Part shown: positions 1 to 64,000 of the stretch, piece after piece | Layout: every line of letters starts with the position of its first letter | Numbering within the stretch: position 1 is the stretch's first letter | NCBI GenBank assembly: GCA_905178155.1 | Contig: CAJINV010000002.1 | Coordinates: 6,118,476 to 6,182,475, forward strand | DNA: 64,000 nucleotides | DNA from: Amoebophrya sp. A120 | Taxonomy: Eukaryota > Protista > Dinoflagellata | Reading direction: 5' to 3' | Made by a program: the position numbers and the translations under genes | Notes under the pieces: generated by a model | What the model was told of the DNA's origin: nothing | The model's input: only the letters and a program-made list of their open reading frames with translations | The model's database searches: none

Positions 1-315
1 CTCCACCCTGTTTGGCAGCAACCAGCGAGCCAAAAGGTTTGGTGCCGGCTGCGCTCTACCCGTGCACTAGTAGAACCGTTCCGCGTACTATGGAGTTTTA
101 CTGTAGTAAATCATGATGCCCAGTGGAAGCAGGCCAGGTTATGTTGCAGTAGGGCACGACATCGGTAGGGCACGAGATATCGTGCCCGAACGTGTGTAGT
201 CTCGTTGTCGTTCATTTATCTTCCAAAAACATCGTATCTTATCTATCATGCGCGAAGACGACTTTTCTTTGTCTTAGTCAAGCCCTACAACCCATCAGGA
301 TCAGTACCATTATCC

Positions 316-3268
316 CTACTTTTTGAACGCGTCTGCAAGCTTGGAAAGGTGCTGCATAATCTCGTGTAGCTCCTCCTCCTTTGGCAAGTCTGTCTCGTCC
401 ACTTCGCTAATTTTTGGAATTCTACTTCTATCCCCACTCGTCGCGGCACCCGCTGCTCCATGCCCGCCCGTACTATCCGACAAGTTGCGCAGGAGGTCGC
501 TCTGAAAATTATTTTTCGCACTCCGACTAAACCTGGTTGCGGGCGCGGAGGCAGTGCTGTAGTGCGTTGCCGCGGTGCGCGAGGAACTACAAGTGGACTC
601 CATGAAGCAGGCCTCCTGCTCGCGCTCCATCTTTTCCTCGCGGGCGCGCGCCTGTTTTTCAAATTCAATGGGTTCTTTTGTTATGCATAGAGTCAGAGTA
701 CTTGTTATGCGTCACGCACTGCAGATCCCTCCCCCTGTTGCAAAAAGTATATATTGCAAACTTGTTTTACTAGCACAGTGGCACGACTGCCTCGAAAATC
801 TTCTATACCCATTCCAGATTGTTCTCGTAGAACTGGCGCATGCGCAGGGTAAGTTCCCTCGGATGCGTAGCCTGTGCCGAATTCGCTCGTCTAATGGACT
901 CCATTTTCCGTTGTTCTTCGTACATACTCCGCATGGATTTCCTGCGTTTCTTCTCGATCTTATCCTCCACGAATTGCTGCCACAGCTCCTGCCGCTTGAA
1001 AAAGTTACTCTGCTGGTACTGCTCTTGGTCGCCCGTTCGTCTTGCGGAATGTGGCAAAGGCGTCGTCCTTATGAACCGATTTGCTTTGGAGCTGCTTGTC
1101 ATCGCTGCCCGCGCGCTCTGGGGCCGCCGACGGCGCTTGGGTTTGGAATTGTTTTCCTCGCCACCCGCGCCCCGAGGTGCAGATGAACTTTGACCGGCGA
1201 AAAACATCGGACTTTTTGCAGTTTTTGTGGCGGAATTTAACAGTCTGGGGGTGAAAGTGCATTCAGCGAGCTTCTCCCGCTCTTGCTCCTCCTTCTTTTC
1301 GTAGCACCGGCTCTCGATCCGCTTTTTCCACATCGTGTTGCGTTCGTACAAGCCGCAGCCCGCTCGACAAGCGTCCGAGTACGACGGAAGAGATGAAATA
1401 GGATGTGGCTTGCTGATCTTTCTGGCTGCATAGAGGTTGTAATTATGAAGCGCCTCCTGGTCGTCCTCAAAATCCAGCGTTTCGTACTGGTTGAAGTCAA
1501 CATCTTGTCCCGGAGTAGAAGCCTGCTTTCGGTGCAGTTTTCGTGTGGAAATCAAAACCGGGTCGGAGGCAGTAGCAGTAGCTGTATGTTCCTCATGATT
1601 GTAGTCTCCGTACCGCCCTCGACTGCGTGGCGCTCCTGCTGCTGCCGTTCTACTGTTCGGATGAAAGGAGTCGCCAGTAGTTTTGCTTCGTCCGCCAGCG
1701 TACTCTTGTTCTTCATCCTGCAGCAAATTGACTTCCGTGACCGGAATCCTTTTGCTGGAAGATGGTGTTTTCACTGACCCTGGAGGTGGTCGTTTTGATG
1801 AGTACGAGGAAGAAGAGGACGAAGCAGTGACAATTTTCACCTTACCGCTCGCAGTTGCGTCAAAGTCTTCTACTTCCGCTGCCGTTTTCGGCGCAGAGAG
1901 AGGACCACTGGTGTATCTTTTCGCTGTTGACGAGTACGTTGAATACATCGGCGCCGCAGTTCTGTAGCGCATTGGAGTCATCGTCCGGCTCATGGGGCGA
2001 TCGTTATCGTCGAGATAGTACTGCTTCTCGACGACGTGATCTTTTGTTCGCGGCCGCTGCGCTGCAACCTTTGCATCATTCTTCTGGTTGTGGGCTAGAT
2101 GAAACGGCACCTGGTCCTGGTGTATTTCTATTTCCTGCGCAGCACTACTAAACCCAACCAGCAAGGGCTGTTTTGCCGAAGACCGCACCACCGGTGTGCG
2201 AGAACTGCTTTTATTATTTCCGGTCGTGTTTGCGTGGTTGTAGCTGTAGTGCCCCTCAAAGTCACGCTCGACATGTGCCGGAGGTCGTTGTTGAAATATT
2301 TTCATCGGCGCGTGATTATTATAAGTCGAAGAGCTGCTGGTGGGTCTCGCACGATGTTGGTCGTAGACCGAATGTGGTATATGATTTGGATCATCAATGT
2401 CCGACTCGTAGCTGCTCTCCAGAACTTCCTCTTTCGTCGGCGCCCGCGTGCTAACGACGTCAACTCCGGACCGAGAGGACATTTTCCCGGTGGAGCTGGC
2501 AGGCGAAGGGATGGGCAGGCCTCTCTGCGTCTGCTGAAGATTCCTGCTCGAAGAGGTTCGGTGTGGTCTTTCGTGCTGCGATTCCTGCCTGTAGTACTGG
2601 GACGATGCGCTGCCGCTGTCTTTGCTTTTCTTTTTCATGTTTTGCTGCACCTTCGCATTGTTCGACGACGAATACGGTTGACTTACACCACCGCTGTTCC
2701 CGCTGGTGCGTGGTGGGGGTCTAAACCTACTCGTGATCGTCCGCATCTCGGTTGGCTTCGGCACCGCAAATTTGTTGTGCACACCGCCGGAACTCGCTGG
2801 GATGCGCTTGGTTTGGAGACCCGCACTCCGACTGTGACTGGTGCTACCGCGACCTGAGGAATTGAACCAAATAGTTTCTTCCGCCGGCGAAAAATCCCCT
2901 TTGTGCATGATGGAGAAAGGTTGACTTCTACTTCATAAAGATACAATGCTAGATGATTGAACCGTGGTACAAAAAAAACCTCGTCGTTGCACACCTGCAT
3001 GGTTGTGAAACACCAGCGCCCTGCGTCTTTCGTACTCGGCCTCCGCGGCGGCTTCGTCTAATTCGTCGAAGGTAGGGCCAGAGTGGTACGAACGCGGCTG
3101 GTTCGACATGGACGTCGAGCCTGCAGGGACAGACTTAGAAGAAGCAGCGCCCGCGGTCCCGACTATTAGTCCGGACGTGCTCGTAGGGCGTGCTGGCGCA
3201 GCAGCTGGGCCGGTGGAGGAGGTGCTGGCGTACTTGTTGTCTTGTCTCGTCCGGGAGGTCATCTGCAT
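316..3268 (-). CDS. Hypothetical low-complexity/coiled-coil protein (~884 aa) with ECTFxP motif; 3 exons (GT-AG introns 652-808, 2854-2994)
   Basis: ORFs 2933-3367, 803-2908 and 316-630 join in frame through phase-matched GT..AG introns (HAG|RGST; LEW|ARAREEK); LYERNTMWKKR..LAECTFTPRL motif; start codon uncertain. Confidence 0.6.
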
Positions 3269-5461
3269 CCTCGGTATTCCTGGTGTTCGTGTGATATCTG
3301 TATTGTTAGAATTAGCACTGAAAAAAATTATATTCTCCTCTTCCAAGTGAAGTAAGTGGCACCACAACCATGCACATTATTCAGTGCAGCTAATTCAGAA
3401 GCACTTCATAGCTCCAAAGTTGTGACCAATCCAGCAGTCAATACCTCCAAAGTTGCTCTGGAGGTTCTTGCTCCTATGAAGCGAAAACGAGTCCGTCAGA
3501 CGCCGGCAGCGAGATTTCAGAGTTTCGAAGTCTGTTCCCCCTCTGGTGTAAGCTTCGTACCCCCGCAACTCATACTGCAATACTGCCTGCTCCATGCTGA
3601 AGGCTCATCTTGTTCCCTGTAATAGTGTTGTCCTGCACTTCCAGATCCTGTGACTTAATCAATACCGTTTTTCAGATTGATAAAGATATAGGCGTCCACT
3701 CTAAATTGCGGTGCGTGCGGCTCCCTAGTGGTGTGAAAAGGGTGCTTTACGAACGGATATCAGGAGGCTTTTGTATTTCCGCTCATTGCTCAACTCGAAC
3801 TCGTCGCCCACATTTTTCTCCAAGAAAAAAAAACACATTTTGCTTTTGCAGCCCCCATATTACATATCTATGTCTGTCACCGCCCATTTTCTTTGGTTCT
3901 ACCCAAGTAGGCATCACCTGCTTTCAATTCCAGTTCATCTCTCTGTATGAAAGCTCGCCCTCACGTCTTCCCTCGTTTGTTTTCGCTGTCCCTTGTTGAG
4001 GAATCAAAACTAACAGAGCTTGAAAAAATACAATCACAAAGTCGCAGCGTGACCTGAGCAAATACGGAATGGCTGCAGTCGCTATCGCGGAACGAGCAGT
4101 GAGGACACAACCTGCCGCAAACAGAACGTATTGCTAACTGGATGCTTCGGCCAACACCCATGCCAAACTAGCCTTGGGCGGAGCAGAGAAGCACGCGAGC
4201 CCTTTGGCAGCGGCCCGGCCGAAAACCTTGGCCGCGCGTACTGCGACAACATAGCGGCGCCCAGCTGCCGAATACTGCGGGCGCCAGGGCGCCGAAAAAA
4301 GGCGCGCGGGCGCGCCGGCCTTCGTTCGGCTGGGTGGGCACGGCCAAGCAGGCGGCCAGCATAAATAAGGCTGCGAGAAGTGGCGGGCGCACCTACGTGC
4401 TGGCGCTGCAGGGTGCGCGCCCTGCACTCGCATGCACGCGCGCCGGCGCGGCACCTGCACACAGATGCCGCCGGCTGACGGGTTGCACCGGCGGCGCGGC
4501 GCCCGCCTTTATCTCTTATGCATGCGCACCCAGGCAAAAGCCGGCCGCGATTGCTTGAATGCCGGCAAGACGCGGCCGCTTCGCATGATCGGCGCTTGTT
4601 GGTTGGGGCTGGCTGGCTGCCGGCTCCAGAGCAGAGCGCGAATTCTGCGGATTCCTTCGATTGGCTCGTCTCGGGTGGCTTGGCACCGCGCTACCTGGGT
4701 TAGACGCTGCAGCCCAATACGAGCACGACGACGCCGGCCGCGGCTCCATCCCGCCCCGCATCAAATTGGCAAGCTCCGGACGGGGCCCAACTTGTTCTCC
4801 TTGTCTCCCATTAATACAGGGGCACGTCCGCAACCAGCCACCTGCGAACATCGGCGGCCAGAAGAACAGGGAGAATCCGGCCGACCATCATCTTCAGTTT
4901 GTTCCTTATTTGCCATAATTACTCTACAACTTTCTATGTGAGTCGTCGTAGGATTTAAGGCCGAAGCTTGCGTGATTGGTGTCTACTTTCCGCTCTTGTC
5001 GATTAGCGCATGCCTTCCCTCAACGTCAGTTAGCATCCTCTCCAGCACCAAACTGAGCTGCTCATGACTTCTCCTTTTTCCACCATGCAACATAGAGCAA
5101 GATTTAAATACACTCCCGGAATATGGTACTTATTAAAGCAAGCTTAGCCTCCACACCGTGAGAGCAGGTGTGGCCGCAGCCGCCATCGTGGAACGACTGA
5201 AACCGAAACCCCCGCAAACAGAATAAAGGAATCTCCTGGATGGTGCGGAAAATAATCCCTCACCGAAAAAATTCTTGTCACCGTGCTACTTCGTAGAAAC
5301 TTGACATCAGAGTGCGAAACAAAAGGTCTCTTTCTTTCCACCTACTTCTCATTGTTCCCTGAACTACCCCGGGCACAAGAACAGTTCCCAACCAGCGAAA
5401 CAATCCAGCCAGGACATGATCACATCATCCGCACAACCCGACGCAGCGGATCTACATTCAT

Positions 5462-6496
5462 TCACAGCGGCCCACTCTGCAGCGCGCGAATGGGGTGCCG
5501 ACGGACGGATAGATTCCGGAGGTTCTTCCCCAGACCCTCGACCTGCTTGATTTTCCGGCCGGAGATGAACGACCAAGCGCGGCAGTACTGGTCTAGAAAG
5601 CGCGGAATGCTGAAGAACCGGTCCAGCGGCTCCATGCGATCGCCGTCTAGGCCTCGGAAATCCTGGTGCACCTCCGCGAAGGGCACGTTGCCCAGCACTT
5701 CGGCCTTTCCGATCACCAGGGTCGGGTTGGGATTGTCGTTCGTCGCTTTGGGGTTCCTCTCCAACACGGCAGTGGCAATCCAGGAAAACGGCTCCTCCGT
5801 CTTCATCCGGTGCAACTCCACCGCTTCCTTCTCGCGCGACCGGTTTTTCAGCTTCAGGTTCGCGACCGAGTTCGGGTTCGGGTCGATTTCCCCCAGCGTG
5901 GTGCTTGTAAGGAGCATCGGGTTGAACCGGCAGGCGAGAAAGTAGCGCCTACCGGGAAAATTCTCGTCGCGGTCCAAGTGGTCGAGCCAAAACAGCCCCA
6001 AATCCTTGCCCATGTCGACCATCCGCTTTTCGCGGAACCACCGTTTCACCGCGTACCGGTGCCGCCTCCGAATGATCCACATTAACTATCAAATGTAAAA
6101 ATGTCTGGGTTTCGAAGAAATCCAACTTGTCATGCTAAGTCTGGATCATGCAAAAATCTGTCTTGCGTGATCGCCAAAAGTCGCGCTCTTTTAACCAACA
6201 CGAGACGCACTTTCTCATGCAGGATAGGCATGATAAAGACCTCGCAAAATCTGTCATGCTAGGTCCTGCATTCCAGACCGCTTGGGGCATCGAAATTTTG
6301 CATGACAAGTTTCTATTCTTCCAGACCCAGACATTTTTGCAATCCATATCAACAAGCGCACCACGATTTTCAGCCGGCACGGTGTTCGAAAGGTGTCCTT
6401 TTTCTCGTGCACCGAGCTCCCGAGCGCAGAGGCGACAAATTTCGCGTCGTACCGCGTGAACTCGCGACGGGCGGTGTTGCTGTTGATCTTTGTGAG
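5462..6496 (-). CDS. Hypothetical protein interrupted by introner 6087-6348; 5' end unresolved
   Basis: Removing element plus one direct repeat gives ...RLKIVVRLL|MWIIRRRHRY...; frame open upstream to a TAA at 6497-6499. Confidence 0.5.
6087..6348. mobile_element. Introner family A
   Basis: TATCAAATGTAAAAATGTCTGGG...CCAGACCCAGACATTTTTGCAATCCATA; flanks TTAAC/TCAAC. Confidence 0.9.
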
Positions 6497-7218
6497 TTAC
6501 TCAAACACATTGTCCGACGCTTCATTCGGCTTTTTTTCCTCATGAGGATCTATGAATACGAATCACCATCAAGAAGCTAAGGTGACGCTCCGGCACCAGT
6601 GCTGCACCTTGCGGAAACATGAACAAACGAGCATGTAGTATACACAGCGTCGTCCGGGCCGTAACTCGCCGGTATTCTTGGCGTCATTCCCTTCCCCGGC
6701 TCGTAGCCACCAAATCCGCAACACATATCCGAATACTGCTTCCACAAGCTGCCGCCGGCCTTTTTGTTGTCTTCCAATGCGTCTTCGACTACTGGATTGC
6801 GGATGATATCGGCCGCAGCTTCCGCGCCCAGGTCCTTCTGCTGGTTGACTGCGCGGCCGACAGCAGCAGCGCCGACGTCCGTTTGGATGATAGGCTGGTT
6901 GACAGTAGAAGCTTAGTCAACGAACTGAGCAAATTTAGCAACGCAGAGAATTTGAAAAAAAATGACACGAGACAAAGAAGAAAACAGTCCAAATTGTACC
7001 TCGTCCTCGTCTTCCTCCGCCTCTGCGTTTGCGGCTTGACCTCCCTTGCCCGCTGCTTTTATGGAAGCAGAACTAACAGGAGTCACGGGCTTTGTCGTTG
7101 CGGGGAAAGATCAGATTCAGACCGTTTACTTGTTATGAGGCACGACCTTGTAACAAGCCAGCCCGATGGATTGCTCAGTGCAAAGTTGTAGCGTTGTAGT
7201 TTGGTCGTGCCCTTCAAT

Positions 7219-10200
7219 TTAATATTTTCTGCATTTTTTTTTTGCTCGCAACCTAGACATAGAGTGAACCTGAGAAATAAACGCATGAGGAAAATTCTGC
7301 AGCCAGATGACTCCTCTCGTCTCTGATCCCGTACCCTGGCTCTCACTAGATTCGTTCAGCAGCGTGAGCACATCCCAGTCGTGAATCGTCACGCTCATGA
7401 CCACCATCTGACTGTATAAAGTCCTTTGCAGGCGAAACAAGTTCTGCACCAGGATTTTCATCTTCGGCAGCCGCAGCTCGGCGTCGTCCGAGTGCTCCGC
7501 CCGTTCCACGATGGACACCGCGTGGTCGCACACCTCCTTCGCTTTCTCGTAGTTCCGCTCCACACTGGCGTAGTAGCAGGAAAAATTCAGGTGCGAGACC
7601 AGCAGTTCGTAAGAGATGTGTTGCGAGGAGATGGTGACCGGGTTGCTGTCCCGATTCATGCCCCCGCCGGCCGCTTCGCTATTGCTCAAACTCGACGTGA
7701 CCGAGAACTGGTGCTGGATGAAGATTTTCGCCAGGCGAATCGACTCCGTGTAGCAGTGCCGGGACAGAATGCTGTTTTGCTGGATTGTCCGCAAGGAGTG
7801 GTGCATCGCCATCACGCACATGTAGCGGTACCAATCGGCCTTCCAGCAGACCCACTTCGCGATCAGCTCCAAGTTTTCCAAAACGGTATTCCGCGTCATC
7901 TGTACCTCACAGGGGACCGGCGTTCTTGCCGACAAGTTTTCCAGCAGCATAAAACTCCCGGCCGCGATTGTGGGCTTGTCGTTCTTCTGCGAACCGCCCC
8001 CCGCGGCGGACGGGTTCATGACCTGCTTGAGCAACTCCGTCTTCGAGGCAATCGTCGTCCCCGCGGCTGATGCACCTGTTGTCCCGGTCGGGCCCCCAGC
8101 CGCGGGCCCTTGCGGACCTCCGTTCGCACCCCCACTGCCGGATCCGTGCGCGTTTTGCCGCAGTTCCCGGACGGTTATGTCTTGCATCATTTCCGTATGA
8201 CAGTGCACAACTCCCCCTCTCCCTCATTTGTCATGCAAAATCCCAAATCTCCCTTCTGCCTCCTGTTAGCACTCTTTGCATGACAGATTCCGAAAGCCAA
8301 AACAGCACTACATTTGCCCAGAAATTTCTCATGCAAAAGCTGCATCTTTGCCAGCGCTTGCGTTGCTGTTCATGCAACACAAATGAGGGGGAGGGGGAGT
8401 TGTGCAGTGTCATATTCCGCGGTGATTACCCCCGCAGCTTGCATGGTGGCGTTCTTCTGGTTTCCGGCCTGCTTCACAAAATCTCCCTTCTGGAACTGGT
8501 CCTCGTAAAAATTGGGTATGCGAGTGCACAACTCGGTCTATTCCTTGTTTGATGTCAAAGCGAAATTTCCACTCCAGCCCCCGGAAGCTGTGGATAGTAT
8601 TGCTGTTCTTCCTTGCTCCTAATACTCCTGTCGAAGATGCGATACAATTACAAATCACGAATAGAGGAAGTCACGTGCACTCTCATATTGAAGTTTTCCG
8701 TGACGAAGCACCGGCTGTCGAGGTGTTTCGTCAATAGCGCTAAATCCTCTCTCGTTTGGATCTCAATTGTGCAATCGCGGTAGGACAGACAGGGTAAGAC
8801 CACCGAGTCGATGAAGTCGGAGATTTGTAAGGACATTTGCTCCACTTTGTGGCCAAACTCCGTCCGGTCCAGGTGTCCCTTGTCGTACAATAAATACAAA
8901 TCGCGTAACCGCTGCTTGGCGCCAATCACGAATAACTCGCGGAGATCCGTTTCCAAACTGAAGAAAATTTTCTGCGTCATCGTGTCGTCCAGCCGAATGG
9001 AGCGAGACAGCAGGTCTGACGCGATTTTCAGACACCGCACCATCCGGCCGGGGCGGTCGCGAAGCAACGAGATGTTCGCGGACCGGAGGAAATCCTTCAC
9101 GTTTTCGTTTTCCGCCTTTTCCACGGTGATGAACGGCAACAGTTGATCGTTTTGGACCCCGGTGTGTGGGATATCTGGCGGCTTTTCCGCGTTGTCGATG
9201 TACGCGGTGGAGGTTTGGCCCTTCTTCCCCGCGTGCAACACCTGCAGGTCCTCGTTGTCCCGGTATTTCTGCAGCTCGTGATCCTTCAACAAATGGTAGT
9301 ACATCTCCCGGATCGCGAACACACCGGACAGGCCCGGCTGGTTTCGGCGGATGTATTTGATCTTGCCTCCGTCCGAAGAACTGTGCGCTCCTGAGCCCCC
9401 TTGTTTCGCCCGGATCCTCTCGTGCAGACGCCCGTACGTCCAATTCAAATCCAGCGCTTGCAACGCTCGGCGGCCCCGCTTCGCCTTGTTGGCTTCCCAC
9501 TCCGCAACGAAGTCGATCAAAGACTGGATTTTGTACTGCGGCCACTTCTTTCGCTTCATCTGGCGGTAAATCGCGTCCGGCGTCTGCTTGCCCTCCTGAA
9601 TTTGCTTCTTGAACGCCGACAGTTCGTCGACGACTTCCGATACCTCCCCCTCGATCGCCATGGCCCAGTAGAGGACCTTCACGCAGTCCTTTTGCTTCGG
9701 GAAATGGTAGAAGGCGGAATTCTGGATGGCGGACTGGGACTCGCCGAGGTTCCCCTTCGGCAGGATGTCTTCGAAGCCCCCGGTGGCGGCGCCGGGGGAA
9801 ACGTAGGAAATTTCCGCGAAGGGGCGGATCACCTTGAACTCGAGCTGCTTGTAGCCAAGCGAGAAGAGCCCGTTGAAGTAGTTGAGGAGCTCTGACTCCA
9901 GTTTGTCGAACCGTATCCGCTCGTTCAGCTTCAGCTCCAAACTTGCGGCTCCCGTGGCTGCGGTGTTCCGCACTTCCGGCGCGCGGAGATACAGTGTGCA
10001 GGTCTGGGGGGTCACGCAATAGTCCACCGGGAGCAGGGCCGGAATCTTGATGCAATCGTTGTTGTTCAGAATCCCGGGGTAGCTGTCCTGCACGCCGCCG
10101 TTTTTTGAGCGGAGCGCGGGCGGGAGCAATTGCTGCTCCCATTCCGGGTAGGAAATATCCGCTTCCACAATGTTCACGGCTTCGGAGGCGCCTTCATTTT

Positions 10201-10282
10201 CGTACAGGTTCCAGGATTGCCCGACGGGAACGCTGGCGGCCGCGGCGCCGGAGGTGACGGAGGACGAATTTCCGTTGCCCAT
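7219..10282 (-). CDS. ~887-aa protein with N-terminal MGNGNSS and a divergent C-terminal 14-3-3-like domain; 2 introner introns
   Basis: ORFs 8648-10372 and 7219-8208 join (TENFN|FYEDQ; ITAE|MMQD). Motifs DRPGRMV, VIGAKQR, KADWYRY, LNFSCYY, KILVQNL parallel 14-3-3 ERYDEMV, VIGARR, KGDYYRY, LNFSVFYY, LIMQLL; 3' end uncertain. Confidence 0.65.
8196..8414. mobile_element. Introner family G
   Basis: TATGACAGTGCACAACTCCCCCTC...GAGGGGGAGTTGTGCAGTGTCATA; perfect TTCCG repeat. Confidence 0.9.
8517..8687. mobile_element. Degenerate introner family G
   Basis: TATGCGAGTGCAC...GTGCACTCTCATA; flanks TTGGG/TTGAA; removal restores frame. Confidence 0.75.
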
Positions 10283-12209
10283 GATGGATGCGAGGCGGCG
10301 TGTGAAGGAACTATAATAGACGCTTTTTTCTCTTTTCTCAGCTTGGAGGAAAAGCATGATGAACACATGCACGCCAACGCCAGCGCTCTTAGACTCCGCT
10401 CATCAATAGAATTGGCGATCTTTGATTTTGCTCACCTGTGCGGCAATTGTGCGACGGACCCAGCCTTTCTTTTCAGCACAATCGCCTCCAGAAGAATTGC
10501 AGGCACAAAGACACTCGGCGGCCTGGTGACACCACCCAGCGCACAAAATAAAGCTGCTAGTGACCTGCGGAAAACACACGGAAATAAAGGCCCGCGGACG
10601 CCTTTCGCTTTCTTTGATTGCGCCTAACCCTAGCAAATGCCTCTCCTCTGGCATCGGGGGGATGCGTCAACATATCGGCTGACTGACTTCGGCCAGAAAG
10701 ACAAAGATGGGGGGATGCTGCGCAGCCATTCAGAGGCCCCCGGGCGCTGCGGGCTGGCAAAGGGGGCCGGGCGGCGCGACAAGGCGCCGGCCGGCTGTAT
10801 TGGGCGGCCGCGCAGGCCAATACGCCTAGCACGCTCATGGCAACACACGGACCACGCACGCGGGGGCCTAATGCCCGACCAAGCGGGCGCAGCGCGCGGG
10901 TTCATTGGGGCGAAGCCAAACTGTCTTCCCGGGTAATCTTAAAAATTCCAACCAGGATGCGTAGGATATCCAGTTGCGCACCTGCGCAACATCCGCGGCG
11001 ACCGTCGCTGTGCGAGTAATGTCATCAACGTCCTGGATGCCCATAATTGTGATCATAATTCCGGGCCACGGGGTGACGCTGCCGAGCAGGACCAAAGTCG
11101 GGAGGTTTTTGGCTAAGGGCTCAACGCGCCGGCCCTGGAATTCGTAGGGCTCGATCTTTTTGGCCTGCAGGATGGACTCTGCTAGGGCACGCGGGGCCAG
11201 GCGGGGGGCCCACCCGAGCGCAATCAAAAATCTGGGCGCCGGCCAAACGCATGCCCGCCCTCGTCGGAAGCGGGCCGGTGCCACGAATGGCTTCGCGCCT
11301 CTGCAATTTCTGAGGAAGCGCCCGCCCCCGCGACTGTCGCGGCCGCCCCGAAGTCGGGCGCGCGCGCGCCGTGCTGGGCCCACGCCAGCCCGCCAGAGCT
11401 AGGACCGTCGGGCGCTTTCGGCGCATTGCATTGCAAAAGAATGCCGGGGGCTCTCTTGGCCATCCGCGCCGGGGGCGCCGGCGGGCCTCTCCACTCCCCT
11501 GGCAAAGCAAGGCGCCCGCCCGCGCGCCGAGAGAGACACAGGCAATGCCCTTGCCCTGCGGTCAACGTCCTGGATCTTGGTACGGGCTTCGTCTTTCAAC
11601 AGCCCCAACGCCCCAGCGGGTAGTGTGGCCCCGTGCGCCCCGTCCGCAAAATCGCGGCAGCGCACCCGCGCGCAAAGACGCGGGCGCTGCAAGGAGGGGG
11701 CCATCACGTCAGGGGCCCCCTTCCCGACCGAAAGCGCTGCAACTGATGACCGCCCGGCCTAAGCCGCCGAGCTGAGTCGGCTACTTGCGGAAATCGCGGG
11801 CCCATGATTTGCGGAAATCGCCGACGTAGCCCGGCGGCTTAAGCCGGCCCCTCTCGCCCCTGGAATTGCTGCCCAAGTGCGCCATCGCGCACGCAAGACC
11901 TAAAAAATCAGGCGGCGCAGGTAGTTGGCTAGACTATCGGGCGCGCGGTTACATCTGTAGCGCCTGTGTGGTGAACAAGTGAACAAGCAAAAATAACTCA
12001 CATTCGCCGTCGCGCGTGACAGATCTGCGAAGTCAGATCTGAGCAGGTAAGTGGTGAAAGGCCTCACGTCCTTACGTCCTTGACTATGCACAAACAGGCA
12101 CTCACCCACACGAACACTATCTATCCAACACCAATGAAACCACCGCTAACCGGCTCGTAGCTCTCTCTTCTTTGCTTTTTTTTAGATGCGTTTTTCGCAA
12201 CGGCATTTC

Positions 12210-15200
12210 TCATCCGAAATCGTCAGAAGATAAATTTTGTATCCTTTTCATCAACATTCCTACTTCGCGGCTCAACCGCAAGTTTTCCTTCAGTATTGTT
12301 TCCACCAGTTTTTCCGTACAGTGATTCGGTTGGTTGGGAAAAAACCCGCAGTGCACAGAATCGTGAAAATACGTGCTCAACAGCCTTTCCGCTGTTGTTT
12401 TCTGACTCAAACTCTCCCGCAACTTCCGGTTCTCCTGCTCCAGTTCGTTCACTTTGGCGACGAACAGGAAATTTTCCTGATCCAATTCGTTCTCGTTGAA
12501 GCTGCTATCGTTCTCGCAAAAGGAAGAGGAGGATGAAGAAGAGAGCCCTCTTCCAGGGGTTCTCGCATGGTAATTGTGTGCTCCTGTGCTGTCATGGGTC
12601 GCTCTTTCTCCAAGACCAACAGCGGCAGTGCAACTTGAACTACTTCTCCCCGCACCACCTCCGTCCGGACTGTTTCTCAGGTGTAGTTGTTGGCCTCGAT
12701 CCCGGTCCCGTTTGTTGACGAAATTCGTCATGAACTTCTTGAACTGTTCCGCGTGGCTCTGGGATTCCAGCTGTTTCCGCAATTCAAGCTTTAACTCCGC
12801 GATTTCCAAGTTCTTCTGCCTCTCCAAGGCCTGCAGCTCGATTTGGAAATCTTGTTCATCTCTCCCGGTTGGATTCGAAGTGGAGGTCGCAAACTGCATT
12901 TTCGCCCTTTCATCTAGCTGTTCTTCCAATGGACATCCATCTGAATCGTCAACATCCCTGCTGGAAGATGCTGGCGCAGCGACAGTGAGGACCTCGGTGT
13001 CCGTTCGGCTGCAGGTTGTGCCCAAGGAGATGAACGTGTCGAGCTTCACTACAGGGCCGCGCGCGGAAGATCTTGTTCCTGCACTGTGATCAGAGAAACT
13101 TGGCTCAGACTCAGGATGATTTGCCGCATCAATATTCCACCGCGGCTCTACAGTGACAGTTTTCTTCATCGCGTCGCCATTAGTGCTCGTTACTCCAGGA
13201 GCTGCTTGTGTTTGCCCTTCCTCTTCCCCAAACATAACCGCGCTCGCTTCCATTTTTTTCACCAATTCTTCGTACTTCGCACTCAACTTTTGCAGCATCA
13301 CCTGCAGGGCGAAGCAATGCTCGGAGGTCTTCTGGGTTTCGGCTTCGTGTTTCTTCAAGTGCTCCACCTGCTTTTTCAACAGTTTGTTCTCCTTTTCCAA
13401 TGAATGTCGGTCCTTCGTCAACTGCGCAAACTCGGCGATGTCCACGAGAATTGTCATGTGCTGGTCCCCTGTAGTGGTTCTTTCTTTCGGCGAGGAGAAA
13501 AGACTGATCTTGCTGTCAAGAAGCTCCTGCCCAGGGGTTCTGACATTGTGGTCAGAAGAAGCAGAAGAGGAAGAATCCTCTTGGTTAGCTTTTGGTCCCG
13601 GTTCTTGCGGCGACGGACAGTAGTTGGACTGTTTCCGCATGTAGTTTCCACTAGTATTGGTCGCGTCCCTTTCTTCCGGTCCATCAGGAGGTTCATTCGA
13701 ATCCTGCACACCTCCTTCGACCCTGCTGTCCGTGGCCACATCAACGGAAGATGACTCTTCACTCCGTTTGGTCGTGTCAGCGATCTTCCCGTCCGGACCC
13801 TGACCCGAGGACAACACTTTTGCGTTGTCTACTATGTGGTCGTCTTCTTCCGGTTTGTGATTCAAAGGAATCAAAATCTGCGTCCCGGTCTTACTCGACA
13901 CGACAGACACCCACCCCTCCAAATCTCCTGACTTCACCAAGGCTCGATTCCGGCTGTTCGTGGCGTTGACAGAGACGGAACTGTCCTCGTTATCGTTTGT
14001 TTCATTTGCATGATCGTCCACAGAAGCACCAGCCCCGTCTCCGCCCAGCTTCTTGATGACTACAACCACGCCAGCGGGTAAGTGCATGATTTTCTCACTA
14101 TCCAACGCCTCCGTTTTCCGCATTACCGCACCCCGCTCGCCGATCCGGTATTCTCCTCCGACGAAGTAGTCCTCCAAATCGTCATCGTCCGCGATAAAAT
14201 TTGTCACATTTTGGATGATTTTCGCCGTGCCGATCGAGAGAATATGCGCTGTTGAGCCGTAGAGAGAGGAAATCCACGGAGACGCAGTCGCTGTCGTAGT
14301 TTGAGGTTCCTCATCTGTTGTCGGCTTGGAGCCTCCGTTCGTTGATGTTGACACAGCGTCTACTGGGTGCAGTTCAACATGTTTTTTTCCTGTTGCTGCT
14401 TCATCATCGCCGTCTGTACATGCAGCGACAGCTGCCCCTGCTGAGGAAGCGACCGAGTCTTTGGTCTCCCCTTGTTTCATCTCCGAATCAACACTCGAAG
14501 GTTTTTTTGCAATGATACCAGTAGTGGGACAACTGTTTTTTCGCAACAATGAAGAGGAAAAAACTCCAGCAAGAACCGCTTCCTTCGTGGACCTCGAGGA
14601 TGAGCTGCAGGTTGTGGTCTCCACCTGCTGGTGGAGGTCAAGGTTATTTCCATCACAACTCGCTGACGAGCAACTGAGAGCCGGAAACTCCTGTGCTTCG
14701 GGAGTCGTCGACGTTTGTGCACCATCGTCTTTCCTACAATTCGCCAGCACCCCGGTGGTTTCATCAACTACTCGACGAAGACCGGGAGATGTCTTTCGTA
14801 TCTTCTCGTTCTCCCCCACAACATCTTCTCCAGAAGTCGCTGTGGTGTCTTGCTCTGCCGCTCGGATTATACGAGGATCTCGCTCCTCTGCGTCCGGACC
14901 TTTACCAGCAGGACGACCCGCTGTTGAGTCATTCTCCTCTTCCTCCTCGTCTCCTTCCTCAATCGTCGACGCGGCAACCTTGTCGAAAATACCGCCGAGC
15001 AGAGTCGCTACTTTGTTGTAAACAAGTGGCGACATCGTTTCCTGCAGTGGTGTGATCAAGCGAGAGGAAGAGTCCAAGGAGAGCAGCGGCGGTGACGCGC
15101 CGATGTGGGCGAGCAAATCGGACTGCTCTTTCTGTCGGTCGTGGTCCGGCGACTGTTTTTCTTCATTTTTTGCTCCGTCGGTCTTTAGGTACTTGTCCCC

Positions 15201-16004
15201 GATGTCGTCAGCGGCGAGGAGACGTTCTGGTTCCGCAGTAGCCTGAGCGGTCGCGCCAATAACAACTAGTACATCCGGGTTGCAAAACGAAGCCACATCC
15301 AACATCTCTTTATTTCTATCGTCGTGTAGTTGCTCGGTGTGCAGCTCTTCAGAGGAAACAGGAACAAGTGCGCGGCCACGGTCCCTCGTCTCCGTGTTCG
15401 TATTTCTTCCACCCGCATCTTCCGGATTTTCGGATTGAACAGGCCCTGCTACAACTTCCTGTCCGTCCTCGCTACCAGCAGGACGAGCATTTTGATGAAC
15501 AACCTGCGCAGCTTGCGGTTCTATAACTTCGTCGTCCAGCTCAATTGCTGCTTTCTCGTCGAGTTCAGGTGCGGCTGCCCCTGCAGTGTCCTCATTATCA
15601 TTGTTGTATCCCTCCGGTGAGTCGCCATCCGCTCCAACTTCCTCGATTGTTGACGAACGACGGGACAACATCACTTGCGGCTGCAAGAACAGTTCACCCG
15701 TTTCCGGGTCAAACTGAAAATTCCCTCCTGGCGCCACTGCAAACCGGAGATCGTCATCAGCATTGGTGTCACGATTCTTGCTGGTATCACTTCCGCTTGT
15801 TTCGTGTCCCCCTTGGTTTTGCATTTCGTCCGCCGCTGCATTCTTGGTGGTCTGTAGCTCCTTGTGCGATGTAAGGTTCGAATCAGGTCGTTCATCCAGC
15901 TCAGCAGCTCCACTTGCGGCGTTTTCTGCTGGTGCGACAGTTGGAGCGGCGATCGTCGGGGTGTCGGTGCTGCTCTCAGGGCTGCGTGATATGATCTCTT
16001 CCAT
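12210..16004 (-). CDS. 1264-aa acidic disordered protein with SH3b-like domain and C-terminal coiled coil
   Basis: Long uninterrupted ORF; GAVMRKTEALDSEKIMHLPAGVVVVI...RALVKSGDLEGWVS; heptad-rich C terminus. Confidence 0.75.
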   Translation of the reverse strand: MEEIISRSPESSTDTPTIAAPTVAPAENAASGAAELDERPDSNLTSHKELQTTKNAAADEMQNQGGHETSGSDTSKNRDTNADDDLRFAVAPGGNFQFDPETGELFLQPQVMLSRRSSTIEEVGADGDSPEGYNNDNEDTAGAAAPELDEKAAIELDDEVIEPQAAQVVHQNARPAGSEDGQEVVAGPVQSENPEDAGGRNTNTETRDRGRALVPVSSEELHTEQLHDDRNKEMLDVASFCNPDVLVVIGATAQATAEPERLLAADDIGDKYLKTDGAKNEEKQSPDHDRQKEQSDLLAHIGASPPLLSLDSSSRLITPLQETMSPLVYNKVATLLGGIFDKVAASTIEEGDEEEEENDSTAGRPAGKGPDAEERDPRIIRAAEQDTTATSGEDVVGENEKIRKTSPGLRRVVDETTGVLANCRKDDGAQTSTTPEAQEFPALSCSSASCDGNNLDLHQQVETTTCSSSSRSTKEAVLAGVFSSSLLRKNSCPTTGIIAKKPSSVDSEMKQGETKDSVASSAGAAVAACTDGDDEAATGKKHVELHPVDAVSTSTNGGSKPTTDEEPQTTTATASPWISSLYGSTAHILSIGTAKIIQNVTNFIADDDDLEDYFVGGEYRIGERGAVMRKTEALDSEKIMHLPAGVVVVIKKLGGDGAGASVDDHANETNDNEDSSVSVNATNSRNRALVKSGDLEGWVSVVSSKTGTQILIPLNHKPEEDDHIVDNAKVLSSGQGPDGKIADTTKRSEESSSVDVATDSRVEGGVQDSNEPPDGPEERDATNTSGNYMRKQSNYCPSPQEPGPKANQEDSSSSASSDHNVRTPGQELLDSKISLFSSPKERTTTGDQHMTILVDIAEFAQLTKDRHSLEKENKLLKKQVEHLKKHEAETQKTSEHCFALQVMLQKLSAKYEELVKKMEASAVMFGEEEGQTQAAPGVTSTNGDAMKKTVTVEPRWNIDAANHPESEPSFSDHSAGTRSSARGPVVKLDTFISLGTTCSRTDTEVLTVAAPASSSRDVDDSDGCPLEEQLDERAKMQFATSTSNPTGRDEQDFQIELQALERQKNLEIAELKLELRKQLESQSHAEQFKKFMTNFVNKRDRDRGQQLHLRNSPDGGGAGRSSSSCTAAVGLGERATHDSTGAHNYHARTPGRGLSSSSSSSFCENDSSFNENELDQENFLFVAKVNELEQENRKLRESLSQKTTAERLLSTYFHDSVHCGFFPNQPNHCTEKLVETILKENLRLSREVGMLMKRIQNLSSDDFG

Positions 16005-16088
16005 TTTTGTCTTCTAGCGCACCAGAGAACCTTTACCGAAGGAAAACTGAAGAATGCATCCAAAGCCAAGGCGTCTTCCTCTTTTCTT

Positions 16089-16475
16089 CTATTCGGTTCC
16101 TGTCACCGCGCTTGCTTTCGCCAAATTGTCCACATCCTCACGCTTCCTTTGCTTATACTCTTTCATGCATCTCTGGAACAGGCACTGGATGTCCTCGCAG
16201 TCCAGCATGTCCAGCGTCATCGTGTTCTCTCTGGCGCATTTCACGTACCTATCAAACTCGGTCTGGCAGGGCGGTGGGTCGTCCGCTTGTCGCAATGGTT
16301 GTGATTCTCTACCTGCTGCTGGTGAATTCAGTGAAAAAACCGCCTGGAGGAAACTGGAAGCTGTTGTTGCGGAGAAGAGGGTGTGATCGGAAACTGAGGC
16401 GGCAACTGAGGTGCGCGGGATGGTGGCGTCACGCGCGCCAACGCCCGGAGTCGAGGAAGAGGTGACGAAACCCAT
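16089..16475 (-). CDS. Twin CX9C (CHCH-domain) protein, probably mitochondrial intermembrane space
   Basis: C-QTEFDRYVK-C and C-EDIQCLFQR-C, both CX9C; start uncertain (16475 or upstream). Confidence 0.6.
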   Translation of the reverse strand: MGFVTSSSTPGVGARDATIPRTSVAASVSDHTLFSATTASSFLQAVFSLNSPAAGRESQPLRQADDPPPCQTEFDRYVKCARENTMTLDMLDCEDIQCLFQRCMKEYKQRKREDVDNLAKASAVTGTE

Positions 16476-18369
16476 GGAAAGCAAAACAAAACAAGTAGAG
16501 GTCACGACCTGAAAGAGAAGGTTGTAGAGTGTAGACGCGGACACTGGGTAAGAATGTAGTAGGGGCTTGCCGGAGCCGGCCACAACCATGAAATATGATG
16601 GCCAAAGGGTACCTCCACGCTTTGCCCTCAAGCTCCTCTCGTACAGAATCTCACGAACACGAAGCAAAGAGTGCAAAGAAATATAAATAGGACGCGATCA
16701 TGTACTTATCTTTCTACGCAGCGGAACAAGGAAGCAAGGAAACTACTAACTGCGTGGCCTCTATAACCGGGCCGAGAAGGCACACTAGGGGCAGCGCCAT
16801 AGCGTGTCCAGACGCCAGCGCGCCGCCAATGCAAGTAAAAGGGCCGGCCCACGCCTAGGGGGTCCCGCCGCCGGGCCGGCGCCTTGACCAATAGGCCAGG
16901 CGGGGCAGGCACAAAGGCACTCGGGCTGGGGCAGATGCGCGGGGGCCAAGACCTGCCCGGCTGCCTTGTGCAACGAACAGGGCGCAGCTACAAGCCACCC
17001 CCCAAAAAACCGGCGGGCGGGCAGGCTGAGCAGGCTCCGCGGCGCCGTCGCGCTTCTCCTCATTCGTGGGCGGCGCGGGGCAAAGAATGCGGCCGGGGCG
17101 GAGCGGTGGCGCGCGCCATGTTTCGCGCAGTCCCAGACCATGCCGCCATCTCCTTTGTGTCCAAGATCTGAGCCAGTACTGAGGTGGGCACATTCTTGCG
17201 CGCTATTATGCTCTGCAGCGCGTGGTCGGCTGCATGTGCTGCCCCAAACCCATTGCCACCCCCACCAGGGGCCGCCGCCTCGGGCCCGGCCGCCCTGGGC
17301 GCTCGCCGGTGCCTTCCTGGGGCCCCGCCATTCGGGCGCCGCGGGCGCCACAGGGGGGGGCCAAGCGGGCCACAACGGGCGGGGCGCGGGCGCGAATAAC
17401 GGCCGGACCTGCGTGCTGGCCTGTGCCCGCGGCGGCCCGTGCGAACACTAGGGGCGCCCTGGCCCCCTCCACCTTCTGCAGTCCCTGGCCTGGCCCCACA
17501 CCAAGCCGGCCGGCTGCTCATCCTGCCGAGCGTAGCGCGCTGCAGCATGACAGGCAAGGCGCTCGGTTTTGTGTGCTAGCTGGCCCTGTCCCCCGGCTTA
17601 ACTAGCGGCGCCGTCGTTCATGGCCCATGTGAACGGGTAGCCGACGCACTTGGTGGACTTAAAATAGAGCAGGATGCTCTTCGAGAACTGCGCGCGGTTT
17701 TGTCTTTGCCGCTCTAGGACGGCCGAGCACGCCCGCCGCCCGCTGACACATGGGCCGAATAAATGGCGACGGTCCACGCGCCGGCGCGAATCCAGCAAGG
17801 GACCAGGTCAACAGCCGCGGCCTGTTGTCTTCTTCCGCCGCGGCTTGTTGTCTTCAGTCTTCCCACCGATGCCCGGGGGGTAGCTCGGGGCCGGCGTCTC
17901 GGGGAAGAAGGCGCGCCCCCGCCTCCTTGGTCTTGTCAAATAAGATCCAGCACCTTACCCCGCGGAACATCATCCCAACTCCAAAGCTCTAGAGAAAGCG
18001 AGGTAGAACACTGGATGTCTGTCACTGGTCCTGGTGTCGTGAGGTTCACGATTTCGACGATTCCCGGGAGAATAAAACAACCAACTTGCGAGTTGCTCAG
18101 CTTAAGTTCAGCCACAAGCACAACGCGGCTGTTGCAATTGACATTCTTCGAGCCTTTGTGAAACACTTTTTTGGCGAAACGAAACAGCCATTCAAATTTC
18201 TGCTCCTGTTCTGAGATGTAATTTTGGTGCGTGTGCGCGGAGAGAAACAGAAAGCATGCGAATTCAACCTCGCAGGAGGTGGGGCTAGTAGTAGAGTCAG
18301 AGGCAAAATAAAAATCAAAAGTTCATAATATTAGCTTCTTCAAGAAAAATCCAAATTTCGCAGATCTCC

Positions 18370-21300
18370 TCACAGCAGAATCTCATCTTCCTCCACCACC
18401 GTACCCACCATCATGTTCGCCGTTTTGCCAGCACTGCTACCAGCTTCAAAACCAAAAGCGCCGCCTGCCACTTTCCGACCGCCAGTACCATCTGATAGTT
18501 CTGCTGGATTTCCCGGCGTCCATCGACAACCTTTGAAACCCGTGGTCAAGAACTCGCGGTCGAGATTTCTCCCGATGAAAACCATTCGATTGACCTTTTC
18601 CAGTAGACCGGCTTTATCCTTCCGGTTCTCAAACACCAACTTCTCCGTTTGCAACTGCATGTGAATTCCGTGAAATGCGAAGACTGCAAAGTTACTGCTC
18701 TTGCCCTTGCTCCCAGTCGGTTTGTTCATCAGCGGCCGTTGTTTATCTCCTGCCCCTTCCACGTCCTTCACGCACACCACGCCCTTCATGCGGAAGATGT
18801 CGACCCCTTTCGTTTTCAGCAGTTCCTGGAACCAAACATTCAGCTTCTGCAAGTCGAACAGGAACGGTTGATCTGCCTCAGCTGTAAAATCTTTTCTCCC
18901 CGCTGCTACTGCGCTGGAAGTTGTTGATGTAGTTCCGCTTGATGATGTAGTCGACGCACAACTCGCAGATAGATCGATCCCCACGCTGAAGATCGACTCG
19001 TCGTGTTGGTGGTCGGCTCCGGCTTCCAGCAGAAATTCCGGGTCCATCTCCAGAATCCGGTCGAGTTGGAACGCTTTCTGGTTTAAATATGCATTGCAAA
19101 AATGTCTGGGTCTGGAAGGATGCAACTTATCATGCTAAGTCTGGATAGTACAAAAATTTGTTTTGCATGATTACCAAAAGGTGTCCACGTTTGAACAAGT
19201 TTAGCGGCAGTTTGTCATGCAGGACAGACATGATAGGGACGTCGCAGGACCTGTCATGCTAAGTCCTGCATTGCAGACCTCATGGGGCATGGAAAATATG
19301 CATGACAAGTTTGCATTCTTCCAGACCCTGATATTTTTACATTTGGTATTAAAACTTCTTTCGCGACGTCGAGATTCTCGAACCGCACTGTCTCCTTGAT
19401 GCTCGCGACGGAATTGATCTTCCGTATCCGCTGCTTGATGCTGCTTAGAATTTTCTTCGACTCCGCGTGCGGGTTGGGCGCGTTCAATTTCGTCAGCGCC
19501 TCTTCCACAACGAGGTCGCACTTGTTCAGCAGGATGCGGTCGGCAAAGGCAACCTAATAGAAAGTTTTTTTTTTTTTTGCTGCATTGGGAGGGTGATTGA
19601 TATCTGCAGTAGGTCGCATTTTCAAATTGATTCATCACAATTCACTAGCTGCCATCGAACAAAATAAATAATTGAGAGAATTCAAAGAACAAAATCACCG
19701 GGACGTCGAGCGATAGCGAACAACATCACAACAAATTTCTTTGGGCGCAATTTATGCTACATGCATTTCGTATGCAGGTGCAGCGGACGAGGATCCGCGA
19801 GCGGCTAGAGTGGGCGCATGATCACTGTCGCATTCGCAGCGCGGCGCGGGCTTTAATGGCTTCGCAGCGGCAGCTACGGCTTCTGCTGTCGCGGTTGGTG
19901 TGTGAGCGTGGGCCTGGGCAAATTCATTGGATAAAGAACTCCAGCGCGTGGATGAAATCTTTTGATTTTTTACTTTAATCACGAGCGCATTCTCGGCATT
20001 GGGCAGGAAAAGTGCAGTTTTGCGTGAGGGCTGCAAAAGGTTTGCGTCAGTTGCGTCAGAAAAAGTCCCAAAAACCATCTCAAACTCAATTGATTTTTGC
20101 TAACATCTACAAACAAAAGTATACCACACCATCGCTATTCAAAAACCTACTCATTTGATCAAATTCAAAATCATCAACATGAACATTGCGAATAACTACA
20201 GTATGTAGTACTACGGAAAAAAAAATATCAATATCCAAATGAAATTCTACCTGTTCATGACATTCGTTTTCCACCCCCGCCGGCTTCTCCTCGTCTAAGT
20301 GTTGCAAGAAATGTTTTGCATCAATGACCGTGACGATTCCGTCGAGTTTAAAATACCGCTGGATTTCGGCGTCAACGAAAAACGTTTGCGCGACCGGCGC
20401 CGGGTCCGCGAGACCGGTGGTTTCGATTATCACGTGGTCGATTTTGAACGTGTTGCTTGTTGATATCGAAACTTTATATGAATTGCAACAGTATCATATT
20501 TTCTTGTAAGAATAGAAATTCAAATTAGATCACAAACTTGCTCGGCATTAGAAATGGAATTTGCCATGCTGGTGCAGCACCAGCTTCTTGGGAAAAAGAT
20601 GTGTCACGCATGACTGTACTTTTTCCTCGACAATTACGATACTTTTGCAATGCATACTGTGGCCGGCGGGGTTGTGTGTCCTGTTGCATCCTCGTCCTCC
20701 GTCATTCTCGACCCCGTTCGATTCAACAGGTTTTTCAAGCCTTTTATCAAATCCCCCCGTACGGTGCAGCAAATGCAGCCGTTGTTCATTTCGATCAACA
20801 TTTCCTCCCCGAGGTCTTCTTTTTGGAATATTTATGCATTGCAAAAGTATCGCACTAGTATGAATCGCATGACAAATTTCCTCAGCATGGGAAATGAAGT
20901 TTGTAATGCGAATTTACCAGAAGAAAAAGATTTGTAATGCATGATGAATGCAATTACTACGAGTACGATACTTTTGCAATTCATAATATCAAGCTGTCGT
21001 CGATCCCCACTTCGCCGAATTCATTTTATCAAATGTAAAAATGCCTGGGTCTGGAAGAATGCAACTTGTCATGCTAAATCTGAATCAGGAAAAAAACTGT
21101 GTTGCATGATTGCCAAAAGTTGTGCATTTTTGACCTAATCGAGAGGCAGTTTCTCATGCAGGATAGGCATTGGAAAGGCTTCGCAGAATCTGTCACGCTA
21201 TGTCCTACATACCAGACCTCATGGGTTATGGAAAACCTGCATGACAAATCTGGCAATCTTCCAGACCCAGACATTTTTGCAATCCATACGTTTTCGATTA

Positions 21301-23199
21301 CGGCGATTCGCTTCCTCGTCGTGTCTACTGCCAAGGACTCTGTCTTTGTAGTTCCTCCTTTTTCATCGTCTGCTACAGAAGTTCTCGTGTCTAAATTTGC
21401 GTTGGTTTCCTTCAAAATCTTGTTCAGTAGCGTAGTTTTTCCCGACCCTAGGAAGCCAGTAAGAATCGTCACAGGAATTTTCTTCGGCCTAGCTGCCGGC
21501 TTACTTTTTGCCGGAACAGCTGTAGTACTTTGTGATGCTGCTTTGTGCTCTGCTCGTTCTGCGTCCTCCTGCTGACACGCCTCGGCAACACAATGCGAAG
21601 TGGAAGTAGTAGATGTTGTTGTAATTATTTCTGGCTCTAGTAACTTAACAACAGGACCACCAAAGCCACTTTCCGGCGCCTCCGCTTCTGTTTTGCTGTT
21701 TGCAGCAACCGGAACTGCCCCTGCGCCGCTACTGCTCAAAGACTTACTCGAGCTTCGACTGTTCGCCGTGCTGGATGAACTACCAGCGCCGATTTGCGAA
21801 CTGCAATACCGCATCCGATCGAGGACAAAATCCCGGATCTCCGCTGCCGTCATTTCTTGCTGCTCGCTGTCGCTACTTGTGGTTCCAGCCGACAGTGCAC
21901 TTTTGTTGCTGTTCATCATTTCCTGCTCCTGTTCCAAGAACATCACACTCAAAATTGCTTGGTACTCCACCTTTGCACGGGAAAAAGCTTGCAAGTCCTC
22001 TAAAAGCCCAGCTCGCTGCAGGTACAGTGCGGAGATTTCCTTGCGGATGATCCCAATCACCGTGCGCCCGACCACTTTGTCCGCGGCAACCAAATCCCGA
22101 AACAACGGGAGCAAAACCTTGTTGCAAAACTGCTGCGGGTCGCTCAGGCACAGGTGCTTGTAGTTCTCGTAGGACGAGGAGGTGCTCGCATTGTCGCCGC
22201 AAAGCTGCGCTTGGATGATCTCCCGGATTGCGTGCTGCGACTTCTCTATCACACAGAAAGAAAACTACCCAGGCATATTTTCATCTGCATATATGCACAA
22301 ATTGTAAAAGCATGAAAAGAATTTTCTGTCTGGCATGTGCTAAAAGCCAACATGTTGCTAATTTTATTTTTGCAAATCAAATGCACTACCCTGCTAGGTT
22401 TTTTTTCTGCGATATTTTCTACCTTCTGCCCAGCGCGCTTCAAAAGTTGCTCAACAGACTCGAACTGAAGCTGGTGTGGCGGATGGTGAAGCTTGTTGCT
22501 CGTGGTTCCATTCGGAGTAGTAGTTCTGTTGGAGCCACCAGTTGTACCGGTATCCTCGGTATCTGACTCGTCCTTGGGCAGAAAGTACGCCTTCTCCCAA
22601 GCTTCAAACGCGCGTTGCACGCACTGCATCGCCTGGAAAAATTCCTTGTCCTTGCGCAGGCTTTTATGCATCGCAAAAGTATCGCATAGGTGGTGGTTTA
22701 TTTGCCATAGAAAATTATAACGTATATCTATGCAAAAATTTGATGATGTAATTTTGCTGATTTGATGCCTTAGGCCATAAAGTTATGCAGGACCACTGGT
22801 GGTACGATCAAGTACGATACTCTTGCATCGGATAGCTTTCCGCATTTTGCAACTCCTCCTTCCAGGCCAGCCCGGCCTGGGGGTTGCTGGATTCTCCACT
22901 GCAAATATACTTGGGTCTGGAAAGATGCAGCCAATTTGTAGTGTTGCTGGTGTCCTCTGCATGATGCAGCGATCTCTCATACGGCATCACAACACGACAG
23001 AGCTTGCTCTTCCGAGGCAGCTTCTTGCATGATCGACATTCGTAAATCGCATGAAAAATTGCCTTTCAGCACGACAAAAAATCTACTTAACCCATTATCG
23101 TCTTCATGCAACACAGATTTTGCGCTTTTACGAATTATATCGCATCGCAAACTCAGACCAAAACATATTTGCAATGCATATGGAACGGTCCACGACCAT
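18370..23199 (-). CDS. CobW/COG0523 (ZNG1/CBWD-like) G3E metallochaperone GTPase with long N-terminal extension (~871 aa); 7 introner introns plus GT-AG intron 19554-20250
   Basis: Spliced product has TGFLGSGKTT, IAVIEN|EFGEVGID, NNGCICCTVRGDL, IIETTGLADPAP, EQ|VAFADRILLNKCD, DIFRMKG, MVFIGRNLD; start may lie further upstream. Confidence 0.9.
19088..19348. mobile_element. Introner family A
   Basis: TIRs; perfect TTAAA repeat; junction KEVL|NQKAF. Confidence 0.9.
20477..20656. mobile_element. Degenerate introner family B
   Basis: TATGAATTGCAACAGTATC...GATACTTTTGCAATGCATA; flanks CTTTA/CTGTG; frame restored. Confidence 0.8.
20833..20985. mobile_element. Introner family B
   Basis: TATGCATTGCAAAAGTATCG...CGATACTTTTGCAATTCATA; flanks ATATT/ATATC. 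Confidence 0.9.
21027..21288. mobile_element. Introner family A
   Basis: TIRs; flanks CATTT/CGTTT; splits the conserved ENEFG motif. Confidence 0.92.
22247..22414. mobile_element. Introner family E
   Basis: TATCACACAGAAAGAAAACTA...TAGGTTTTTTTTCTGCGATA; flanks TTCTC/TTTTC; QKVEK|SQH. Confidence 0.8.
22665..22834. mobile_element. Introner family B
   Basis: TIRs; perfect GCTTT repeat. Confidence 0.88.
22893..23180. mobile_element. Degenerate introner family A
   Basis: Left TIR decayed (TCTCCACTGCAAATATACTTGGGTCTGG); flanks TGGAT/TGGAA. Confidence 0.8.
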
Positions 23200-23972
23200 T
23201 GTATATTGATTTATGACATTTCGAGCGGACGAGGTACCCGAACCCGTCTTTTCCAGTTGCGCGCTAGAAACAAAAATTCGAATGGCACGAAGATCAATAG
23301 AAAAGAAATACAGCCGAATTACTTGTGCAAAATGACCATGAAACCCTAGGGGAACTTAATCGCTCGTCGAGGAACATCAACATCACAGGCGTGGGGCTCA
23401 TCGAATTCATTCTGGCTCATGCTACACTTAAAAATCACATCTGTAGCGCTATCTTCTGGCCAGACCCAGAGGCCGCCGCGCTCAACTCACTCTGCTCTCC
23501 GAGGATGGAAAATGAAAAAAAATGAATAAAGTCAGTATTTACGCATTTACCTCAAGCTCAAACAGACATTTTCATTTCTTCACATATGCTCCTCCTTATC
23601 GTTGCCTATACGACTTTCCGCCTCCTCTTCATTTCCTTTGCTACGACTCGCATGCCTGCGCTTCCTCTGTTTCCTATCTCTCTCAAATCAATGCTGTACA
23701 CAACCTAAAATACGAGGACGAAGAACAAGACAGAGTAATCGGTAGCGGAAATCTCACTTCACCCAGGAGCCAAAAGATGGAAATTTTCATTTGATGTAAG
23801 AAATTGTGTACAAAATTGCGACCCGAGCTGCAGAACTGAGCCAGATGCAGAGAGGATGACAGCCATCGTGTGCTCGTCCGCTGTCAAGGCGAGCGAGTTG
23901 TAAAAACTACTGCCCTACGTACGTACTTCTACTACGATCTACACTCCTGAGCACTAGTTTACTACTTTTGTT

Positions 23973-26900
23973 CTATTTCTGCTCTTCCGAATAAAAAAGG
24001 TTTGCAAACTTCCTCACCAACAGTCCCTGCGTTCCGCTGACCGCTAAACTGCTACAAAACACCACAGGCCGTACGGACGCTATTCCTCGAAATTCTAGCA
24101 CATACGCCCAGAAAAGCCAATTCAAAACGCTGCAGCCGAAAGCTCCAAACACTGTGAAAAGGCTTATTGCGGAAGTTGTAGACTTTATTGATTTTCTACT
24201 CGTACGGGATCTTATATCAGATGAGGAGCGTCTTCTACTGTCCCTCGTCGGCTTCAGCAATATCAGATTTGGCAACACCAGAGGTAAAAACTGCATCCAC
24301 CAGAGAAAGTACTGCGCCGTACAGACCCGTATCAAATGCAAAAGTGTCTGGGTCTGGAATCAAAATCATGCTTGTCTGGCATGACAAAAAAGTTTGTGAT
24401 GCGTGTCCAAGAAGAGACCCTTTTTCCGTCATGCAAAAACGCAGTTTCTCATGCGAAAAACGCAACACAAAGAAGCGCAGATATTTCTCATGCTTGGCTG
24501 TGCAATACAGAGCATTCACTATTCCCAACACAGCATTACAAGTTTCCAGACCCAGACATTTTTGCATTTGATAACCCGGTTGGCCAGGACAAACACCAGG
24601 CTCTGGAGCAGCAAGGATTGATGCAACGTTTATCAAAATGAAAAATCCCCCCTCCCCATATCAAAACGGAAATTTGTGATGCTGCTTTGTGGCCACAAAT
24701 CAGCTTTGTATTGCAGAGAGTCACCGCGGCCAGATCCCCAGGCTAGGTAGGGGCGTATGGGTCTAGTAGTTCAGCATGGCAAGCGGCCCCCCTTTAGGCC
24801 CAGCAGCATGACAAATCGCTTCCATAATGGGGCGGAAGCTTCTGCCCTTGTCTTCTTGCAAGACAGATGTGATTTGTGACCTCAAATCCGCAATACAAAT
24901 TTTTGGAAACATACCTTTTCAATATGGCGAGGGGGGATTTTTCCTCTCAATAACGTTTCTTCTATCTTTGCTGCGCTGCTCCTGGGGTGTTTGCTTTCAT
25001 GCTCTTCGTCTGTATCGTCGCCTGAGGGGACTGCTGCAGCGTCTTGTTCTTGTCGCATTGGTCGTGCCAGTCTTTCCCGAGGTGAAGCTGTGCTGCCTGT
25101 AGACGCTGACAATGACGCAGCATTGCTCGTTCGTGTCTTCATCTTCGGGGTTTGCGACCTTTTTCTGTTTTTTCTCGCCAGGAGAGCGGCTGGACTTTTC
25201 GTTTGGACGCCGGCAGACTGCTTCTGAAGGGCCGTACTTCTACTTATTTTTCCACCGGAAACGGGAATACAATTAAACCGAAACATAATTTTCTGAAGCA
25301 AGCCCGCCCACTGGAGCTCCTGGTCGCGTGGTCCTAGCCACAAGTAAACGCCAGCAACGACCACCAAGGTTAACTGCAAACCTGTCGAAAACAAGCGTAA
25401 AACGAGGACCGTGGCGCTGCCACCGTCTTCTCCACCTCCTTCCCCCAGCAGTTTCGCAAACAGAAAAAAGTAGGGGGAAAAGTTGTGCTTCGTATCGATC
25501 CTGCGTCCATGGTGGAAAAACGCGGCATCCAAGTAGGCGTGTCCGAAGTAAGAGTAGGACAGCAGGGTTGGCAAAAGAAAACCGGTTGCGAAGCCACAGA
25601 GGGAAAGCAAGAGCTTTGCTCCGACTTTCGTCGTTTGGAAATAGCTCTGATTTCTCTTGCTGTTCCCGTACTTCATATCGTCGTGGGCTACTACGTGTTG
25701 AGCATCTGCATCTGGATCTGTACTATCGCTCCCCCGCCCTTCGTCTGCAAACGTGGCAGCTGAAGAAGATACGGCATCAAACCAAATCGCCAGCCCCAGC
25801 GGGACGATGTACACCACGGGGTATATCCGCATGTGCGTTGCAAGGCCCAAGACCCCCGCAGCAGCGACGCTGCGTTTTCGCGAAAAAAGCAAAAGCCCGA
25901 GAAACAGCAACAAGGAGGTGCAAACGTCGCAGCTACCTCGGGTACTGAGCGCAATGACCACCGGATTCCCAAGCCAGAGGAGGAAGGTGAGCTTGCCGAA
26001 CACAAGTTTTCCCACATGCTCGAGATTGTCGATCGCGGCAGTAGAGGTTGAAACCTGCGTAGTGCCGCGACCTGCCACGTTGCTGGGTGTAGTCGATGGG
26101 TTCTTGTACGAGCTGGTGGTTTGTTCGTGTGTTTCTCCTGCAATTACACGTTTATTTTTCCCCTCGGAAGTTGTTGTTTTCGTACCAGAACTAGAACTAG
26201 AAGTAGATTTCTGCATCAATAATTTCTCCAACAACCAGCCACAGGCTACGTCGGCAAGGACAAATAGAAGCTTCCCAAACCAGAGGGAGGATTCCTTGGA
26301 AGCAGCTGCGTCCCACCTCCAACCAAGGAACGCAGACGGAACAAACCGGATCCAATCAACATGGTTCCCCTGCAGCAGAACCGCTAGAATCGGGCTGTAG
26401 CGGTACTTTGTGTTCTCCTCGAGAAGCACCGGTCTGTTGTAACGCTCCGGCCTACTTTATGCATTGCAAATACCGATCTGGATGGTCTGGAACATGGTGC
26501 TGCGTCTGGCGTAGACAAACATCTGTCGTGTATCGTCAGCAAAAAGAAAATAAGCCGCGCCTTTTGTCATCCGAAGACAGAGTGCCTTTCTCCTCATGCA
26601 GGCTGGGTAAGGATAAGCAAGAGTCTCGCGATTCTTCCTCTTGTTATGCTCTGTGTGCTTTTTTCTTTCTAGACCTTCTTGCAGGAGAAAGCCGCACAAT
26701 GGATTGCAACTGTGTGCATTCTTCCCGACCCCGACATGATATAATTTGCAACGCATAGCCTTGATGCCGTTGATTTTACAGGGAGGTCGACGGGGTACCC
26801 GTAAGCCAGGCCCGTGTCATCGTATGGCGATTTTCCATCTATCAAAGCCCCAGCCGCGTCGGAAAAAACGAAGTAGTCAATGTCCGTGTAGGGGGTCTCG

Positions 26901-26998
26901 AGGTAAAAATCGACGAGAGGGCAGATCAAGAAAATCAGTATCAGGCGAATTGCGAGCCCGGAGAGAAGGCGCTCCGTGGTCGTTGAAGGGAGGACCAT
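23973..26998 (-). CDS. PIGM: GPI mannosyltransferase I (PIG-M/GPI14 family), ~714 aa; 3 introner introns
   Basis: YTDIDYFVFSDAA..GKSPY, YRYSPILA, LSTRGS, ATHMRIYP, RIDTKHNFSPYF, spliced NRV|CTAQYFLWW; multiple hydrophobic helices. Confidence 0.88.
24330..24573. mobile_element. Introner family A
   Basis: TIRs; perfect ACCCG repeat. Confidence 0.92.
24631..24952. mobile_element. Introner family C
   Basis: TATCAAAATGAAAAATCCCCCCTCCCCATA...TATGGCGAGGGGGGATTTTTCCTCTCAATA; perfect ACGTT repeat. Confidence 0.9.
26458..26757. mobile_element. Degenerate introner family A
   Basis: Decayed TIRs; flanks TACTT/GCCTT; frame restored between SPY and YRYSP motifs. Confidence 0.78.
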
Positions 26999-27463
26999 TG
27001 TTTGCCACTCGGCGCGAAAATTCTCGTCGCTCTCAAGGACCTACGTGTATCCTTGTGCAGCAATCAGATATCACAATCGACAAAGAACTTAGTTCTTGGA
27101 AGCCACCCAAGGCAACGACATGCGTAGAATCAACTTAATATAGAAAAATGAACACGCAACAGCCACCCACTGGATGCTCTGAATATGCAGCATGCGACTA
27201 GAGGCATCCTTGCAATTTTTTCCGGCTCCCATCGGTTTCTCTTTTTTGTACTTACTCAACGCGCGTGAGCGCGAGACCCAAGAACTACAGAGAGTTGTAG
27301 TCAGAGGCGATCGCTTTCGCATTCGTTCGAAATGGAGGAAATTAATGTGATCTGTCGTGTGGACATGCAACCGCCACTTCGCTTTAAGAGTCATCATCAG
27401 CCATATGCGGCGAGAACAAGCCATGCGAGACGGCAAGCGTGAAGATGACTATAACCGACATGA

Positions 27464-30400
27464 TCACAAGTCTGACCCGTTTTCCGAACTTCCCGCATCG
27501 CTGCTGCTGCCAAACGAGCTGTTTCGCAGCACGAGCGACAAGGCGCGGCGATTCTCCGAGCGGAACTTCTTTTCGCACACGACGTGCACGTCCAGGAGCA
27601 TCGCCGACTGCGTTTCCCGACACTGCTTGATCAGGTTTTGCGGTACGTAGAACTGCAGGCCCTTCTTGTTCGGTAGAATCTTCGACACCTCCGCGTACAC
27701 TGTTTGCCCCGTCCACTGGTATGCATTGCAAAAGTATCGTACTCGTATAAATGCATTACAAATTTCCTCAGCATGAGAGATAAAATCTGTAATGCGGATT
27801 AACCTTAAGAATGGGATTTGTAATGCATGATTGCAATACGAGTACGATACTTTTGCACAGGATAACTGGTCGGTGAAGGCGATTTTATCAAATGCAAAAA
27901 TGTCTGGGTCTGGAAAGTTGTGATGCTGAGTGGCGTAGCATGAGAAGGCCAAAAGTGCTGGCTCAGCATGACAAATTTCATCTGAGCTTATAGGTGTTGC
28001 CTATTCTGCATGACAACTTGCGTCTCCGCATGACAGAAAAGTGCGGCTCTTGGGTAACGTGCATGACAGATTTAAGAGTCATGCCAGAGAAGCATGACAA
28101 ACATGCACTCTCCCAGACCCAGACATTTTTAATACATTTGATAGATTTGGTACTGCTGCAAATCCGCCACGGGGTTGGCAGAAGTGTTCGTCTATCAAAT
28201 GCAAAAATGTCTGGGTCTGGAAGGATGCAAGGTTTGTCATGCACATTTTGCACGATTCCTGACGTCTGTGATGCATGCCCTAGCACCACTGATTTTGCGA
28301 GGGCTTCCTGATGCCTATACCGCATGAGAAATCTCTCGCCATGGCAAAAACTGGACCTCTTTTGCTGTTCATGCAATACAGATTTTTGTAGCATGCAAAT
28401 GCAGCATCACAAGTTACATCCTTCCAGACCCAGACATATTTGCAATGCATATCGTCGCCTGTTGCAGCTTCGAAGTCTCCAGCGTGATGAGCAACTTGTC
28501 CAGTTCCTTGCCCGCGCGCTCCATCACGTCCACGGTCGACGGATCCATCTTCTTCAGCCGCAGCTTCGGTAGGACCGGGAGTTCCCCCGCCGGGGTCTGG
28601 ACCATTGTGTACAGGATCAGCATCGGGTTGCGGCTGTTTGTCTCGCCGAAGATTTCCTCAATCATAGCAACATCGGGCTGCTTCAGCTCACCAGTCGTAG
28701 GATGCATCTGATTTTCGATGTGGATTCATTTTGGAATTTTTTTTGGCGCCGTAGAAAGACAAAGATAGTCATTGGAGCATCGCATACAGACACACGACAA
28801 CTGAGGGGCGCTACAGCTTAGAATGTTGAAAGTGGTCGATGTATTAAAAGCATCAGCTCAGCTCCTTGGTACAAAAAAGCAAGTAACTACTTATGTACCC
28901 ACTGCAGCTGCGTGACTGCGCACCCGACCCTCGATTGGCACAATTGGTCGAGTAGATAGAAGAAGTGTTTTTCCGAGGAAGATTGCGATAGCGGCAGCTG
29001 AAAGAACGCCTGCTCCTCCCGATCTACGCCGTTCAACACCTTCACGCTGAGCACGATATCGGGCTGCGGCTGCGGCGCGAATGGGTTTTTGCTCTGGTGC
29101 ACGACCGCGGGCGGAGGTTGTTGGGAAGGTTGACCGGTCGCGGACGGTGGTACCGCGCCTCCGACCCCAGAGGTGGACACCAGCAAGGCCGGCGGGGTTG
29201 CGGCCGTCGCGGCAGCTTTTGCGAGCATTTTCTGCTGTTGCTGTGCGGCGATGTTCGGTGGAATTTTGGACGCCGTCAAGGGCTTCGAACCCGGGCTCTG
29301 TAGCAGCTGCGAGGCCGCAGGGATTATGGACGAGGACGCGACTGCAGGAGCAGGAAGCCCGGCGGTGCCTAGCACCTGCGGAGGACCTTGCGGCGCGGAA
29401 GTCGACGACACTGCGGGTTGCAGTGTGGGGGTGAACTGCTGCTGCAGCATGTTCATCGGGACTTGCGGTGGCGGTCCAGGCCCCTGGTGGTGCCCGCCAG
29501 GTTGCAAAAGCAGCGTTGGGTTGGAAGCGGACCTGTTCAGCTGCGCGTGCTGCATTTGCTGTCCGGGAGCGGCTGGACCTCCTACTATGCTGTGCTGCAG
29601 TAGCTGCGGCGGCCCTGGCCCCCTGGAGGCTCCTGTTGCAGCTCCTGTAGGTCCCGCCGCTAATAGAGGCGGTGGACCACCTGCTCCTGCGCTACTCTTG
29701 TTATTTGTTGTTCCTAGGTTGTGCAATAAACTCTGCTGCGCCTGAGTGTGCTGTTGCTGCAAAATCTGCTGGCGATTTTGTGCAGCTGCTGCATTGGTCG
29801 TCGAGGACGAAGAAGACGACTGCGCTCTCGTCTGCTGCTGGTGCACCATTTGGATAGAAGTACTGATCGCCCCCGGCACGGATCCCGTCCGTTGCAACGG
29901 TTGTGGTACACCACCAGGAGTTGTCGTGCTGGACGACGTCCCCATTCCTCCACTGCTGGTTCTGCCCTTCAAGCGCTCGTGGAGCTGTTCCGCGACGTTC
30001 TGCGCTCGCGAGAGTTTGTTCTCGTACTGCGATTTCTCCTGTTCGTGCTGGTTCCGTTCCTCCTCTAGTTGTCCCTGGAGCTTTTTTAGCTCTTGAATCA
30101 AATACAAGTTCACGTTGGTCCCCGCTAAAGCCGGATTGTTGATGGAAGTCCCGATCTGTGAAGAACTCGCCGCGCCCCCGTCCTGGCCAGTAATGGATGC
30201 TGTAGTCGTACTAGAACTCGTCCCCACGACAGGGGGCACTGCTGCGTTAATGCTACCAGGACCTCCTCCAGAAGTAAGGAGACCTACCGCTGCGGCAGAT
30301 GTTGCCTGGTGCTGGTGTGGTCCGGGTATTGTTCCAGCTGGACCAGCAGCTCCCGGGGGAAGCATAAGATTCGCGCCTGTAGTTGTACTCGCCCCGGGTT

Positions 30401-33400
30401 TTGCTTTCCGCTGTTGCGTATTCAATGCAAAAGCAAAAGCATCGACACAATCGTAAAAATGCAAGTCTTGCATGATATGCAGATCCGCTTTTTTGTTTAC
30501 CTAAGCTAAGAAAGCAGCATTGGACATGGACTTGTAATGCTCTCAAATACTTACTAGTGATACGATACTTTTGCCATGCGTATTGTGGTGACGAGGCAGC
30601 GGAAGACACAGAGGAAGACGCCGGGAAGAGGTTGGTGCTGTTGCTTTCCCTCTTGCTGACATCAAATGCAAATTCGTGTCTGGGTCTGGAAAAGTGCACA
30701 GGCGTGTCACGTAGCTTCTGCACCATGCAGATGGCTGCCTGGAAGCATCACAGGTTTTCCGGCCGCGGCCGCTTCTCAATGTCGTATCATTATTCTGCAT
30801 GAGGAATCAATTCGCTGTTTGCGTGGCAAGAATTGGGAAAGAACAATATCTTGTGCAATCGCGAGTTAGCGTCAACACGAGTTTGCATTTTTCCAGACCC
30901 AGACACAATATCTTCCATGTCCATAGATATTCCTCATCGTCACTTGCTGTTGATGCAGCATCATCGGGGAGCTGACGTTTATCAAATGTAAAAATGTCTG
31001 GGTCTGGAAATATGCAACTTGTCATGCTAAATCTGAAGCATGCAAAAATCTGTGTTGCATGCTTACCAAAAGTCGCCCAGTTTTGACCAAGTCGGAAGGG
31101 AGTTTCTCATGCAGGATAGGCATGAGAGAGATCGCACAGAATCTGTCATGCTAGGTCCTGCATTCCAGGCCTCATGGGTCATGGAAAAGCTGCATGACAA
31201 GTCGCGCATTCTTCCAGACCCAGACATTTTTGCATTTGATAACGTTGCTGGAAGTCGTATTTGAAGATGCGTTAATGTTCTGTCCTATCCTGTGTAACAA
31301 CGTCCCCACCCCAGAGTCAAGATGGGGATTTTGCAACACAAACCTTGAAGTTTTGGGAACCACGCATGACAAATTGCAGGCTGTAGTGTAGTGCAGTTTA
31401 GCAAGGGAAGCCGCATAAGAAATCGATCTCCTTATGCTGTTTACAGCATTACAAGTTCCAAAACACGATTGAGAATGCCCCTCATGGGAGCGCGCATTAC
31501 CAACGCTCTTGTGCTTGCAGATCTGCATCACAACTCTGGGGTGGGGACGTTTTTACTCAGGATATGTCCGCTGCCAACCGCTGTTGCGTTCCCCAAGTGC
31601 GGACTGGCGGCCGACGCGGTCAAAGCTTATCAAATGCAAAAATGTCTGGGTCTGGAAGGCGGCAACCTGTCATGGTAAATCTGAAGTATGCAAAAATCTG
31701 TGTTGCATGAGTGCCAAAAGCTGTCCACTTTTGACCAAGTTAGAAGGGAGTTTCTCATGCAGGATAGGCATGGCAGAGACCTTGCAGAGTCTGTCATGCT
31801 AAGTCCCGCATTCCAGATCCCATGGGTCATGGAAAATCTGCATGACAAGTTTACACTTTTCCAGACCCAGACATTTTTGCACTTCATAGAGCTAGAGGAC
31901 TGCTTAAACTCGAGTTGTTGCTAGTATTGCGATGTGATGAGGATGACACAGCTGCGCTTCCTGCGATTTTCTTCTTCTTGCTTTTCTTCTGTTGTGGACC
32001 TCCAGATGGCGCAGAAGAATTGTTCAACATCATCCCTCCAGCTCCAGCTATGCTGCTTGCAGGCGTTGTGTTACTCGCAGCCGCTCCCAAATTACGATCG
32101 CCTATCATCTGCGACGAGGACGACTTGTTGATGTTGTCCCTCACATTTTCACTGCTGACGCTGCTCCCCTCATTGAACAAATCCTCGGTGGAAAAATCTA
32201 GATCGTAGTCGTCCAGCAGGCCCCTATCAGTAAACCGCAACTGCTCGTACGCAATACTCGCCTCCCCATCCGAGGAATTCTGGTCGTCGTCCATCAGATT
32301 TATGTCCTCAAGCATCATCGGATTGTTGCTTGTCCCGTCGTCGTTTGGCAAAATCCCTGTCGTGGTTGTCCCGAACGGCGACATCGCGCTGTTGCGTGTA
32401 TCAAATGCAAAAATGTCTGGGTCTGGAAGGATGCAAGGTTTGTCATGCACATTTTGCGGGACTCCTGGACCTGATGTCTGCGATGCATGCCCTAGCATCA
32501 CAGATGCTGTGAGGGCTTTCTGATGCCTATACCGCATGAGAAATGCCCTCTCGCCGTGGCCAAAACCAGACCTCTTTTGCTGTGCATGCAATACAGATTT
32601 TTGGATAATGCAGACGCAGCATCACAAGTTGCATTCTTCCAGACCCAGACATTTTTACGGTTGATAGCGTGCGTTATTGGGCAACATCATTAACTCCCCA
32701 GGGGGAGAGGTGCTGGAACTGCTGCTCATTAGTATGGATGTGTCAGGATTGAAATCGTCAAAGTTGAAATAGTTTGTCATGCATAAAATGCCAGGCATGA
32801 AATGCCTGCCTTGCCGGGATGGCAAGTGAGGCCGACTGTCAGCCTGTTTAGGGTTTGAAATAGAGCCGCTAAAGAAGTAGCATCACAAAAGCAGTCGTCT
32901 GTGCCCAAACAGCATGACAAATTGGACTCCGGTGCTCGGAGAATTTGTCATGCACGGCTTGGAAATTGGGCTTCCAACTGGTATCGATTTTATGCATTAC
33001 CAGTTATCTCAACTTTGACGATTTCAATCCTGACGCTTCCATAATTAGTCCACCTTGACTAGAGGACGTGTTGTTCACCAAACTCAGGGTGTTCTGTTGG
33101 TTCGTATGCATTGCAAAGCAAGTATCGCAGTACTATGAGAAATCGCATCACAAATTTCCTCAAATCTTCAGGCTCAAGGTTGAGGTTCTATCTAAAACAA
33201 ATGGCATTTGTAAAAAATGCGGAACTTGGTGAAAGGAAAAGCCGGATCTGCAGTGTTACTTCTGTGCTGCACTGCAAAAATCCTAGCCTACAGGTTGTAC
33301 CACGACACTTTTGCAATGTTGCATAGTTCGAGATGCTCGCCCACTCCAGGTCCACCACGCCCAGTTTCTGTAGCACGGCTTGCAAGTGGAATTTCAGGTG

Positions 33401-33823
33401 CGGGTTCTGTCCTTTCACCAAGGCTAGCTGCAACAACTCGCGCGCCTTCTGCTGGTGCTTGGCCGCTTGTTTCCGCTTACCCCTGCCGGACATCTCGATG
33501 GCCAGCTGCGCTTCTTTGATACCGGAGGAAACCAGCTCATCGACGGATTTGAACTGATTGGGGTTAGTGTTTTGACTGTTCCGGTTACTAATATTGTTCG
33601 CCGCTGTTAACCGGGAGGTCAAGGTCGCGCTGCGGGTCACGAGACCAGCACCCGGTCTTGTCCCAATAGTCTGCTGGTTTTGGTGGCCAGCGAGTGCTCC
33701 CCCGCCTTGTTCGAGCGCGATACCATCGTCGAAGTTTTGCCCCAAGTATTGATGCTCGGCCTCCTCGCCCGGCCGGAGCCGGCGCCGGACGCGGCGCTTC
33801 ACGTAGCTGACGCAGCCGCCCAT
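27464..33823 (-). CDS. ~1140-aa protein: MGGC N terminus, MIT-like helices, long Q/S/A/P low-complexity region, coiled coil; 11 introner introns plus GT-AG intron 28708-28898
   Basis: All junctions rejoin in frame (net 3423 nt); ELVSSGIKEAQLAIEMSGRGKRKQAAKHQQKARELLQLAL resembles MIT domains. Confidence 0.75.
27720..27864. mobile_element. Introner family B
   Basis: TIRs; perfect ACTGG repeat. Confidence 0.92.
27886..28143. mobile_element. Introner family A
   Basis: TIRs; perfect GATTT repeat. Confidence 0.92.
28193..28451. mobile_element. Introner family A (interior reversed relative to 6087 copy)
   Basis: TIRs; perfect TCGTC repeat. Confidence 0.92.
30419..30582. mobile_element. Degenerate introner family B
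   Basis: TATTCAATGCAAAAG...CGATACTTTTGCCATGCGTA; flanks TTGCG/TTGTG. Confidence 0.8.
30663..30925. mobile_element. Degenerate introner family A, left terminal TAT lost
   Basis: CAAATGCAAATTCGTGTCTGGGTCTGG...CCAGACCCAGACACAATATCTTCCATGTCCATA; flanks GACAT/GATAT. Confidence 0.75.
30980..31241. mobile_element. Introner family A
   Basis: TIRs; perfect ACGTT repeat. Confidence 0.92.
31286..31564. mobile_element. Introner family F
   Basis: TATCCTGTGTAACAACGTCCCCACCCCAGAG...CTCTGGGGTGGGGACGTTTTTACTCAGGATA; perfect TGTCC repeat. Confidence 0.9.
31628..31888. mobile_element. Introner family A
   Basis: TIRs; flanks AAGCT/GAGCT. Confidence 0.9.
32399..32666. mobile_element. Introner family A
   Basis: TIRs; perfect GCGTG repeat. 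Confidence 0.9.
32733..33043. mobile_element. Introner family D
   Basis: Long TIR TATGGA..GTCAGGATTGAAATCGTCAAAGTTGA; perfect ATTAG repeat; homologous to 51963-52270. Confidence 0.92.
33105..33325. mobile_element. Introner family B (divergent)
   Basis: TIRs; perfect GTTCG repeat. Confidence 0.85.
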
Positions 33824-35514
33824 GAAGAAACGTAGCTCTTTTCTTCAAGACGAACCGGCACTACACAGCCGACTTCCTGGGTAGTTCAACGGTGGACTAA
33901 GTGAAGACACAAGGACGTGCAAGAATTCCCGCTCCACTTTCTCTCGTCGTCCCTACTTTAGGTCCACACGTCACCTCTTCCTGCTTGCGGTCGCGCTCCG
34001 CAAAAATTGCGCGCTTTCATGAAGGTTCATTCCGTGCATCTGTGGTCGTGCGCGACCGGCGCGACCCTGTAGCTGCAGCTCTTGCCGAACAAGATCTTCT
34101 GCACTCACTGCTTGCCAAGAACATCGCGGCCCTACAACTTGAAGATGCCAAGCAAGTGGTGTTCTGCTCGTTCTTACCCCTACTTCCTGGTCCTGCTTTG
34201 TACTACCCGCATTGGTGATGTCGTCAGAAGCAAAAGCTGCCAAAGCTGCCATGGTGAAACAAAGCTATGAGTGTCAATGTTCTTTTAAAGAGAACTACTA
34301 AACTGCGCTCGAACGAGACTCGACGACGTGACCTGCCGGAAATCAGGGAAGAACTACAGGAAGACTTCGTTTGCAAACAAGAGCGCACCGTCGAGAAGAA
34401 AAAACTAGGACCACCACGACCGCACTGGGGCAACGGGACACGGAAACAAACCAGTCTCGTTCTTACGATCATCCAGTCTCGTGCCTACTTGACACGCGAC
34501 GGACTGCGCTCTCCACGATGTCGTCCCTGTCCGCAACAAGAAGTTCTGCAAAATTATAAAACGCTTCAAGTTCTTAAATCACTGGAAGAACTAATGGGTC
34601 CTCGTACATTCCCTTTCATATTTCCAAATTGAATACAGAGCCTTCTCGTCGTCGTCGAGGAGGCGATACCGATACGGATACGTGGACGAAAAGGAGGATG
34701 TTGATTTGTCAGACATAATAGTAAACGATTTTTCAGGAAAATAAGAACATCGCGAGGGAGTGAGTAAGTACTTATCCGCAGCGCAAATCCACCCACCTTG
34801 GGCGCTGTCTACCACGGCCACTGCCAGTGTAGGATAGTTTTCTTACGAGACCACACCTGGATGTCAGCCTGAAGCTCTCGTGTCACAGAATCCAGGGAAA
34901 GCGAAAGAACTTGTTTGCCTTGTTCTATAGTGCCTGTACAGGATACGCATGGGGGCTACCCACTTTGGTTTTCGTGTAAAGCAGAAAACATTCAGCCTCT
35001 GATTGGCCTGTCAGCTAATTTTACGCCCTGGCTACCGCCACAAGCGAAATCGAGCCGTCTTTGGTAAAATAAATTGATGCCAAAAAATTCACATAGCCTA
35101 CTCCTCGAAGCTGTTTGGTAACAAGACCGGAGCACACGCACTCGCACATAGCTTCTTTGCAAGTCTTTGTACATTTCGATGCAAAGCTACAGTTTTCTTA
35201 CCGTCTTCGACACAGACTAGGGGCACTCAACGTTTTGACTGCAAGAAAATAAAAACGGGGGGGAACGAAAAAGTTAAATTTGAGCTAGTATAGATCCGCT
35301 AACTACGCCAAAACCTCCTAGAAGGTGATGGCACAACCCTAGATGGCTCGATGCGAGCAAAGCGGTTCTGTAAAATTTGAATTTCGTTGTGACAACATTC
35401 ATACATTTGGTGCTGCCTCAGACAGACCGCTTATTTGCTCCTACTAGGTTCGCGTAATTATTACAAACGTGGCGCTTGCATGTCATCAAGGAGCCACATC
35501 ATATCTGAATCTGC

Positions 35515-36473
35515 CTAAAAGTTGAAGCCTCCTTTTTTCTCTTCTTTTTTCGGCGCCTCGTCGACTTTGACGGCCGGAGCCGGGGCTTTGTTCAGGTCGC
35601 AACAGCAGCCCGGCCCCTCGAACTTCCACGGATTGCAGACGGCAGCGTTGGAGCCACAGCTGAGCGGTACAACCACCGTGTTCATCAGAATGCACACCAC
35701 GACCGAGCCGATAATCGAGAGCACAATGGACAGCATGTCATCCCCAAACTTCATGCGAAACTCCATCTCCTGCTCCGTTTGCGCGCGGAGCAACCTCCGA
35801 CGCTGGGTAGTTGTACTTCTTGCCCGACGTTCTTGAGAGGTTGAGGAGGATGCGCGGCTGTGGCTGAGTACCACCTTGCTCTTATCTTCCGACACCTGCG
35901 TGGTTTCCCTGGTCGCCTTGCGCGTAGAGGTGGACCCAACTTGGAGGAAGTTCGTCCCTACTTGTTGATGATCTACTTGTACTTCAGCTGACGACGTTTG
36001 TAAAAATACCTCCCTCCTCGCAAACGCTTTTGGCCTCTTCCAATCATCGGAGTTGTTCTCCTTTGCGATCTTCGCCAGTAGTGATGTTCGGGTCGGTTGT
36101 GCATTCGTTCCGTCGTGCTCCTGCTCCATCGCGAGGGGAGACTCGTAGTACCTGGAAAATGGTAGATAATTCTACAGTTGGATATTACGAAGGAGAACAA
36201 ATCGGCGCACTTCGCTGTAATTTTGGCTTGCAATTGGTGGTCAACTGGCACTGGCAGCGATCGCAATAAAGTTTGTACGCATATATGTGTCTTTGTACTA
36301 GAGTTGCTGGTGCTTCATTTTTGATTTAGATCTTTTGCAGGAACGCTGTCTTCACCGCCATATGTCAATATCAAGCAAGATTCTTGATACCTTCTTTTCC
36401 CCTTCACCGCCAGCACGTGAAACAGTTCCGGTACTGCGACGGCCGCGACTGAGAAGGCGACGCGAGCGAACAT
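35515..36473 (-). CDS. ~239-aa putative secretory-pathway membrane protein (signal peptide, FLQ motifs, TM helix, Cys cluster); GT-AG intron 36152-36390
   Basis: MFARVAFSVAAVAV exon joins in phase 2 (KGKRR|YYESPLAMEQ); LSIVLSIIGSVVVCIL TM segment; GCCC. Confidence 0.6.
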
Positions 36474-37335
36474 TGTGCGATGAGCTAGCGTGCGCAAGAG
36501 CGGCACAAGCGTGCCCCGAAACTGAAAATTATGGGTTAACTTACTTAATCGGCGGGTGGAAATGAGATAGGGGTGGAAAGTGAAGTGACAATAAACGAAA
36601 CAAACGCGAATGAAGTGTGACAACACTCAGAACTGTTGCATGGAGCGGACTTCTTAAATTCAGTTTCAATGTACCTCACCTGCAGCACATAAACATATAA
36701 TAAATCACAGAGATTGAGATAATTCGTTCCCGAGCCGAAGGAATAACAATCAAAAATCGGGCACAGGCTAAAAACAGTACTTGCTTCAAACGTGGTGCGC
36801 CACTTCGGCGAGACAAACGAAAATTTCTTCGGACGAACGAAAACGAAGACACTGAGACTGATACGATTTTGGAGTTGCACGATGAAACAAACTTTACGAG
36901 ATTTCATGTGGTACGAAAACGAAAACCAGATGAGAAGAGAACGAACGAAGATAAGACACAGACACCTGCAGGCAGTTGCACGACTATGACAGTGAAGGCA
37001 ATGCGCAGCGGAATATACATTCATGACGTGCCTCACCATCAGCTTGAACAGTCTTAGATCGCGAGCGCCTTCCTTTTTTGTCTTTGGAAATTAGCTTTGG
37101 CATCATGGTGTTGCATTTCATTGATTCGTAACCGTAAACGGAACGTCATCTCTAGTGTTGCGGATAGAGCTTCCGCTGCTGTCGTTTGCCAGGCTGTCCG
37201 GGGGTCGGTCTGACCACTCTAAAACGTGATAACCGATTCCGTCCCCGAAATCCGAAATTGGTTCTTCGAAAATAGTAAACTTTTTTTCATGCATAGTCAA
37301 GAGCCGGAAAGCATACTCAAAGCCTGAAATACGTA

Positions 37336-37387
37336 TCTCAATCTGCAGTGAAAATCATCTCTACTCTCAATCTGCAGTGAAAATCAT
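37336..37387 (+). repeat. Tandem duplication of TCTCAATCTGCAGTGAAAATCAT
   Basis: Identical 23-mers at 37336 and 37365. Confidence 0.85.
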
Positions 37388-37577
37388 GAAGATCGTAAGC
37401 GATCAGATTGGTGAAACTACAACTACTGACTCGTCTGATAGGCATAAGTACTTCAGCAAACTGCAAGCGTCAACGCACTGCATTCCAGAAGGATTTTTGT
37501 TGAAAATCCTTCCCGCAGCAGAAGAGAACTTCTACAAGCAGAGCAGACGTCACTATCAAGCGCACAGTGTGATCCGT

Positions 37578-38742
37578 TTACTTGATCGTGATCGACTTCA
37601 TCATGATCGGCTTGACCGGGCAGTCGTCGCGGGTCTGGACCTGGGAGATTTTCGTGACCAAGTCCATCCCCTTGGTGATGCGGCCGAACACCGGGTGCTT
37701 GGACTCTCCCGGGCTAAAGAAGTCCAGAAAGCTGTTGTATGCATTGCAAAAGCATCGTACTAGTAGAAATCGCATTACAAATTCACTCTGCATGAGAAAT
37801 GGAGTTTGTCATGCTGTTTTGCCTTGATATCGAGATTTGTAATGCATGACTGCCATTACTACGAGTACGATACTTTTGCACAGGATATGTTATCCGCCAC
37901 GTTGATGAAAAACTGGGAACCGCCGCTGTTCGGCGAACCGGTGTTGGCCATGGACAGCGTGCCCGGAGCGTTGGTGATTTTGGCAGCGAATTCGTCCGGG
38001 ATGCACCCCTCACGGTTGTCGCGCTGGACGACCTAGTACGGATTTTTATAGGTAATTTTTAATGTGGTCCCATTCATAGTGTTTTATTGCAACACAGATT
38101 GACTCCGGTCGTGCCGCTGCTCAACAACATCGATCTTCACCATGCGAAACAAGTTCTAAGAAGAACGCCTGTCAACATCTCCTGTCAGACTGTCTGAGAA
38201 ATCTTCATGCGCGAGAGCAGGGAAACCCGTGCCCTGCATCGTTCATCTGAGAAACCGAAACATCGCACACAAGCTAGTTAAAAGGGAGTATAAAAAAATC
38301 CTTATTTCAATTGTAATACCTTGCCCGTTCCGTCACGGATGGTAAACTTGGAGCCCGGCGGCGGGCCCCCGGTTCCGGCGTTCGGGGCCTTCGGGTTCTT
38401 GGCGAAGGGGCAGCCGAACTGGTTCATGAACGAAGGGATGACGCGGTGGAAGTGGATGCCGTTGTAGAATCCCGTTTCGTATGGATTGCAAAATTATCGG
38501 ACTAGTATCTATGAATTGCAATACAATTTGGCTTAGCATTACAGATTGAATTTGTAATGCAGATTTGCCTTGAGAAGGAGATTTGTGTAGCATAACTGCA
38601 ATTACTACGAGTACGATACTTTTGCAGAGGATATTTCGCACAGGTCCAGAAAGTTGGACGCGGTCACCGGCATCTCGGAAACGAAGATTTCGGCCTCGAA
38701 CTGGCCCTCCGTGGTATCGAAGACAACGGTCGGGTTCGACAT
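37578..38742 (-). CDS. Cyclophilin-type peptidyl-prolyl cis-trans isomerase (~187 aa); 2 introner introns plus GT-AG intron 38033-38319
   Basis: [12 protein letters not shown]|[54 protein letters not shown]. Confidence 0.93.
37738..37887. mobile_element. Introner family B
   Basis: TIRs; flanks TGTTG/TGTTA. Confidence 0.9.
38480..38633. mobile_element. Introner family B
   Basis: TIRs; perfect TTTCG repeat. Confidence 0.92.
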
Positions 38743-39711
38743 TTTGATGCTAGGAAGTGTTCTGGTCTTTCTTTCGTAAGAATAAAGAAAAGCAGAAAAA
38801 CGATCCAATGAGGATAGGGTGTAGGTAGTAAAAAATCTAAACCTAGTTTAGACAAAATTCAGCAACCTGAAGGCGGAAAGGGCCAAATTCTGTTCGCGTA
38901 GTCGATTTGACTCTGAGAGAAGCAGGCACAATACGCGGCAGAGGCCGGCAATAATATTGAGATCTTATCTTTGTGCCCGTGTGAGAAACGCGCAGGTCGA
39001 AAACCTTCCATTTGATGAACCAGCTGGGACCAAAACTTTGAATAAGGGAAAGACAAAAGGAGTTTTTAATTCTCATCCTCTTCATTTCATCATATGCATA
39101 ATCATGCATGATGTCACATCATGCCCGATCACTAGGGTAATGTTAAGCAGAGATCTTCATCCTTTCATCATGTTCATCTTGATGCTGATCTGCTCAGCCG
39201 ATATAGTGATCTCGGAAGAACAGAAAGGCAGAGAGTGTCCGAAAGACGGCTTCGTTCTTTCCAGCACTGAGTTGTACTTTTCTATATGAAGATGGATATC
39301 AGAAAGTCTCTGTGTCGTTCGCTTGTCTTGTCATGTTTTTTTATGAATGTCGATGTCATGATGTTGTTGTACTTCATTTGCATGTCGTCAAAAAGAATCC
39401 TCCACAACTTCCCCATCTCGAATAACAGTCGTCCCTCTCCCCAGTACTAACCCAATCCCGAGTGATGATTTTCGTCGCCATCGGTAGGTGGAATGCTTAC
39501 GCTTACCACAACCTAAGCACACTTTTACGCTTTTCGTCGCCGCTTTGCAGTGGAGCCTGATTTTAGTACAAATTTAGTTCAGCCCCGGTCAAATAAGCAT
39601 TTCTCCTTGTAAGAACAAAAAAAACGCATGAATTTCAAAATAAACAAAACAGCCAAATCCAAATCTACAACCCGATAAAAGACACTCAACGCCATTAATT
39701 CATGTTTTTTT

Positions 39712-42700
39712 TCAAAGAAAAGTTTCATATTTACCTGCAGCAGCCTTCGGCGCGCTCGCTCCTCCTGCAGCAGTGCTGCTGCTCTGCGCTGGTGCATTCT
39801 TGCCTTTCACAGAGCTGCTGCCAGCACCTTGAAAAATAGCCTGTTGATCGTCTTCTGCTGTTTGCTGTTCCCCAGTTATTTTCGTGCCATCGTCTGCAGG
39901 TTCTTCTTGTCCTCGTTTAACGATCCGTGCTGAGGATGATGGTCCTGCGTTATTCTGCTTCGACGATTTGTTCAACATGAAGCCGGCATCTTCGCCAGCA
40001 CGTGCACGGCTCTTCCGTTTCTCAATCTTCTTTGTGCTTCGATCTCGATTTTCACCACTCAAAACTTCTTTTTCATGTTCCTCAAGAAGGGCAGGCGGTT
40101 TTTTGTTGTTCATTTTTGGCTTCTTGCAACTCTTTGCTTTGTTCGTGTGTTGTCCTTCTCCATCTTCGTTTTGTACTTCTACACCTTTAACTTTGTGATC
40201 TCCGGCTGTATTCATCGTACTATCGTGAGCCTCCTTTTGTTGCTTCAGATGCAGCGGCTCCTTGGTAGAAAAACTACTACTGCCTTGTTGCTGATTCTCC
40301 TCTTTCTCGTTTTTGTTCTTCCGCCCAGCAGCTGCTGCAGTGCTCCTCCTTTTGTTATTGTTGTGCGGAAGTAGATTCTTCATCAAGTCTGGTGACTTAA
40401 TCACCATCGGAGAATCGTTCACCTCCAACGAGTTTGCGGGAGAGGGCGGAAAGCAAGAGCTCTTTCCGTCTTCTTGTTGTTCCCCTTGTGCGGTAGCGGT
40501 TCTCTCTTTGTCATCAGTTTTAACAACTTTTTTCTCGTTGCCTTCGTTAATATTTTCAGTCGTACTATTTTGATTTGTGCCAGGACCACGCTGTTCGACG
40601 ATACCCGCCTCCTGAGGCTTCGCTAGCACTGACGACTGATGTGCTTGTTCATCTGGTGCCGTCGTAGAAAGGTTGTTCTGCTGCAGCTGACTGGTACGAG
40701 AATTACTAATATCAAAATCCGCGGGAACAAGTGCAGAAATTCCTCCCTCTTCAACTTCATCTTGCGCCGCAGCAGGCGCAAAATCTCCTCCAGCGCTGCT
40801 GTTTATTCTCTCGACCCCTTCACGACCTCCCGACGATTCCACTGCATTGGTTTGGTCGTGGTCTCCACTCCCAGCGCCCGCAGAATCGTCTGCGCGCTCC
40901 TGATCTAGTGCCCCCTCCTGCTCTTCTTCTACGTTGTCCGCGTTGTCGTGGGTACCTCCTACACGTAGATGTACTGCTTCTGCCCCCAAGGTAGCTCCTG
41001 CAGCCGGTTCAAGCGGCAACTGCATCGAAATAGCTTGTGTGTTTTGGTTTTCGTCGATACTCCTTCCAACTGCATGAACTCCGACTCTCCCTGAAGGTGG
41101 TCCCAGCGGGTCATCGTTTGCTTCCGCCAGCATCTTGTCGGGCGGAAAGTTGATATCGTTCGTCGTGTAGGTCGTAGTGCTCGGCGGCGGCAGCATCTGA
41201 CCAGCTGCACTATCATTGATGCTTCCCTCGAGGACGTCCCCAAGACGATTACTGCTGTTCCCTTCGATGTCAATCATCAGCTCCCTGCTCCTTCCTTCCG
41301 CCACTTGACGCCTTGCTTCCCTATCCCTACCGCGGGGGTCATTCCGCGTTGTATTATACTCAGCCAACAAAACCCCATGGCTCTTGTCCTGGTCTTCCTC
41401 ATCCTCCTTGCTCGCCCACCGATGCCCTTGCATGTGCCCGCGCATGTTCTCCTCCTCCATAATTTCCTTACTGTATTCCGCTGTTTCCGGCCAGCCCATC
41501 TGCAGTCCCGCGTATTTGAACGCATAACTCAAAAAAGCGTCGTACTCGATACTACCGTATGGGATGGTGACCTCTGGCTCCTTCGGATCAAAAAATTCTA
41601 TCAGCCACCTCTTGTGGCTCGGCGCGTCAGCGATGGAGCCGTGCTGGTGCACCAACCGCGTTTCCCACAACCGGTGCTCCACCGGTCGATGCTTGGTCGG
41701 GTCCTTCTGCGGACTAGCTTCGTCTTCCAACATCGGATCGCCGTCGTGCGGCGGGGATGAACTTGGGTTTTGATTGTCCTCCACTTGGCCGGACGGTGAC
41801 GGTTCTTGTGCAGCAGAGTTGTTGTTGGCAGTATTGTTGTTAGTTTGTTGATTTTTACCCTGCAGCGACGTAGAGTTGTGAAGGTCCTCTTGGTGTTGAT
41901 AATTCGCTTCTAAAAAGCTGGTGTCCTCCAGAACTTGTGGCTGGAACGCGGTGTGTGGGAAAGGGAGAAGAGGCCTGGGCTCGATGATCACAGGAGGTTC
42001 CTGTTCAGAAGGCTCCTGTTCAGAAGGTTCCTGCTCAGAAGGCTCCTGTTCCTGTAGCAGGGCCGCGGCATTTAATATTTTCTGCTCTTTTTCTTGCTGC
42101 GGTTCTTGATCGCGAATCTGCTTGAGCTCCGGTTCTTCTGGGCTCAACGCGTCGGGGGTAACATGATCAAGTTGCCTTAGCTCGTACTCTTTCGCGACGA
42201 CGGACTGCTGCTCCGGTTGAAGAAGAAGATGCACATCAAGGTGGCTATTACACTGGTCGTCGAGTACATGCACAGTCGTGTTCATCTTGCAGTCTTCCAC
42301 AATATCGTCGAATAAAGTCTTGTTGCAGTCTTCCTCTTGTTCGCCTGTGGATTGCATAGTTGGTTGATGGTCCACCGCGGACAAAACATCCTCCATGACC
42401 GTGAACTTCTTCACATCTTCTACGCCAACAAAGGGTCTTTCCCTTTCAGAGGAGGACTCCGACTCTCCGACGAGAAATAAATCTTCCTCGCCATCGTCCG
42501 CAGGCGGACTCTCGTCCGCCGTAGTGCTCCTACTCTCAATCCCAGGATCATCTTCACCTTTGCAAGGCGACACACTGATGTCGTGGTCCTTTGTCGCATC
42601 AATGCTTGGCCGGCGACCCTGAAGACCCTCCTCCGAATAATTACTGTCGGTGTCGTCCTCCTCTGGGCTACTTTCGCTTTCCAAAGCAGCGAGTTCGTAG

Positions 42701-45700
42701 TTCGCCAAATTCAGATCGCTCGCGGCGGCGCAGGTGGGCACGTTCGCGATATCGAGAGGCTCCAAATCCTCCTGGCCGTCGCGGCATCGGGGCTTGACAC
42801 ATGTTGGCAGCAATTCTTTTTCTAAGCCTATTCTCAATGGCGGCTGGAAGCTCGTGAAAGTTTTGCTCATCCACGGGCAGGTTGCAGGCTGGTCCGGCTG
42901 TAGCTTCGGTTCTTCATGTCGAGCTACACATTCGAATTCGTGTTCGTGTACAGGTGTCGCTACAACTTTGGGGACGGAGATACCAACGGGATCTTGTTGC
43001 TGCGACACCAGAGTTGTCGTGCAAGAAGACAAAATCGGCACTGGGATTGGAGGATCACTGTCCTTGTCGAGTCCTGTCAGGCCGCTGGGGTCTAAGGCAG
43101 AACTGTTTTTCATCGCGTGGCTAGCCTTGATGTTCTGCTCTTTCGGTTGCTCACCTTGATGCCACAGATCGTTTCTCTTCTTGAATTGTTCGAAATGACT
43201 TCGCGCTTCAGCTACCTCCGGTCGCAATGTTGACCGATTGAAACGACAAGCAGAGTCATCAACATCGTCGTTCGTGGTTGAGTCAAGATCCGAATCGCTA
43301 TCATCCGACGACGAATCGGACGACCACGGCGCGGCAGCTGTAGCTCCAGGTAGCGCAAAAGCAGCGTCGCGGTCCTCTTCAAATCTTATCGCAGAAGTTG
43401 TTTTTGCATTTAACGCGGCTCCTTGAAGTTGTCCTAAAAATCGAGGGGGCCGCTCAATGTAGTTGTCCATCCGGGCAGGTCGGTTTTTGCTGTCAGGAAT
43501 TATTATCTGTGGTAGTTCTGTGACCCGTTTTTCACAAGTCTCCTCTTTCTCAACGTGGTCCTTTGCGAGGTTTTCATCGGCATCTTCGTCGGATGAAAAG
43601 TAACTGCTGACCGAGCTGCTGTCTTCCTCGGACGAACACGACGAAGAGTCGCTGCTGACCGAGCTGCTGCTCTCATGAGATGAAAAGTCGCTGCTGTCTT
43701 CATCGGAAAGGTCTTCCTGAAGCGTCAGCGTGTCCTCAACATTGTCGATGTTCATTTTCAGAGCCATCTTCTTGTTCTTCTCGACATCACTACTAATTTT
43801 ATCCTGCTCGTCCCCCTCGTTCTTGTGTTCCATCAAGGCCGCCGCGGCCCGTCTTTGCTCTGCAGCGTCACCGGCTTTTCTTCTCTTCTGCTCCCGCTCC
43901 TCACCACTGTTCATGTTCTCATCTTTTTCGCTGCTTTTTCTACTTCCACACCCATCATCCCTGTCCTTGCCACCTCGATCGCCCTCGTCCTCGTTTTCAT
44001 CCCCGCCCGGGTTAGATTTGTCATTTCCGCCTTTTTTATCGCTGTCTGGATGCTGTCGTTGATCCTTCCCCTCGCTGTTGTCTGGCTCTGGTCCGTGGTT
44101 GTTCCCTTTATCTTCGTCCCCAGCACCAGAAGGAGGACCACCAGGACCAGCTCCGGCTCCGCCGGAGTTGTTATCATCTGGCGCATGATCGTTATCATCC
44201 TGATCCTCATCGTCCGAACTTGTACCGTCTGAAAAGTCATCGTCGAAATCATCATAAAACTCGCTGTCTCCGTCCTCCCGGGTGGCGCCGTCCTCCGGCC
44301 ACAGGTTCGTGTACATCGCGTCTCGGTCGATCCCGTGCTCCATCAGAAACTTGATCTCAAAAGCATTCCGCTCACTCGCCTGCGGCAAGCCTGCGGGTAA
44401 AATTGCGCCGTGCTGCAGCAGCCACTGCACCGCGGCGTCGTTGTTCTCCTCGATGGCATGGAGAATCGGGGTGTAGCAAAAATGCTCCGACCGGTCGATT
44501 TGATTCACGAGAAACAGCTGTGCTTTCGTGAACTTTTTTTTCGCTTCTTCTGCGTGGTTGACGGTGGGAATGCCTGCGTGTTCCTCTCCTGCTGCTCCCT
44601 CGATTCCGTTCTGACCGTTCTCTTGAAAATCACCAGGTCGAGGTCCACCTCCTCGTGCATTAATGTCGTGGAAAGTTGCTTTATTCTGCTCTTTACTCCT
44701 ACCATTTGTCAAGTTCTTCGGGGTCTCGAACCCGAAGTAATTGGCCGCAAGACGCTGTTGGAACGTCTGTTCGTGCTGCTGGGTGAGGAAATCCTTCACT
44801 TTCTGTTCCACCGCCACCTTCTCGCATTCCTCGTCGGAGGAAACTGGTTCTTCCTTGATTCTAATCATACTCGGATCCTCGTTGTCTTGATCTTGCAGTT
44901 CTACTCCTGCTGCCTGTTCTTGCACTGGTTCATCAACGAGGACTCCTGCCGATAGTACTTGTTTTGGTGCCCCTGCTCGTGCTGATTCTCCTTGCAGTGA
45001 TTGGGATTGCTTTGCTCCTTTGTTCATCTCTCCTTCGACTTCGACTCCCACTATCCCACGAAAAAACTGTTTCACTGTGATGATTTTGCAAGATCTGCAT
45101 CACAAGTTTGTTACACATGACACTGAAAATTTGTCATGCGCGCTGCCCAAGGGAAAACACGCTTGAAAATCCAATGTCTTGCAGGTCTAGCAAGACAAAT
45201 AGTTCTGTGTTCCATTTTTCTGCATCACAAGTTCACAGTGAAACAGTTTTTTCTTGCGATACCCACCTCGGCAGCTTTAATCCGAGTCGTGTTTCTCCGC
45301 TTCTCCTCCTGTTCCATCGCCACCTGCTTCTTCAACTTTTTTACATCCCGGTCCAGAAGCAAAGGCAGCCCGGCGCGGTATTTGTAGATGAGTTCCAAGG
45401 TGTCCGGGCTCAGCAGCCACTCGTCGCAGGGCCATTCCAGATCCGTTTCCTTTTCCATCACGGTGATGGGCTCGAAGCCGAACGTGTGAATCGTGGTTGC
45501 CGCGTTCGTTCGGATCCCGCCGCAGGGGCCAATGAGGCACTTCTTCATGTCGTCCGGAGGGAGCAGAGGCGGGGTGAGGACGCGGTCCCGATCCTCGTAC
45601 TGCTGCTCCCCTTTTTGATTCCGTCCGCAGAAGTCGAACAAATACTGCATAACTTCCACCGCATCCTTTTCCACGGCATGAAAGAAACAAGATCGCCCCG

Positions 45701-48700
45701 TTTGGTGATCGAGCCTGAAGAGTTCCAAATTTTCCTCCTCCAAGAGCCACTTCACAGCCGCCACGCACTTCTTCCTGGATTTCAGGTTCCGACTGCTGTT
45801 GTAAAAATTCTCCATCTTCCGGCTGTCGACACAAAGATAGTAATTCAGCTCCCGCACCACCATGTGCAGCAAAGTTCCGCCCTTCATGCCCGGAACGGAG
45901 CCGACCAGCGGCGGCGCGCCGATGGACAGATTCTTCAGGTTGTCAAACAGTTTCACCGGCCGTTCCAAGTTGGTGGAGCTTGGCAGAGCAGTTTTCAACG
46001 ATAGCAGCCCGTCCTTCAGCTCCGTCAGGAACGAGTTGTCGTCGTAATTGAATTTTTTCTTTTTTTCTGGTCTTTTGTTCAACATCACTGGGCGGAGCTC
46101 CAGTTCCCCGTTGCTGGGATGCTGTTGGTGATGATCCGGTCCAGCGATCATAGAGTTGTTATCCTGGTGCCCTTTTGGTTGTGATTCGACAGAGCAGGAC
46201 CTTTTCCGATTATGATTCGCCGGTAGTTGTTTCTTTCTCCTTTTCGCCCCTCCTCCAGACGTGTTCCGGGAGGAGCAAACCGACGCCTTCGCGTTCTTGT
46301 TGTGCGAGCCGCTTTTCAATAATGTAGAACTAGAAGAACCTCCAGCCGCTTCTATATCGATGTCCATTGGCGTCGACGTGTGGTCGACCAGTAAAATGCT
46401 TTTGTCCATCATCCAGTCAGCCTCGGTTGTTTGCTGCTCCGGCGAACTGCTCTTACTGCATTTTGTGCTGCTGTTGTAAAAGTTTTCGACGTTACCAACA
46501 TCTCTTCTAGAAGTTTTTGTCGTCGTGGTCATGAATCTCCTCCCTTCCGAATAGTAGTCAAGAATTTTTTTCCGTGCCGTGTCCCAAATCTGCGGCAACT
46601 CGTGCTCCAGCAGGGCGTGCAGGTCGGAGACGTAGCACTTCCCGATCGTTTTCTCGTTTTGGTCCAGAGTCGCGAGAAAATCGTTGCACTTCCCTTCCTT
46701 CTATGCATTGCAAAAGTATCGCACTAGTAGAAATTGCATCACAAATTTTTTCAAGAAGAAATAAAATGAAATTTGTAAATGCTATTTCACCTAAAAGGGG
46801 ATATTTGTCATGCACGATAGCAATTACTTACTACGAGTACGATACTTTTGCACAGGATACCTTCTTCGCCGGCGGGTGCCGGTTCTGCGCCAGAGTCCAG
46901 ACCGCGTTGGATAGGACCAACTTCACGATGTATGCATTGCAAATATGTCTGGGGCTGGAAGATTGCCAGGCTTGTCATGCATATTTTGCATGACCCATGA
47001 TGTCTGTGATGCATGCTCTAGCATCACAGATTTTTGGAGGGCTTTGCGATGCCTCTACCGCATGAGAAATGTCCCCTCCGCGTAGGCCAAACTGGAGTTC
47101 TCTTGCTGCTCATGCAATACAGATTTTTTTAGAATCCAGAGACAGCATCACAAGTTTAGAATCTTCCAGACCTAGACATATTTGCATTTCATACGATGCC
47201 CTCCAACCCGATTTCACCCGTGATCCCGAAGTCTCGGGGGATGAAAAAATTCCCGGAACCCAGGTTGATCAAGGACCGCAACGCGGAAAAAACCGGCGTC
47301 GCGCCGTCGGGAGCGCGGTAGTTGATGTTCATTTCCTTCAGCAGGGCGGAGATTTTCGCCAGATGGGCCTTCTTATCAAATGTAAAAATGTCTGGGTCTG
47401 GAAGAATGCACGTTTGTCATGCTTGTTTCGCATGACTCCTAAATCTGTCATGCACAGTACCCAAGAGACCCATTTTTCTGTCATGCAGAAACGCAGTATG
47501 TCATGCAGAATAGGCAACACCTAGAAGCTCAGAAACTTGTCATGCTGAGCCAGCATTTGTAGCCTCATCATGAGACGCCACCCAGCATCACAAGTTTCCA
47601 GACCCAGACACTTTTACATTTGATACTTCTGCGGGTAAAACCGCTCGTCGTCGTGGAGTGGAAGGTAGTGCTATGCAAGAAAAAAACTGTGTAAGTGTAA
47701 ATTTGTGTTGCAGAACATGCAACAGAGTTACGCCTGTCATGCCAGACAGCCGTGAAGTCCTCTTTTCACGTGTGTTTTCCCTTACAAGCCACGCATGACA
47801 GGTTTTCTCTGTCATGTAGAGCAAATTTGTGATGCTGTTTCTCAAAGAAAGTTACACTTACACACTTTTTTTCCTGGATAAGTGCTTGTTTTGCTGCACA
47901 AGAACTCCTAGTTGCTTTGCCGCCGCAGTTGTAGATGAGTTTATTTCGCCCCCACCAGGTGCTGCTGGTGCAAGAACCCCTCCTACAACTCTTGAAGTAG
48001 AAGTAGCCGTCACATGATTCCGAGGGCTTACCTGATTCGTCGTCACCCAGGCGTTGGCTGCGACCATGGCTTTGTCGTTCGTGTTGCAAGGAAAAATCCC
48101 CCCTCCCCATATTGAAAACGCATCCGTCAGAAAATTCGTCATGCAGATTTGTGACCACAAATCGGGTCTGCCTTGCAAGGAGGCCCAGTCAGGCTGTCCG
48201 CCAAGTTATGCAGGCGATTTGTAATGCTGTAAGGCCTACAGGGTAGCCGTCTACCATGCTAGGCGCATACACCAAAAGGCCCCCACCTAGGCTCAGGATC
48301 TGCGTGCATTCCTCTACTGCAACACAAATTTGATTTGTGTATCCAATTCCAGCATCAGAAGTTTCGTTTTGATATGGGGAGGGGGGATTTTTCCTTTTGA
48401 TAGTTCGGTCTCCAGCACTTGAACAACAGCTCCGGCTCGAAGCGCTGGACCCCGTGGAACAGCGTCCAGTGCAGGACCGGGAAGTGCATCGTGTGGCCGA
48501 ACTGCACCATCGCGATATGCATTGCAAATATGTCTGGGTCTGGAAGGTTGCAACTTGTGACGCTGTCCTTGGATTCCAAAAAAATCTGTGTTGCATGACT
48601 AGCAAGAGGAGCCCAGTTTCTTCTACACGGAGAGGGCATTTCTCATGCGGATTACGCATAAGGAAGCCCCCTAAAAATCTGCGATGCTAGGCCATGCCTC

Positions 48701-51700
48701 ACAGGCGTCACATGTCCTACAAAATATGCATGACAAACCTGGCACTCTTCCAGACCCAGACATTTTTGCACTTGATAGGCGAAGCTGGTATACAAATCTT
48801 GCGTCGGAAACGCCTTCAGCAGCCACTTCAAATGGTACCATTTACACACGTATGGATTGCAAAAATGTCTGGGTCTGGAAACTTGTAATGCTAAAAGTGA
48901 ATGGGAGACGCACTGCAATACGCAGCTATGCATGACAAACTTTTTGGCTCCCATGTCTTACGTATTCCGCATGGCAAGCTGCGTTTTTGCATGACAGGTA
49001 AGAGGGCCTCTTCGTGCCTATGCAACACAGATTCTCGAGTCATGCCAGACAAGCATGACAAACTTGCATTCTTCCAGACCCAGACATAATTTTTGCATTT
49101 GATAACACGTGAAACGCGGGCAGGCACACCGTCGCAATCTGCTGGTTGAACGCCTTTTTCCAGGTCGTCATCACCTGTTTGTAGTCGCTCACGGTGCACT
49201 TCTCCTTCTGCTCACAAGAAGTTGTTGTACTGTTCAACATCCCGGATGACGAGCTCTTGTTGTTCCCGGCGCTCGTCGTCCCTGTGGTTTGGAAATGCCC
49301 AAGCGCGGTCTGTTCCTCGATCACTTGGTCCACGTTGCTCGCGAAAAACATCACCCGGGTCGGCTCCACCTGGAAGGTCACCGGATTCACGTATCAAGTG
49401 CAAATATGTCTGGGTCTGGAAATTTGTGATGCAAGAAAGATTATAGTGAGCACACTGCAATGCGCAGCCCAGCATGACAAGTTTTTCCGTGGTTCTGCGT
49501 TGCGTACTCCGTATGAGAAACTGCATTTTTGCATGACAGGCAACAGGAGCTCTTCGTGGCCACGCAATACAGATTTCAGAGTCATACCAGATCAGCATGG
49601 CAAATCTCGGAATCTTCCAGACCCAGACATATTTGCATTCCATATCACGGTCTGCCACGCAAAATTCTCCGCGTGATTCTGCGCCGTCGCGTTCGCAGAC
49701 CGGGTCCGCTTCAAAGGTGGTGTCAAAGGTAAAAATGTCTGGGTCTGGAAACTTGTGATGCTGGGTGGCGTCTCATGATGAGGCTACAAATGCTGGCTCA
49801 GCATGACAAGTTTCTGAGCTCCTAGGGCTAGGTGTTGCCTATTCTGCATGACAAACACAATCACAAACTGCGTTCCTGCATGACAGAAAAATGGAGCGCT
49901 TGTGTAACGTGCATGACAGATTTAAGAGTCATGCCAGACAAGCATGAAAAACATGAATTCTTCCAGACCCAGACATTTTTACACTTGATAGGTGGCTGGG
50001 ATAGTTTATTCGAGGTCCCGGCAGCCCCATAATTTGCAATCAAGGCCTGATTTGATGATGCAGCTCCAGCTGTTGTTCCCGCCGCTTCAAGTAGCCCATA
50101 ATTCGGGTACAGCGGATTCGACGCCGCCAAGTACCGCACCTTGCACAGATCCGGCGCTTTCACGAGCAACAGCTTGTATCGGTCGACCGAGAGAGATTGC
50201 CCGTTAGAGATGTGAGCGGAGAAAATCGTTTTTAGGTTCCCCGGCGAATCCGTCACATCGAACAACCGCAACAGCATCCGGTTCAAGAAAGCGATCAAGT
50301 GCAAGCAACTTTTGCTGTAGTCCTCCTTCCGAAAAAACTTGCACGCAAACAGAGGCACCAGCCGCTGCGCCTCCGGCAGGACATAGTCGGAAATGTTGGT
50401 CTCGGGGTACTTAAACTTCGAGGGGAAAATCCCCGATCTCGTGCTCGGCAAGCCGCAGAGACAAGTCGCCCGGTCGGTGGGGAGCTGGGACGGGTTGTCG
50501 TAAGTGTTGTTGTAGCGGTAACAGTGCTTCCTGCGGCGCTTCCGCGCCTGTTGTAGCTGGGTTCTCCGCTGCTCCTCCAATTGCTCTTCGGTAAGTAGCT
50601 GGTCATCTCCGGCGGTGATCTTGAAATCTTCAACGCTTTTGTAGTTGCTTTTCGTATTTCTATCACCTGCCTGCCCTGATGAACACGACGACGTGGACCG
50701 CCCCATTGCATTCATCGGCGGAGAGCTCTCCGGGGCGGAAGCAGGAGATGAAGCAGCACTAGAAGAATTTTCCTTCCTCACAGTGCTCCTGTGCCCACAC
50801 TCGTTTTCGTCCAGAAAAAGCTGCGTCACCTCCTGCCACAGCTTTTTTCCGAACTCCGAGTCTGGGCAGTACTCGTTCGGCAAGTAATAATCTTTCGATC
50901 TGTAGTCCGCAACTTCGTCTTTACTCATCATGTGAAAGAGTTTGAAGTTCTCCCCGCTCTGCGTGGGTGGCATTTCGTGCTGGAGCAAAATCGTGAACAG
51001 TAGCCGCTTCTGATCCACTCCGAACCTTCCATCGGACACGACTGTGGTGCTCTTCGGGAGCTGGCTGTTGGTAGTTGCGGAAGCGGAGCTGCCGCTACTG
51101 AGCTCCATCTGGTCGGCGAAGGATGAAGAAGATGTATTTGCAATCATTTTCACTGCGTCAGCACCCGCACCAGCATTGTTCATCATTTTTGCGTTTTTCC
51201 TGTTCACTTCCTTGTTGTGCTTCGCCAGGAGCAGCTTCGCGACGTTTTGCAGATTGTTATTGCAGTAAATGGTTTCGTGCGCCACCTTCAAATCATGCTC
51301 GATCATCGGTTTCAAGAGAAGGAGAAACGCCTGCTCGCGAATTTTCTTCCGCTTTTCCAGTGCATTCTCGTCCGAGAGAGTTTCGTTCTCGTCGGTGCCG
51401 TCCGGGTTCCGGAATTCCCCGAAAAAATGAAGCAGCTGGTAGAAATCCGGCCACCTGTTGTCGTGGGGTTTTTGTGTTCTTGTAGTCGATCATTTACAAG
51501 GGAGTTGCCGCAGCATCAGGCTTCTAAGTATGTAATCTACTGACGCCCGCAGCTCTTGTCTCTCATCCGCACAGACATGAAGAACGAGAGTGCACATCAA
51601 TCACATGAAGTAAAAAAGTACTTACGCCAACAAGGTGCGAGGACCACGGTTCACTGTCAATATGTCAAACCCACATGTTGAGAGAACAACAAGCAGGCCA

Positions 51701-53308
51701 TATAGATACCTCAAGCTTTCCTGCCTCCCGGCGAAATCCAGCGCCTTTTGCCCGTGCGTCATCGCCAGGAGAAAGTACGACACCGTGTTCGTGCTGTCGT
51801 AAAGCAGATTTTTCCCCGTCAGTTTTTTGTGCTCCACCGCTTTCTCCAGCAAAAACGGGGCGAGTTCAAACCCGTAGTCGTAGTTCAGGAAGCCGTAGTG
51901 CATCGGGTTGCGGTCGAACTGCACGCCCCGGTGCGTCGCCAAGAACTTCGTGTCGTAACTATTATGGAAGCGCCAGGTTTGAAATCGCCAAAGTTGAAAT
52001 AGTTTGTGATGCATAAAATGCACTTGCAGAAGTGCCTGTCTTGCCGGCATGGCAAGTGAGGCAGATTGTGAGCCTATTTGGGGTTTGGGATACAGCTGCT
52101 AAAGGGGCATGACAAAAGCAGTCTTCTGTGCCCAAACAGCATGACAAATTGGATTCCGGTGCTCCGAAAATTTGTCATGCGCCGCTTAGAAATTGGTCTT
52201 CCAACTGGTATCCATTTTATGCATGACAAATTATTTCAACTTTGTCGATCTCAAACCGGACGCTTCCATAACTATCGAATCGAGCATCAAATTTCTCCAC
52301 GCACAGCCTCACCATCGGTAAATTTCCATAGTGGCAGATGTAGAAGAAAAGCCCCTGACCCCGGTGGTCCGGCTGGTTTAGGTCGATCTCGTAGTTTTCC
52401 AACACGAATTCCAGTAACTCCGTGGCATACTCGCTATTCACGAAAACCCTGCGCTTCAAGTCCTTTTTCGTGTTCCTCGTAAGCCACCACCGGAGCTCCG
52501 ATTCGGGCTTGCTCATCTCGCACAACTTTTTCAAACACGCTTTCTGCTCTTCCAGAAGCGACTTATTTGAATTACTTAATGTTCCGACGATGGAATTTGA
52601 TCTCGACCTTTTCCGTTTGTTGTTCGCCACGGTCACTGTCGTTCCTGTTGGTGCAGCTTGTTTCTTCATGGTCTTTATTGGCAAGTTTGTGTTCTCTAAG
52701 TCCTCTAGCAAACTGAAGTTGTAACTGTCCTCGTTGTGGCTTAGTAGCTTCTCGAAACTCCTGCGCTCCACCTCTTGCTCACAACCGCCGCGGTTCATGG
52801 CGCTGCTGGAAGATGATGAACTAGCTCCTTGCAGCTGCTGCGCGATGCTAGTAGAGAGGTTCTTGTTATAATCCTGAAGATGTTGAGGCATCATCAAACC
52901 AGACGCGGAAGCTGCTTCTGTCTGCTGATTTGCAGCACTTTTGGACGTCCTCGAAACAGTGCCTGATACTAGCCAGGACTTCGACGCTGTGTGGTTCAAG
53001 TTCACGGTCTCCTTGCTGTGTGTCGTGGAGGATATTAAAGCTCCCCCAGTCGTGCTGCCCGCCGTGGGGATAATATCATTATCCTCCTCCTCTTCTTCAT
53101 CGTTGTTGCTGTTCATGAGGCTGACAAGGTCGCTGTCCTTGTCCTTCCCAAGGATCCCATCGTTTCTTGCTTGTTCACCGGAGTTGTGGTCTAGGACCTT
53201 CATAGCCTTGTTGTCCTTCTTCTTCCCAGCTTTTGTATCTTTTCCGACTTTCCGCGAGGGTGCGGAGCCCGCTTTTTTGCCACGAGAGGCCGAAAACTTG
53301 TTCTCCAT
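39712..53308 (-). CDS. Giant (~3536 aa) protein with dispersed ankyrin-like repeats and long acidic disordered C terminus; 11 introner introns plus GT-AG intron 51455-51625
   Basis: All junctions in frame (net 10611 nt); ankyrin-like segments DLNQPDHRGQGLFFYICHYGNLPMVRLCVE, INYRAPDGATPVFSAL, DHQTGRSCFFHAVEKDAVEVMQYL, YTPILHAIEENNDAAVQWLLQHGA; last exon uncertain. Confidence 0.75.
41996..42050 (-). repeat. 15-bp coding tandem repeat (EQEPS x~4)
   Basis: GG(T/C)TCCTG(T/C)TCAGAA units. Confidence 0.8.
45052..45261. mobile_element. Introner family E
   Basis: TATCCCACGAAAAAACTGTTTCACTGTGA...TCACAGTGAAACAGTTTTTTCTTGCGATA; perfect CCCAC repeat. Confidence 0.9.
46702..46859. mobile_element. Introner family B
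   Basis: TIRs; perfect CCTTC repeat. Confidence 0.92.
46931..47193. mobile_element. Introner family A
   Basis: TIRs; perfect CGATG repeat. Confidence 0.92.
47374..47625. mobile_element. Introner family A
   Basis: TIRs; perfect CTTCT repeat; inverted homolog of 49721-49990. Confidence 0.92.
47672..47880. mobile_element. Introner family E
   Basis: TATGCAAGAAAAAAACTGTGTAAGTGTAA...TTACACTTACACACTTTTTTTCCTGGATA; perfect AGTGC repeat. Confidence 0.9.
48082..48402. mobile_element. Introner family C
   Basis: GGAAAAATCCCCCCTCCCCATA TIR; perfect GTTCG repeat. Confidence 0.9.
48516..48777. mobile_element. Introner family A
   Basis: TIRs; flanks CGCGA/GGCGA. Confidence 0.9.
48851..49104. mobile_element. 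Introner family A
   Basis: TIRs; perfect ACACG repeat. Confidence 0.92.
49392..49644. mobile_element. Introner family A
   Basis: TIRs; perfect TCACG repeat. Confidence 0.92.
49721..49990. mobile_element. Introner family A
   Basis: TIRs (left end TGTCAAAGG); perfect GGTGG repeat. Confidence 0.9.
51963..52270. mobile_element. Introner family D
   Basis: TIRs; perfect ACTAT repeat; junction RFDS|YDTK. Confidence 0.92.
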
Positions 53309-54778
53309 GGTTTCTATTTTTTTGGCTGGGTATAATTTCAGCGGGAGGTGAAAGAGAAACGATTAAACGTCGTCTCTTGCTCTTCCGAGATTCAAAATCT
53401 AACGCGACTTCGATAACTAAAATTTCGCATCTTTATGATGTTCTAGCAGTCACAGTGTTTTACTTGCTTAGAAGTACGAGAATTTGTGAAATTCCTAGAG
53501 TCATTGCTGAGTTTTTTCTATAGCACACAAGAAATAGAAAATGAAAATCTAAATCGAACCAGCGTCTTGAAGAAAATAAAAACATTGCTGTTCATTTCTA
53601 ATTTGGTCCTCGTTTTAGTACTGCTTCATATTCCGAAAATCTATTGTCGCTGCGAAGTACAAATGGCACACTTTCAGGCATGTGGAGAAAATACTATTAG
53701 TATTTATTAGCGCCAGCAAGTATGAAACACTAACACATACGACCGCGATGCTTGCTATCAGTATCTTATAAAAAACCAGCAGTACCGGAAGCACATACGA
53801 ATTCTAGGTCCTTTTTGGAGCTATCTTGTGTAGCTATCACATATAAGAGTATCAAGTCTAAAGGAGTACGAAGATCGGAGAGGTGCTCGATGCGCAGCCG
53901 CCGCCACAAACTAGACAAACTCTGAAGAGCTTGAAGAAATAAGGTCTGCAGAGGGCATATAAACATCAACTCAGAAATAGGTGTCGAGCAGGAGCTGGAG
54001 CTCTTGCAGCCCCTCATGATGCTGAGCATATCACATTGACATCAAGTGAGGCCGAGCAGGTTCGTCAGGCTGCACACTTCACATGGAAAATTTGCAACGA
54101 CGATTGTGCACCAGGATGCTATGATAGATAGCCATCCTGTGCATCCGCATCGACGGGGAGATCACAAATCTTGATGCTGACGCAGTCAACAGGTGTAGGA
54201 GCTCAAAAACAGAGAGGATCTTCGTAGTCACGTCCTCGTATGAAGACTCTAAGAACAAGAGTTGGTCGCACATAATGCTGCCCGCGCAATCAAATTGAAT
54301 GCTGCTGCGGACTTTGCCTTTATATGGTGGTGTTGGTGACTGATAGATGGGTAAAACCTCTTACTTCTCCTGGAAATAATTCAGTACAAAGTTGTTCGGC
54401 TATCTTCATCCTTGGAAGTTCAATCAAGGGGAAAATACGGGTAGAAAGAGTTGGGTTAGCGATCTTCTAATGAAGCCAATGCGGCTACAACAGCTGTTTT
54501 TCAACAAGATCTTCTTGCGTTTGCGTATCTTTTTCTGCATGTGCTGTTGAAGATCAATGGTAAAACTATTGGGCAGAGCATGTTTTGGGAAGTTGCAAAT
54601 TTCGTACGTACAAAAACCAAGGTGTGAAAGTGACATATTGCAATTCGTGTTCGGTACATACAAAAAATGCACCCATGAATGCCAATGGCAATGCCAATGG
54701 CAATGACAATGTAGAGGTCATTTTACAAAAAATCGCATCGATTTTCTTCAGACTGAAGGTTTGCAGTAGTACCTAATT

Positions 54779-57700
54779 TTACATTTTCCGTAGCTTTCCA
54801 TCCACGGGAAAGCTTTTCAATTTCGGGATTGCAGGTTTTTGACTGGTGCTCTTTCCCTTCCCGGCTCCGTCGCTGTTGCTCCTGTGTGATTGATTTTCGG
54901 ACCCGGAAAACCAATCGAAAGGGCCTGAGAGAATGCTGTTGAAAAAGGACTTGTCTCCTTGCTGCTCCGCGCCACTTCCCTGCGGCTGGTTTTGGCTTCT
55001 GCTGTTGTTGTGGTTCCGGTTATCTTTTATTGTTCCGGTCGTTCCTGCTGCTGCTCGCGTCGGTCGGGGGTGCGCGCCGGCCGCGGAGGACGGAAGGGTG
55101 AGCTTGAGCTTTGGCTGCACCGGTTTTGCTGCTCCGCCCGTAGAAGTACCTTGCGGCCTTCCGGATCCGAAATTTGAGCTTTGCTCGCTTTCGTCGGACT
55201 TACTGCCCTTTTTCCACCACGGTGCGTCTAGGTTTTGCTTATTTTCGAGCAGAAATTTCTTCAGCGCCGGGTGCTGAATCCTCGAGTATTCACTTTTCTC
55301 ACCTTTCTCCTCCGCTTCCTCAACGTTCTTGGAACTCCGCTCCGACGCTATTTGCTCCTTGTTTCCCCACGCGGAGTAGTCTATCTCGATTTCGTCGAAG
55401 TTGCTATTGTAGGTGGAGTTTTTCTCGAGCTGCGTCTGCGCCAAAACGTCTCTGGACCCGAGAAGCTTCGTTTGATAATCGACGAAGGAATTCGTGCCAG
55501 TGCCGCTAATTTGGTTATCGTTATGGTCATAATTTTGCTCATCTTCTTGCTTATTGAAGTCAAACGACTGCGAGAGATCCTCGTCGTCTTTTCCGATACC
55601 CCACACCACCGACCCATTCCGGCTGGAATCTTGTTTATCGAGGCCGAAACGGTCTTCCCGTGTGACAATCTCATTGTCGGAAAAAGTCTTTGACTCGTCC
55701 GGTGTGGATTCCATAGCCCACTTCATGATCTGCGCGTCTATCTGCTTCCCGGTTTTTGTCGCATTATTTGCCCTGCTGCTCTTGTTCGCGGACGCGGATG
55801 TTTTTGACTTTTTTTCCAAAAGTTTCCTTTTCACCGGTGCCAGAATGCTGTCGAGCTTAATCCTGCCGGGAAAATTATTTTGGCTATCGCGGTTTATTGT
55901 ATCTTTGAAGCTCGAAGCGGAGCTACTCGATGAAGATGATGCAGCTTCTACACTCTCTGAAACCGAAGCTGAGTTGTCCGCTTTTTCCATCGGGCTCTGG
56001 GGAGATTTTTGTAGTCGCGGAGTTGTGTCGTTTTTCATTTTCTTTTGCTGGACTACACTTGTTCCCGCTATTGCACCAGTCGTCTTCGGGTGTTCCGGCG
56101 ACAACCCGAATTCGGATAGAGAACCAAGATAATCATCACGATCCTCGTCTTGGTCTCCCTTTTGCAGAACATAATCTTCCTCCTGAAACGGGTGCAACAT
56201 CGCGCCGTCTAAAGCCAACACGTTATCAGCGCCAGACGAAAACCCACTCGGCGGCTCGGCGTAGTACTGAAACCGCAGAGCTTTCTCGCCATGTTCCTTA
56301 AACACCTCGTTCTGCGTCTGCCGCATGAAATCTATCGCGATCTGGATCTCGCCGTGCTTGCTCGGCAGCGAGTCCGCCCACTCCATCGCAGTTTTCTGGA
56401 ATCGTTTCCTCTTCCAAACATCCACGGCACTTTTTGCGGCAGGTTTGTCCGGCTTCTGCAGCCCTGTTTCTGTCTTGATCTGCTCGAGAATTTCCTCGAC
56501 TTTGTTCTTCCGCAGCTGCTGCTGGCCGAGACTGCATCGGTACACGTAATCGACAAGTTGGGACTCGGTGTCATCCTCGTTGTTACTGGAACTCGTCTTT
56601 CCGCCAATCACACCGTCCTGATCGGATTCGTGATGCATTTCCTGTTCGGGGGTTCCCGCTTCCTCTTCTTTCGGAATGATACTATCATGTTTCTCTTCCT
56701 CCGCCCCCGAGTGCTCGATGAAGTGGTCCGGATCCTGGTCCTGGCCTAACTCGTTGTCCGAGTGGACGATGTGCTCGTCGCTGTCTTTGTCGTGCAACAA
56801 ATCGGGGACGTCATCGTCCGCGCTGTCGTGATGGAAGTCTGAGTGCTCCTCCGGTAGATGGTCAGACCCCGGCTTGTTGTCCTGTTCACTATCCTGATCC
56901 TCTTTGTGTGAGACAACAACCGGGTTGCCATTCTCATCCACTTCGTGTTGTTCATGTTCTTCATGCTGGTAATAGTCCTCGTAATTCTTGTAGTGGTGCT
57001 CGTGAAGCCACTCGACGGAATAGAACTGGTTGTTCGCGTCGTAGTAGTTCCCTTGGACATCATACCTACCCCCATGGGCGTCGTGGTAAAACCCGGTGTC
57101 ATCGTAATAGCCGCCGTGCTCGTCTAATTCGTGGTGTTCGTGCTCTTCAGCTGTTGTATTTTTCTTCGTCTTCTCGTTCTCGTCCGAGGAAACTCCACCA
57201 ACGCCCGCGGAAAGGACATCATCATCCGCATTCATAACCGAGCTGTGCTGCTGTTCCAACGCTGGGATTTTTGGCTTGCTGTCCTTCCTCGTCTCGGTAT
57301 CGTCCGAACCAGTTGGGGAAGTTTGGTCAGCTGCTATAGTTGCTTTTTTCCTAGATGCATTAGTAGCTTGCTTCGCCGTGCCAGCTTGCTGCACTTCCTC
57401 CACTTCCATTCCAGCGTGGAATGTGAATTTCTCGTCGCCCTCAGCTTGTTGTCCCCCCATCTTCTTGACACTTGTCGATTTCTTTTTTTCTTCCGCCGCG
57501 GCCGCCGCTGCAGCAGCGGCTTTCTGATCCTCGATAACGCTGCTACTCCGCCCTAAATACTCGGTTGGGACTGCTCTAGACTCCGGGTCGTTCTGAAAAA
57601 CGGCAGAATTATTCCCGATCTCCGAATCGAGAACAGACCCGAGAAAGTCGGATAACCGGAGAGAAATCCGGTCTGGATCTTGACTAATCACCGAAGTCCT

Positions 57701-60546
57701 TGCTTCGTTCGACATCAAGCTAGACAGCTTCTCCATGATTTTCGCCGCCTCTAGTTTCGCGGTGTTTTCGTCCTTTCCGTGCGCCGCCGCAATTTTCTCC
57801 AAAATTTCCTCCAACGTCGCTTGTTCGCAGAACTCCTGCAAAATTTTCTGCTTTTCCCCTTCGGCAGCTGAAACTGGCTTCGTTTCGTCACTCTTTGTCT
57901 TTCCCGTTGCAGCCGCAAGAGCCGACGTCGCCCGCTTCACCTGCTCCTCCTTTTCCTCAACCTCCACTTCGAGTTTCTTCTTCGCCTTGGAAAGCTTATC
58001 CAAATCAAGGCTCAAATCCTTGTTCTCGGTTTTCAGATTCTCCATTTCCCGTTTTAGCTTTCGCTTCTCCTTCTCTGTTTCCTCGGAGGCTGAGTCTTTC
58101 TCCTTCAGCTGGGTTTTCAACACCTCGATCTTTTTCTCAAAATCCTGCTCGTAATCTTGTTTCGACTCCTTCGCGGATTCCAGTTTTTTCTTCGCGACAA
58201 CTGCGGAATTCAACTGATTCTCCAACTCCGAATTTTTCTGGCCCAACTGCTTAATCTTTTGGTACAATTCCGTATCGGATTTCTGTTGCAGTTTCCCGTG
58301 CTCCTCCAGCACGTTGATTTCGTCGCCGTACTCCTTCTCTAGCCGTTGGTACTCCACCCAAAGCTTTTCCGTGATTTTCTCCAGCTTCTTGTTTTTCACC
58401 GTCGCCTCCTCCGTTTCCTTCTGCAGCCGCTCCCGGTCTTTCATCGCTCGGTCGATTATAGCGTCATACTCGTTTTTCATCTTCGCCACCTCTTTTTCCG
58501 CCTCCTTTTCGAAGTTGTCGCATACTTTCTTCAAAACCTCCTTGAAATCCTGCTGCAGCTTCTGGATTTCTTCGTCTTTGTCGTTGAGAAGTTTCTTGTA
58601 ATCCGACGCGTTGTTGATCAGCTTTTCCTCCAAACGGGTGACTTCTGTGTTCAAATAGTCCGCCAAATCTTTTTTCTGGGACAGCTCCTCCTCCACCTCT
58701 TTCGTGATCTGTTTCTGCTCGTCGACTTTCCGTGCGTCGTATTTTCTTTGTATTTCATAGCTCTGCATCTTCTCGCGGAGCTGGTGGATTAAGGAGGCGG
58801 GTTTGTTTTGATTTTGTTGAGCGGTGGTTGTGTCTGTCTTGCTGTTCAAGTTTCCTGCTATAATACCGGAAGTTGTTGCTGATGCTGTTCCTCTCGTCCC
58901 TGTTTTCGCGACAATATATGTTGTCGGCATAGTATCTGGTATCAACTCCTTCCGCCAATAGGCAGCGTTATCCCCCGGGAAAAACGGCGGAGGCTGGAGT
59001 TGCGCTTTCGCGGCTTCGCTCAGTGATGCAGTCTGCTGCTGCTGCTGCTGCTGCACAAGCATCGGGGCTGGTAAAGTCGACGCTGCGGCGACGGAGGCGG
59101 AGTTTTGCATTTGTCCTCTTGTGCTCTTGGCCGCGCCTGCTGCGCCTGACGCAAGGTTCAAGTCGCGGCCCTGCTGGGAAGAGTTGTTGGAATTCTGGTT
59201 TAAGTCGGAGGTGCTCGGCAGGACATTCTGCTGCGCAGGAGTAGGAGCCGGGATGTCTATTCCGGTGGACTTCCGGACCAACAAGCCAGAATTGCGCTTG
59301 TTCACGGGTGCTGCGGAAGCAAGGGGCGGGACGACGGGCTGTTTTGAGATTGACGATTGTTTGTTCGTTGTCCGCAATGAAGAGAAAACTCGAAGACAAA
59401 ACGAACATAGAAAAAATGAAATTATATATTGCTCCCGCGGGAACAGAAACCTGCGCGCAAGTAGATGCACACACTAAACAAGACGAAAAAACTAAACTTC
59501 TAGCATCATACCATATCCCCATCCTTGTCCTGCTGCGCTTTGATTTCCGCCGCGAATTTCGCTGCAAGCTCGACATCCGCCGTACTCGGGCCTCTGTGCT
59601 GCTCGTACGCAGCTCCGTTCGCAATATTCCCCGCGAATTTCTGCGCCAGAGCGATGTCCTCAGCCGTCGGGCCCCGGTCGGTGCTGGAAGTGGTGTTCCT
59701 GTCGTTTTTCGTCGAAAGGTTCCCTGCTCGTCCCTCGCCACTGCTCCCAGACGCAATAGGCCTACCAACAACGCTCTGCTTCGCTTGGAGCACCTCCGCT
59801 TCAGGGAGCACCTGGTAGAGCTGTTTGTTGATGTCTTCCGCAAACTTTTCCGCTAAAGCAATGTCCTCTGCAGAGGGGCCGCGGGAGTCTCGCGTCTCTA
59901 CATCTCGTTGGGTAGCAGAGGAGGACCCGAGAAGCTGCGCTTGAAGGGTGGACACCGCCATTTTATTCGGGTCGTTAACTTTCTGTGTGCTGGTCTGATC
60001 CGCTGCCACTGCCACTGCTGCGCCAGCGGATGTACCTAATCCTTGTGCTGTATCATCAGAGATTTTTGCGGCTCCTGCTCCTGTACTCCCCGCTAGCCCA
60101 CTACTACCACTACCGCTCACTCCGCCATAGGCAGCGGTGCCCGCGACACCACTTACTCCTATTTTCTCGTCGATGGCGTTGGACACATACTGCTGATACT
60201 GGTTCGTCGCGGCGTTCTCCTGCCACTGGTCGGAGGAAGAAACCCGCTCCTGCCATTGTTCCGACGAATAGGACTGGGGCTGCTCCTGCGAATTTGTGTT
60301 GGTGTAGCTGTTGTAGCTGTCCTCGTCTTGCTGCGCAGCGTGCGTACCGTTGTAGTAGTTGTCGTGGTAACCTTGATGTCCATAAGCAGGCGACTCTGTC
60401 GTGTAGGCGTATGCTGGTTCTGGTCGGTCCGTGTAGGTTTCCTCTTGATGCTGACTACTACCAGCGGCAACACCCTGCTCCTCCGGGGGGTAGAAGTAGC
60501 CTTGGTCTGAGTAGGGGTCGCTGTAGCCAGTGTAGTTGTAGGCCAT
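54779..60546 (-). CDS. Large coiled-coil/acidic protein (~1870 aa); probably two exons with an intron near 59375-59511
   Basis: ORF 59506-60546 (MAYNY...) ends at a GT donor (DM|gtatga); ORF 54779-59470 has an ~280-aa heptad region; acceptor not resolved. Confidence 0.65.
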
Positions 60547-61472
60547 GACGGAAAACGTGGACCTTGTCTCAGCGTGAGAGAAGAGGTGGCGGTAAAACAG
60601 ACGCAAAAGGGAAAGGGTTGATGTGTTACTTTAAACAAAAACACCAGCCTAACAGTAGTCAAATCGGCTTGTAGAATGAAAAAATGTAAATAAAGTCCTC
60701 GGGACAATTCAATACAGAAATTCAGCGGGTAAGCTGTTCAGGTTGACGACCCAGCACCTGTACAAAACGGAAGCTGATTTATACATGCAAAATCAATTTG
60801 AGTCCACGAACTTGAAGCAACTTGACGATCACACTTCGTCTGACAACATGATCAGATAGCCTCGACTGGCCGACAACGCCACAAGCCCTGATGTACGACG
60901 CTGGTAACGATGAAGTAAAGAACGATTCCTTTCCGACACTGCGGGAACGACCCTGAAGATGACAAGTACGAATACGTCAGCTGTAGTAAATTATTTCAGA
61001 TCAGCAGATTCAGATAGGTCAACGGACGATGATAACGATTGTCGCGAAGATCATGTCTGTGCACGACTCACCACGGATGAGCATACTTGTGCTTGAACGA
61101 TGAAAGCTGAGAAGCAACGTTGTCCCCAACGGATAGCGAAGACCTCTGCCACACAGAAAACAAAAAGGGTCCGCCTTTGTCACGATAGTGAGCAAGAAGA
61201 GGACCCGGTCGGGAACGAACATTTTTCTTGACCGAAATAAAATTGGTTTGCTGTTGCAGAGCATCGGCGATTGAATGTGGTGAACAGCAGTGGTGCACGA
61301 GCGCAAATCAATACCAAGGCAGAACCTGCTTGCACGAACGGCATTCGGGTCAATATCCCACATCTTCCGAAGGCAATTCCAGGCTCAGAGCTGAGCTGCG
61401 AAATAGACATAAACGCGAATGGGTTTTAGCCGCACTTCAAGGCATCAGGTTTTCAATAGGTCTATAGTCTTT

Positions 61473-63048
61473 CTAGAGTTTCAGCCGCAATTTGTTATGA
61501 ACAGACCTATCGCTAGTGTAGAAGCACCCGACATGCAGGGTGAACGGGAGCGCATCCCCTTCGGAATAAACACAACGCTCGCCGCGAAGCGCGAGTGTGA
61601 AACCTTTCACCTTCTCTGCACGGTGCAAACAATACATCAAGCAGTGCGGTGATCCTAGTCCTGGATGCAAGGCCCGTGCCGCTTCGGGTGTCAACGGATA
61701 TGCTTCACCGTTTGGTAGCGTCGGGGCGTTCTGCATCACTTCAGAGGTAACTTCGAGCTTTGGAATGCCATTCGTCGCACACTCATCCAAGAGCCGCCGA
61801 GCGAGATAGTTGACAATTTCGGCCTCGGTGCGTTCCAGGGTTTCTAGAAAAGCTGTCCAAATCGAACCATTCGGCGAACCATCACTACTCGTGATGCTGG
61901 AGTTGGTTGGCCGCGCGTTTCGTGCTAGGTCTGCAATATCGCTACTGGGCAGGCGCTCATGGCTCTCGTCTTCGACTTCGCCTAAGCTGACAAACAGTGG
62001 CGCAGCAAGTGGCGCATCCTCTTCTTCGTCGATCCTTCTTTCAAGCTCACGATCATGGTACACGTAGAAGCTTCTCCGTAGAAGCATCGTGACAACAACA
62101 TCCAGACGCGGCCGGTCCCCGTTTCTCAAGGCCGGCTATCAAATGTAAAAATGTCTGGGTCTGGAAGAATACAGACTTGTGATGCGCATTTCAGGACACA
62201 GAAAAATTTCTCATGCATAGGTAGCGAAAGCTGCTCAGTTTCCGCCACCAAAATGGGGGATTTGTCATGCGGATTCGGCATTGCGAAAGTTTCTCGAAAA
62301 CTGCGATGCTAGAGCTCCCATACCAGACTTTCTGTGTCATGCCAAAACAGCATGACTCTTCCAGACCCAGACATTTTTGCATTTGATACCGGCGCACCAT
62401 CGGCGATTTCGTCGGTGATCGCAAATCTGGTTGCGACCCCCTTCGCGGCCGTTTCGAGTATTTTCTTCATGTAGTACTCGAAAACAAGGCCGTAATCCAC
62501 GCCGATCTGGGACCTCGCTATCTTGATGGAATGGAAGTAGTCCGCATTTCGGCAATCCAAAATTTGGATGTTCTCCTGGCCCAAGAAATGCATGACTTTC
62601 TTCCGAAGAACCTCAGGCAAGGAGCGTCGCTGGTTCGTCAGATTCCGCGTCGCCAGAACACACCAAATGTTGACCTGGTATAATTGAAGACGCTGTTCGC
62701 AAAGAACATCTGTCGAGTTTGCAAAGCAATGGGAATTCAAATCTCCAAGTAAGATGCAACAGAGTCACTTGGAAAGAAGAGAAAGATAAACTACTGATTC
62801 GGAAAAAAAATATCTAGGACCTGACTCGCCAGCATTTTGTTGGCCGTTCGCTTGTCGAGATTCTGCAAGCGCCCTTCGAGCGATTCCCGGTCCAGGTCGG
62901 CAATTTTCTGGACCCACTTTTCGTAGCTCCCTTTGTACCGGAGAAGAACGTTTTCAGCGGTGATTTTTGTTGGCTGGTTCGCCAGCTGCGGCTCCGCAGG
63001 TCCGTTTCCGGCAGGGACGGCTGCGGATGAAGAGGAGGCGGACGACAT
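61473..63048 (-). CDS. ~390-aa hypothetical protein; GT-AG intron 62675-62820 and one introner intron
   Basis: MLASQ|VNIWC and DGAP|ALRNG junctions in frame; LPEVLRKKVMHFL weakly F-box/SOCS-box-like. Confidence 0.6.
62137..62388. mobile_element. Introner family A
   Basis: TIRs; perfect CCGGC repeat. Confidence 0.92.
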
Positions 63049-64000
63049 GCTGTGCGTTTGTTCTTCGAAAAATTTACTTTTTCTTCTATCGGCTTTGAAT
63101 ATGACAAACACAAATGAATGCTTTCTTTGGGGTACGAATACGATATTTGAAATGCCTCTAGTGAAAAAACATTAGATCAAAACGGAAGATGGAAGTCTGT
63201 CGGAAAGGAGTGACGTGTCGGTCGAGGGCTCCCTCTTCCAGGGACTAAGTCATCGATCAGCTAGATTCGAACGAACAAGTACAATCGAGGAAGGGGATCT
63301 CTCATCCCGTTGACCATTTGCACTGTCACAACCTAGCACCAGCAGAGTGAATGCTTCACTCCTTTTGCGTCGAACAAAAATGCGCCTCTTTTTTTGCTTT
63401 TTCGACTCGCTCTCGATTGCAGCCAAGCATCAACAGACTTGTAAATACGCTACGGCAATCAAAGAATTTGTGTTGCAGCAAAAACTGCGACCATTTTGTG
63501 TTTTTCGGAAGAGGTAGAAAAAGGACTTGATTCTCATTGTAGTACATGCTTTATTCCTTTCGCTTCATAATCGTGCTCCCACCAACTAGCGGGAAAACTT
63601 TGGAATTAAAAAATGAGGTCTAGATCGGCATATCGTATTCACGGTGCGCGTTTCCATTTGCCTAAGCCTATTCGAATTCAGGGGAACGCAATAAGATATG
63701 CAGTAATTTGCTCCTGCTGCGCGCGACTTTTGGTACATGATCTGTCGTCATCCAACCAGTCTCACTACGATTCCAGCTTGCCGCACGACCGGGTACTTAG
63801 GTGCAGTTAGCTCTTCTGGTGCTACATGCTCAAATATCCTCGAAGTGCCCCACGTGCTCGATTTCGTCTGATGGCAGTTCTTTCCATACTGCTGCGAGTG
63901 CATGTGCTGCAAGCAAGCGATTTATTAGCTGGACTCGTGGATATTGCGCTAGTTGATATTGCCTCACTCTTCCTCCTCCTCGACCTCTGCCTCCTCTTCC

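What the first reader, a model, noticed from the sequence alone, without database searches (positions are those of the whole stretch)
6087..62388. 38 MITE-like TIR elements act as non-canonical introns excised with one copy of a 5-bp direct repeat
Seen: 38 elements in ~7 TIR families, TAT...ATA termini (a few decayed), 5-bp flanking direct repeats of arbitrary sequence. Removing element plus one repeat restores the ORF every time, including through conserved motifs (CobW EN|EFG, PIG-M NRV|CTAQY, cyclophilin LCE|TGFY). Many repeats (TTCCG, CCGGC, GATTT) offer no frame-preserving GT..AG, while ordinary GT-AG introns coexist in the same genes. Established: introner elements with inverted and direct repeats and non-canonical boundaries are reported from Amoebophrya; to my knowledge the excision mechanism is unresolved. 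Inference: a second, structure- or TIR-guided removal pathway operates alongside normal splicing.
Basis: partly seen in the sequence, partly recalled or inferred. Interest (0 to 1): 0.9.

Follow-up and report, generated by a model that had tools for sequence, protein, structure and literature searches.

The report
Transposon introns with hidden cut rule
These 38 small transposon copies belong to a known class of odd introns in the marine parasite Amoebophrya: at all 12 junctions that RNA showed, each is removed with exactly five flanking bases, and the cut likely falls at a fixed place next to the transposon ends, which would mean splicing without the near-universal GT and AG signals.

Summary
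The 38 elements are Amoebophrya A120-type introner elements (Farhat 2021, which already reports TAT-starting inverted repeats, 5-bp direct repeats and RNA support). The spliced PIG-M gene equals an annotated A120 protein. RNA contigs skip element + 5 nt at 12 of 12 junctions shown; DNA contigs keep the elements. Only 1 of 38 can be read as GT-AG.

What this follow-up adds: seven junctions with imperfect repeats fit one register only, intron = N-TAT...ATA-NNNN. In 238 oriented copies from a related genome, terminal decay follows the direction of transcription (permutation p=0.002): +2 T, +3 A and an A seven bases before the 3' cut are kept, whereas +1 G and the final AG are not enriched. N-TAT resembles the window's ordinary 5' sites (GTATCA, GTATTA). 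So removal is TIR-guided, but a separate second pathway is not shown; a relaxed spliceosome (about 0.55) leads a euglenid-like hairpin endonuclease-ligase (about 0.3). Lariat or circle sequencing would decide. No transposase was found. The scan noted similar introns earlier in three other genomes.

The parts
6087..6348 (-). element 1, main TIR family; repeat has 1 mismatch (position 4)
8196..8414 (-). element 2; perfect repeat
   Evidence: ortholog colinear
8517..8687 (-). element 3, decayed; repeat mismatched at positions 1-2; ortholog keeps Phe, so cut after position 2 or later
19088..19348 (-). element 4 (CobW); 5' end TAC
   Evidence: ortholog colinear
20477..20656 (-). element 5 (CobW); 2 repeat mismatches
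20833..20985 (-). element 6 (CobW); 1 mismatch
21027..21288 (-). element 7 (CobW, inside the EN|EFG motif); 1 mismatch
22247..22414 (-). element 8 (CobW), decayed; 1 mismatch
22665..22834 (-). element 9 (CobW)
22893..23180 (-). element 10 (CobW); 3' end AGA; 1 mismatch
24330..24573 (-). element 11 (PIG-M); site reads through in relative P0002
24631..24952 (-). element 12 (PIG-M); site reads through in relative P0002
26458..26757 (-). element 13 (PIG-M), decayed; mismatches at 4-5; annotated protein needs cut after position 4 or 5
27720..27864 (-). element 14
27886..28143 (-). element 15
28193..28451 (-). element 16
30419..30582 (-). element 17; 5' end TAC; mismatch at 2; RNA skips 169 nt and keeps the upstream copy's base
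30660..30925 (-). element 18, decayed; 3' end ATG; 3 mismatches; RNA skips 271 nt and keeps upstream positions 1-4
30980..31241 (-). element 19; RNA skips 267 nt
31286..31564 (-). element 20; RNA skips 284 nt
31628..31888 (-). element 21; mismatch at 5; RNA skips 266 nt and keeps the downstream copy's base
32399..32666 (-). element 22; RNA skips 273 nt
32733..33043 (-). element 23; RNA skips 316 nt
33105..33325 (-). element 24; RNA skips 226 nt
37738..37887 (-). element 25 (cyclophilin); mismatch at 1; RNA skips 155 nt in 4 of 4 runs
38480..38633 (-). element 26 (cyclophilin); RNA skips 159 nt
   Evidence: Pfam positions 33|35
45052..45261 (-). element 27; RNA skips 215 nt
46702..46859 (-). 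element 28; the only one that reads GT-AG (at the inferred register)
46931..47193 (-). element 29
47374..47625 (-). element 30
47672..47880 (-). element 31
48082..48402 (-). element 32; 3' end ACA
48516..48777 (-). element 33; mismatch at 5; RNA skips 267 nt and keeps the downstream copy's base
48851..49104 (-). element 34
49392..49644 (-). element 35
49721..49990 (-). element 36; 3' end ACA
51963..52270 (-). element 37
62137..62388 (-). element 38
19554..20250 (-). predicted ordinary GT-AG intron in CobW (starts GTAGAA)
   Evidence: frame and ortholog colinearity; no RNA cover
36152..36390 (-). ordinary GT-AG intron (starts GTATCA)
   Evidence: RNA joint
38033..38319 (-). ordinary GT-AG intron in cyclophilin (starts GTATTA), between elements 26 and 25
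   Evidence: RNA joint
39557..39734 (-). ordinary GT-AG intron (starts GTAAAT) in the long gene that holds elements 27-36
   Evidence: RNA joint
7342..10282 (-). host gene part (847 codons) with elements 2-3; ortholog P0009 carries a precomputed PF00244 hit
18370..23355 (-). CobW-family host gene, elements 4-10; 923 codons without a stop after splicing
23973..26998 (-). PIG-M mannosyltransferase host gene, elements 11-13; spliced product identical to P0001 (714 aa)
28887..33844 (-). host frame of 961 codons, elements 17-24; no Pfam match in the two exons scanned
37578..38745 (-). cyclophilin host gene, elements 25-26 and one GT-AG intron
39712..51489 (-). host frame of 3091 codons, elements 27-36

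Best explanation
These are short non-coding terminal-inverted-repeat transposon copies that duplicated 5 bp on insertion into genes and are removed from the RNA together with exactly 5 flanking bases, likely at a fixed register (1 base before TAT, 4 bases after ATA) and likely by a relaxed spliceosome that the folded ends guide. Shown: TIRs, 5-bp duplication, retention in DNA, removal of element + 5 nt in RNA (12 junctions), removal in both element orientations, no need for G at +1 or AG at the end. Inferred (about 0.75): the register is fixed, intron = last base of the upstream repeat + element + first four bases of the downstream repeat, so the message keeps four bases of the upstream copy and one of the downstream copy and the gene is restored without a scar. 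Inferred (about 0.6): the TIR's TAT supplies positions +2 to +4 of a 5' splice site, the hairpin holds the two ends together in place of U1 and AG-based recognition, the first A of the final ATA (7 bases before the cut) would be the branch nucleotide, and the 3' cut would be measured from it. Mobility by a cut-and-paste transposase encoded elsewhere is inferred; none was seen.
For: Removal: 12 of 12 element joints shown skip length + 5 nt, in contigs that also skip GT-AG introns; DNA run X1 has contigs with 0 differences running through elements 5, 8-10, 13, 17, 18 and 24. Duplication length: of 273 related copies found by inner TIR only, 213 have an exact 5-nt repeat, 2 a 4-nt and 0 a 6-nt repeat. 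Register k (bases kept from the upstream copy): RNA gives #25 k>=1, #17 k>=2, #18 k>=4, #21 k<=4, #33 k<=4 (with 33); the annotated protein P0001 needs k>=4 at #13 although k=3 would offer GC-AG; the A25 ortholog keeps Phe at #3, which needs k>=2. Only k=4 fits all seven. Polarity: pattern seen in the window (6 odd termini, p=0.015), then tested on 238 oriented copies of a related genome: 5' ends TAT 232, TAC 5, TTT 1; 3' ends ATA 228, ATG 5, ATC 2, GTA 1, ACA 1, AAA 1; permutation p=0.0019. Wobble pairing does not explain TIR positions 2 and 3. The three RNA-supported ordinary introns start GTATCA, GTATTA, GTAAAT; the commonest element end gives N-TATCA. Both orientations occur (77:65 in the main family) and both are spliced (#22 against #19, #21, #33). 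34 of 38 fold at z below -2. Literature: U1 snRNA not found in A120 or A25; A25 repeats start TTA plus two purines (PMC7789003); U2 spliceosome removes TIR-derived non-canonical introns in Fritillaria (10.1101/2025.08.15.670264); Polarella class 12 uses this same register with a 5-nt NNAGG duplication (10.1101/2020.10.14.339549).
Against: G at +1 (7 of 38; 76 of 238) and AG at the end (5 of 38; 20 of 238 against 7.3% background) are not enriched, although a standard spliceosome needs them (recalled). No polarity beyond the three terminal bases: smallest Bowker p 0.04-0.05 over TIR positions 4-28, so no branch-site or +5 consensus is selected. The TAT and the candidate branch A are predicted to be paired in most elements. 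The lower bound k>=4 rests on two decayed elements (#13, #18); #18 happens to end in CAG and #13 is annotation, not reads. Contigs drop rare variants, so minor registers cannot be seen; 11 of 12 joints carry the tool's flag 'between: not known'. Annotated A120 families show GT starts of about 27-28% and AG ends of about 24-30% (fam12, fam16), which looks like a mix of k=4 and the mirror register k=1; I read this as motif-seeking alignment, but a real mixture is not excluded. Polarity rests on 22 odd termini and on strand calls from a coding model trained on this window. Euglena has a similar fixed-spacer geometry with unknown machinery (PMC12501133).
Confidence: 0.55

Rival explanations
1. A separate, non-spliceosomal endonuclease-ligase recognises the TIR hairpin and cuts at fixed distances from it (1 base on the 5' side, 4 on the 3' side), as is proposed for euglenid nonconventional introns; this is the first reader's second pathway.
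For: Strong predicted hairpins (median z -6); no G at +1, no AG, no branch consensus; Euglena signature N3CDG...CH'GN5-6|R also has fixed, unequal spacers (abstract of PMC12501133); Farhat concluded that the mechanism should be distinct.
Against: The polar conserved bases are +2 T and +3 A, the positions that the window's ordinary introns share; no purine preference at the next exon's first base (147 of 238); decayed elements with weak hairpins are still spliced precisely (#17 z -0.9); Fritillaria shows that a spliceosome can adapt.
Confidence: 0.3
2. Removal works by microhomology between the two repeat copies (template switch or recombination-like join), with the crossover anywhere in the repeat.
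For: Four of five RNA-informative junctions (#17, #21, #25, #33) also fit a crossover in the longest identical run; all 9 single mismatches in the window are synonymous, as if both copies were used.
Against: #18 is joined precisely with one shared base at the join; #13 would give Ser, the annotated protein has Arg; the synonymous excess was not reproduced in the related genome (transitions 17 of 25, transversions 6 of 21, expected 0.54 and 0.29); it does not explain polar termini.
Confidence: 0.07
3. The joints are reverse-transcriptase artefacts (skipping of hairpins at short repeats) and the elements stay in real mRNA.
For: Hairpin plus short direct repeat is the known setting for such artefacts (recalled); only cDNA-derived contigs were available; one abundant transcript elsewhere retains part of an element.
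Against: 21 of 38 elements are not a multiple of 3 long and they interrupt Pfam domains; orthologs are colinear across the joins; one 4,175-nt contig skips eight in a row.
Confidence: 0.03
4. The elements are cut out of DNA during development, like ciliate internal eliminated sequences.
For: TA-containing ends with short direct repeats recall such sequences (recalled).
Against: DNA contigs of run X1 keep the elements at the same depth (about 43) as their flanks; conservation follows the direction of transcription. The DNA joint table was swamped by repeats (15 of 1,560 rows shown), so a rare excised DNA form is not excluded.
Confidence: 0.02

Closest known systems
Introner elements among the non-canonical introns of Amoebophrya A120 (Farhat et al. 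2021, PMC7789003; read: abstract, passages, sections 12, 16, 32, 36, supplement legends and Table S4; figures not visible)
   Same: Inverted repeats starting TAT, then about 7 variable bases and an A run; direct repeats (5 bp in Fig. S19 legend); about 240 nt; hairpin; RNA support; mixed genes; the window's PIG-M product equals an annotated A120 protein.
   Different: That paper calls the splice position relative to the hairpin variable or unknown and sees no clear end signature. Here a single register and transcription-polar conservation of +2 T, +3 A and -7 A are inferred.
A120 introner families in Gozashti et al. 2025 (PMC12130899; read: passages and 22 of 58 A120 rows of the supplementary family table)
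   Same: TIR DNA transposon origin, many families, tens of introns per gene, many non-canonical ends.
   Different: Superfamily left unknown in the rows seen and automated duplication lengths vary from 2 to 5; here 5 bp is sharp (213 of 273). Their family 38 has integrase-like ORFs; whether it shares these TIRs was not tested.
Polarella glacialis introner-like class 12 (10.1101/2020.10.14.339549; passages read)
   Same: 5-nt duplication; one of its registers starts the intron at the last duplicated base plus the element's first base and ends it at duplicated bases 3-4.
   Different: It needs NNAGG or NAGGH targets (G start, AG end); here the target is free.
Fritillaria borealis non-canonical introns (10.1101/2025.08.15.670264, passages; review PMC11282704, passages; Henriet 2019 itself not read)
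   Same: MITE-derived, TIR and target duplication, removed cleanly; U2 spliceosome needed.
   Different: Its ends are mostly AG-AC and AG-AT; here first and last two bases appear free except T at +2.
Euglenid nonconventional introns (PMC12501133, abstract and introduction; PMC11282704, passages)
   Same: Paired ends, fixed unequal spacers to the cuts, coexistence with GT-AG introns.
   Different: CAG/CTG motif, spacers 3 and 5-6, purine at the next exon start; here TAT/ATA, spacers 1 and 4, no purine preference.

Membership tests
Amoebophrya A120 introner elements | Inverted repeat starting TAT, about 7 variable bases, then an A run | tested here: met
   T 38/38, A 38/38, T 36/38 at positions 1-3; A 29-34/38 at positions 11-14
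Amoebophrya A120 introner elements | 3-5 nt direct repeat at the borders | tested here: met
   25 of 38 perfect 5-nt repeats; 213 of 273 in related loci
Amoebophrya A120 introner elements | Removed from RNA without GT-AG ends | tested here: met
   12 of 12 joints shown, none GT-AG in any register
Amoebophrya A120 introner elements | Repeated across the genome | tested here: met
   Summed DNA contig depth up to about 260,000 on elements against about 45 on flanks; 29 of 38 cluster with related copies
Amoebophrya A120 introner elements | Host is strain A120 or indistinguishable at the gene tested | tested here: met
   Spliced PIG-M identical to P0001, named Amoebophrya sp. A120 by its source; one gene only
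MITE (non-autonomous TIR DNA transposon) | TIRs, short, non-coding, fixed-length target duplication | tested here: met
MITE (non-autonomous TIR DNA transposon) | Empty site with one copy of the target in a relative | tested here: inconclusive
   P0002 (91% identical) reads through sites 11 and 12 and begins in element-derived sequence at a site empty here; protein level only, DNA not seen
MITE (non-autonomous TIR DNA transposon) | Autonomous partner with the same TIRs and a transposase | tested here: inconclusive
   6 of 8 copies over 400 nt examined; longest stop-free frame 149 codons; no genome held; only 485 kb of related DNA seen
Canonical U2 spliceosomal intron | GT (or GC) at the 5' end | tested here: not met
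   G at +1 in 7 of 38 and 76 of 238 at the inferred register
Canonical U2 spliceosomal intron | AG at the 3' end | tested here: not met
   5 of 38; 20 of 238 against 7.3% background
Canonical U2 spliceosomal intron | T at +2 and A at +3 kept in the direction of transcription | tested here: met
   0 and 1 deviations in 276 oriented copies, against 8 and 5 at the mirror positions; depends on the inferred register
Canonical U2 spliceosomal intron | Lariat through a branch adenosine; snRNP dependence | not testable with these tools
   Only contigs were available; candidate A at -7 deviates in 1 of 276
Euglenid nonconventional intron | Paired ends with fixed spacers to the cuts | tested here: met
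   spacers 1 and 4 inferred
Euglenid nonconventional intron | CAG/CTG motif and purine at the next exon start | tested here: not met
   Ends are TAT/ATA; purine in 147 of 238, near background
Euglenid nonconventional intron | Released as circular RNA without branch | not testable with these tools
   No raw reads covered the genes
Ciliate internal eliminated sequence | Absent from the working DNA | tested here: not met
   DNA contigs run through 8 elements with 0 differences

The most novel reading that the evidence does not exclude
The Amoebophrya A120 spliceosome has dropped both terminal rules: it splices tens of thousands of introns of the form N-UAU...A-UA-NNNN, reading only +2 U, +3 A and a branch A seven bases from the end, with the transposon's own hairpin replacing U1 and AG recognition. 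Any insertion of these transposons, at any site and in either orientation, then becomes a scarless intron.
Probability: 0.45. Interest if true: 0.85.

Novelty: already known. Interest (0 to 1): 0.5.

Why it matters
The elements themselves are published. The open question since 2021 is how they are removed. A fixed register turns an apparent chaos of 64 end pairs into one rule (N-T...NN), which would correct intron annotation in this genome and names the exact bases to test: the branch candidate at -7 and the free +1 base. If a spliceosome does it, the G at +1 and the final AG, thought essential for the second step, are dispensable in a natural system, which bears on how transposons become introns. 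If it does not, a second nuclear splicing machine exists outside euglenids. Either outcome follows from one sequencing experiment.

Tried and rejected
No whole genome is held, so genome-wide counts and a transposase search were not possible. Raw RNA runs X9 and X10 did not cover the genes in 18950-38900 (116 and 3 reads, on element sequence only), and X3 covered little there beyond cyclophilin; this is no evidence on expression, and elements 1-16, 37 and 38 have no RNA joint. In one search the joint table showed 15 of 20 rows, so elements 28-32 and 34-36 are neither shown nor excluded. Table S4 of Farhat (9 of 9 top A120 end pairs have T at +2) first looked like support for the register; I dropped it because 8 of 9 also have A at -2 and the family counts match motif-seeking placement between k=4 and k=1. 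The synonymous excess of repeat mismatches (9 of 9 singles in the window) was not reproduced. G excess and T deficit at repeat position 4 (z +2.3, -2.7) and A deficit at position 1 (z -3.1) are among 60 tests with a flank position at +3.2, so not used. First strand-calling model was too weak (69 of 252) and was replaced (238 of 278); 28 of 306 copies with more than 2 repeat mismatches and 40 with uncertain strand were left out of the polarity count. The TIR pattern had 0 matches in viral contigs. No Rfam match in the window. The A120 versions of CobW and of the gene with elements 2-3 were not returned; only A25 orthologs were. An off-by-one in the CobW ordinary intron broke the frame and was corrected. 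Paper searches found no report of the register, of lariats or of circles for these introns; subscription journals are not covered, and the figures of Farhat (Fig. 3, S19-S23) and two unsearched supplementary files of Gozashti could bear on this.


Full report
1. The observation. The strict scan finds 21 against 0-1 in each of 30 simulated sequences. 32 of 38 have both termini intact. The 5-nt repeats are perfect in 25, with one mismatch in 9, two in 3 and three in 1. Inner TIRs fall into 7 groups at the loosest threshold. 34 of 38 fold much better than shuffles (median z -6; 20 shuffles each).

2. [quoted passage not shown] All lie in minus-strand frames. Removing element + 5 nt opens frames of 3091, 961, 926, 728 and 665 codons across 10, 8, 2, 3 and 6 elements; the frame alone fixes the extra length only modulo 3. 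Exons match Pfam cyclophilin, CobW and PIG-M at consecutive profile positions. The spliced PIG-M gene is identical to P0001, which its source names Amoebophrya sp. A120. A25 orthologs are colinear across elements 2, 3, 4, 6, 7, 8 and 9. Contigs of four runs guessed to be RNA (two samples, one study) skip element + 5 nt at 12 of 12 element joints shown (17-27 and 33), and skip three GT-AG introns, which shows that they are spliced RNA (15 of 20 joints shown). One contig skips eight elements in a row; its listed pieces leave exactly the 117 bases of the two small exons between elements 24 and 22. DNA run X1 keeps the elements, with summed depth on them thousands of times that of the flanks. Nearby frame-preserving GT..AG pairs exist for five of the RNA-covered elements and are not used.

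3. The 5-bp repeat is a target duplication. Copies were detected by TIR positions 9-28 only, so termini and repeats were not conditioned on: of 273, 213 have an exact 5-nt repeat, 2 a 4-nt and none a 6-nt one. Protein P0002 from a relative reads through sites 11 and 12 and begins with a translation of an element end (14 of 15 residues match element 25) at a site that is empty here, which suggests presence/absence differences between close relatives. No long copy held a convincing ORF.

4. Where the cut falls. With a perfect repeat the join can slide over six registers. Let k be the number of bases kept from the upstream copy. Imperfect repeats give: #25 k>=1, #17 k>=2, #18 k>=4, #21 k<=4, #33 k<=4 from RNA contigs; #13 k>=4 from the annotated protein, although k=3 would offer GC-AG; #3 k>=2 from the ortholog's conserved Phe. 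One value, k=4, fits all seven: intron = N-TAT...ATA-NNNN. Limits: the bound k>=4 rests on two decayed copies, contigs hide minor forms, and four of the five RNA cases also fit a crossover in the longest shared run. Published end tables cannot settle it: they look like motif-seeking placement between k=4 and its mirror k=1.

5. What is read. Elements sit in both orientations (77:65 in the main family) and both are spliced, so the signals lie in the TIRs. Yet the ends decay unequally. In the window the six odd termini all spared +2 T, +3 A and the A at -7. I then tested this on 238 of 278 related copies whose strand a coding model could call from flanks alone (38 of 38 right on the window, where it was trained): 16 odd termini, permutation p=0.0019. 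Pooled, TIR position 1 deviates 0 times at the 5' end and 8 at the 3' end, position 2 deviates 1 and 5 times, position 3 deviates 7 and 1 times. A DNA-level or symmetric hairpin constraint does not predict this; G-U wobble fits position 1 only; a strand mutation bias would have to run in opposite directions at neighbouring bases. Positions 4-28 show no clear polarity. G at +1 and AG at the end are at background.

6. Mechanism. The kept bases are those of a 5' splice site without its G: the RNA-supported ordinary introns here start GTATCA, GTATTA and GTAAAT, and the commonest element start is N-TATCA. The A at -7 would be a branch point from which the 3' cut is measured (inference; short fixed branch-to-end distances are known in some protists, recalled). 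U1 was not found in A120 or A25, and A25 repeats start TTA plus two purines (PMC7789003). Fritillaria removes TIR-derived introns with its U2 spliceosome, and Polarella class 12 uses the same register with NNAGG targets. I put the relaxed spliceosome at about 0.55-0.6. Against it: complete freedom at +1, -2 and -1 has no precedent that I found, there is no branch consensus, and the signals would be paired in the stem. A euglenid-like endonuclease-ligase with fixed spacers is the main rival at about 0.3. Microhomology joining, reverse-transcriptase artefact and DNA elimination are unlikely (sections above).

7. Comparison and novelty. The elements meet every tested feature of the A120 introner elements of Farhat et al. 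2021, including the 5-bp repeat (supplement legend). They work like MITEs turned into introns; they fail the membership test for canonical U2 introns (no GT, no AG) and for euglenid introns (no CAG/CTG). So the finding as given is already known. The fixed register and the polar conservation were not found in print in six searches, with the caveat that figures and subscription journals were not visible. Three earlier notes of this scan describe similar introns in other genomes; none covered this genome, and I did not check them.

8. Verdict. Observation confirmed; interpretation partly supported; novelty already known; interest 0.5, because the register and the -7 A make a question open since 2021 testable by one lariat-sequencing experiment.

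Noticed in passing
window 39735-45047, 54779-59473, 12210-16013 against 45052-49990 and 30419-33325: Elements are clumped: three exons or ORFs of 3.8-5.3 kb have none, while 10 sit in 5 kb and 8 in 3 kb nearby. Not explained.
   Followed up: no
related loci L001-L144: At the inferred register phase 0 is in excess: 104, 53, 71 of 228; 18, 10, 10 of 38 in the window, although no splice-site bases are recruited from the target.
   Followed up: partly
P0002: A relative (91% identical PIG-M) seems to carry an element at a site empty in the window and to lack elements 11 and 12.
   Followed up: partly
window 30980-31058 (reads of X9, contig of X3): An abundant transcript from another locus retains at least 79 nt of a main-family element with its own flanks (116 reads in X9): an unspliced or exonised copy.
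   Followed up: no
window 30660-30925: The most decayed element (18) ends in CAG exactly at the inferred 3' cut; it may be turning into an ordinary acceptor. Other imperfect repeats show no general gain of AG.
   Followed up: partly
window 48082-48402 and 49721-49990: Two elements have a TGT/ACA end; TGT termini are recalled for Ginger transposons, and Gozashti 2025 describe an integrase-like TIR family in A120. A possible lead to the transposase.
   Followed up: no
L040:3862-4492, L064:5024-5995, L077:5772-6919: Long copies (631-1148 nt) with intact TIRs and 5-nt repeats carry unrelated internal DNA without a long ORF.
   Followed up: partly
window about 4000-5000, 10600-11950, 16750-17900: GC-rich stretches (0.6-0.68) between genes, not similar to each other; a 94-nt imperfect palindrome at 11754-11847; no Pfam or Rfam match.
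   Followed up: partly
window 27414-34337: By its length, the 4,175-nt contig of X6 would run past the 961-codon gene through the next gene with elements 14-16 also removed; arithmetic only, that part was outside the laid stretch.
   Followed up: no
whole window: All long ORFs and all RNA-supported introns are on the minus strand, in line with the one-way gene clusters described for Amoebophrya.
   Followed up: no
window 16092-16697 and 54782-59473: Weak Pfam hits below the curated cut-offs: Cmc1-like and Rootletin-like.
   Followed up: no

Follow-up and report, generated by a model that had tools for sequence, protein, structure and literature searches.

The motif TGT[CGA]ATGC is repeated in both directions inside short intron-forming elements of Amoebophrya sp. 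A120, in every family examined, and its copies are spaced by the pitch of B-DNA and conserved in the lineages that multiplied; single old copies lose the motif and are still removed from transcripts. It is regarded, at a probability of roughly 0.6, as a candidate lattice at which a single protein, common to all families and required for mobilisation, would bind double-stranded DNA. A shared protein-binding site had been suggested in a preliminary description of this DNA, and that suggestion is supported, with the binder putative, because excess conservation (0.20× the spacer rate on internal branches) together with helical phasing is expected neither by chance nor from simple common descent. 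How such elements move and are spliced are questions in this organism since, according to the available text of Farhat et al. 2021 (PMC7789003), it holds tens of thousands of introners, with no recognised transposase and U1 snRNA undetected.

Delimitation of the elements

The window, i.e. the whole analysed stretch of 64,000 nucleotides (contig CAJINV010000002.1), was searched for elements with TIR and 5-bp target duplication (TSD), and 37 were delimited (Table 1), 29 automatically and 8 by hand; for automatic delimiting a TSD match of 4/5 or 5/5 was demanded, and the shuffled window gave 0 hits. These elements span 8,836 bp, the remaining window 55,164 bp. Further loci were fetched as the matches listed for one scan with a family A pattern, and 388 elements including those of the window were clustered: the window itself has 7 family clusters, and window and fetched loci together have 14, which fall in at least 7 distinct TIR cores. 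The TIR families of the preliminary description are the published introners of A120, with ends TAT…ATA and a 5-bp TSD, the latter being perfect in 312 elements of the window and the fetched loci, among the matches listed. The TIR opens with TAT and an A-run, and TAT termini were present in about 95% of the elements examined. With lengths of 110–320 bp, non-coding sequence, TIR, TSD and multiple copies, the elements agree with MITEs and are non-autonomous TIR elements. Repetition is genome-wide: element bins reached a summed depth, which is not a copy number, of 1e4–1.7e5, compared to about 50x in unique bins. Histograms of length modulo 10.5, judged by eye, followed no clear rule, and family A peaked at 252 and 262.

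Among the long TIR pairs of the fetched loci, which were nested or insert-bearing, neither an autonomous element nor a transposase was found; one pair of 972 bp is a family A element with a foreign insert. This missing recovery of a binder or an autonomous element from the fetched loci was counted against the mobilisation lattice. Two loci from a viral-contig scan with the family A TIR were rejected as chance matches, carrying neither motif nor element. Old copies were not reached by an interior-HMM search with masked motif columns, and few were recovered by end-only searches.

Table 1. Introner elements delimited in the window, with motif positions (strand as sign) and lengths skipped in RNA-type contigs
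Positions	Strand	Family	Motif and remarks	Skipped
6087..6348	.	A	262 bp; 6128+, 6213+, 6252+, 6300-
8196..8414	.	B	8229+, 8278-, 8327+
19088..19348	.	A		with one TSD copy, 266 nt
20477..20656	.	old C-like	no strict motif	nonetheless, 185 nt
20833..20985	.	C	pair 20902/20933, 31 bp	158 nt
21027..21288	.	A		267 nt
22248..22414	.	old H/G-like	no strict or broad motif	nonetheless, 173 nt
22666..22833	.	old C-like	no strict or broad motif	nonetheless, 175 nt
22893..23180	.	old A	one strict motif	293 nt
24330..24573	.	A
24631..24952	.	D	322 bp; pairs at 32 bp close to each end
26457..26756	.	old A-like	no strict motif
27720..27864	.	C	27753-, 27771-, 27788+, 27819+; divergent 35 bp, tandem 31 bp
27886..28143	.	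A	reverse orientation; array 27966-, 28008-, 28028-, 28061-, 28092-
28193..28451	.	A		264 nt
30419..30581	.	old C-like
30660..30927	.	old A-like
30980..31241	.	A
31286..31564	.	E	279 bp; nearly all copies on same strand
31628..31888	.	A
32399..32666	.	A
32733..33043	.	F	pair 32880-/32912-, 32 bp
33105..33324	.	old C-like
37738..37887	.	C	pair 37807/37838, 31 bp	155 nt
38480..38633	.	C		159 nt
45052..45261	.	H/G	45097-, 45132+ (35 bp apart), 45222-
46702..46859	.	C
46931..47193	.	A
47374..47625	.	A	252 bp; array 47415+, 47446+, 47479+, 47499+, 47538+, 47585-
47672..47880	.	H/G
48082..48402	.	D	left end set by hand
48516..48777	.	A
48851..49104	.	A
49392..49644	.	A
49721..49990	.	A	array 49801-, 49846-, 49878-, 49911-
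51963..52270	.	F	pair 52107-/52139-, 32 bp
62137..62388	.	A

Occurrence of the internal motif

Strict matches to the motif numbered 46 on the + and 50 on the - strand of the window. Inside the 37 elements 94 of these 96 were located (10.64/kb), and 2 in the other 55,164 bp (0.036/kb), so that the motif is not equally common outside elements; 100 dinucleotide shuffles of the elements yielded a mean of 2.2 and a maximum of 6 strict copies. All 7 window clusters and all 14 clusters carry it (360/388 elements of the window and the listed fetched loci), as do 14/14 family consensuses, with 2–7 copies per element family. Its repetition inside all TIR families, as proposed earlier, was thereby borne out, 4/37 window elements (the old copies at 20477, 22248, 22666 and 26457) being without a strict copy; 10 of 11 positions given at that time carry the motif; the copy at 47808 has one mismatch, and exact ones lie at 47793 and 47828. 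The wider consensus is approximately A-A-A-Y-Y-TGT[CGA][AT]TGC, with an A/T tract at positions -5 to -1 and a core of six nearly invariant and two variable central bases. Three canonical introns that were checked held 0, 1 and 0 broad matches. CpG decay as the origin of this TG/CA-rich word was rejected: the elements are CpG-poor (0.57 vs 1.07), but the shuffles fall far short of the 94 copies observed, and the conservation survives context correction.

Helical spacing

The spacing had been described as often about 20–45 bp; rather than being loose, it takes discrete values in phase with a period of 10.5 bp. Copies on the same strand are separated by whole turns and copies on opposite strands by half-integer turns, at spacings of 15–17, 31–35, 45–50, 58–60, 64–70, 74–76, 84–85, 93–102 and 106, and the first copy inward from the terminus is located at 33–34, 42–45 or 53–56 bp. 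Same-strand pairs at 31–33 bp numbered 22, in 13/14 consensuses (null mean 2.3, maximum 11, n = 5000). For convergent pairs R was 0.62 at phase 4.8 and for divergent pairs 0.53 at phase 5.6, values as high being obtained in 0/3000 permutations. The periodogram of 133 combined pairs gave 0.56 at 10.5 bp, 0.03 at 10.0 and 0.04 at 11.0, with a null maximum over all periods of 0.29 (n = 1000), while the control word AAAA gave a flat periodogram. When one family per 7 TIR groups was used, 0.47–0.68 was reached in 30/30 combinations. Two of the 14 families, E4 (-0.05) and D11 (0.07), are off a single lattice, which was counted against the mobilisation lattice. The sequences after copy 1 and copy 2 are just 35% identical, and a recent origin by duplicating a 32-bp unit in tandem was rejected on this ground.

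Conservation and decay of the motif

On internal branches the motif core changed at 72/10669 positions, i.e. 0.20x the spacer rate (0.21 context-corrected), similar to the TIR cores at 0.22x, and the ratio was below 0.4 in 9/9 families. Shared ancestry without excess conservation, named earlier as a refuting outcome, is largely contradicted by these rates. On terminal branches the core ratio was 0.38, the constraint being about twofold weaker. Master-invariant motif, TIR-core and end columns of family A decayed there at 0.021, 0.021 and 0.022; for C, D and E the rate was 0.034–0.041 in invariant motif columns vs 0.054–0.058 in TIR cores. Old copies showed fewer changes in the motif (35/176) than in spacer (239/777) and hold about 1 motif vs 0.11 by chance, and 11/21 end-defined old candidates retain at least one; in old-copy alignments sites and spacing are lost via small insertions. 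Post-insertion constraint was estimated at s = 0.56 (CI 0.19–1.27), leaving room for some host selection after insertion. This estimate, the slower motif decay in C, D and E and the better retention of the motif than of spacer in old copies were counted against the mobilisation lattice.

Such retention, the slower motif decay in C, D and E and the estimate of s would be compatible with a rival reading, in which a host DNA-binding or chromatin protein sits on the lattice to the benefit of the host, for instance by labelling non-canonical introns for splicing without U1 during transcription or by helping transcription pass through them; lattice-bearing elements would then be better tolerated in genes, and all families would have converged on the lattice. 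The universality of the motif despite unrelated TIR cores agrees with this, as does the failure to detect U1 snRNA in A120 that is reported in the available text of PMC7789003. It is nevertheless unlikely: RNA-type contigs also skip copies without the motif, both sites and spacing have been lost from old copies, the constraint on internal branches is about double that on terminal ones, and the three canonical introns checked had a single broad match between them. Inheritance of motif and spacing from one very old element or module, with no present function, is very improbable. C-rich TIR cores are related in several families, and spacers within the 31–33 pairs share 35% identity between families, where composition alone predicts 27%; however, the slow evolution of the motif cores largely refutes it, ancestry alone would copy a single spacing rather than many on one 10.5-bp lattice, and the lattice persists when each TIR group is represented by a single family.

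Removal from transcripts and predicted RNA folds

Removal at non-GT-AG junctions was followed in RNA-type contigs, presumed to be RNA and derived from runs of one study. At 10/15 listed joints the element plus TSD was skipped, a gap of 840 nt in one contig (X6) represented 8 further elements removed, and raw RNA runs gave partial reads only (12 in X9, 3 in X10). Skipping despite the missing motif was seen at 22248 and 22666 (no match at all) and 20477 (no strict match). Orientation of insertion relative to the gene was 78:64, and both orientations are spliced. An RNA-binding splicing factor had been offered as the possible reader of the motif; as an obligatory site this is not supported, because motif-less old copies are skipped and the elements insert both ways.

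Action of the motif in RNA, whether through nested hairpins whose arms it forms or through binding of such a splicing factor, was given very little weight. Of 732 motif sites, 42% are predicted to fold onto a complementary copy (P>0.5), and motif bases would be paired at 0.66–0.87 vs 0.55–0.65 for spacer; the sense-strand count is mildly skewed (378:278; family H 13:3, p 0.021 uncorrected). Against this, all sites of E4 (6:0) and of J12 (2:0) lie on a single strand and lack pairing partners, 26% of sites are paired in predicted folds of family A, variable positions in paired motif ends match in 31% of 122 family A copies vs 47% expected, i.e. without excess covariation, phasing shows at 10.5 and not at 11, and both orientations are inserted and spliced. 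Nested hairpins as the link between families, also suggested earlier, are therefore not upheld by E4, J12 and the covariation check. A search against Rfam gave 0 hits at gathering score. The sense-strand skew was also counted against the mobilisation lattice.

Slightly less probable still is DNA shape alone, in which A-tract plus motif would bend the element or position a histone/DVNP core and so aid synapsis with no sequence-specific protein: the A/T tract ahead of the motif and the helical lattice agree with it, but the near-invariant and variable core bases are typical of base read-out, and AAAA tracts alone are unphased.

Proposed mobilisation

Under the preferred reading of the motif as a mobilisation lattice, the rule of whole and half turns would keep the bound protein on a single face of B-DNA, regardless of the direction of the site. 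Several bound copies could bend or wrap the element of 110–320 bp and thereby draw its ends into a transposase complex, in the way that hAT and CACTA subterminal repeats act. New families would be founded only by copies with intact sites and phase, and dead copies would decay. The binder might, tentatively, be an element-encoded transposase or accessory domain; somewhat more doubtfully, it could be an architectural protein of the host that the elements exploit to transpose, by analogy to IHF in Tn7-like elements. ApiAP2-type domains may be candidates for a host binder of the motif. It is quite improbable that one host-encoded DNA-binding protein reads the lattice for both purposes, building the mobilisation complex and marking the insert, at the DNA level, as one to be spliced without U1; if true, massive spread without an obvious transposase would be explained, and one DNA code would link the birth of introns to their recognition. 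The lack of a transposase in A120, as reported by Farhat et al. (PMC7789003, section 16), was counted against the mobilisation lattice.

A universal, selected and phased DNA motif is a specific bait for finding the protein, with spacer shifts of 5 bp vs 10 bp as control, and a marker for locating an autonomous partner and recognising decayed introners. The interior lattice, as the likely mobility signal, is set apart from the ends and stem, where the splicing signal probably lies, and families of differing TIRs likely use one common trans-acting factor.

Comparison with known systems

The elements are the same as the A120 introners of PMC7789003, which come from the same organism and share the inverted repeat (IR) of TAT and an A-run, the 5-bp direct repeat (DR), non-canonical junctions and removal from transcripts; the text there covers terminal IR/DR motifs and hairpins, and no internal motif, phasing or selection on it. 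Neither the motif nor its phasing was found described in the published texts and supplements searched, which took in the running text of PMC7789003, the bioRxiv version of Roy et al. and supplements of PMC12130899 other than files 13–14. These supplements did not contain the motif string either, and the available text of PMC9860276, PMC11282704 and PMC12005148 held nothing on an internal introner motif. While the introners themselves are already published, the motif and its helical lattice are, as far as could be found in print, new here.

TSDs are 8 bp in hAT and 3 bp in CACTA elements, each with its own terminal consensus, and membership in either superfamily was rejected, as 5-bp TSD and TAT termini do not fit. 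The introners do show the subterminal-repeat trait, a reiterated short motif in two orientations that is conserved in mobile lineages. In the sections available, BED domains of Hermes bind short subterminal repeats (PMC10368747) and TNPA binds those of En/Spm (PMC2613891); as in these hAT (Hermes, Ac) and CACTA (En/Spm) elements, the introner motif is reiterated both ways inside the TIRs, is flanked by AT-rich DNA, and the ends are asymmetric, the repeats being bound there by a transposon protein needed for excision. In contrast to those element-specific motifs, that of the introners is common to at least 7 TIR cores, extends through the entire element and holds strictly to whole or half turns in its spacing. 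This sharing among families of differing TIR core, unlike CACTA, was counted against the mobilisation lattice. Tn7-like/CAST ends, as described in the accessible part of PMC10201428, likewise have multiple asymmetric sites, those of TnsB, spaced by helical pitch, and a host factor, IHF, assists transpososome architecture; they differ in being bacterial, with long sites near the ends only, and are not introns.

Membership in Ginger, for which the consulted portion of PMC2836005 gives TGTNR termini and mostly 4-bp TSDs, was rejected, since the introners end in TAT instead. The 5-bp TSD agrees with the TDD subset only (TDD-4/5, same source), and an integrase-like enzyme is a plausible mobiliser. 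In the parts of Gozashti et al. 2025 (PMC12130899) consulted, A120 families are mostly 'TIR DNA, Unknown' (40/58 A120 rows), with lengths that match those of the elements examined (about 107, 149, 209, 252–262, 278 and 305–321 bp), and family 38, of about 808 bp, has integrase-related ORFs, a 5-bp TSD and TA/TA termini.

Identity of the elements and their removal from RNA

Minus-strand genes in the window are interrupted by TIR elements, which were assigned to the introner type by comparison with the published description of A120 introner elements, whose inverted repeats start with TAT and an A-run and which carry 5-bp direct repeats (passages of Farhat et al. 2021, PMC7789003). These elements are already known. 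A combined TIR-plus-TSD search returned 29 elements in the window and 0 in the shuffled window; a further 8 were delimited by hand. In RNA-type contigs, assembled from runs of a single study presumed to be RNA, the element together with one TSD copy was skipped in 10 of the 15 joints listed from a total of 30, the remainder being 3 canonical introns and 2 joints resembling cross-mapping. An 840-nt gap in one such contig corresponded to the removal of 8 more elements. Deletion of 9 elements from 45262-50600 opened a frame free of stops over 3052 nt. Two further stretches joined in this way retained stops in all frames, because their bounds overran genes or other introns.

Collection of further copies

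Additional copies were collected by a metagenome scan with the family-A TIR pattern, which matched at least 147 stretches; the matches listed included 76 loci, all of them from a single assembly, JACKZZ01. In a BLAST comparison of the window with these loci, the best 25 of 826 matches by length were all matches to elements; hence the loci represent other places or a related strain. After removal of duplicates and of 8 entries longer than 360 bp, and addition of 8 hand-delimited entries, 388 elements were obtained. Clustering by interior homology placed 360 of them in 14 clusters, and the 28 singletons were excluded; some cluster members were inner pieces of elements, two of which were removed prior to tree construction.

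Occurrence of the motif

Ten of the 11 motif coordinates quoted in the preliminary description were exact, and the reiteration reported there was borne out: 94 of 96 copies of the strict motif TGT[CGA]ATGC (either strand) lay inside elements, at 10.64 per kb vs 0.036 per kb elsewhere, compared with a mean of 2.2 and a maximum of 6 in 100 shuffled controls. The reiterated motif is a real feature of introners, with at least one copy in 371 of the 388 elements. Its presence in all families holds for a broad pattern (2-7 copies in each of the 14 consensuses); 4 of the 37 window elements had no strict copy. The broad pattern was picked once the consensuses were known, and spacing played no part in the choice. 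The extended consensus (74 sites) consists of an A-rich tract, two pyrimidines and then TGT[CGA][AT]TGC.

Helical spacing

Same-strand copies spaced by 31-33 bp formed 22 pairs in 13 of the 14 consensuses (randomised positions: mean 2.3, maximum 11 in 5000), and the 10.5-bp phasing remained with these pairs taken out. Opposite-strand copies concentrated at half-integer turns, both in convergent (R 0.62, phase 4.8) and in divergent pairs (R 0.53, phase 5.6), values reached by 0 of 3000 permutations in each case. The periodogram of 133 combined pairs had a single sharp peak of 0.56 at 10.5 bp, falling to 0.37 at 10.25 and 10.75, 0.03 at 10.0 and 0.04 at 11.0; the null maximum across all periods was 0.29. 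The helical repeat of B-DNA is 10.5 bp and that of A-form RNA about 11 bp. This lattice held in 30 of 30 combinations with one family per TIR group and was kept by 12 families, with E4 (-0.05) and D11 (0.07) off it; AAAA tracts, used as control, were without such phase. The 29 young window copies, which are not independent of the main set, gave 0.48 at 10.5 bp (null sd 0.05). The distance from the terminus to the first inward copy was 33-34, 42-45 or 53-56 bp. Motif and spacing may derive from a very old common module, since the identity of spacers within pairs, compared across families, was 35% where 27% was expected; such a module would not, however, set many different spacings on one lattice.

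Length modes lay 10 bp apart in family A (252 and 262) and in D-type elements (311 and 321), which is consistent with phase-preserving indels.

Readings at the RNA level

The copies at 22248 and 22666, with no broad match, and the copy at 20477, without a strict match, were nevertheless skipped in RNA-type contigs. Measured against the inferred strand of the gene, elements were oriented 78:64 (142 clustered elements; family H, 13:3), the motif-strand skew was 378:278 (168 elements), and the sense strand was without one motif form in 18 and without the other in 31 of the 168. In predicted folds the TIRs were paired (0.80-0.94), complementary copies paired at only 42% of 732 motif sites, and no covariation was found at variable motif positions between paired copies. 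The motif is therefore neither an obligatory splice signal nor an obligatory stem of the nested hairpins that had been proposed.

Selection and decay

Rates were obtained by parsimony from the trees of 9 families with 340 copies in all. Relative to spacers, motif cores changed 0.20 times as fast on internal branches (72/10669) and 0.38 times as fast on terminal branches (350/10898); the values for TIR cores were 0.22 and 0.52. Eight old window copies were compared with their nearest young relative: the share of differing positions was 20% in the motif, 31% in spacers and 14% in the ends, and small insertions were numerous. Of 21 candidates that were defined by their ends, had interiors beyond recognition and included some false ones, 11 kept a motif, with a mean of 1.0 per element (main set, 4.2; chance, 0.11). 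From branch rates and decay of old copies, the motif is under strong selection in multiplying lineages and disappears as copies age. After insertion, weak selection may still act: the covariance estimate of post-insertion constraint was 0.56 (CI 0.19-1.27), and in families C, D and E motif decay was somewhat below TIR-core decay. For family A columns unchanged on internal branches, terminal decay was 0.021 for motif, 0.021 for TIR core and 0.022 for ends, in a comparison where many A TIRs had been picked through the search pattern itself.

With age, elements acquire numerous insertions of 2-8 bp, yet TAT..AAAA tips and splicing are retained; the tips may serve as the splicing signal. Terminus positions 5-10 changed at 1.45x the interior rate on terminal branches in all families and drew on a small allele set common to both ends and to families A and C, which suggests exchange between element ends. 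The tip itself, in family C and one small family, looks like an outward-facing copy of the motif placed at position 4.

Proposed mechanism and known systems

The simplest account of the motif is a duplex-DNA site for a single protein. The shared protein-binding site of the preliminary description is retained in this form, common to families with differing TIR cores. Bound copies of the putative site would have to face one side of the helix, and the protein would help to bend or wrap the 110-320 bp element until its ends meet. The motif would thus work like the subterminal repeats of hAT (PMC10368747) and CACTA elements (PMC2613891) and like helically spaced TnsB sites with IHF (PMC10201428). 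Unlike these, it is common to families whose TIR cores differ, an indication of either one cross-mobilising enzyme or a host cofactor. By termini or TSD, the introners do not belong to hAT, CACTA or Ginger. Farhat et al. (PMC7789003) report no transposase in A120; introner family 38 of A120, listed by Gozashti et al. (2025, PMC12130899) as integrase-related with a 5-bp TSD and TA termini, is a candidate relative of the mobiliser. In the literature and supplements searched, no description of the shared internal motif, the lattice or the selection pattern was found; further figures and files may bear on novelty.

Locus L065, beyond the window, contains at 6024-6995 a family-A element of 972 bp. 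Its ends and TSD are intact, and it carries some 700 bp of sequence that is unrelated and apparently non-coding.

Other features

The PIG-M-like ORF matched a protein from Amoebophrya sp. A120 at 100% identity; P0002 is the PIG-M of a close relative (91% identical). CpG observed/expected was 0.57 in window elements vs 1.07 in flanking DNA, a depletion that hints at methylation of the repeats.

Coordinates of annotated features and of example aged elements
Feature	Sequence	Position	Strand	Remark
PIG-M GPI mannosyltransferase gene	window	24885-26456	-	PIG-M-like ORF
CobW_C domain gene	window	18373-19134	-	
GC-rich intergenic islands	window	about 4100-4800, 10700-11900, 16800-17900		
94-bp imperfect palindrome	window	11754-11847		within a GC-rich intergenic island
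Aged element	window	20477-20656		
Aged element	window	33105-33324		
Aged element	L042 (locus beyond the window)	2620-2813

Follow-up and report, generated by a model that had tools for sequence, protein, structure and literature searches.

The closest described system is that of Amoebophrya A120 itself, whose non-canonical introns carry inverted repeats made up of TAT, seven variable bases and at least three A (Farhat et al., PMC7789003). In that account they are about 240–260 nt long, lie in co-oriented genes and are flanked by direct repeats of 3–5 nt (5 bp in the legend of Fig. S19), and they combine non-canonical ends and inverted repeats of 8–20 nt with splice positions that vary relative to the hairpin. 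Gozashti et al. (2025; PMC12130899), in the 22 of 58 A120 rows available, class most families as TIR DNA transposons, with lengths that include 149, 252–261 and 305 nt; their duplications span 2 to 5 bp, the splice sites are mixed and the filter demanded similarity in the same orientation. Roy et al. (bioRxiv 10.1101/2020.10.14.339549; see also PMC10228655) report introners in either orientation from Aureococcus anophagefferens and from several classes of Polarella glacialis (6, 8, 10 and others), and Polarella class 12 shows a 5-nt duplication and an NNAGG frame. These introners need G[T/C/A] and AG, and thus only some target sites work. Finally, euglenid nonconventional introns have a pyrimidine/purine junction consensus and form circles, and the MITE-derived introns of Fritillaria favour AG-AC/AT (PMC11282704).

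We focus here on 64,000 nucleotides of Amoebophrya sp. A120 (contig CAJINV010000002.1; the window), which hold 37 elements of 145–322 nt whose inverted ends read TAT...ATA and whose target duplication is 5 bp long. These are very likely the published introner elements of A120. They share the motif, the length of about 240–260 nt, the direct repeats (a 3–5 nt direct repeat is present here as well), the co-oriented genes and the non-canonical ends with the introns of PMC7789003, and the TIR transposon class and the lengths with the families of PMC12130899. What differs is a duplication constant at 5 bp, against 2–5 bp in the available rows of PMC12130899, together with inverted repeats of about 30 bp, both orientations, a single cutting register and empty alleles; element orientation and a fixed register are not treated in the available text of PMC7789003. 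The intron class is already described, and the fixed register is likely to be a new rule. As in Polarella and Aureococcus, DNA transposons make introns in both orientations, and the class 12 frame equals the register found here; those introners, however, show orientation bias, whereas here any target serves and the largest family is unbiased. Inverted ends, duplication-like junction repeats and non-canonical borders are shared with euglenids and Fritillaria, yet the border biases of neither are seen: no pyrimidine/purine junction consensus shows, and the composition of the duplication is near that of the flanking background.

Element anatomy and the host gene

All 37 elements lie in minus-strand frames, and GC is about 50%. 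A search by end profile plus duplication returned 31 candidates in the window and 0–2 in each of 10 shuffles. The duplication is perfect at 5 bp in 23 of the 32 first-listed window elements and at 3, 4 or 6–9 bp in none; 171 of 210 end pairs in a related assembly, picked without using the duplication, also have it at 5 bp. The end profile fits TAT followed by seven variable nucleotides and at least three A, and TAT, G9 and AAA11–13 are invariant. The elements form families with copies repeated across the genome, and intron lengths are spread evenly modulo 3 (52/45/53). Terminal inverted repeats, a fixed insertion-made duplication and a short non-coding body are all features of MITEs, and the elements are likely to be non-autonomous DNA transposons. 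No match was found in viral contigs.

The gene at the centre of the analysis becomes one open frame when its ten elements are removed, each with 5 nt; other removal lengths break the frame. Its features, compared with the orthologous gene of the related assembly (L055), are as follows (F and R denote orientation).

39712..51489, minus strand, host gene, one frame of 3091 codons once the ten elements, and 5 nt with each, are taken out
45052..45261, family D element, RNA joint 45046>45262, absent from L055
46702..46859, short family B element, RNA joint 46696>46860
46931..47193, A1 element, R, duplication CGATG, removal required by the frame, present in L055 in the same orientation
47374..47625, A2 element, F, duplication CTTCT, removal required by the frame, L055 site empty
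47672..47880, family D element, opposite to 45052, removal required by the frame, common to L055 and 100% identical
48082..48402, family C element, opposite to 24631, removal required by the frame, L055 site empty
48516..48777, A1 element, F, RNA joint 48511>48779, imperfect duplication CGCGA/GGCGA, L055 empty site CGCGA
48851..49104, A2 element, R, RNA joint 48845>49105, L055 site empty
49392..49644, A2 element, R, RNA joint 49386>49645, common to L055
49721..49990, A2 element, R, RNA joint 49714>49990, reverse partner of 47374, L055 site empty

Pfam gave a single sub-threshold ankyrin match for the host protein, and its first exon had no homologue at E<=0.001 among proteins of 873–2490 aa, a length range that makes this weak evidence.

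An earlier note had proposed that the same element is tolerated in both orientations within one gene. The opposite orientation holds for all three pairs that it named; the identity does not, the members belonging only to the same family at 76–86% identity. Whole-element global identity is 86% reversed against 58% forward for 47374/49721 (92.5% without gaps), 81% against 61% for 46931/48516 and 76% against 65% for 28193/30980. The interiors alone, without the outer 35 nt on either side, give local scores, reverse against forward, of 282/28, 230/40 and 161/51, respectively; they align only in reverse, and the pairing is thus not caused by the symmetric ends. The 34-mer quoted as an element end is in fact found at 47566 and its reverse complement at 49747, both set back by 26 nt from the element end, and the two quoted 19-mers are at 47111 and 48580. 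The third pair is in a second gene, to which both of its members belong and which carries A1 both ways (F at 30980 and 31628, R at 28193 and 32399).

27464..33844, minus strand, second gene, 1146 codons, eleven elements and one canonical intron (acceptor at 28708 picked by frame)

Removal from RNA

The RNA contigs pass over F as well as R elements, even inside a single transcript. They likewise skip the canonical GT-AG introns 19551>20249 and 38030>38318, and are therefore spliced RNA; the evidence consists of assembled contigs from one sample. Joints are found for F elements (19088, 21027 and 48516) and for R elements (22893, 32399, 48851, 49392 and 49721), and all 18 single-element joints listed skip the element plus 5 nt. 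One contig of the X4 set, spanning 34337–28899, has exactly the exon length expected if all eight elements are removed, A1 in F and R included. Among the joints listed there are none for 46931, 47374, 47672 and 48082, which lie in a low-cover part of the host gene. The raw RNA runs X9–X11 gave 12, 1 and 1 reads, at element ends only.

A hairpin combined with a short direct repeat is a known recipe for template-switch artefacts. Since these elements combine a hairpin with short flanking direct repeats, the joints could be reverse-transcriptase template switches, with no real splicing. We consider this very improbable, given that the 3091-codon frame needs exact removal, that intron lengths are spread evenly modulo 3, that the spliced form is the same as the empty allele, and that removal stays exact even where the duplication is poor (20477 by its joint, 30660 by length).

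Movement as DNA

In the orthologous gene five sites are cleanly empty, and three insertions occur there alone. Its empty sites carry one copy of the 5-mer, and these alleles match the spliced form; they represent recent gains or losses between close relatives. At the 45052 site the orthologue has 3 extra bases, and a 95% identical copy lies about 600 nt away, which may reflect a local hop. Relative to the host gene, orientation in the three large families is 26:27, 18:8 and 17:9, the first ratio being that of the largest family. Family B had appeared to occur in one orientation only (5/5 in the window), a pattern rejected by a ratio of 12:9 in the related assembly. There is no clear proto-splice bias of the target sites.

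That the elements move as DNA, as previously proposed, is well supported by the 5-bp duplications, the empty sites and the near-even orientation. The other route, reverse splicing of excised intron RNA, would draw on the fact that the elements are introns and exist as excised RNA. It is, however, contradicted by antisense copies and near-even orientation, by empty sites that hold a single 5-mer, and by the outer 1 + 4 nt of each copy, which come from its own target site and not from the donor copy; we find it scarcely credible.

A probable fixed register

All 18 joints permit only one register in common, with the 5′ cut 1 nt upstream of TAT and the 3′ cut 4 nt downstream of ATA (register 1). 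Two further elements matter here.

21027..21288, A1 element, F, in a CobW-like gene, RNA joint 21021>21289 in contigs of the X2, X3 and X4 sets
26458..26757, degenerate family A element in a PIG-M-like gene, X4 contig piece ending at 26453

The imperfect duplication of 48516 places the cut at least 1 nt before the element, that of 21027 at most 1 nt before it, and the contig-piece end at 26453 alone yields the 1/4 register. These three elements, all F or weakly F, provide the tight constraint; for the R orientation it comes from 22893 only and is loose. All nine informative elements permit register 1, with a chance under uniform cuts of 0.004, or 0.04 without the two contig-piece-end elements, the register having been picked afterwards and the values left uncorrected. 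The cut could instead vary within the 5-bp duplication, the single register then being a chance outcome among few informative junctions: where a duplication is perfect, as most are, the position of the cut is masked, and Farhat et al. (PMC7789003) call the splice sites variable. The agreement of the nine elements speaks against such variation, which we regard as improbable. In a separate look at stop codons in 28 elements with imperfect duplications, the lone apparent stop (21027) was out of the coding frame.

The earlier note had called the removal signals strand-symmetric. The ends are indeed symmetric, being statistically indistinguishable in transcript orientation, with no sense-versus-antisense motif bias left after correction; the cut, on the other hand, is polar, 1 nt outside at the 5′ side and 4 nt outside at the 3′ side.

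Splice signals and mechanism

Conventional U2 introns have a GT/GC donor, an AG acceptor and a branch consensus, which these elements do not show. At register 1, GT-AG occurs in 5 of 150, about as expected from the separate counts (44 GT, 20 AG), and at the remaining registers in 0–6 of 150. Through its duplication, 46702..46859 has the canonical GT-AG ends if cut at register 1. Neither G at +1 nor a terminal AG is enriched (n=150). TACTAAC was found in 0/150, and YTRAY-type motifs near the 3′ end in 15/150 sense and 22/150 antisense; a degenerate branch is possible. With no dinucleotide or branch enrichment, nothing here shows spliceosomal chemistry. The internal motif GCATNAC was tried as a two-way branch site and is unsupported: its most frequent spacing is 31 nt, and it lies within 60 nt of the end in only 1 of 17 family B copies of the commoner orientation, yet such copies are spliced. 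The contrast drawn earlier with the spliceosome is nonetheless unproven, as the either-orientation introns of Polarella and Aureococcus use ordinary spliceosomal splice sites.

We favour, at a probability of roughly 0.55, short inverted-end transposons in coding exons that a relaxed spliceosome would remove by cutting at a constant distance from the element ends. A transposase encoded elsewhere would insert the elements without regard to strand, and the RNA machinery would read the end motif, identical in either orientation of the element. The cut 1 nt before TAT would make TA(T) donor positions +2 to +4, leaving +1 free, and the 3′ cut 4 nt after ATA may be set by distance from paired or protein-bound ends rather than by AG. 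Offsets of 1 and 4 add up to 5, and the original coding sequence is thus restored exactly. The spliceosomal route is favoured by the equality of the register with the NNAGG frame of Polarella class 12, by the three canonical introns examined here, which begin GTA, and by the spliceosome proteins, of which Farhat et al. (PMC7789003) found nearly all, though not U1.

The same transposons might, on the other hand, be removed with no spliceosome at all, by a nuclease that makes a staggered cut next to the terminal stem of 30 bp, after which a ligase joins the exons, a route proposed for the nonconventional introns of euglenids. Such a machine would make a fixed 1/4 cut at transposon ends, whatever the strand or the junction letters. 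In either orientation the elements are predicted to form a stem of some 30 bp (z −8.6 and −7.6), which would join the ends as in euglenid introns; in these, too, the overhang beyond the stem is longer on the 3′ than on the 5′ side, and excision yields circles (PMC11282704), and the missing dinucleotide and branch signals fit as well. The RNA itself shows no sign of selection for the hairpin: on the sense strand, G-U and A-C mismatches in the stem number 107 and 93, respectively (p 0.36), more than half of the copies are unpaired at repeat positions 4 and 7, and the two ends do not covary at positions 4–10. The earlier proposal that the TIR hairpin is the RNA removal signal is thus unproven. 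Furthermore, the invariant letters resemble a sequence motif, and the register matches the frame of a spliceosomal introner. We therefore hold this explanation to be possible, though unlikely.

Implications

The paper that describes these non-canonical introns leaves the manner of their removal open, and a fixed register would offer a handle on the mechanism. A single register would replace highly variable splice sites by one rule, would show where lariat or circle junctions should lie, and would allow gene models to be corrected without RNA. A non-spliceosomal machine, if that doubtful case were true, would silence at the RNA level every insertion, of whatever family, that has these ends, a general tolerance for tens of thousands of exon insertions. 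If the fixed register holds, insertions would do no harm whatever their site or orientation, which would account for the scale of the invasion in A120; introners that depend on their target for GT and AG differ in this respect.

Elements of both orientations within one gene

The earlier note held that one element is tolerated in both orientations within a single gene. This observation is correct: the words it quoted are found, and its three pairs match in reverse along their entire length (86%, 81% and 76% identity, as against 58–65% forward), the trimmed interiors likewise being reverse partners. The opposed orientation thus stands, whereas the identity of the copies does not, since they are non-identical members of a family. 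In the window, this family (A) is split 9:8 between the two orientations (F and R), with no pair inconsistent with the split.

Elements of family A in the window, named by start position
Orientation F (n = 9): 6087, 19088, 21027, 24330, 30980, 31628, 47374, 48516, 62137
Orientation R (n = 8): 22893, 27886, 28193, 32399, 46931, 48851, 49392, 49721

Opposed copies also occur in two further families (24631/48082 and 45052/47672).

Element anatomy and host frames

Thirty-seven elements of 145–322 nt were curated in the window, nearly all starting with TAT, with G at position 9 and AAA at 11–13, and with the reverse complement at the far end. Among the first 32 listed, a flanking 5-bp duplication is perfect in 23 and matches at 4/5 positions in 7, and duplications of 3, 4 or 6–9 fit at none. 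All 37 lie in minus-strand frames. Excising ten elements (45052–49990), each with 5 nt, gives a single frame of 3091 codons, which is broken if 3, 4, 6 or 7 nt are taken with any one of them; removing element + 5 also restores adjacent genes, including CobW-like, PIG-M-like and cyclophilin genes.

Across the whole window the mendable long frames are all on the minus strand, like dinoflagellate co-oriented gene blocks. Long, low-complexity coding stretches at 39712–45051, 54779–59473 and 12210–16013 are element-poor (none found); elsewhere there is one element per 300–400 nt, and insertions seem clustered. GC-rich intergenic patches (66–68%) lie at 11001–12000, which includes a 94-nt imperfect inverted repeat (11754–11847), and at 17001–18000.

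Removal from RNA

The RNA evidence consists of assembled contigs from four runs (X1–X4) of one sample, which skip two canonical GT-AG introns and therefore represent spliced RNA. Joints are displayed for 6 of the 11 elements in 44900–52600; in 18900–38850, among the joints listed, at least 12 of 23 elements have a single joint and two more share a double joint flanking a 16-nt exon. Within family A, displayed joints cover both orientations, F (19088, 21027, 48516) and R (22893, 32399, 48851, 49392, 49721), those of 48516 and 48851 having equal depth and side length, as one contig would give. Furthermore, an X4 contig has 840 letters separating its pieces at 33326 and 30413, where excising seven elements leaves 1111; the surplus of 271 equals, by arithmetic with which the reading frame agrees, an eighth element (30660–30925) plus 5. 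This length match implies that 32399 (R), 31628 (F) and 30980 (F) were removed within one transcript contig. For 46931 and 47374, which have no joint among those displayed, the evidence is the reading frame, together with an empty allele for 47374.

The 16-nt exon (27865–27885), which has an element on either side, is retained exactly in contigs of three runs. Old elements whose ends and duplications have decayed, at 30660–30925 (duplication 2/5 matching) and 26458–26757 (3/5), are still apparently removed exactly.

An apparent common cut register

The skipped length is exactly element + 5 in 18/18 displayed single-element joints, and imperfect duplications, which reveal the copy that stays in the mRNA, allow the cut to be placed relative to the element ends. 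The cut lies at least 1 nt before 48516, at most 1 nt before 21027 and at most 2 nt before 20477 and 22247, so that 1 is the single value compatible with all four. A contig piece that ends at 26453 yields register 1 on its own, as read from the piece end rather than from a listed joint. Read along the transcript, the intron consists of a single base, then the element, then four bases. If cuts fell uniformly, nine informative elements would all permit register 1 with a probability of 0.004 (0.04 if the two taken from piece ends are dropped), both values uncorrected for post hoc choice of the register. The tightly constraining elements are all F-type; R copies bound the register loosely. At register 1, 46702 is an ordinary GT-AG intron, and GT-AG occurs in 5/150 elements, matching chance expectation.

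Movement as DNA

The note's proposal that the elements move as DNA is well supported. A scan of metagenome contigs for the end sequence of family A gave at least 167 stretches; among the matches listed, 166 loci are all in one related assembly, JACKZZ01. One locus, L055, is the orthologue of the gene at 39712–51489 (exon pieces 92–100% identical). In L055 the sites of 47374, 48082, 48516, 48851 and 49721 are cleanly empty; four elements are in common with the window, orientation kept, and three insertions are its own. Across JACKZZ01, a perfect 5-bp duplication flanks 171/210 end pairs picked without using the duplication. Host strand was called for 114/299 elements by a caller correct on 34/36 window elements, its training set; orientation relative to host in the three large families, these 36 included, is 26:27, 18:8 and 17:9, with no significant skew (p 1.0, 0.08, 0.17).

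Identity of the common elements is uneven (47672 100%, 49392 97%, 46702 93%, 46931 <86%), for which gene conversion, replacement or patchy haplotypes are options. Element 45052–45261 is missing at its L055 site, where three extra bases occur, and a similarly oriented copy of 95% identity lies ~600 nt off, at L055 5138–5346, with a new duplication. A local cut-and-paste hop with a footprint is possible, though only suggestive, next-best copies being 93% identical.

Signals and removal mechanism

In transcript orientation, no difference between the two element ends was detectable; when the sense 3′ region was compared with its antisense counterpart, none of the short words showed a difference that survived correction (lowest p 0.0015 in 875 tests), and both strands have few branch consensus words. 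Folding predicts a terminal stem of ~30 bp for both orientations. In the 128/150 elements with well-aligned ends, G-U and A-C mismatches are about equally frequent (107:93), more than half of the copies leave positions 4 and 7 unpaired, and no covariation between the ends is seen at positions 4–10; covariation at 11–28, in one of three families only, could be explained by subfamily structure.

Copies of the internal motif GCATNACA and of its complement recur 31 nt apart (93 nt is also seen), are directed inward from both ends and are common to families whose end sequences differ; the 31-nt spacing would fit protein binding sites on DNA. Canonical introns at 19554–20250, 28708–28898 and 38033–38319 have A-rich, not pyrimidine-rich, 3′ ends.

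We favour removal by a relaxed spliceosome, in which the end motif would stand in for positions +2 to +4 of the donor site, with distance setting the 3′ cut. First, one spliceosomal introner frame in Polarella has this register. Second, the three canonical introns examined begin GTA. Third, the paper that described the A120 introners (Farhat et al. 2021, PMC7789003) reports that the spliceosome is nearly complete but lacks U1. Removal by a nuclease and a ligase instead is a less likely alternative.

Relation to known introners

The introner system itself is already known: window elements share every testable feature of the A120 introners of PMC7789003, Amoebophrya being the likely host, most such families are already classed as TIR DNA transposons by Gozashti et al. 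2025 (PMC12130899), and either-orientation introners are known in other systems. Within the openly accessible passages searched, neither an orientation balance nor a fixed register is described for Amoebophrya elements. The register would be one rule, likely new and testable.
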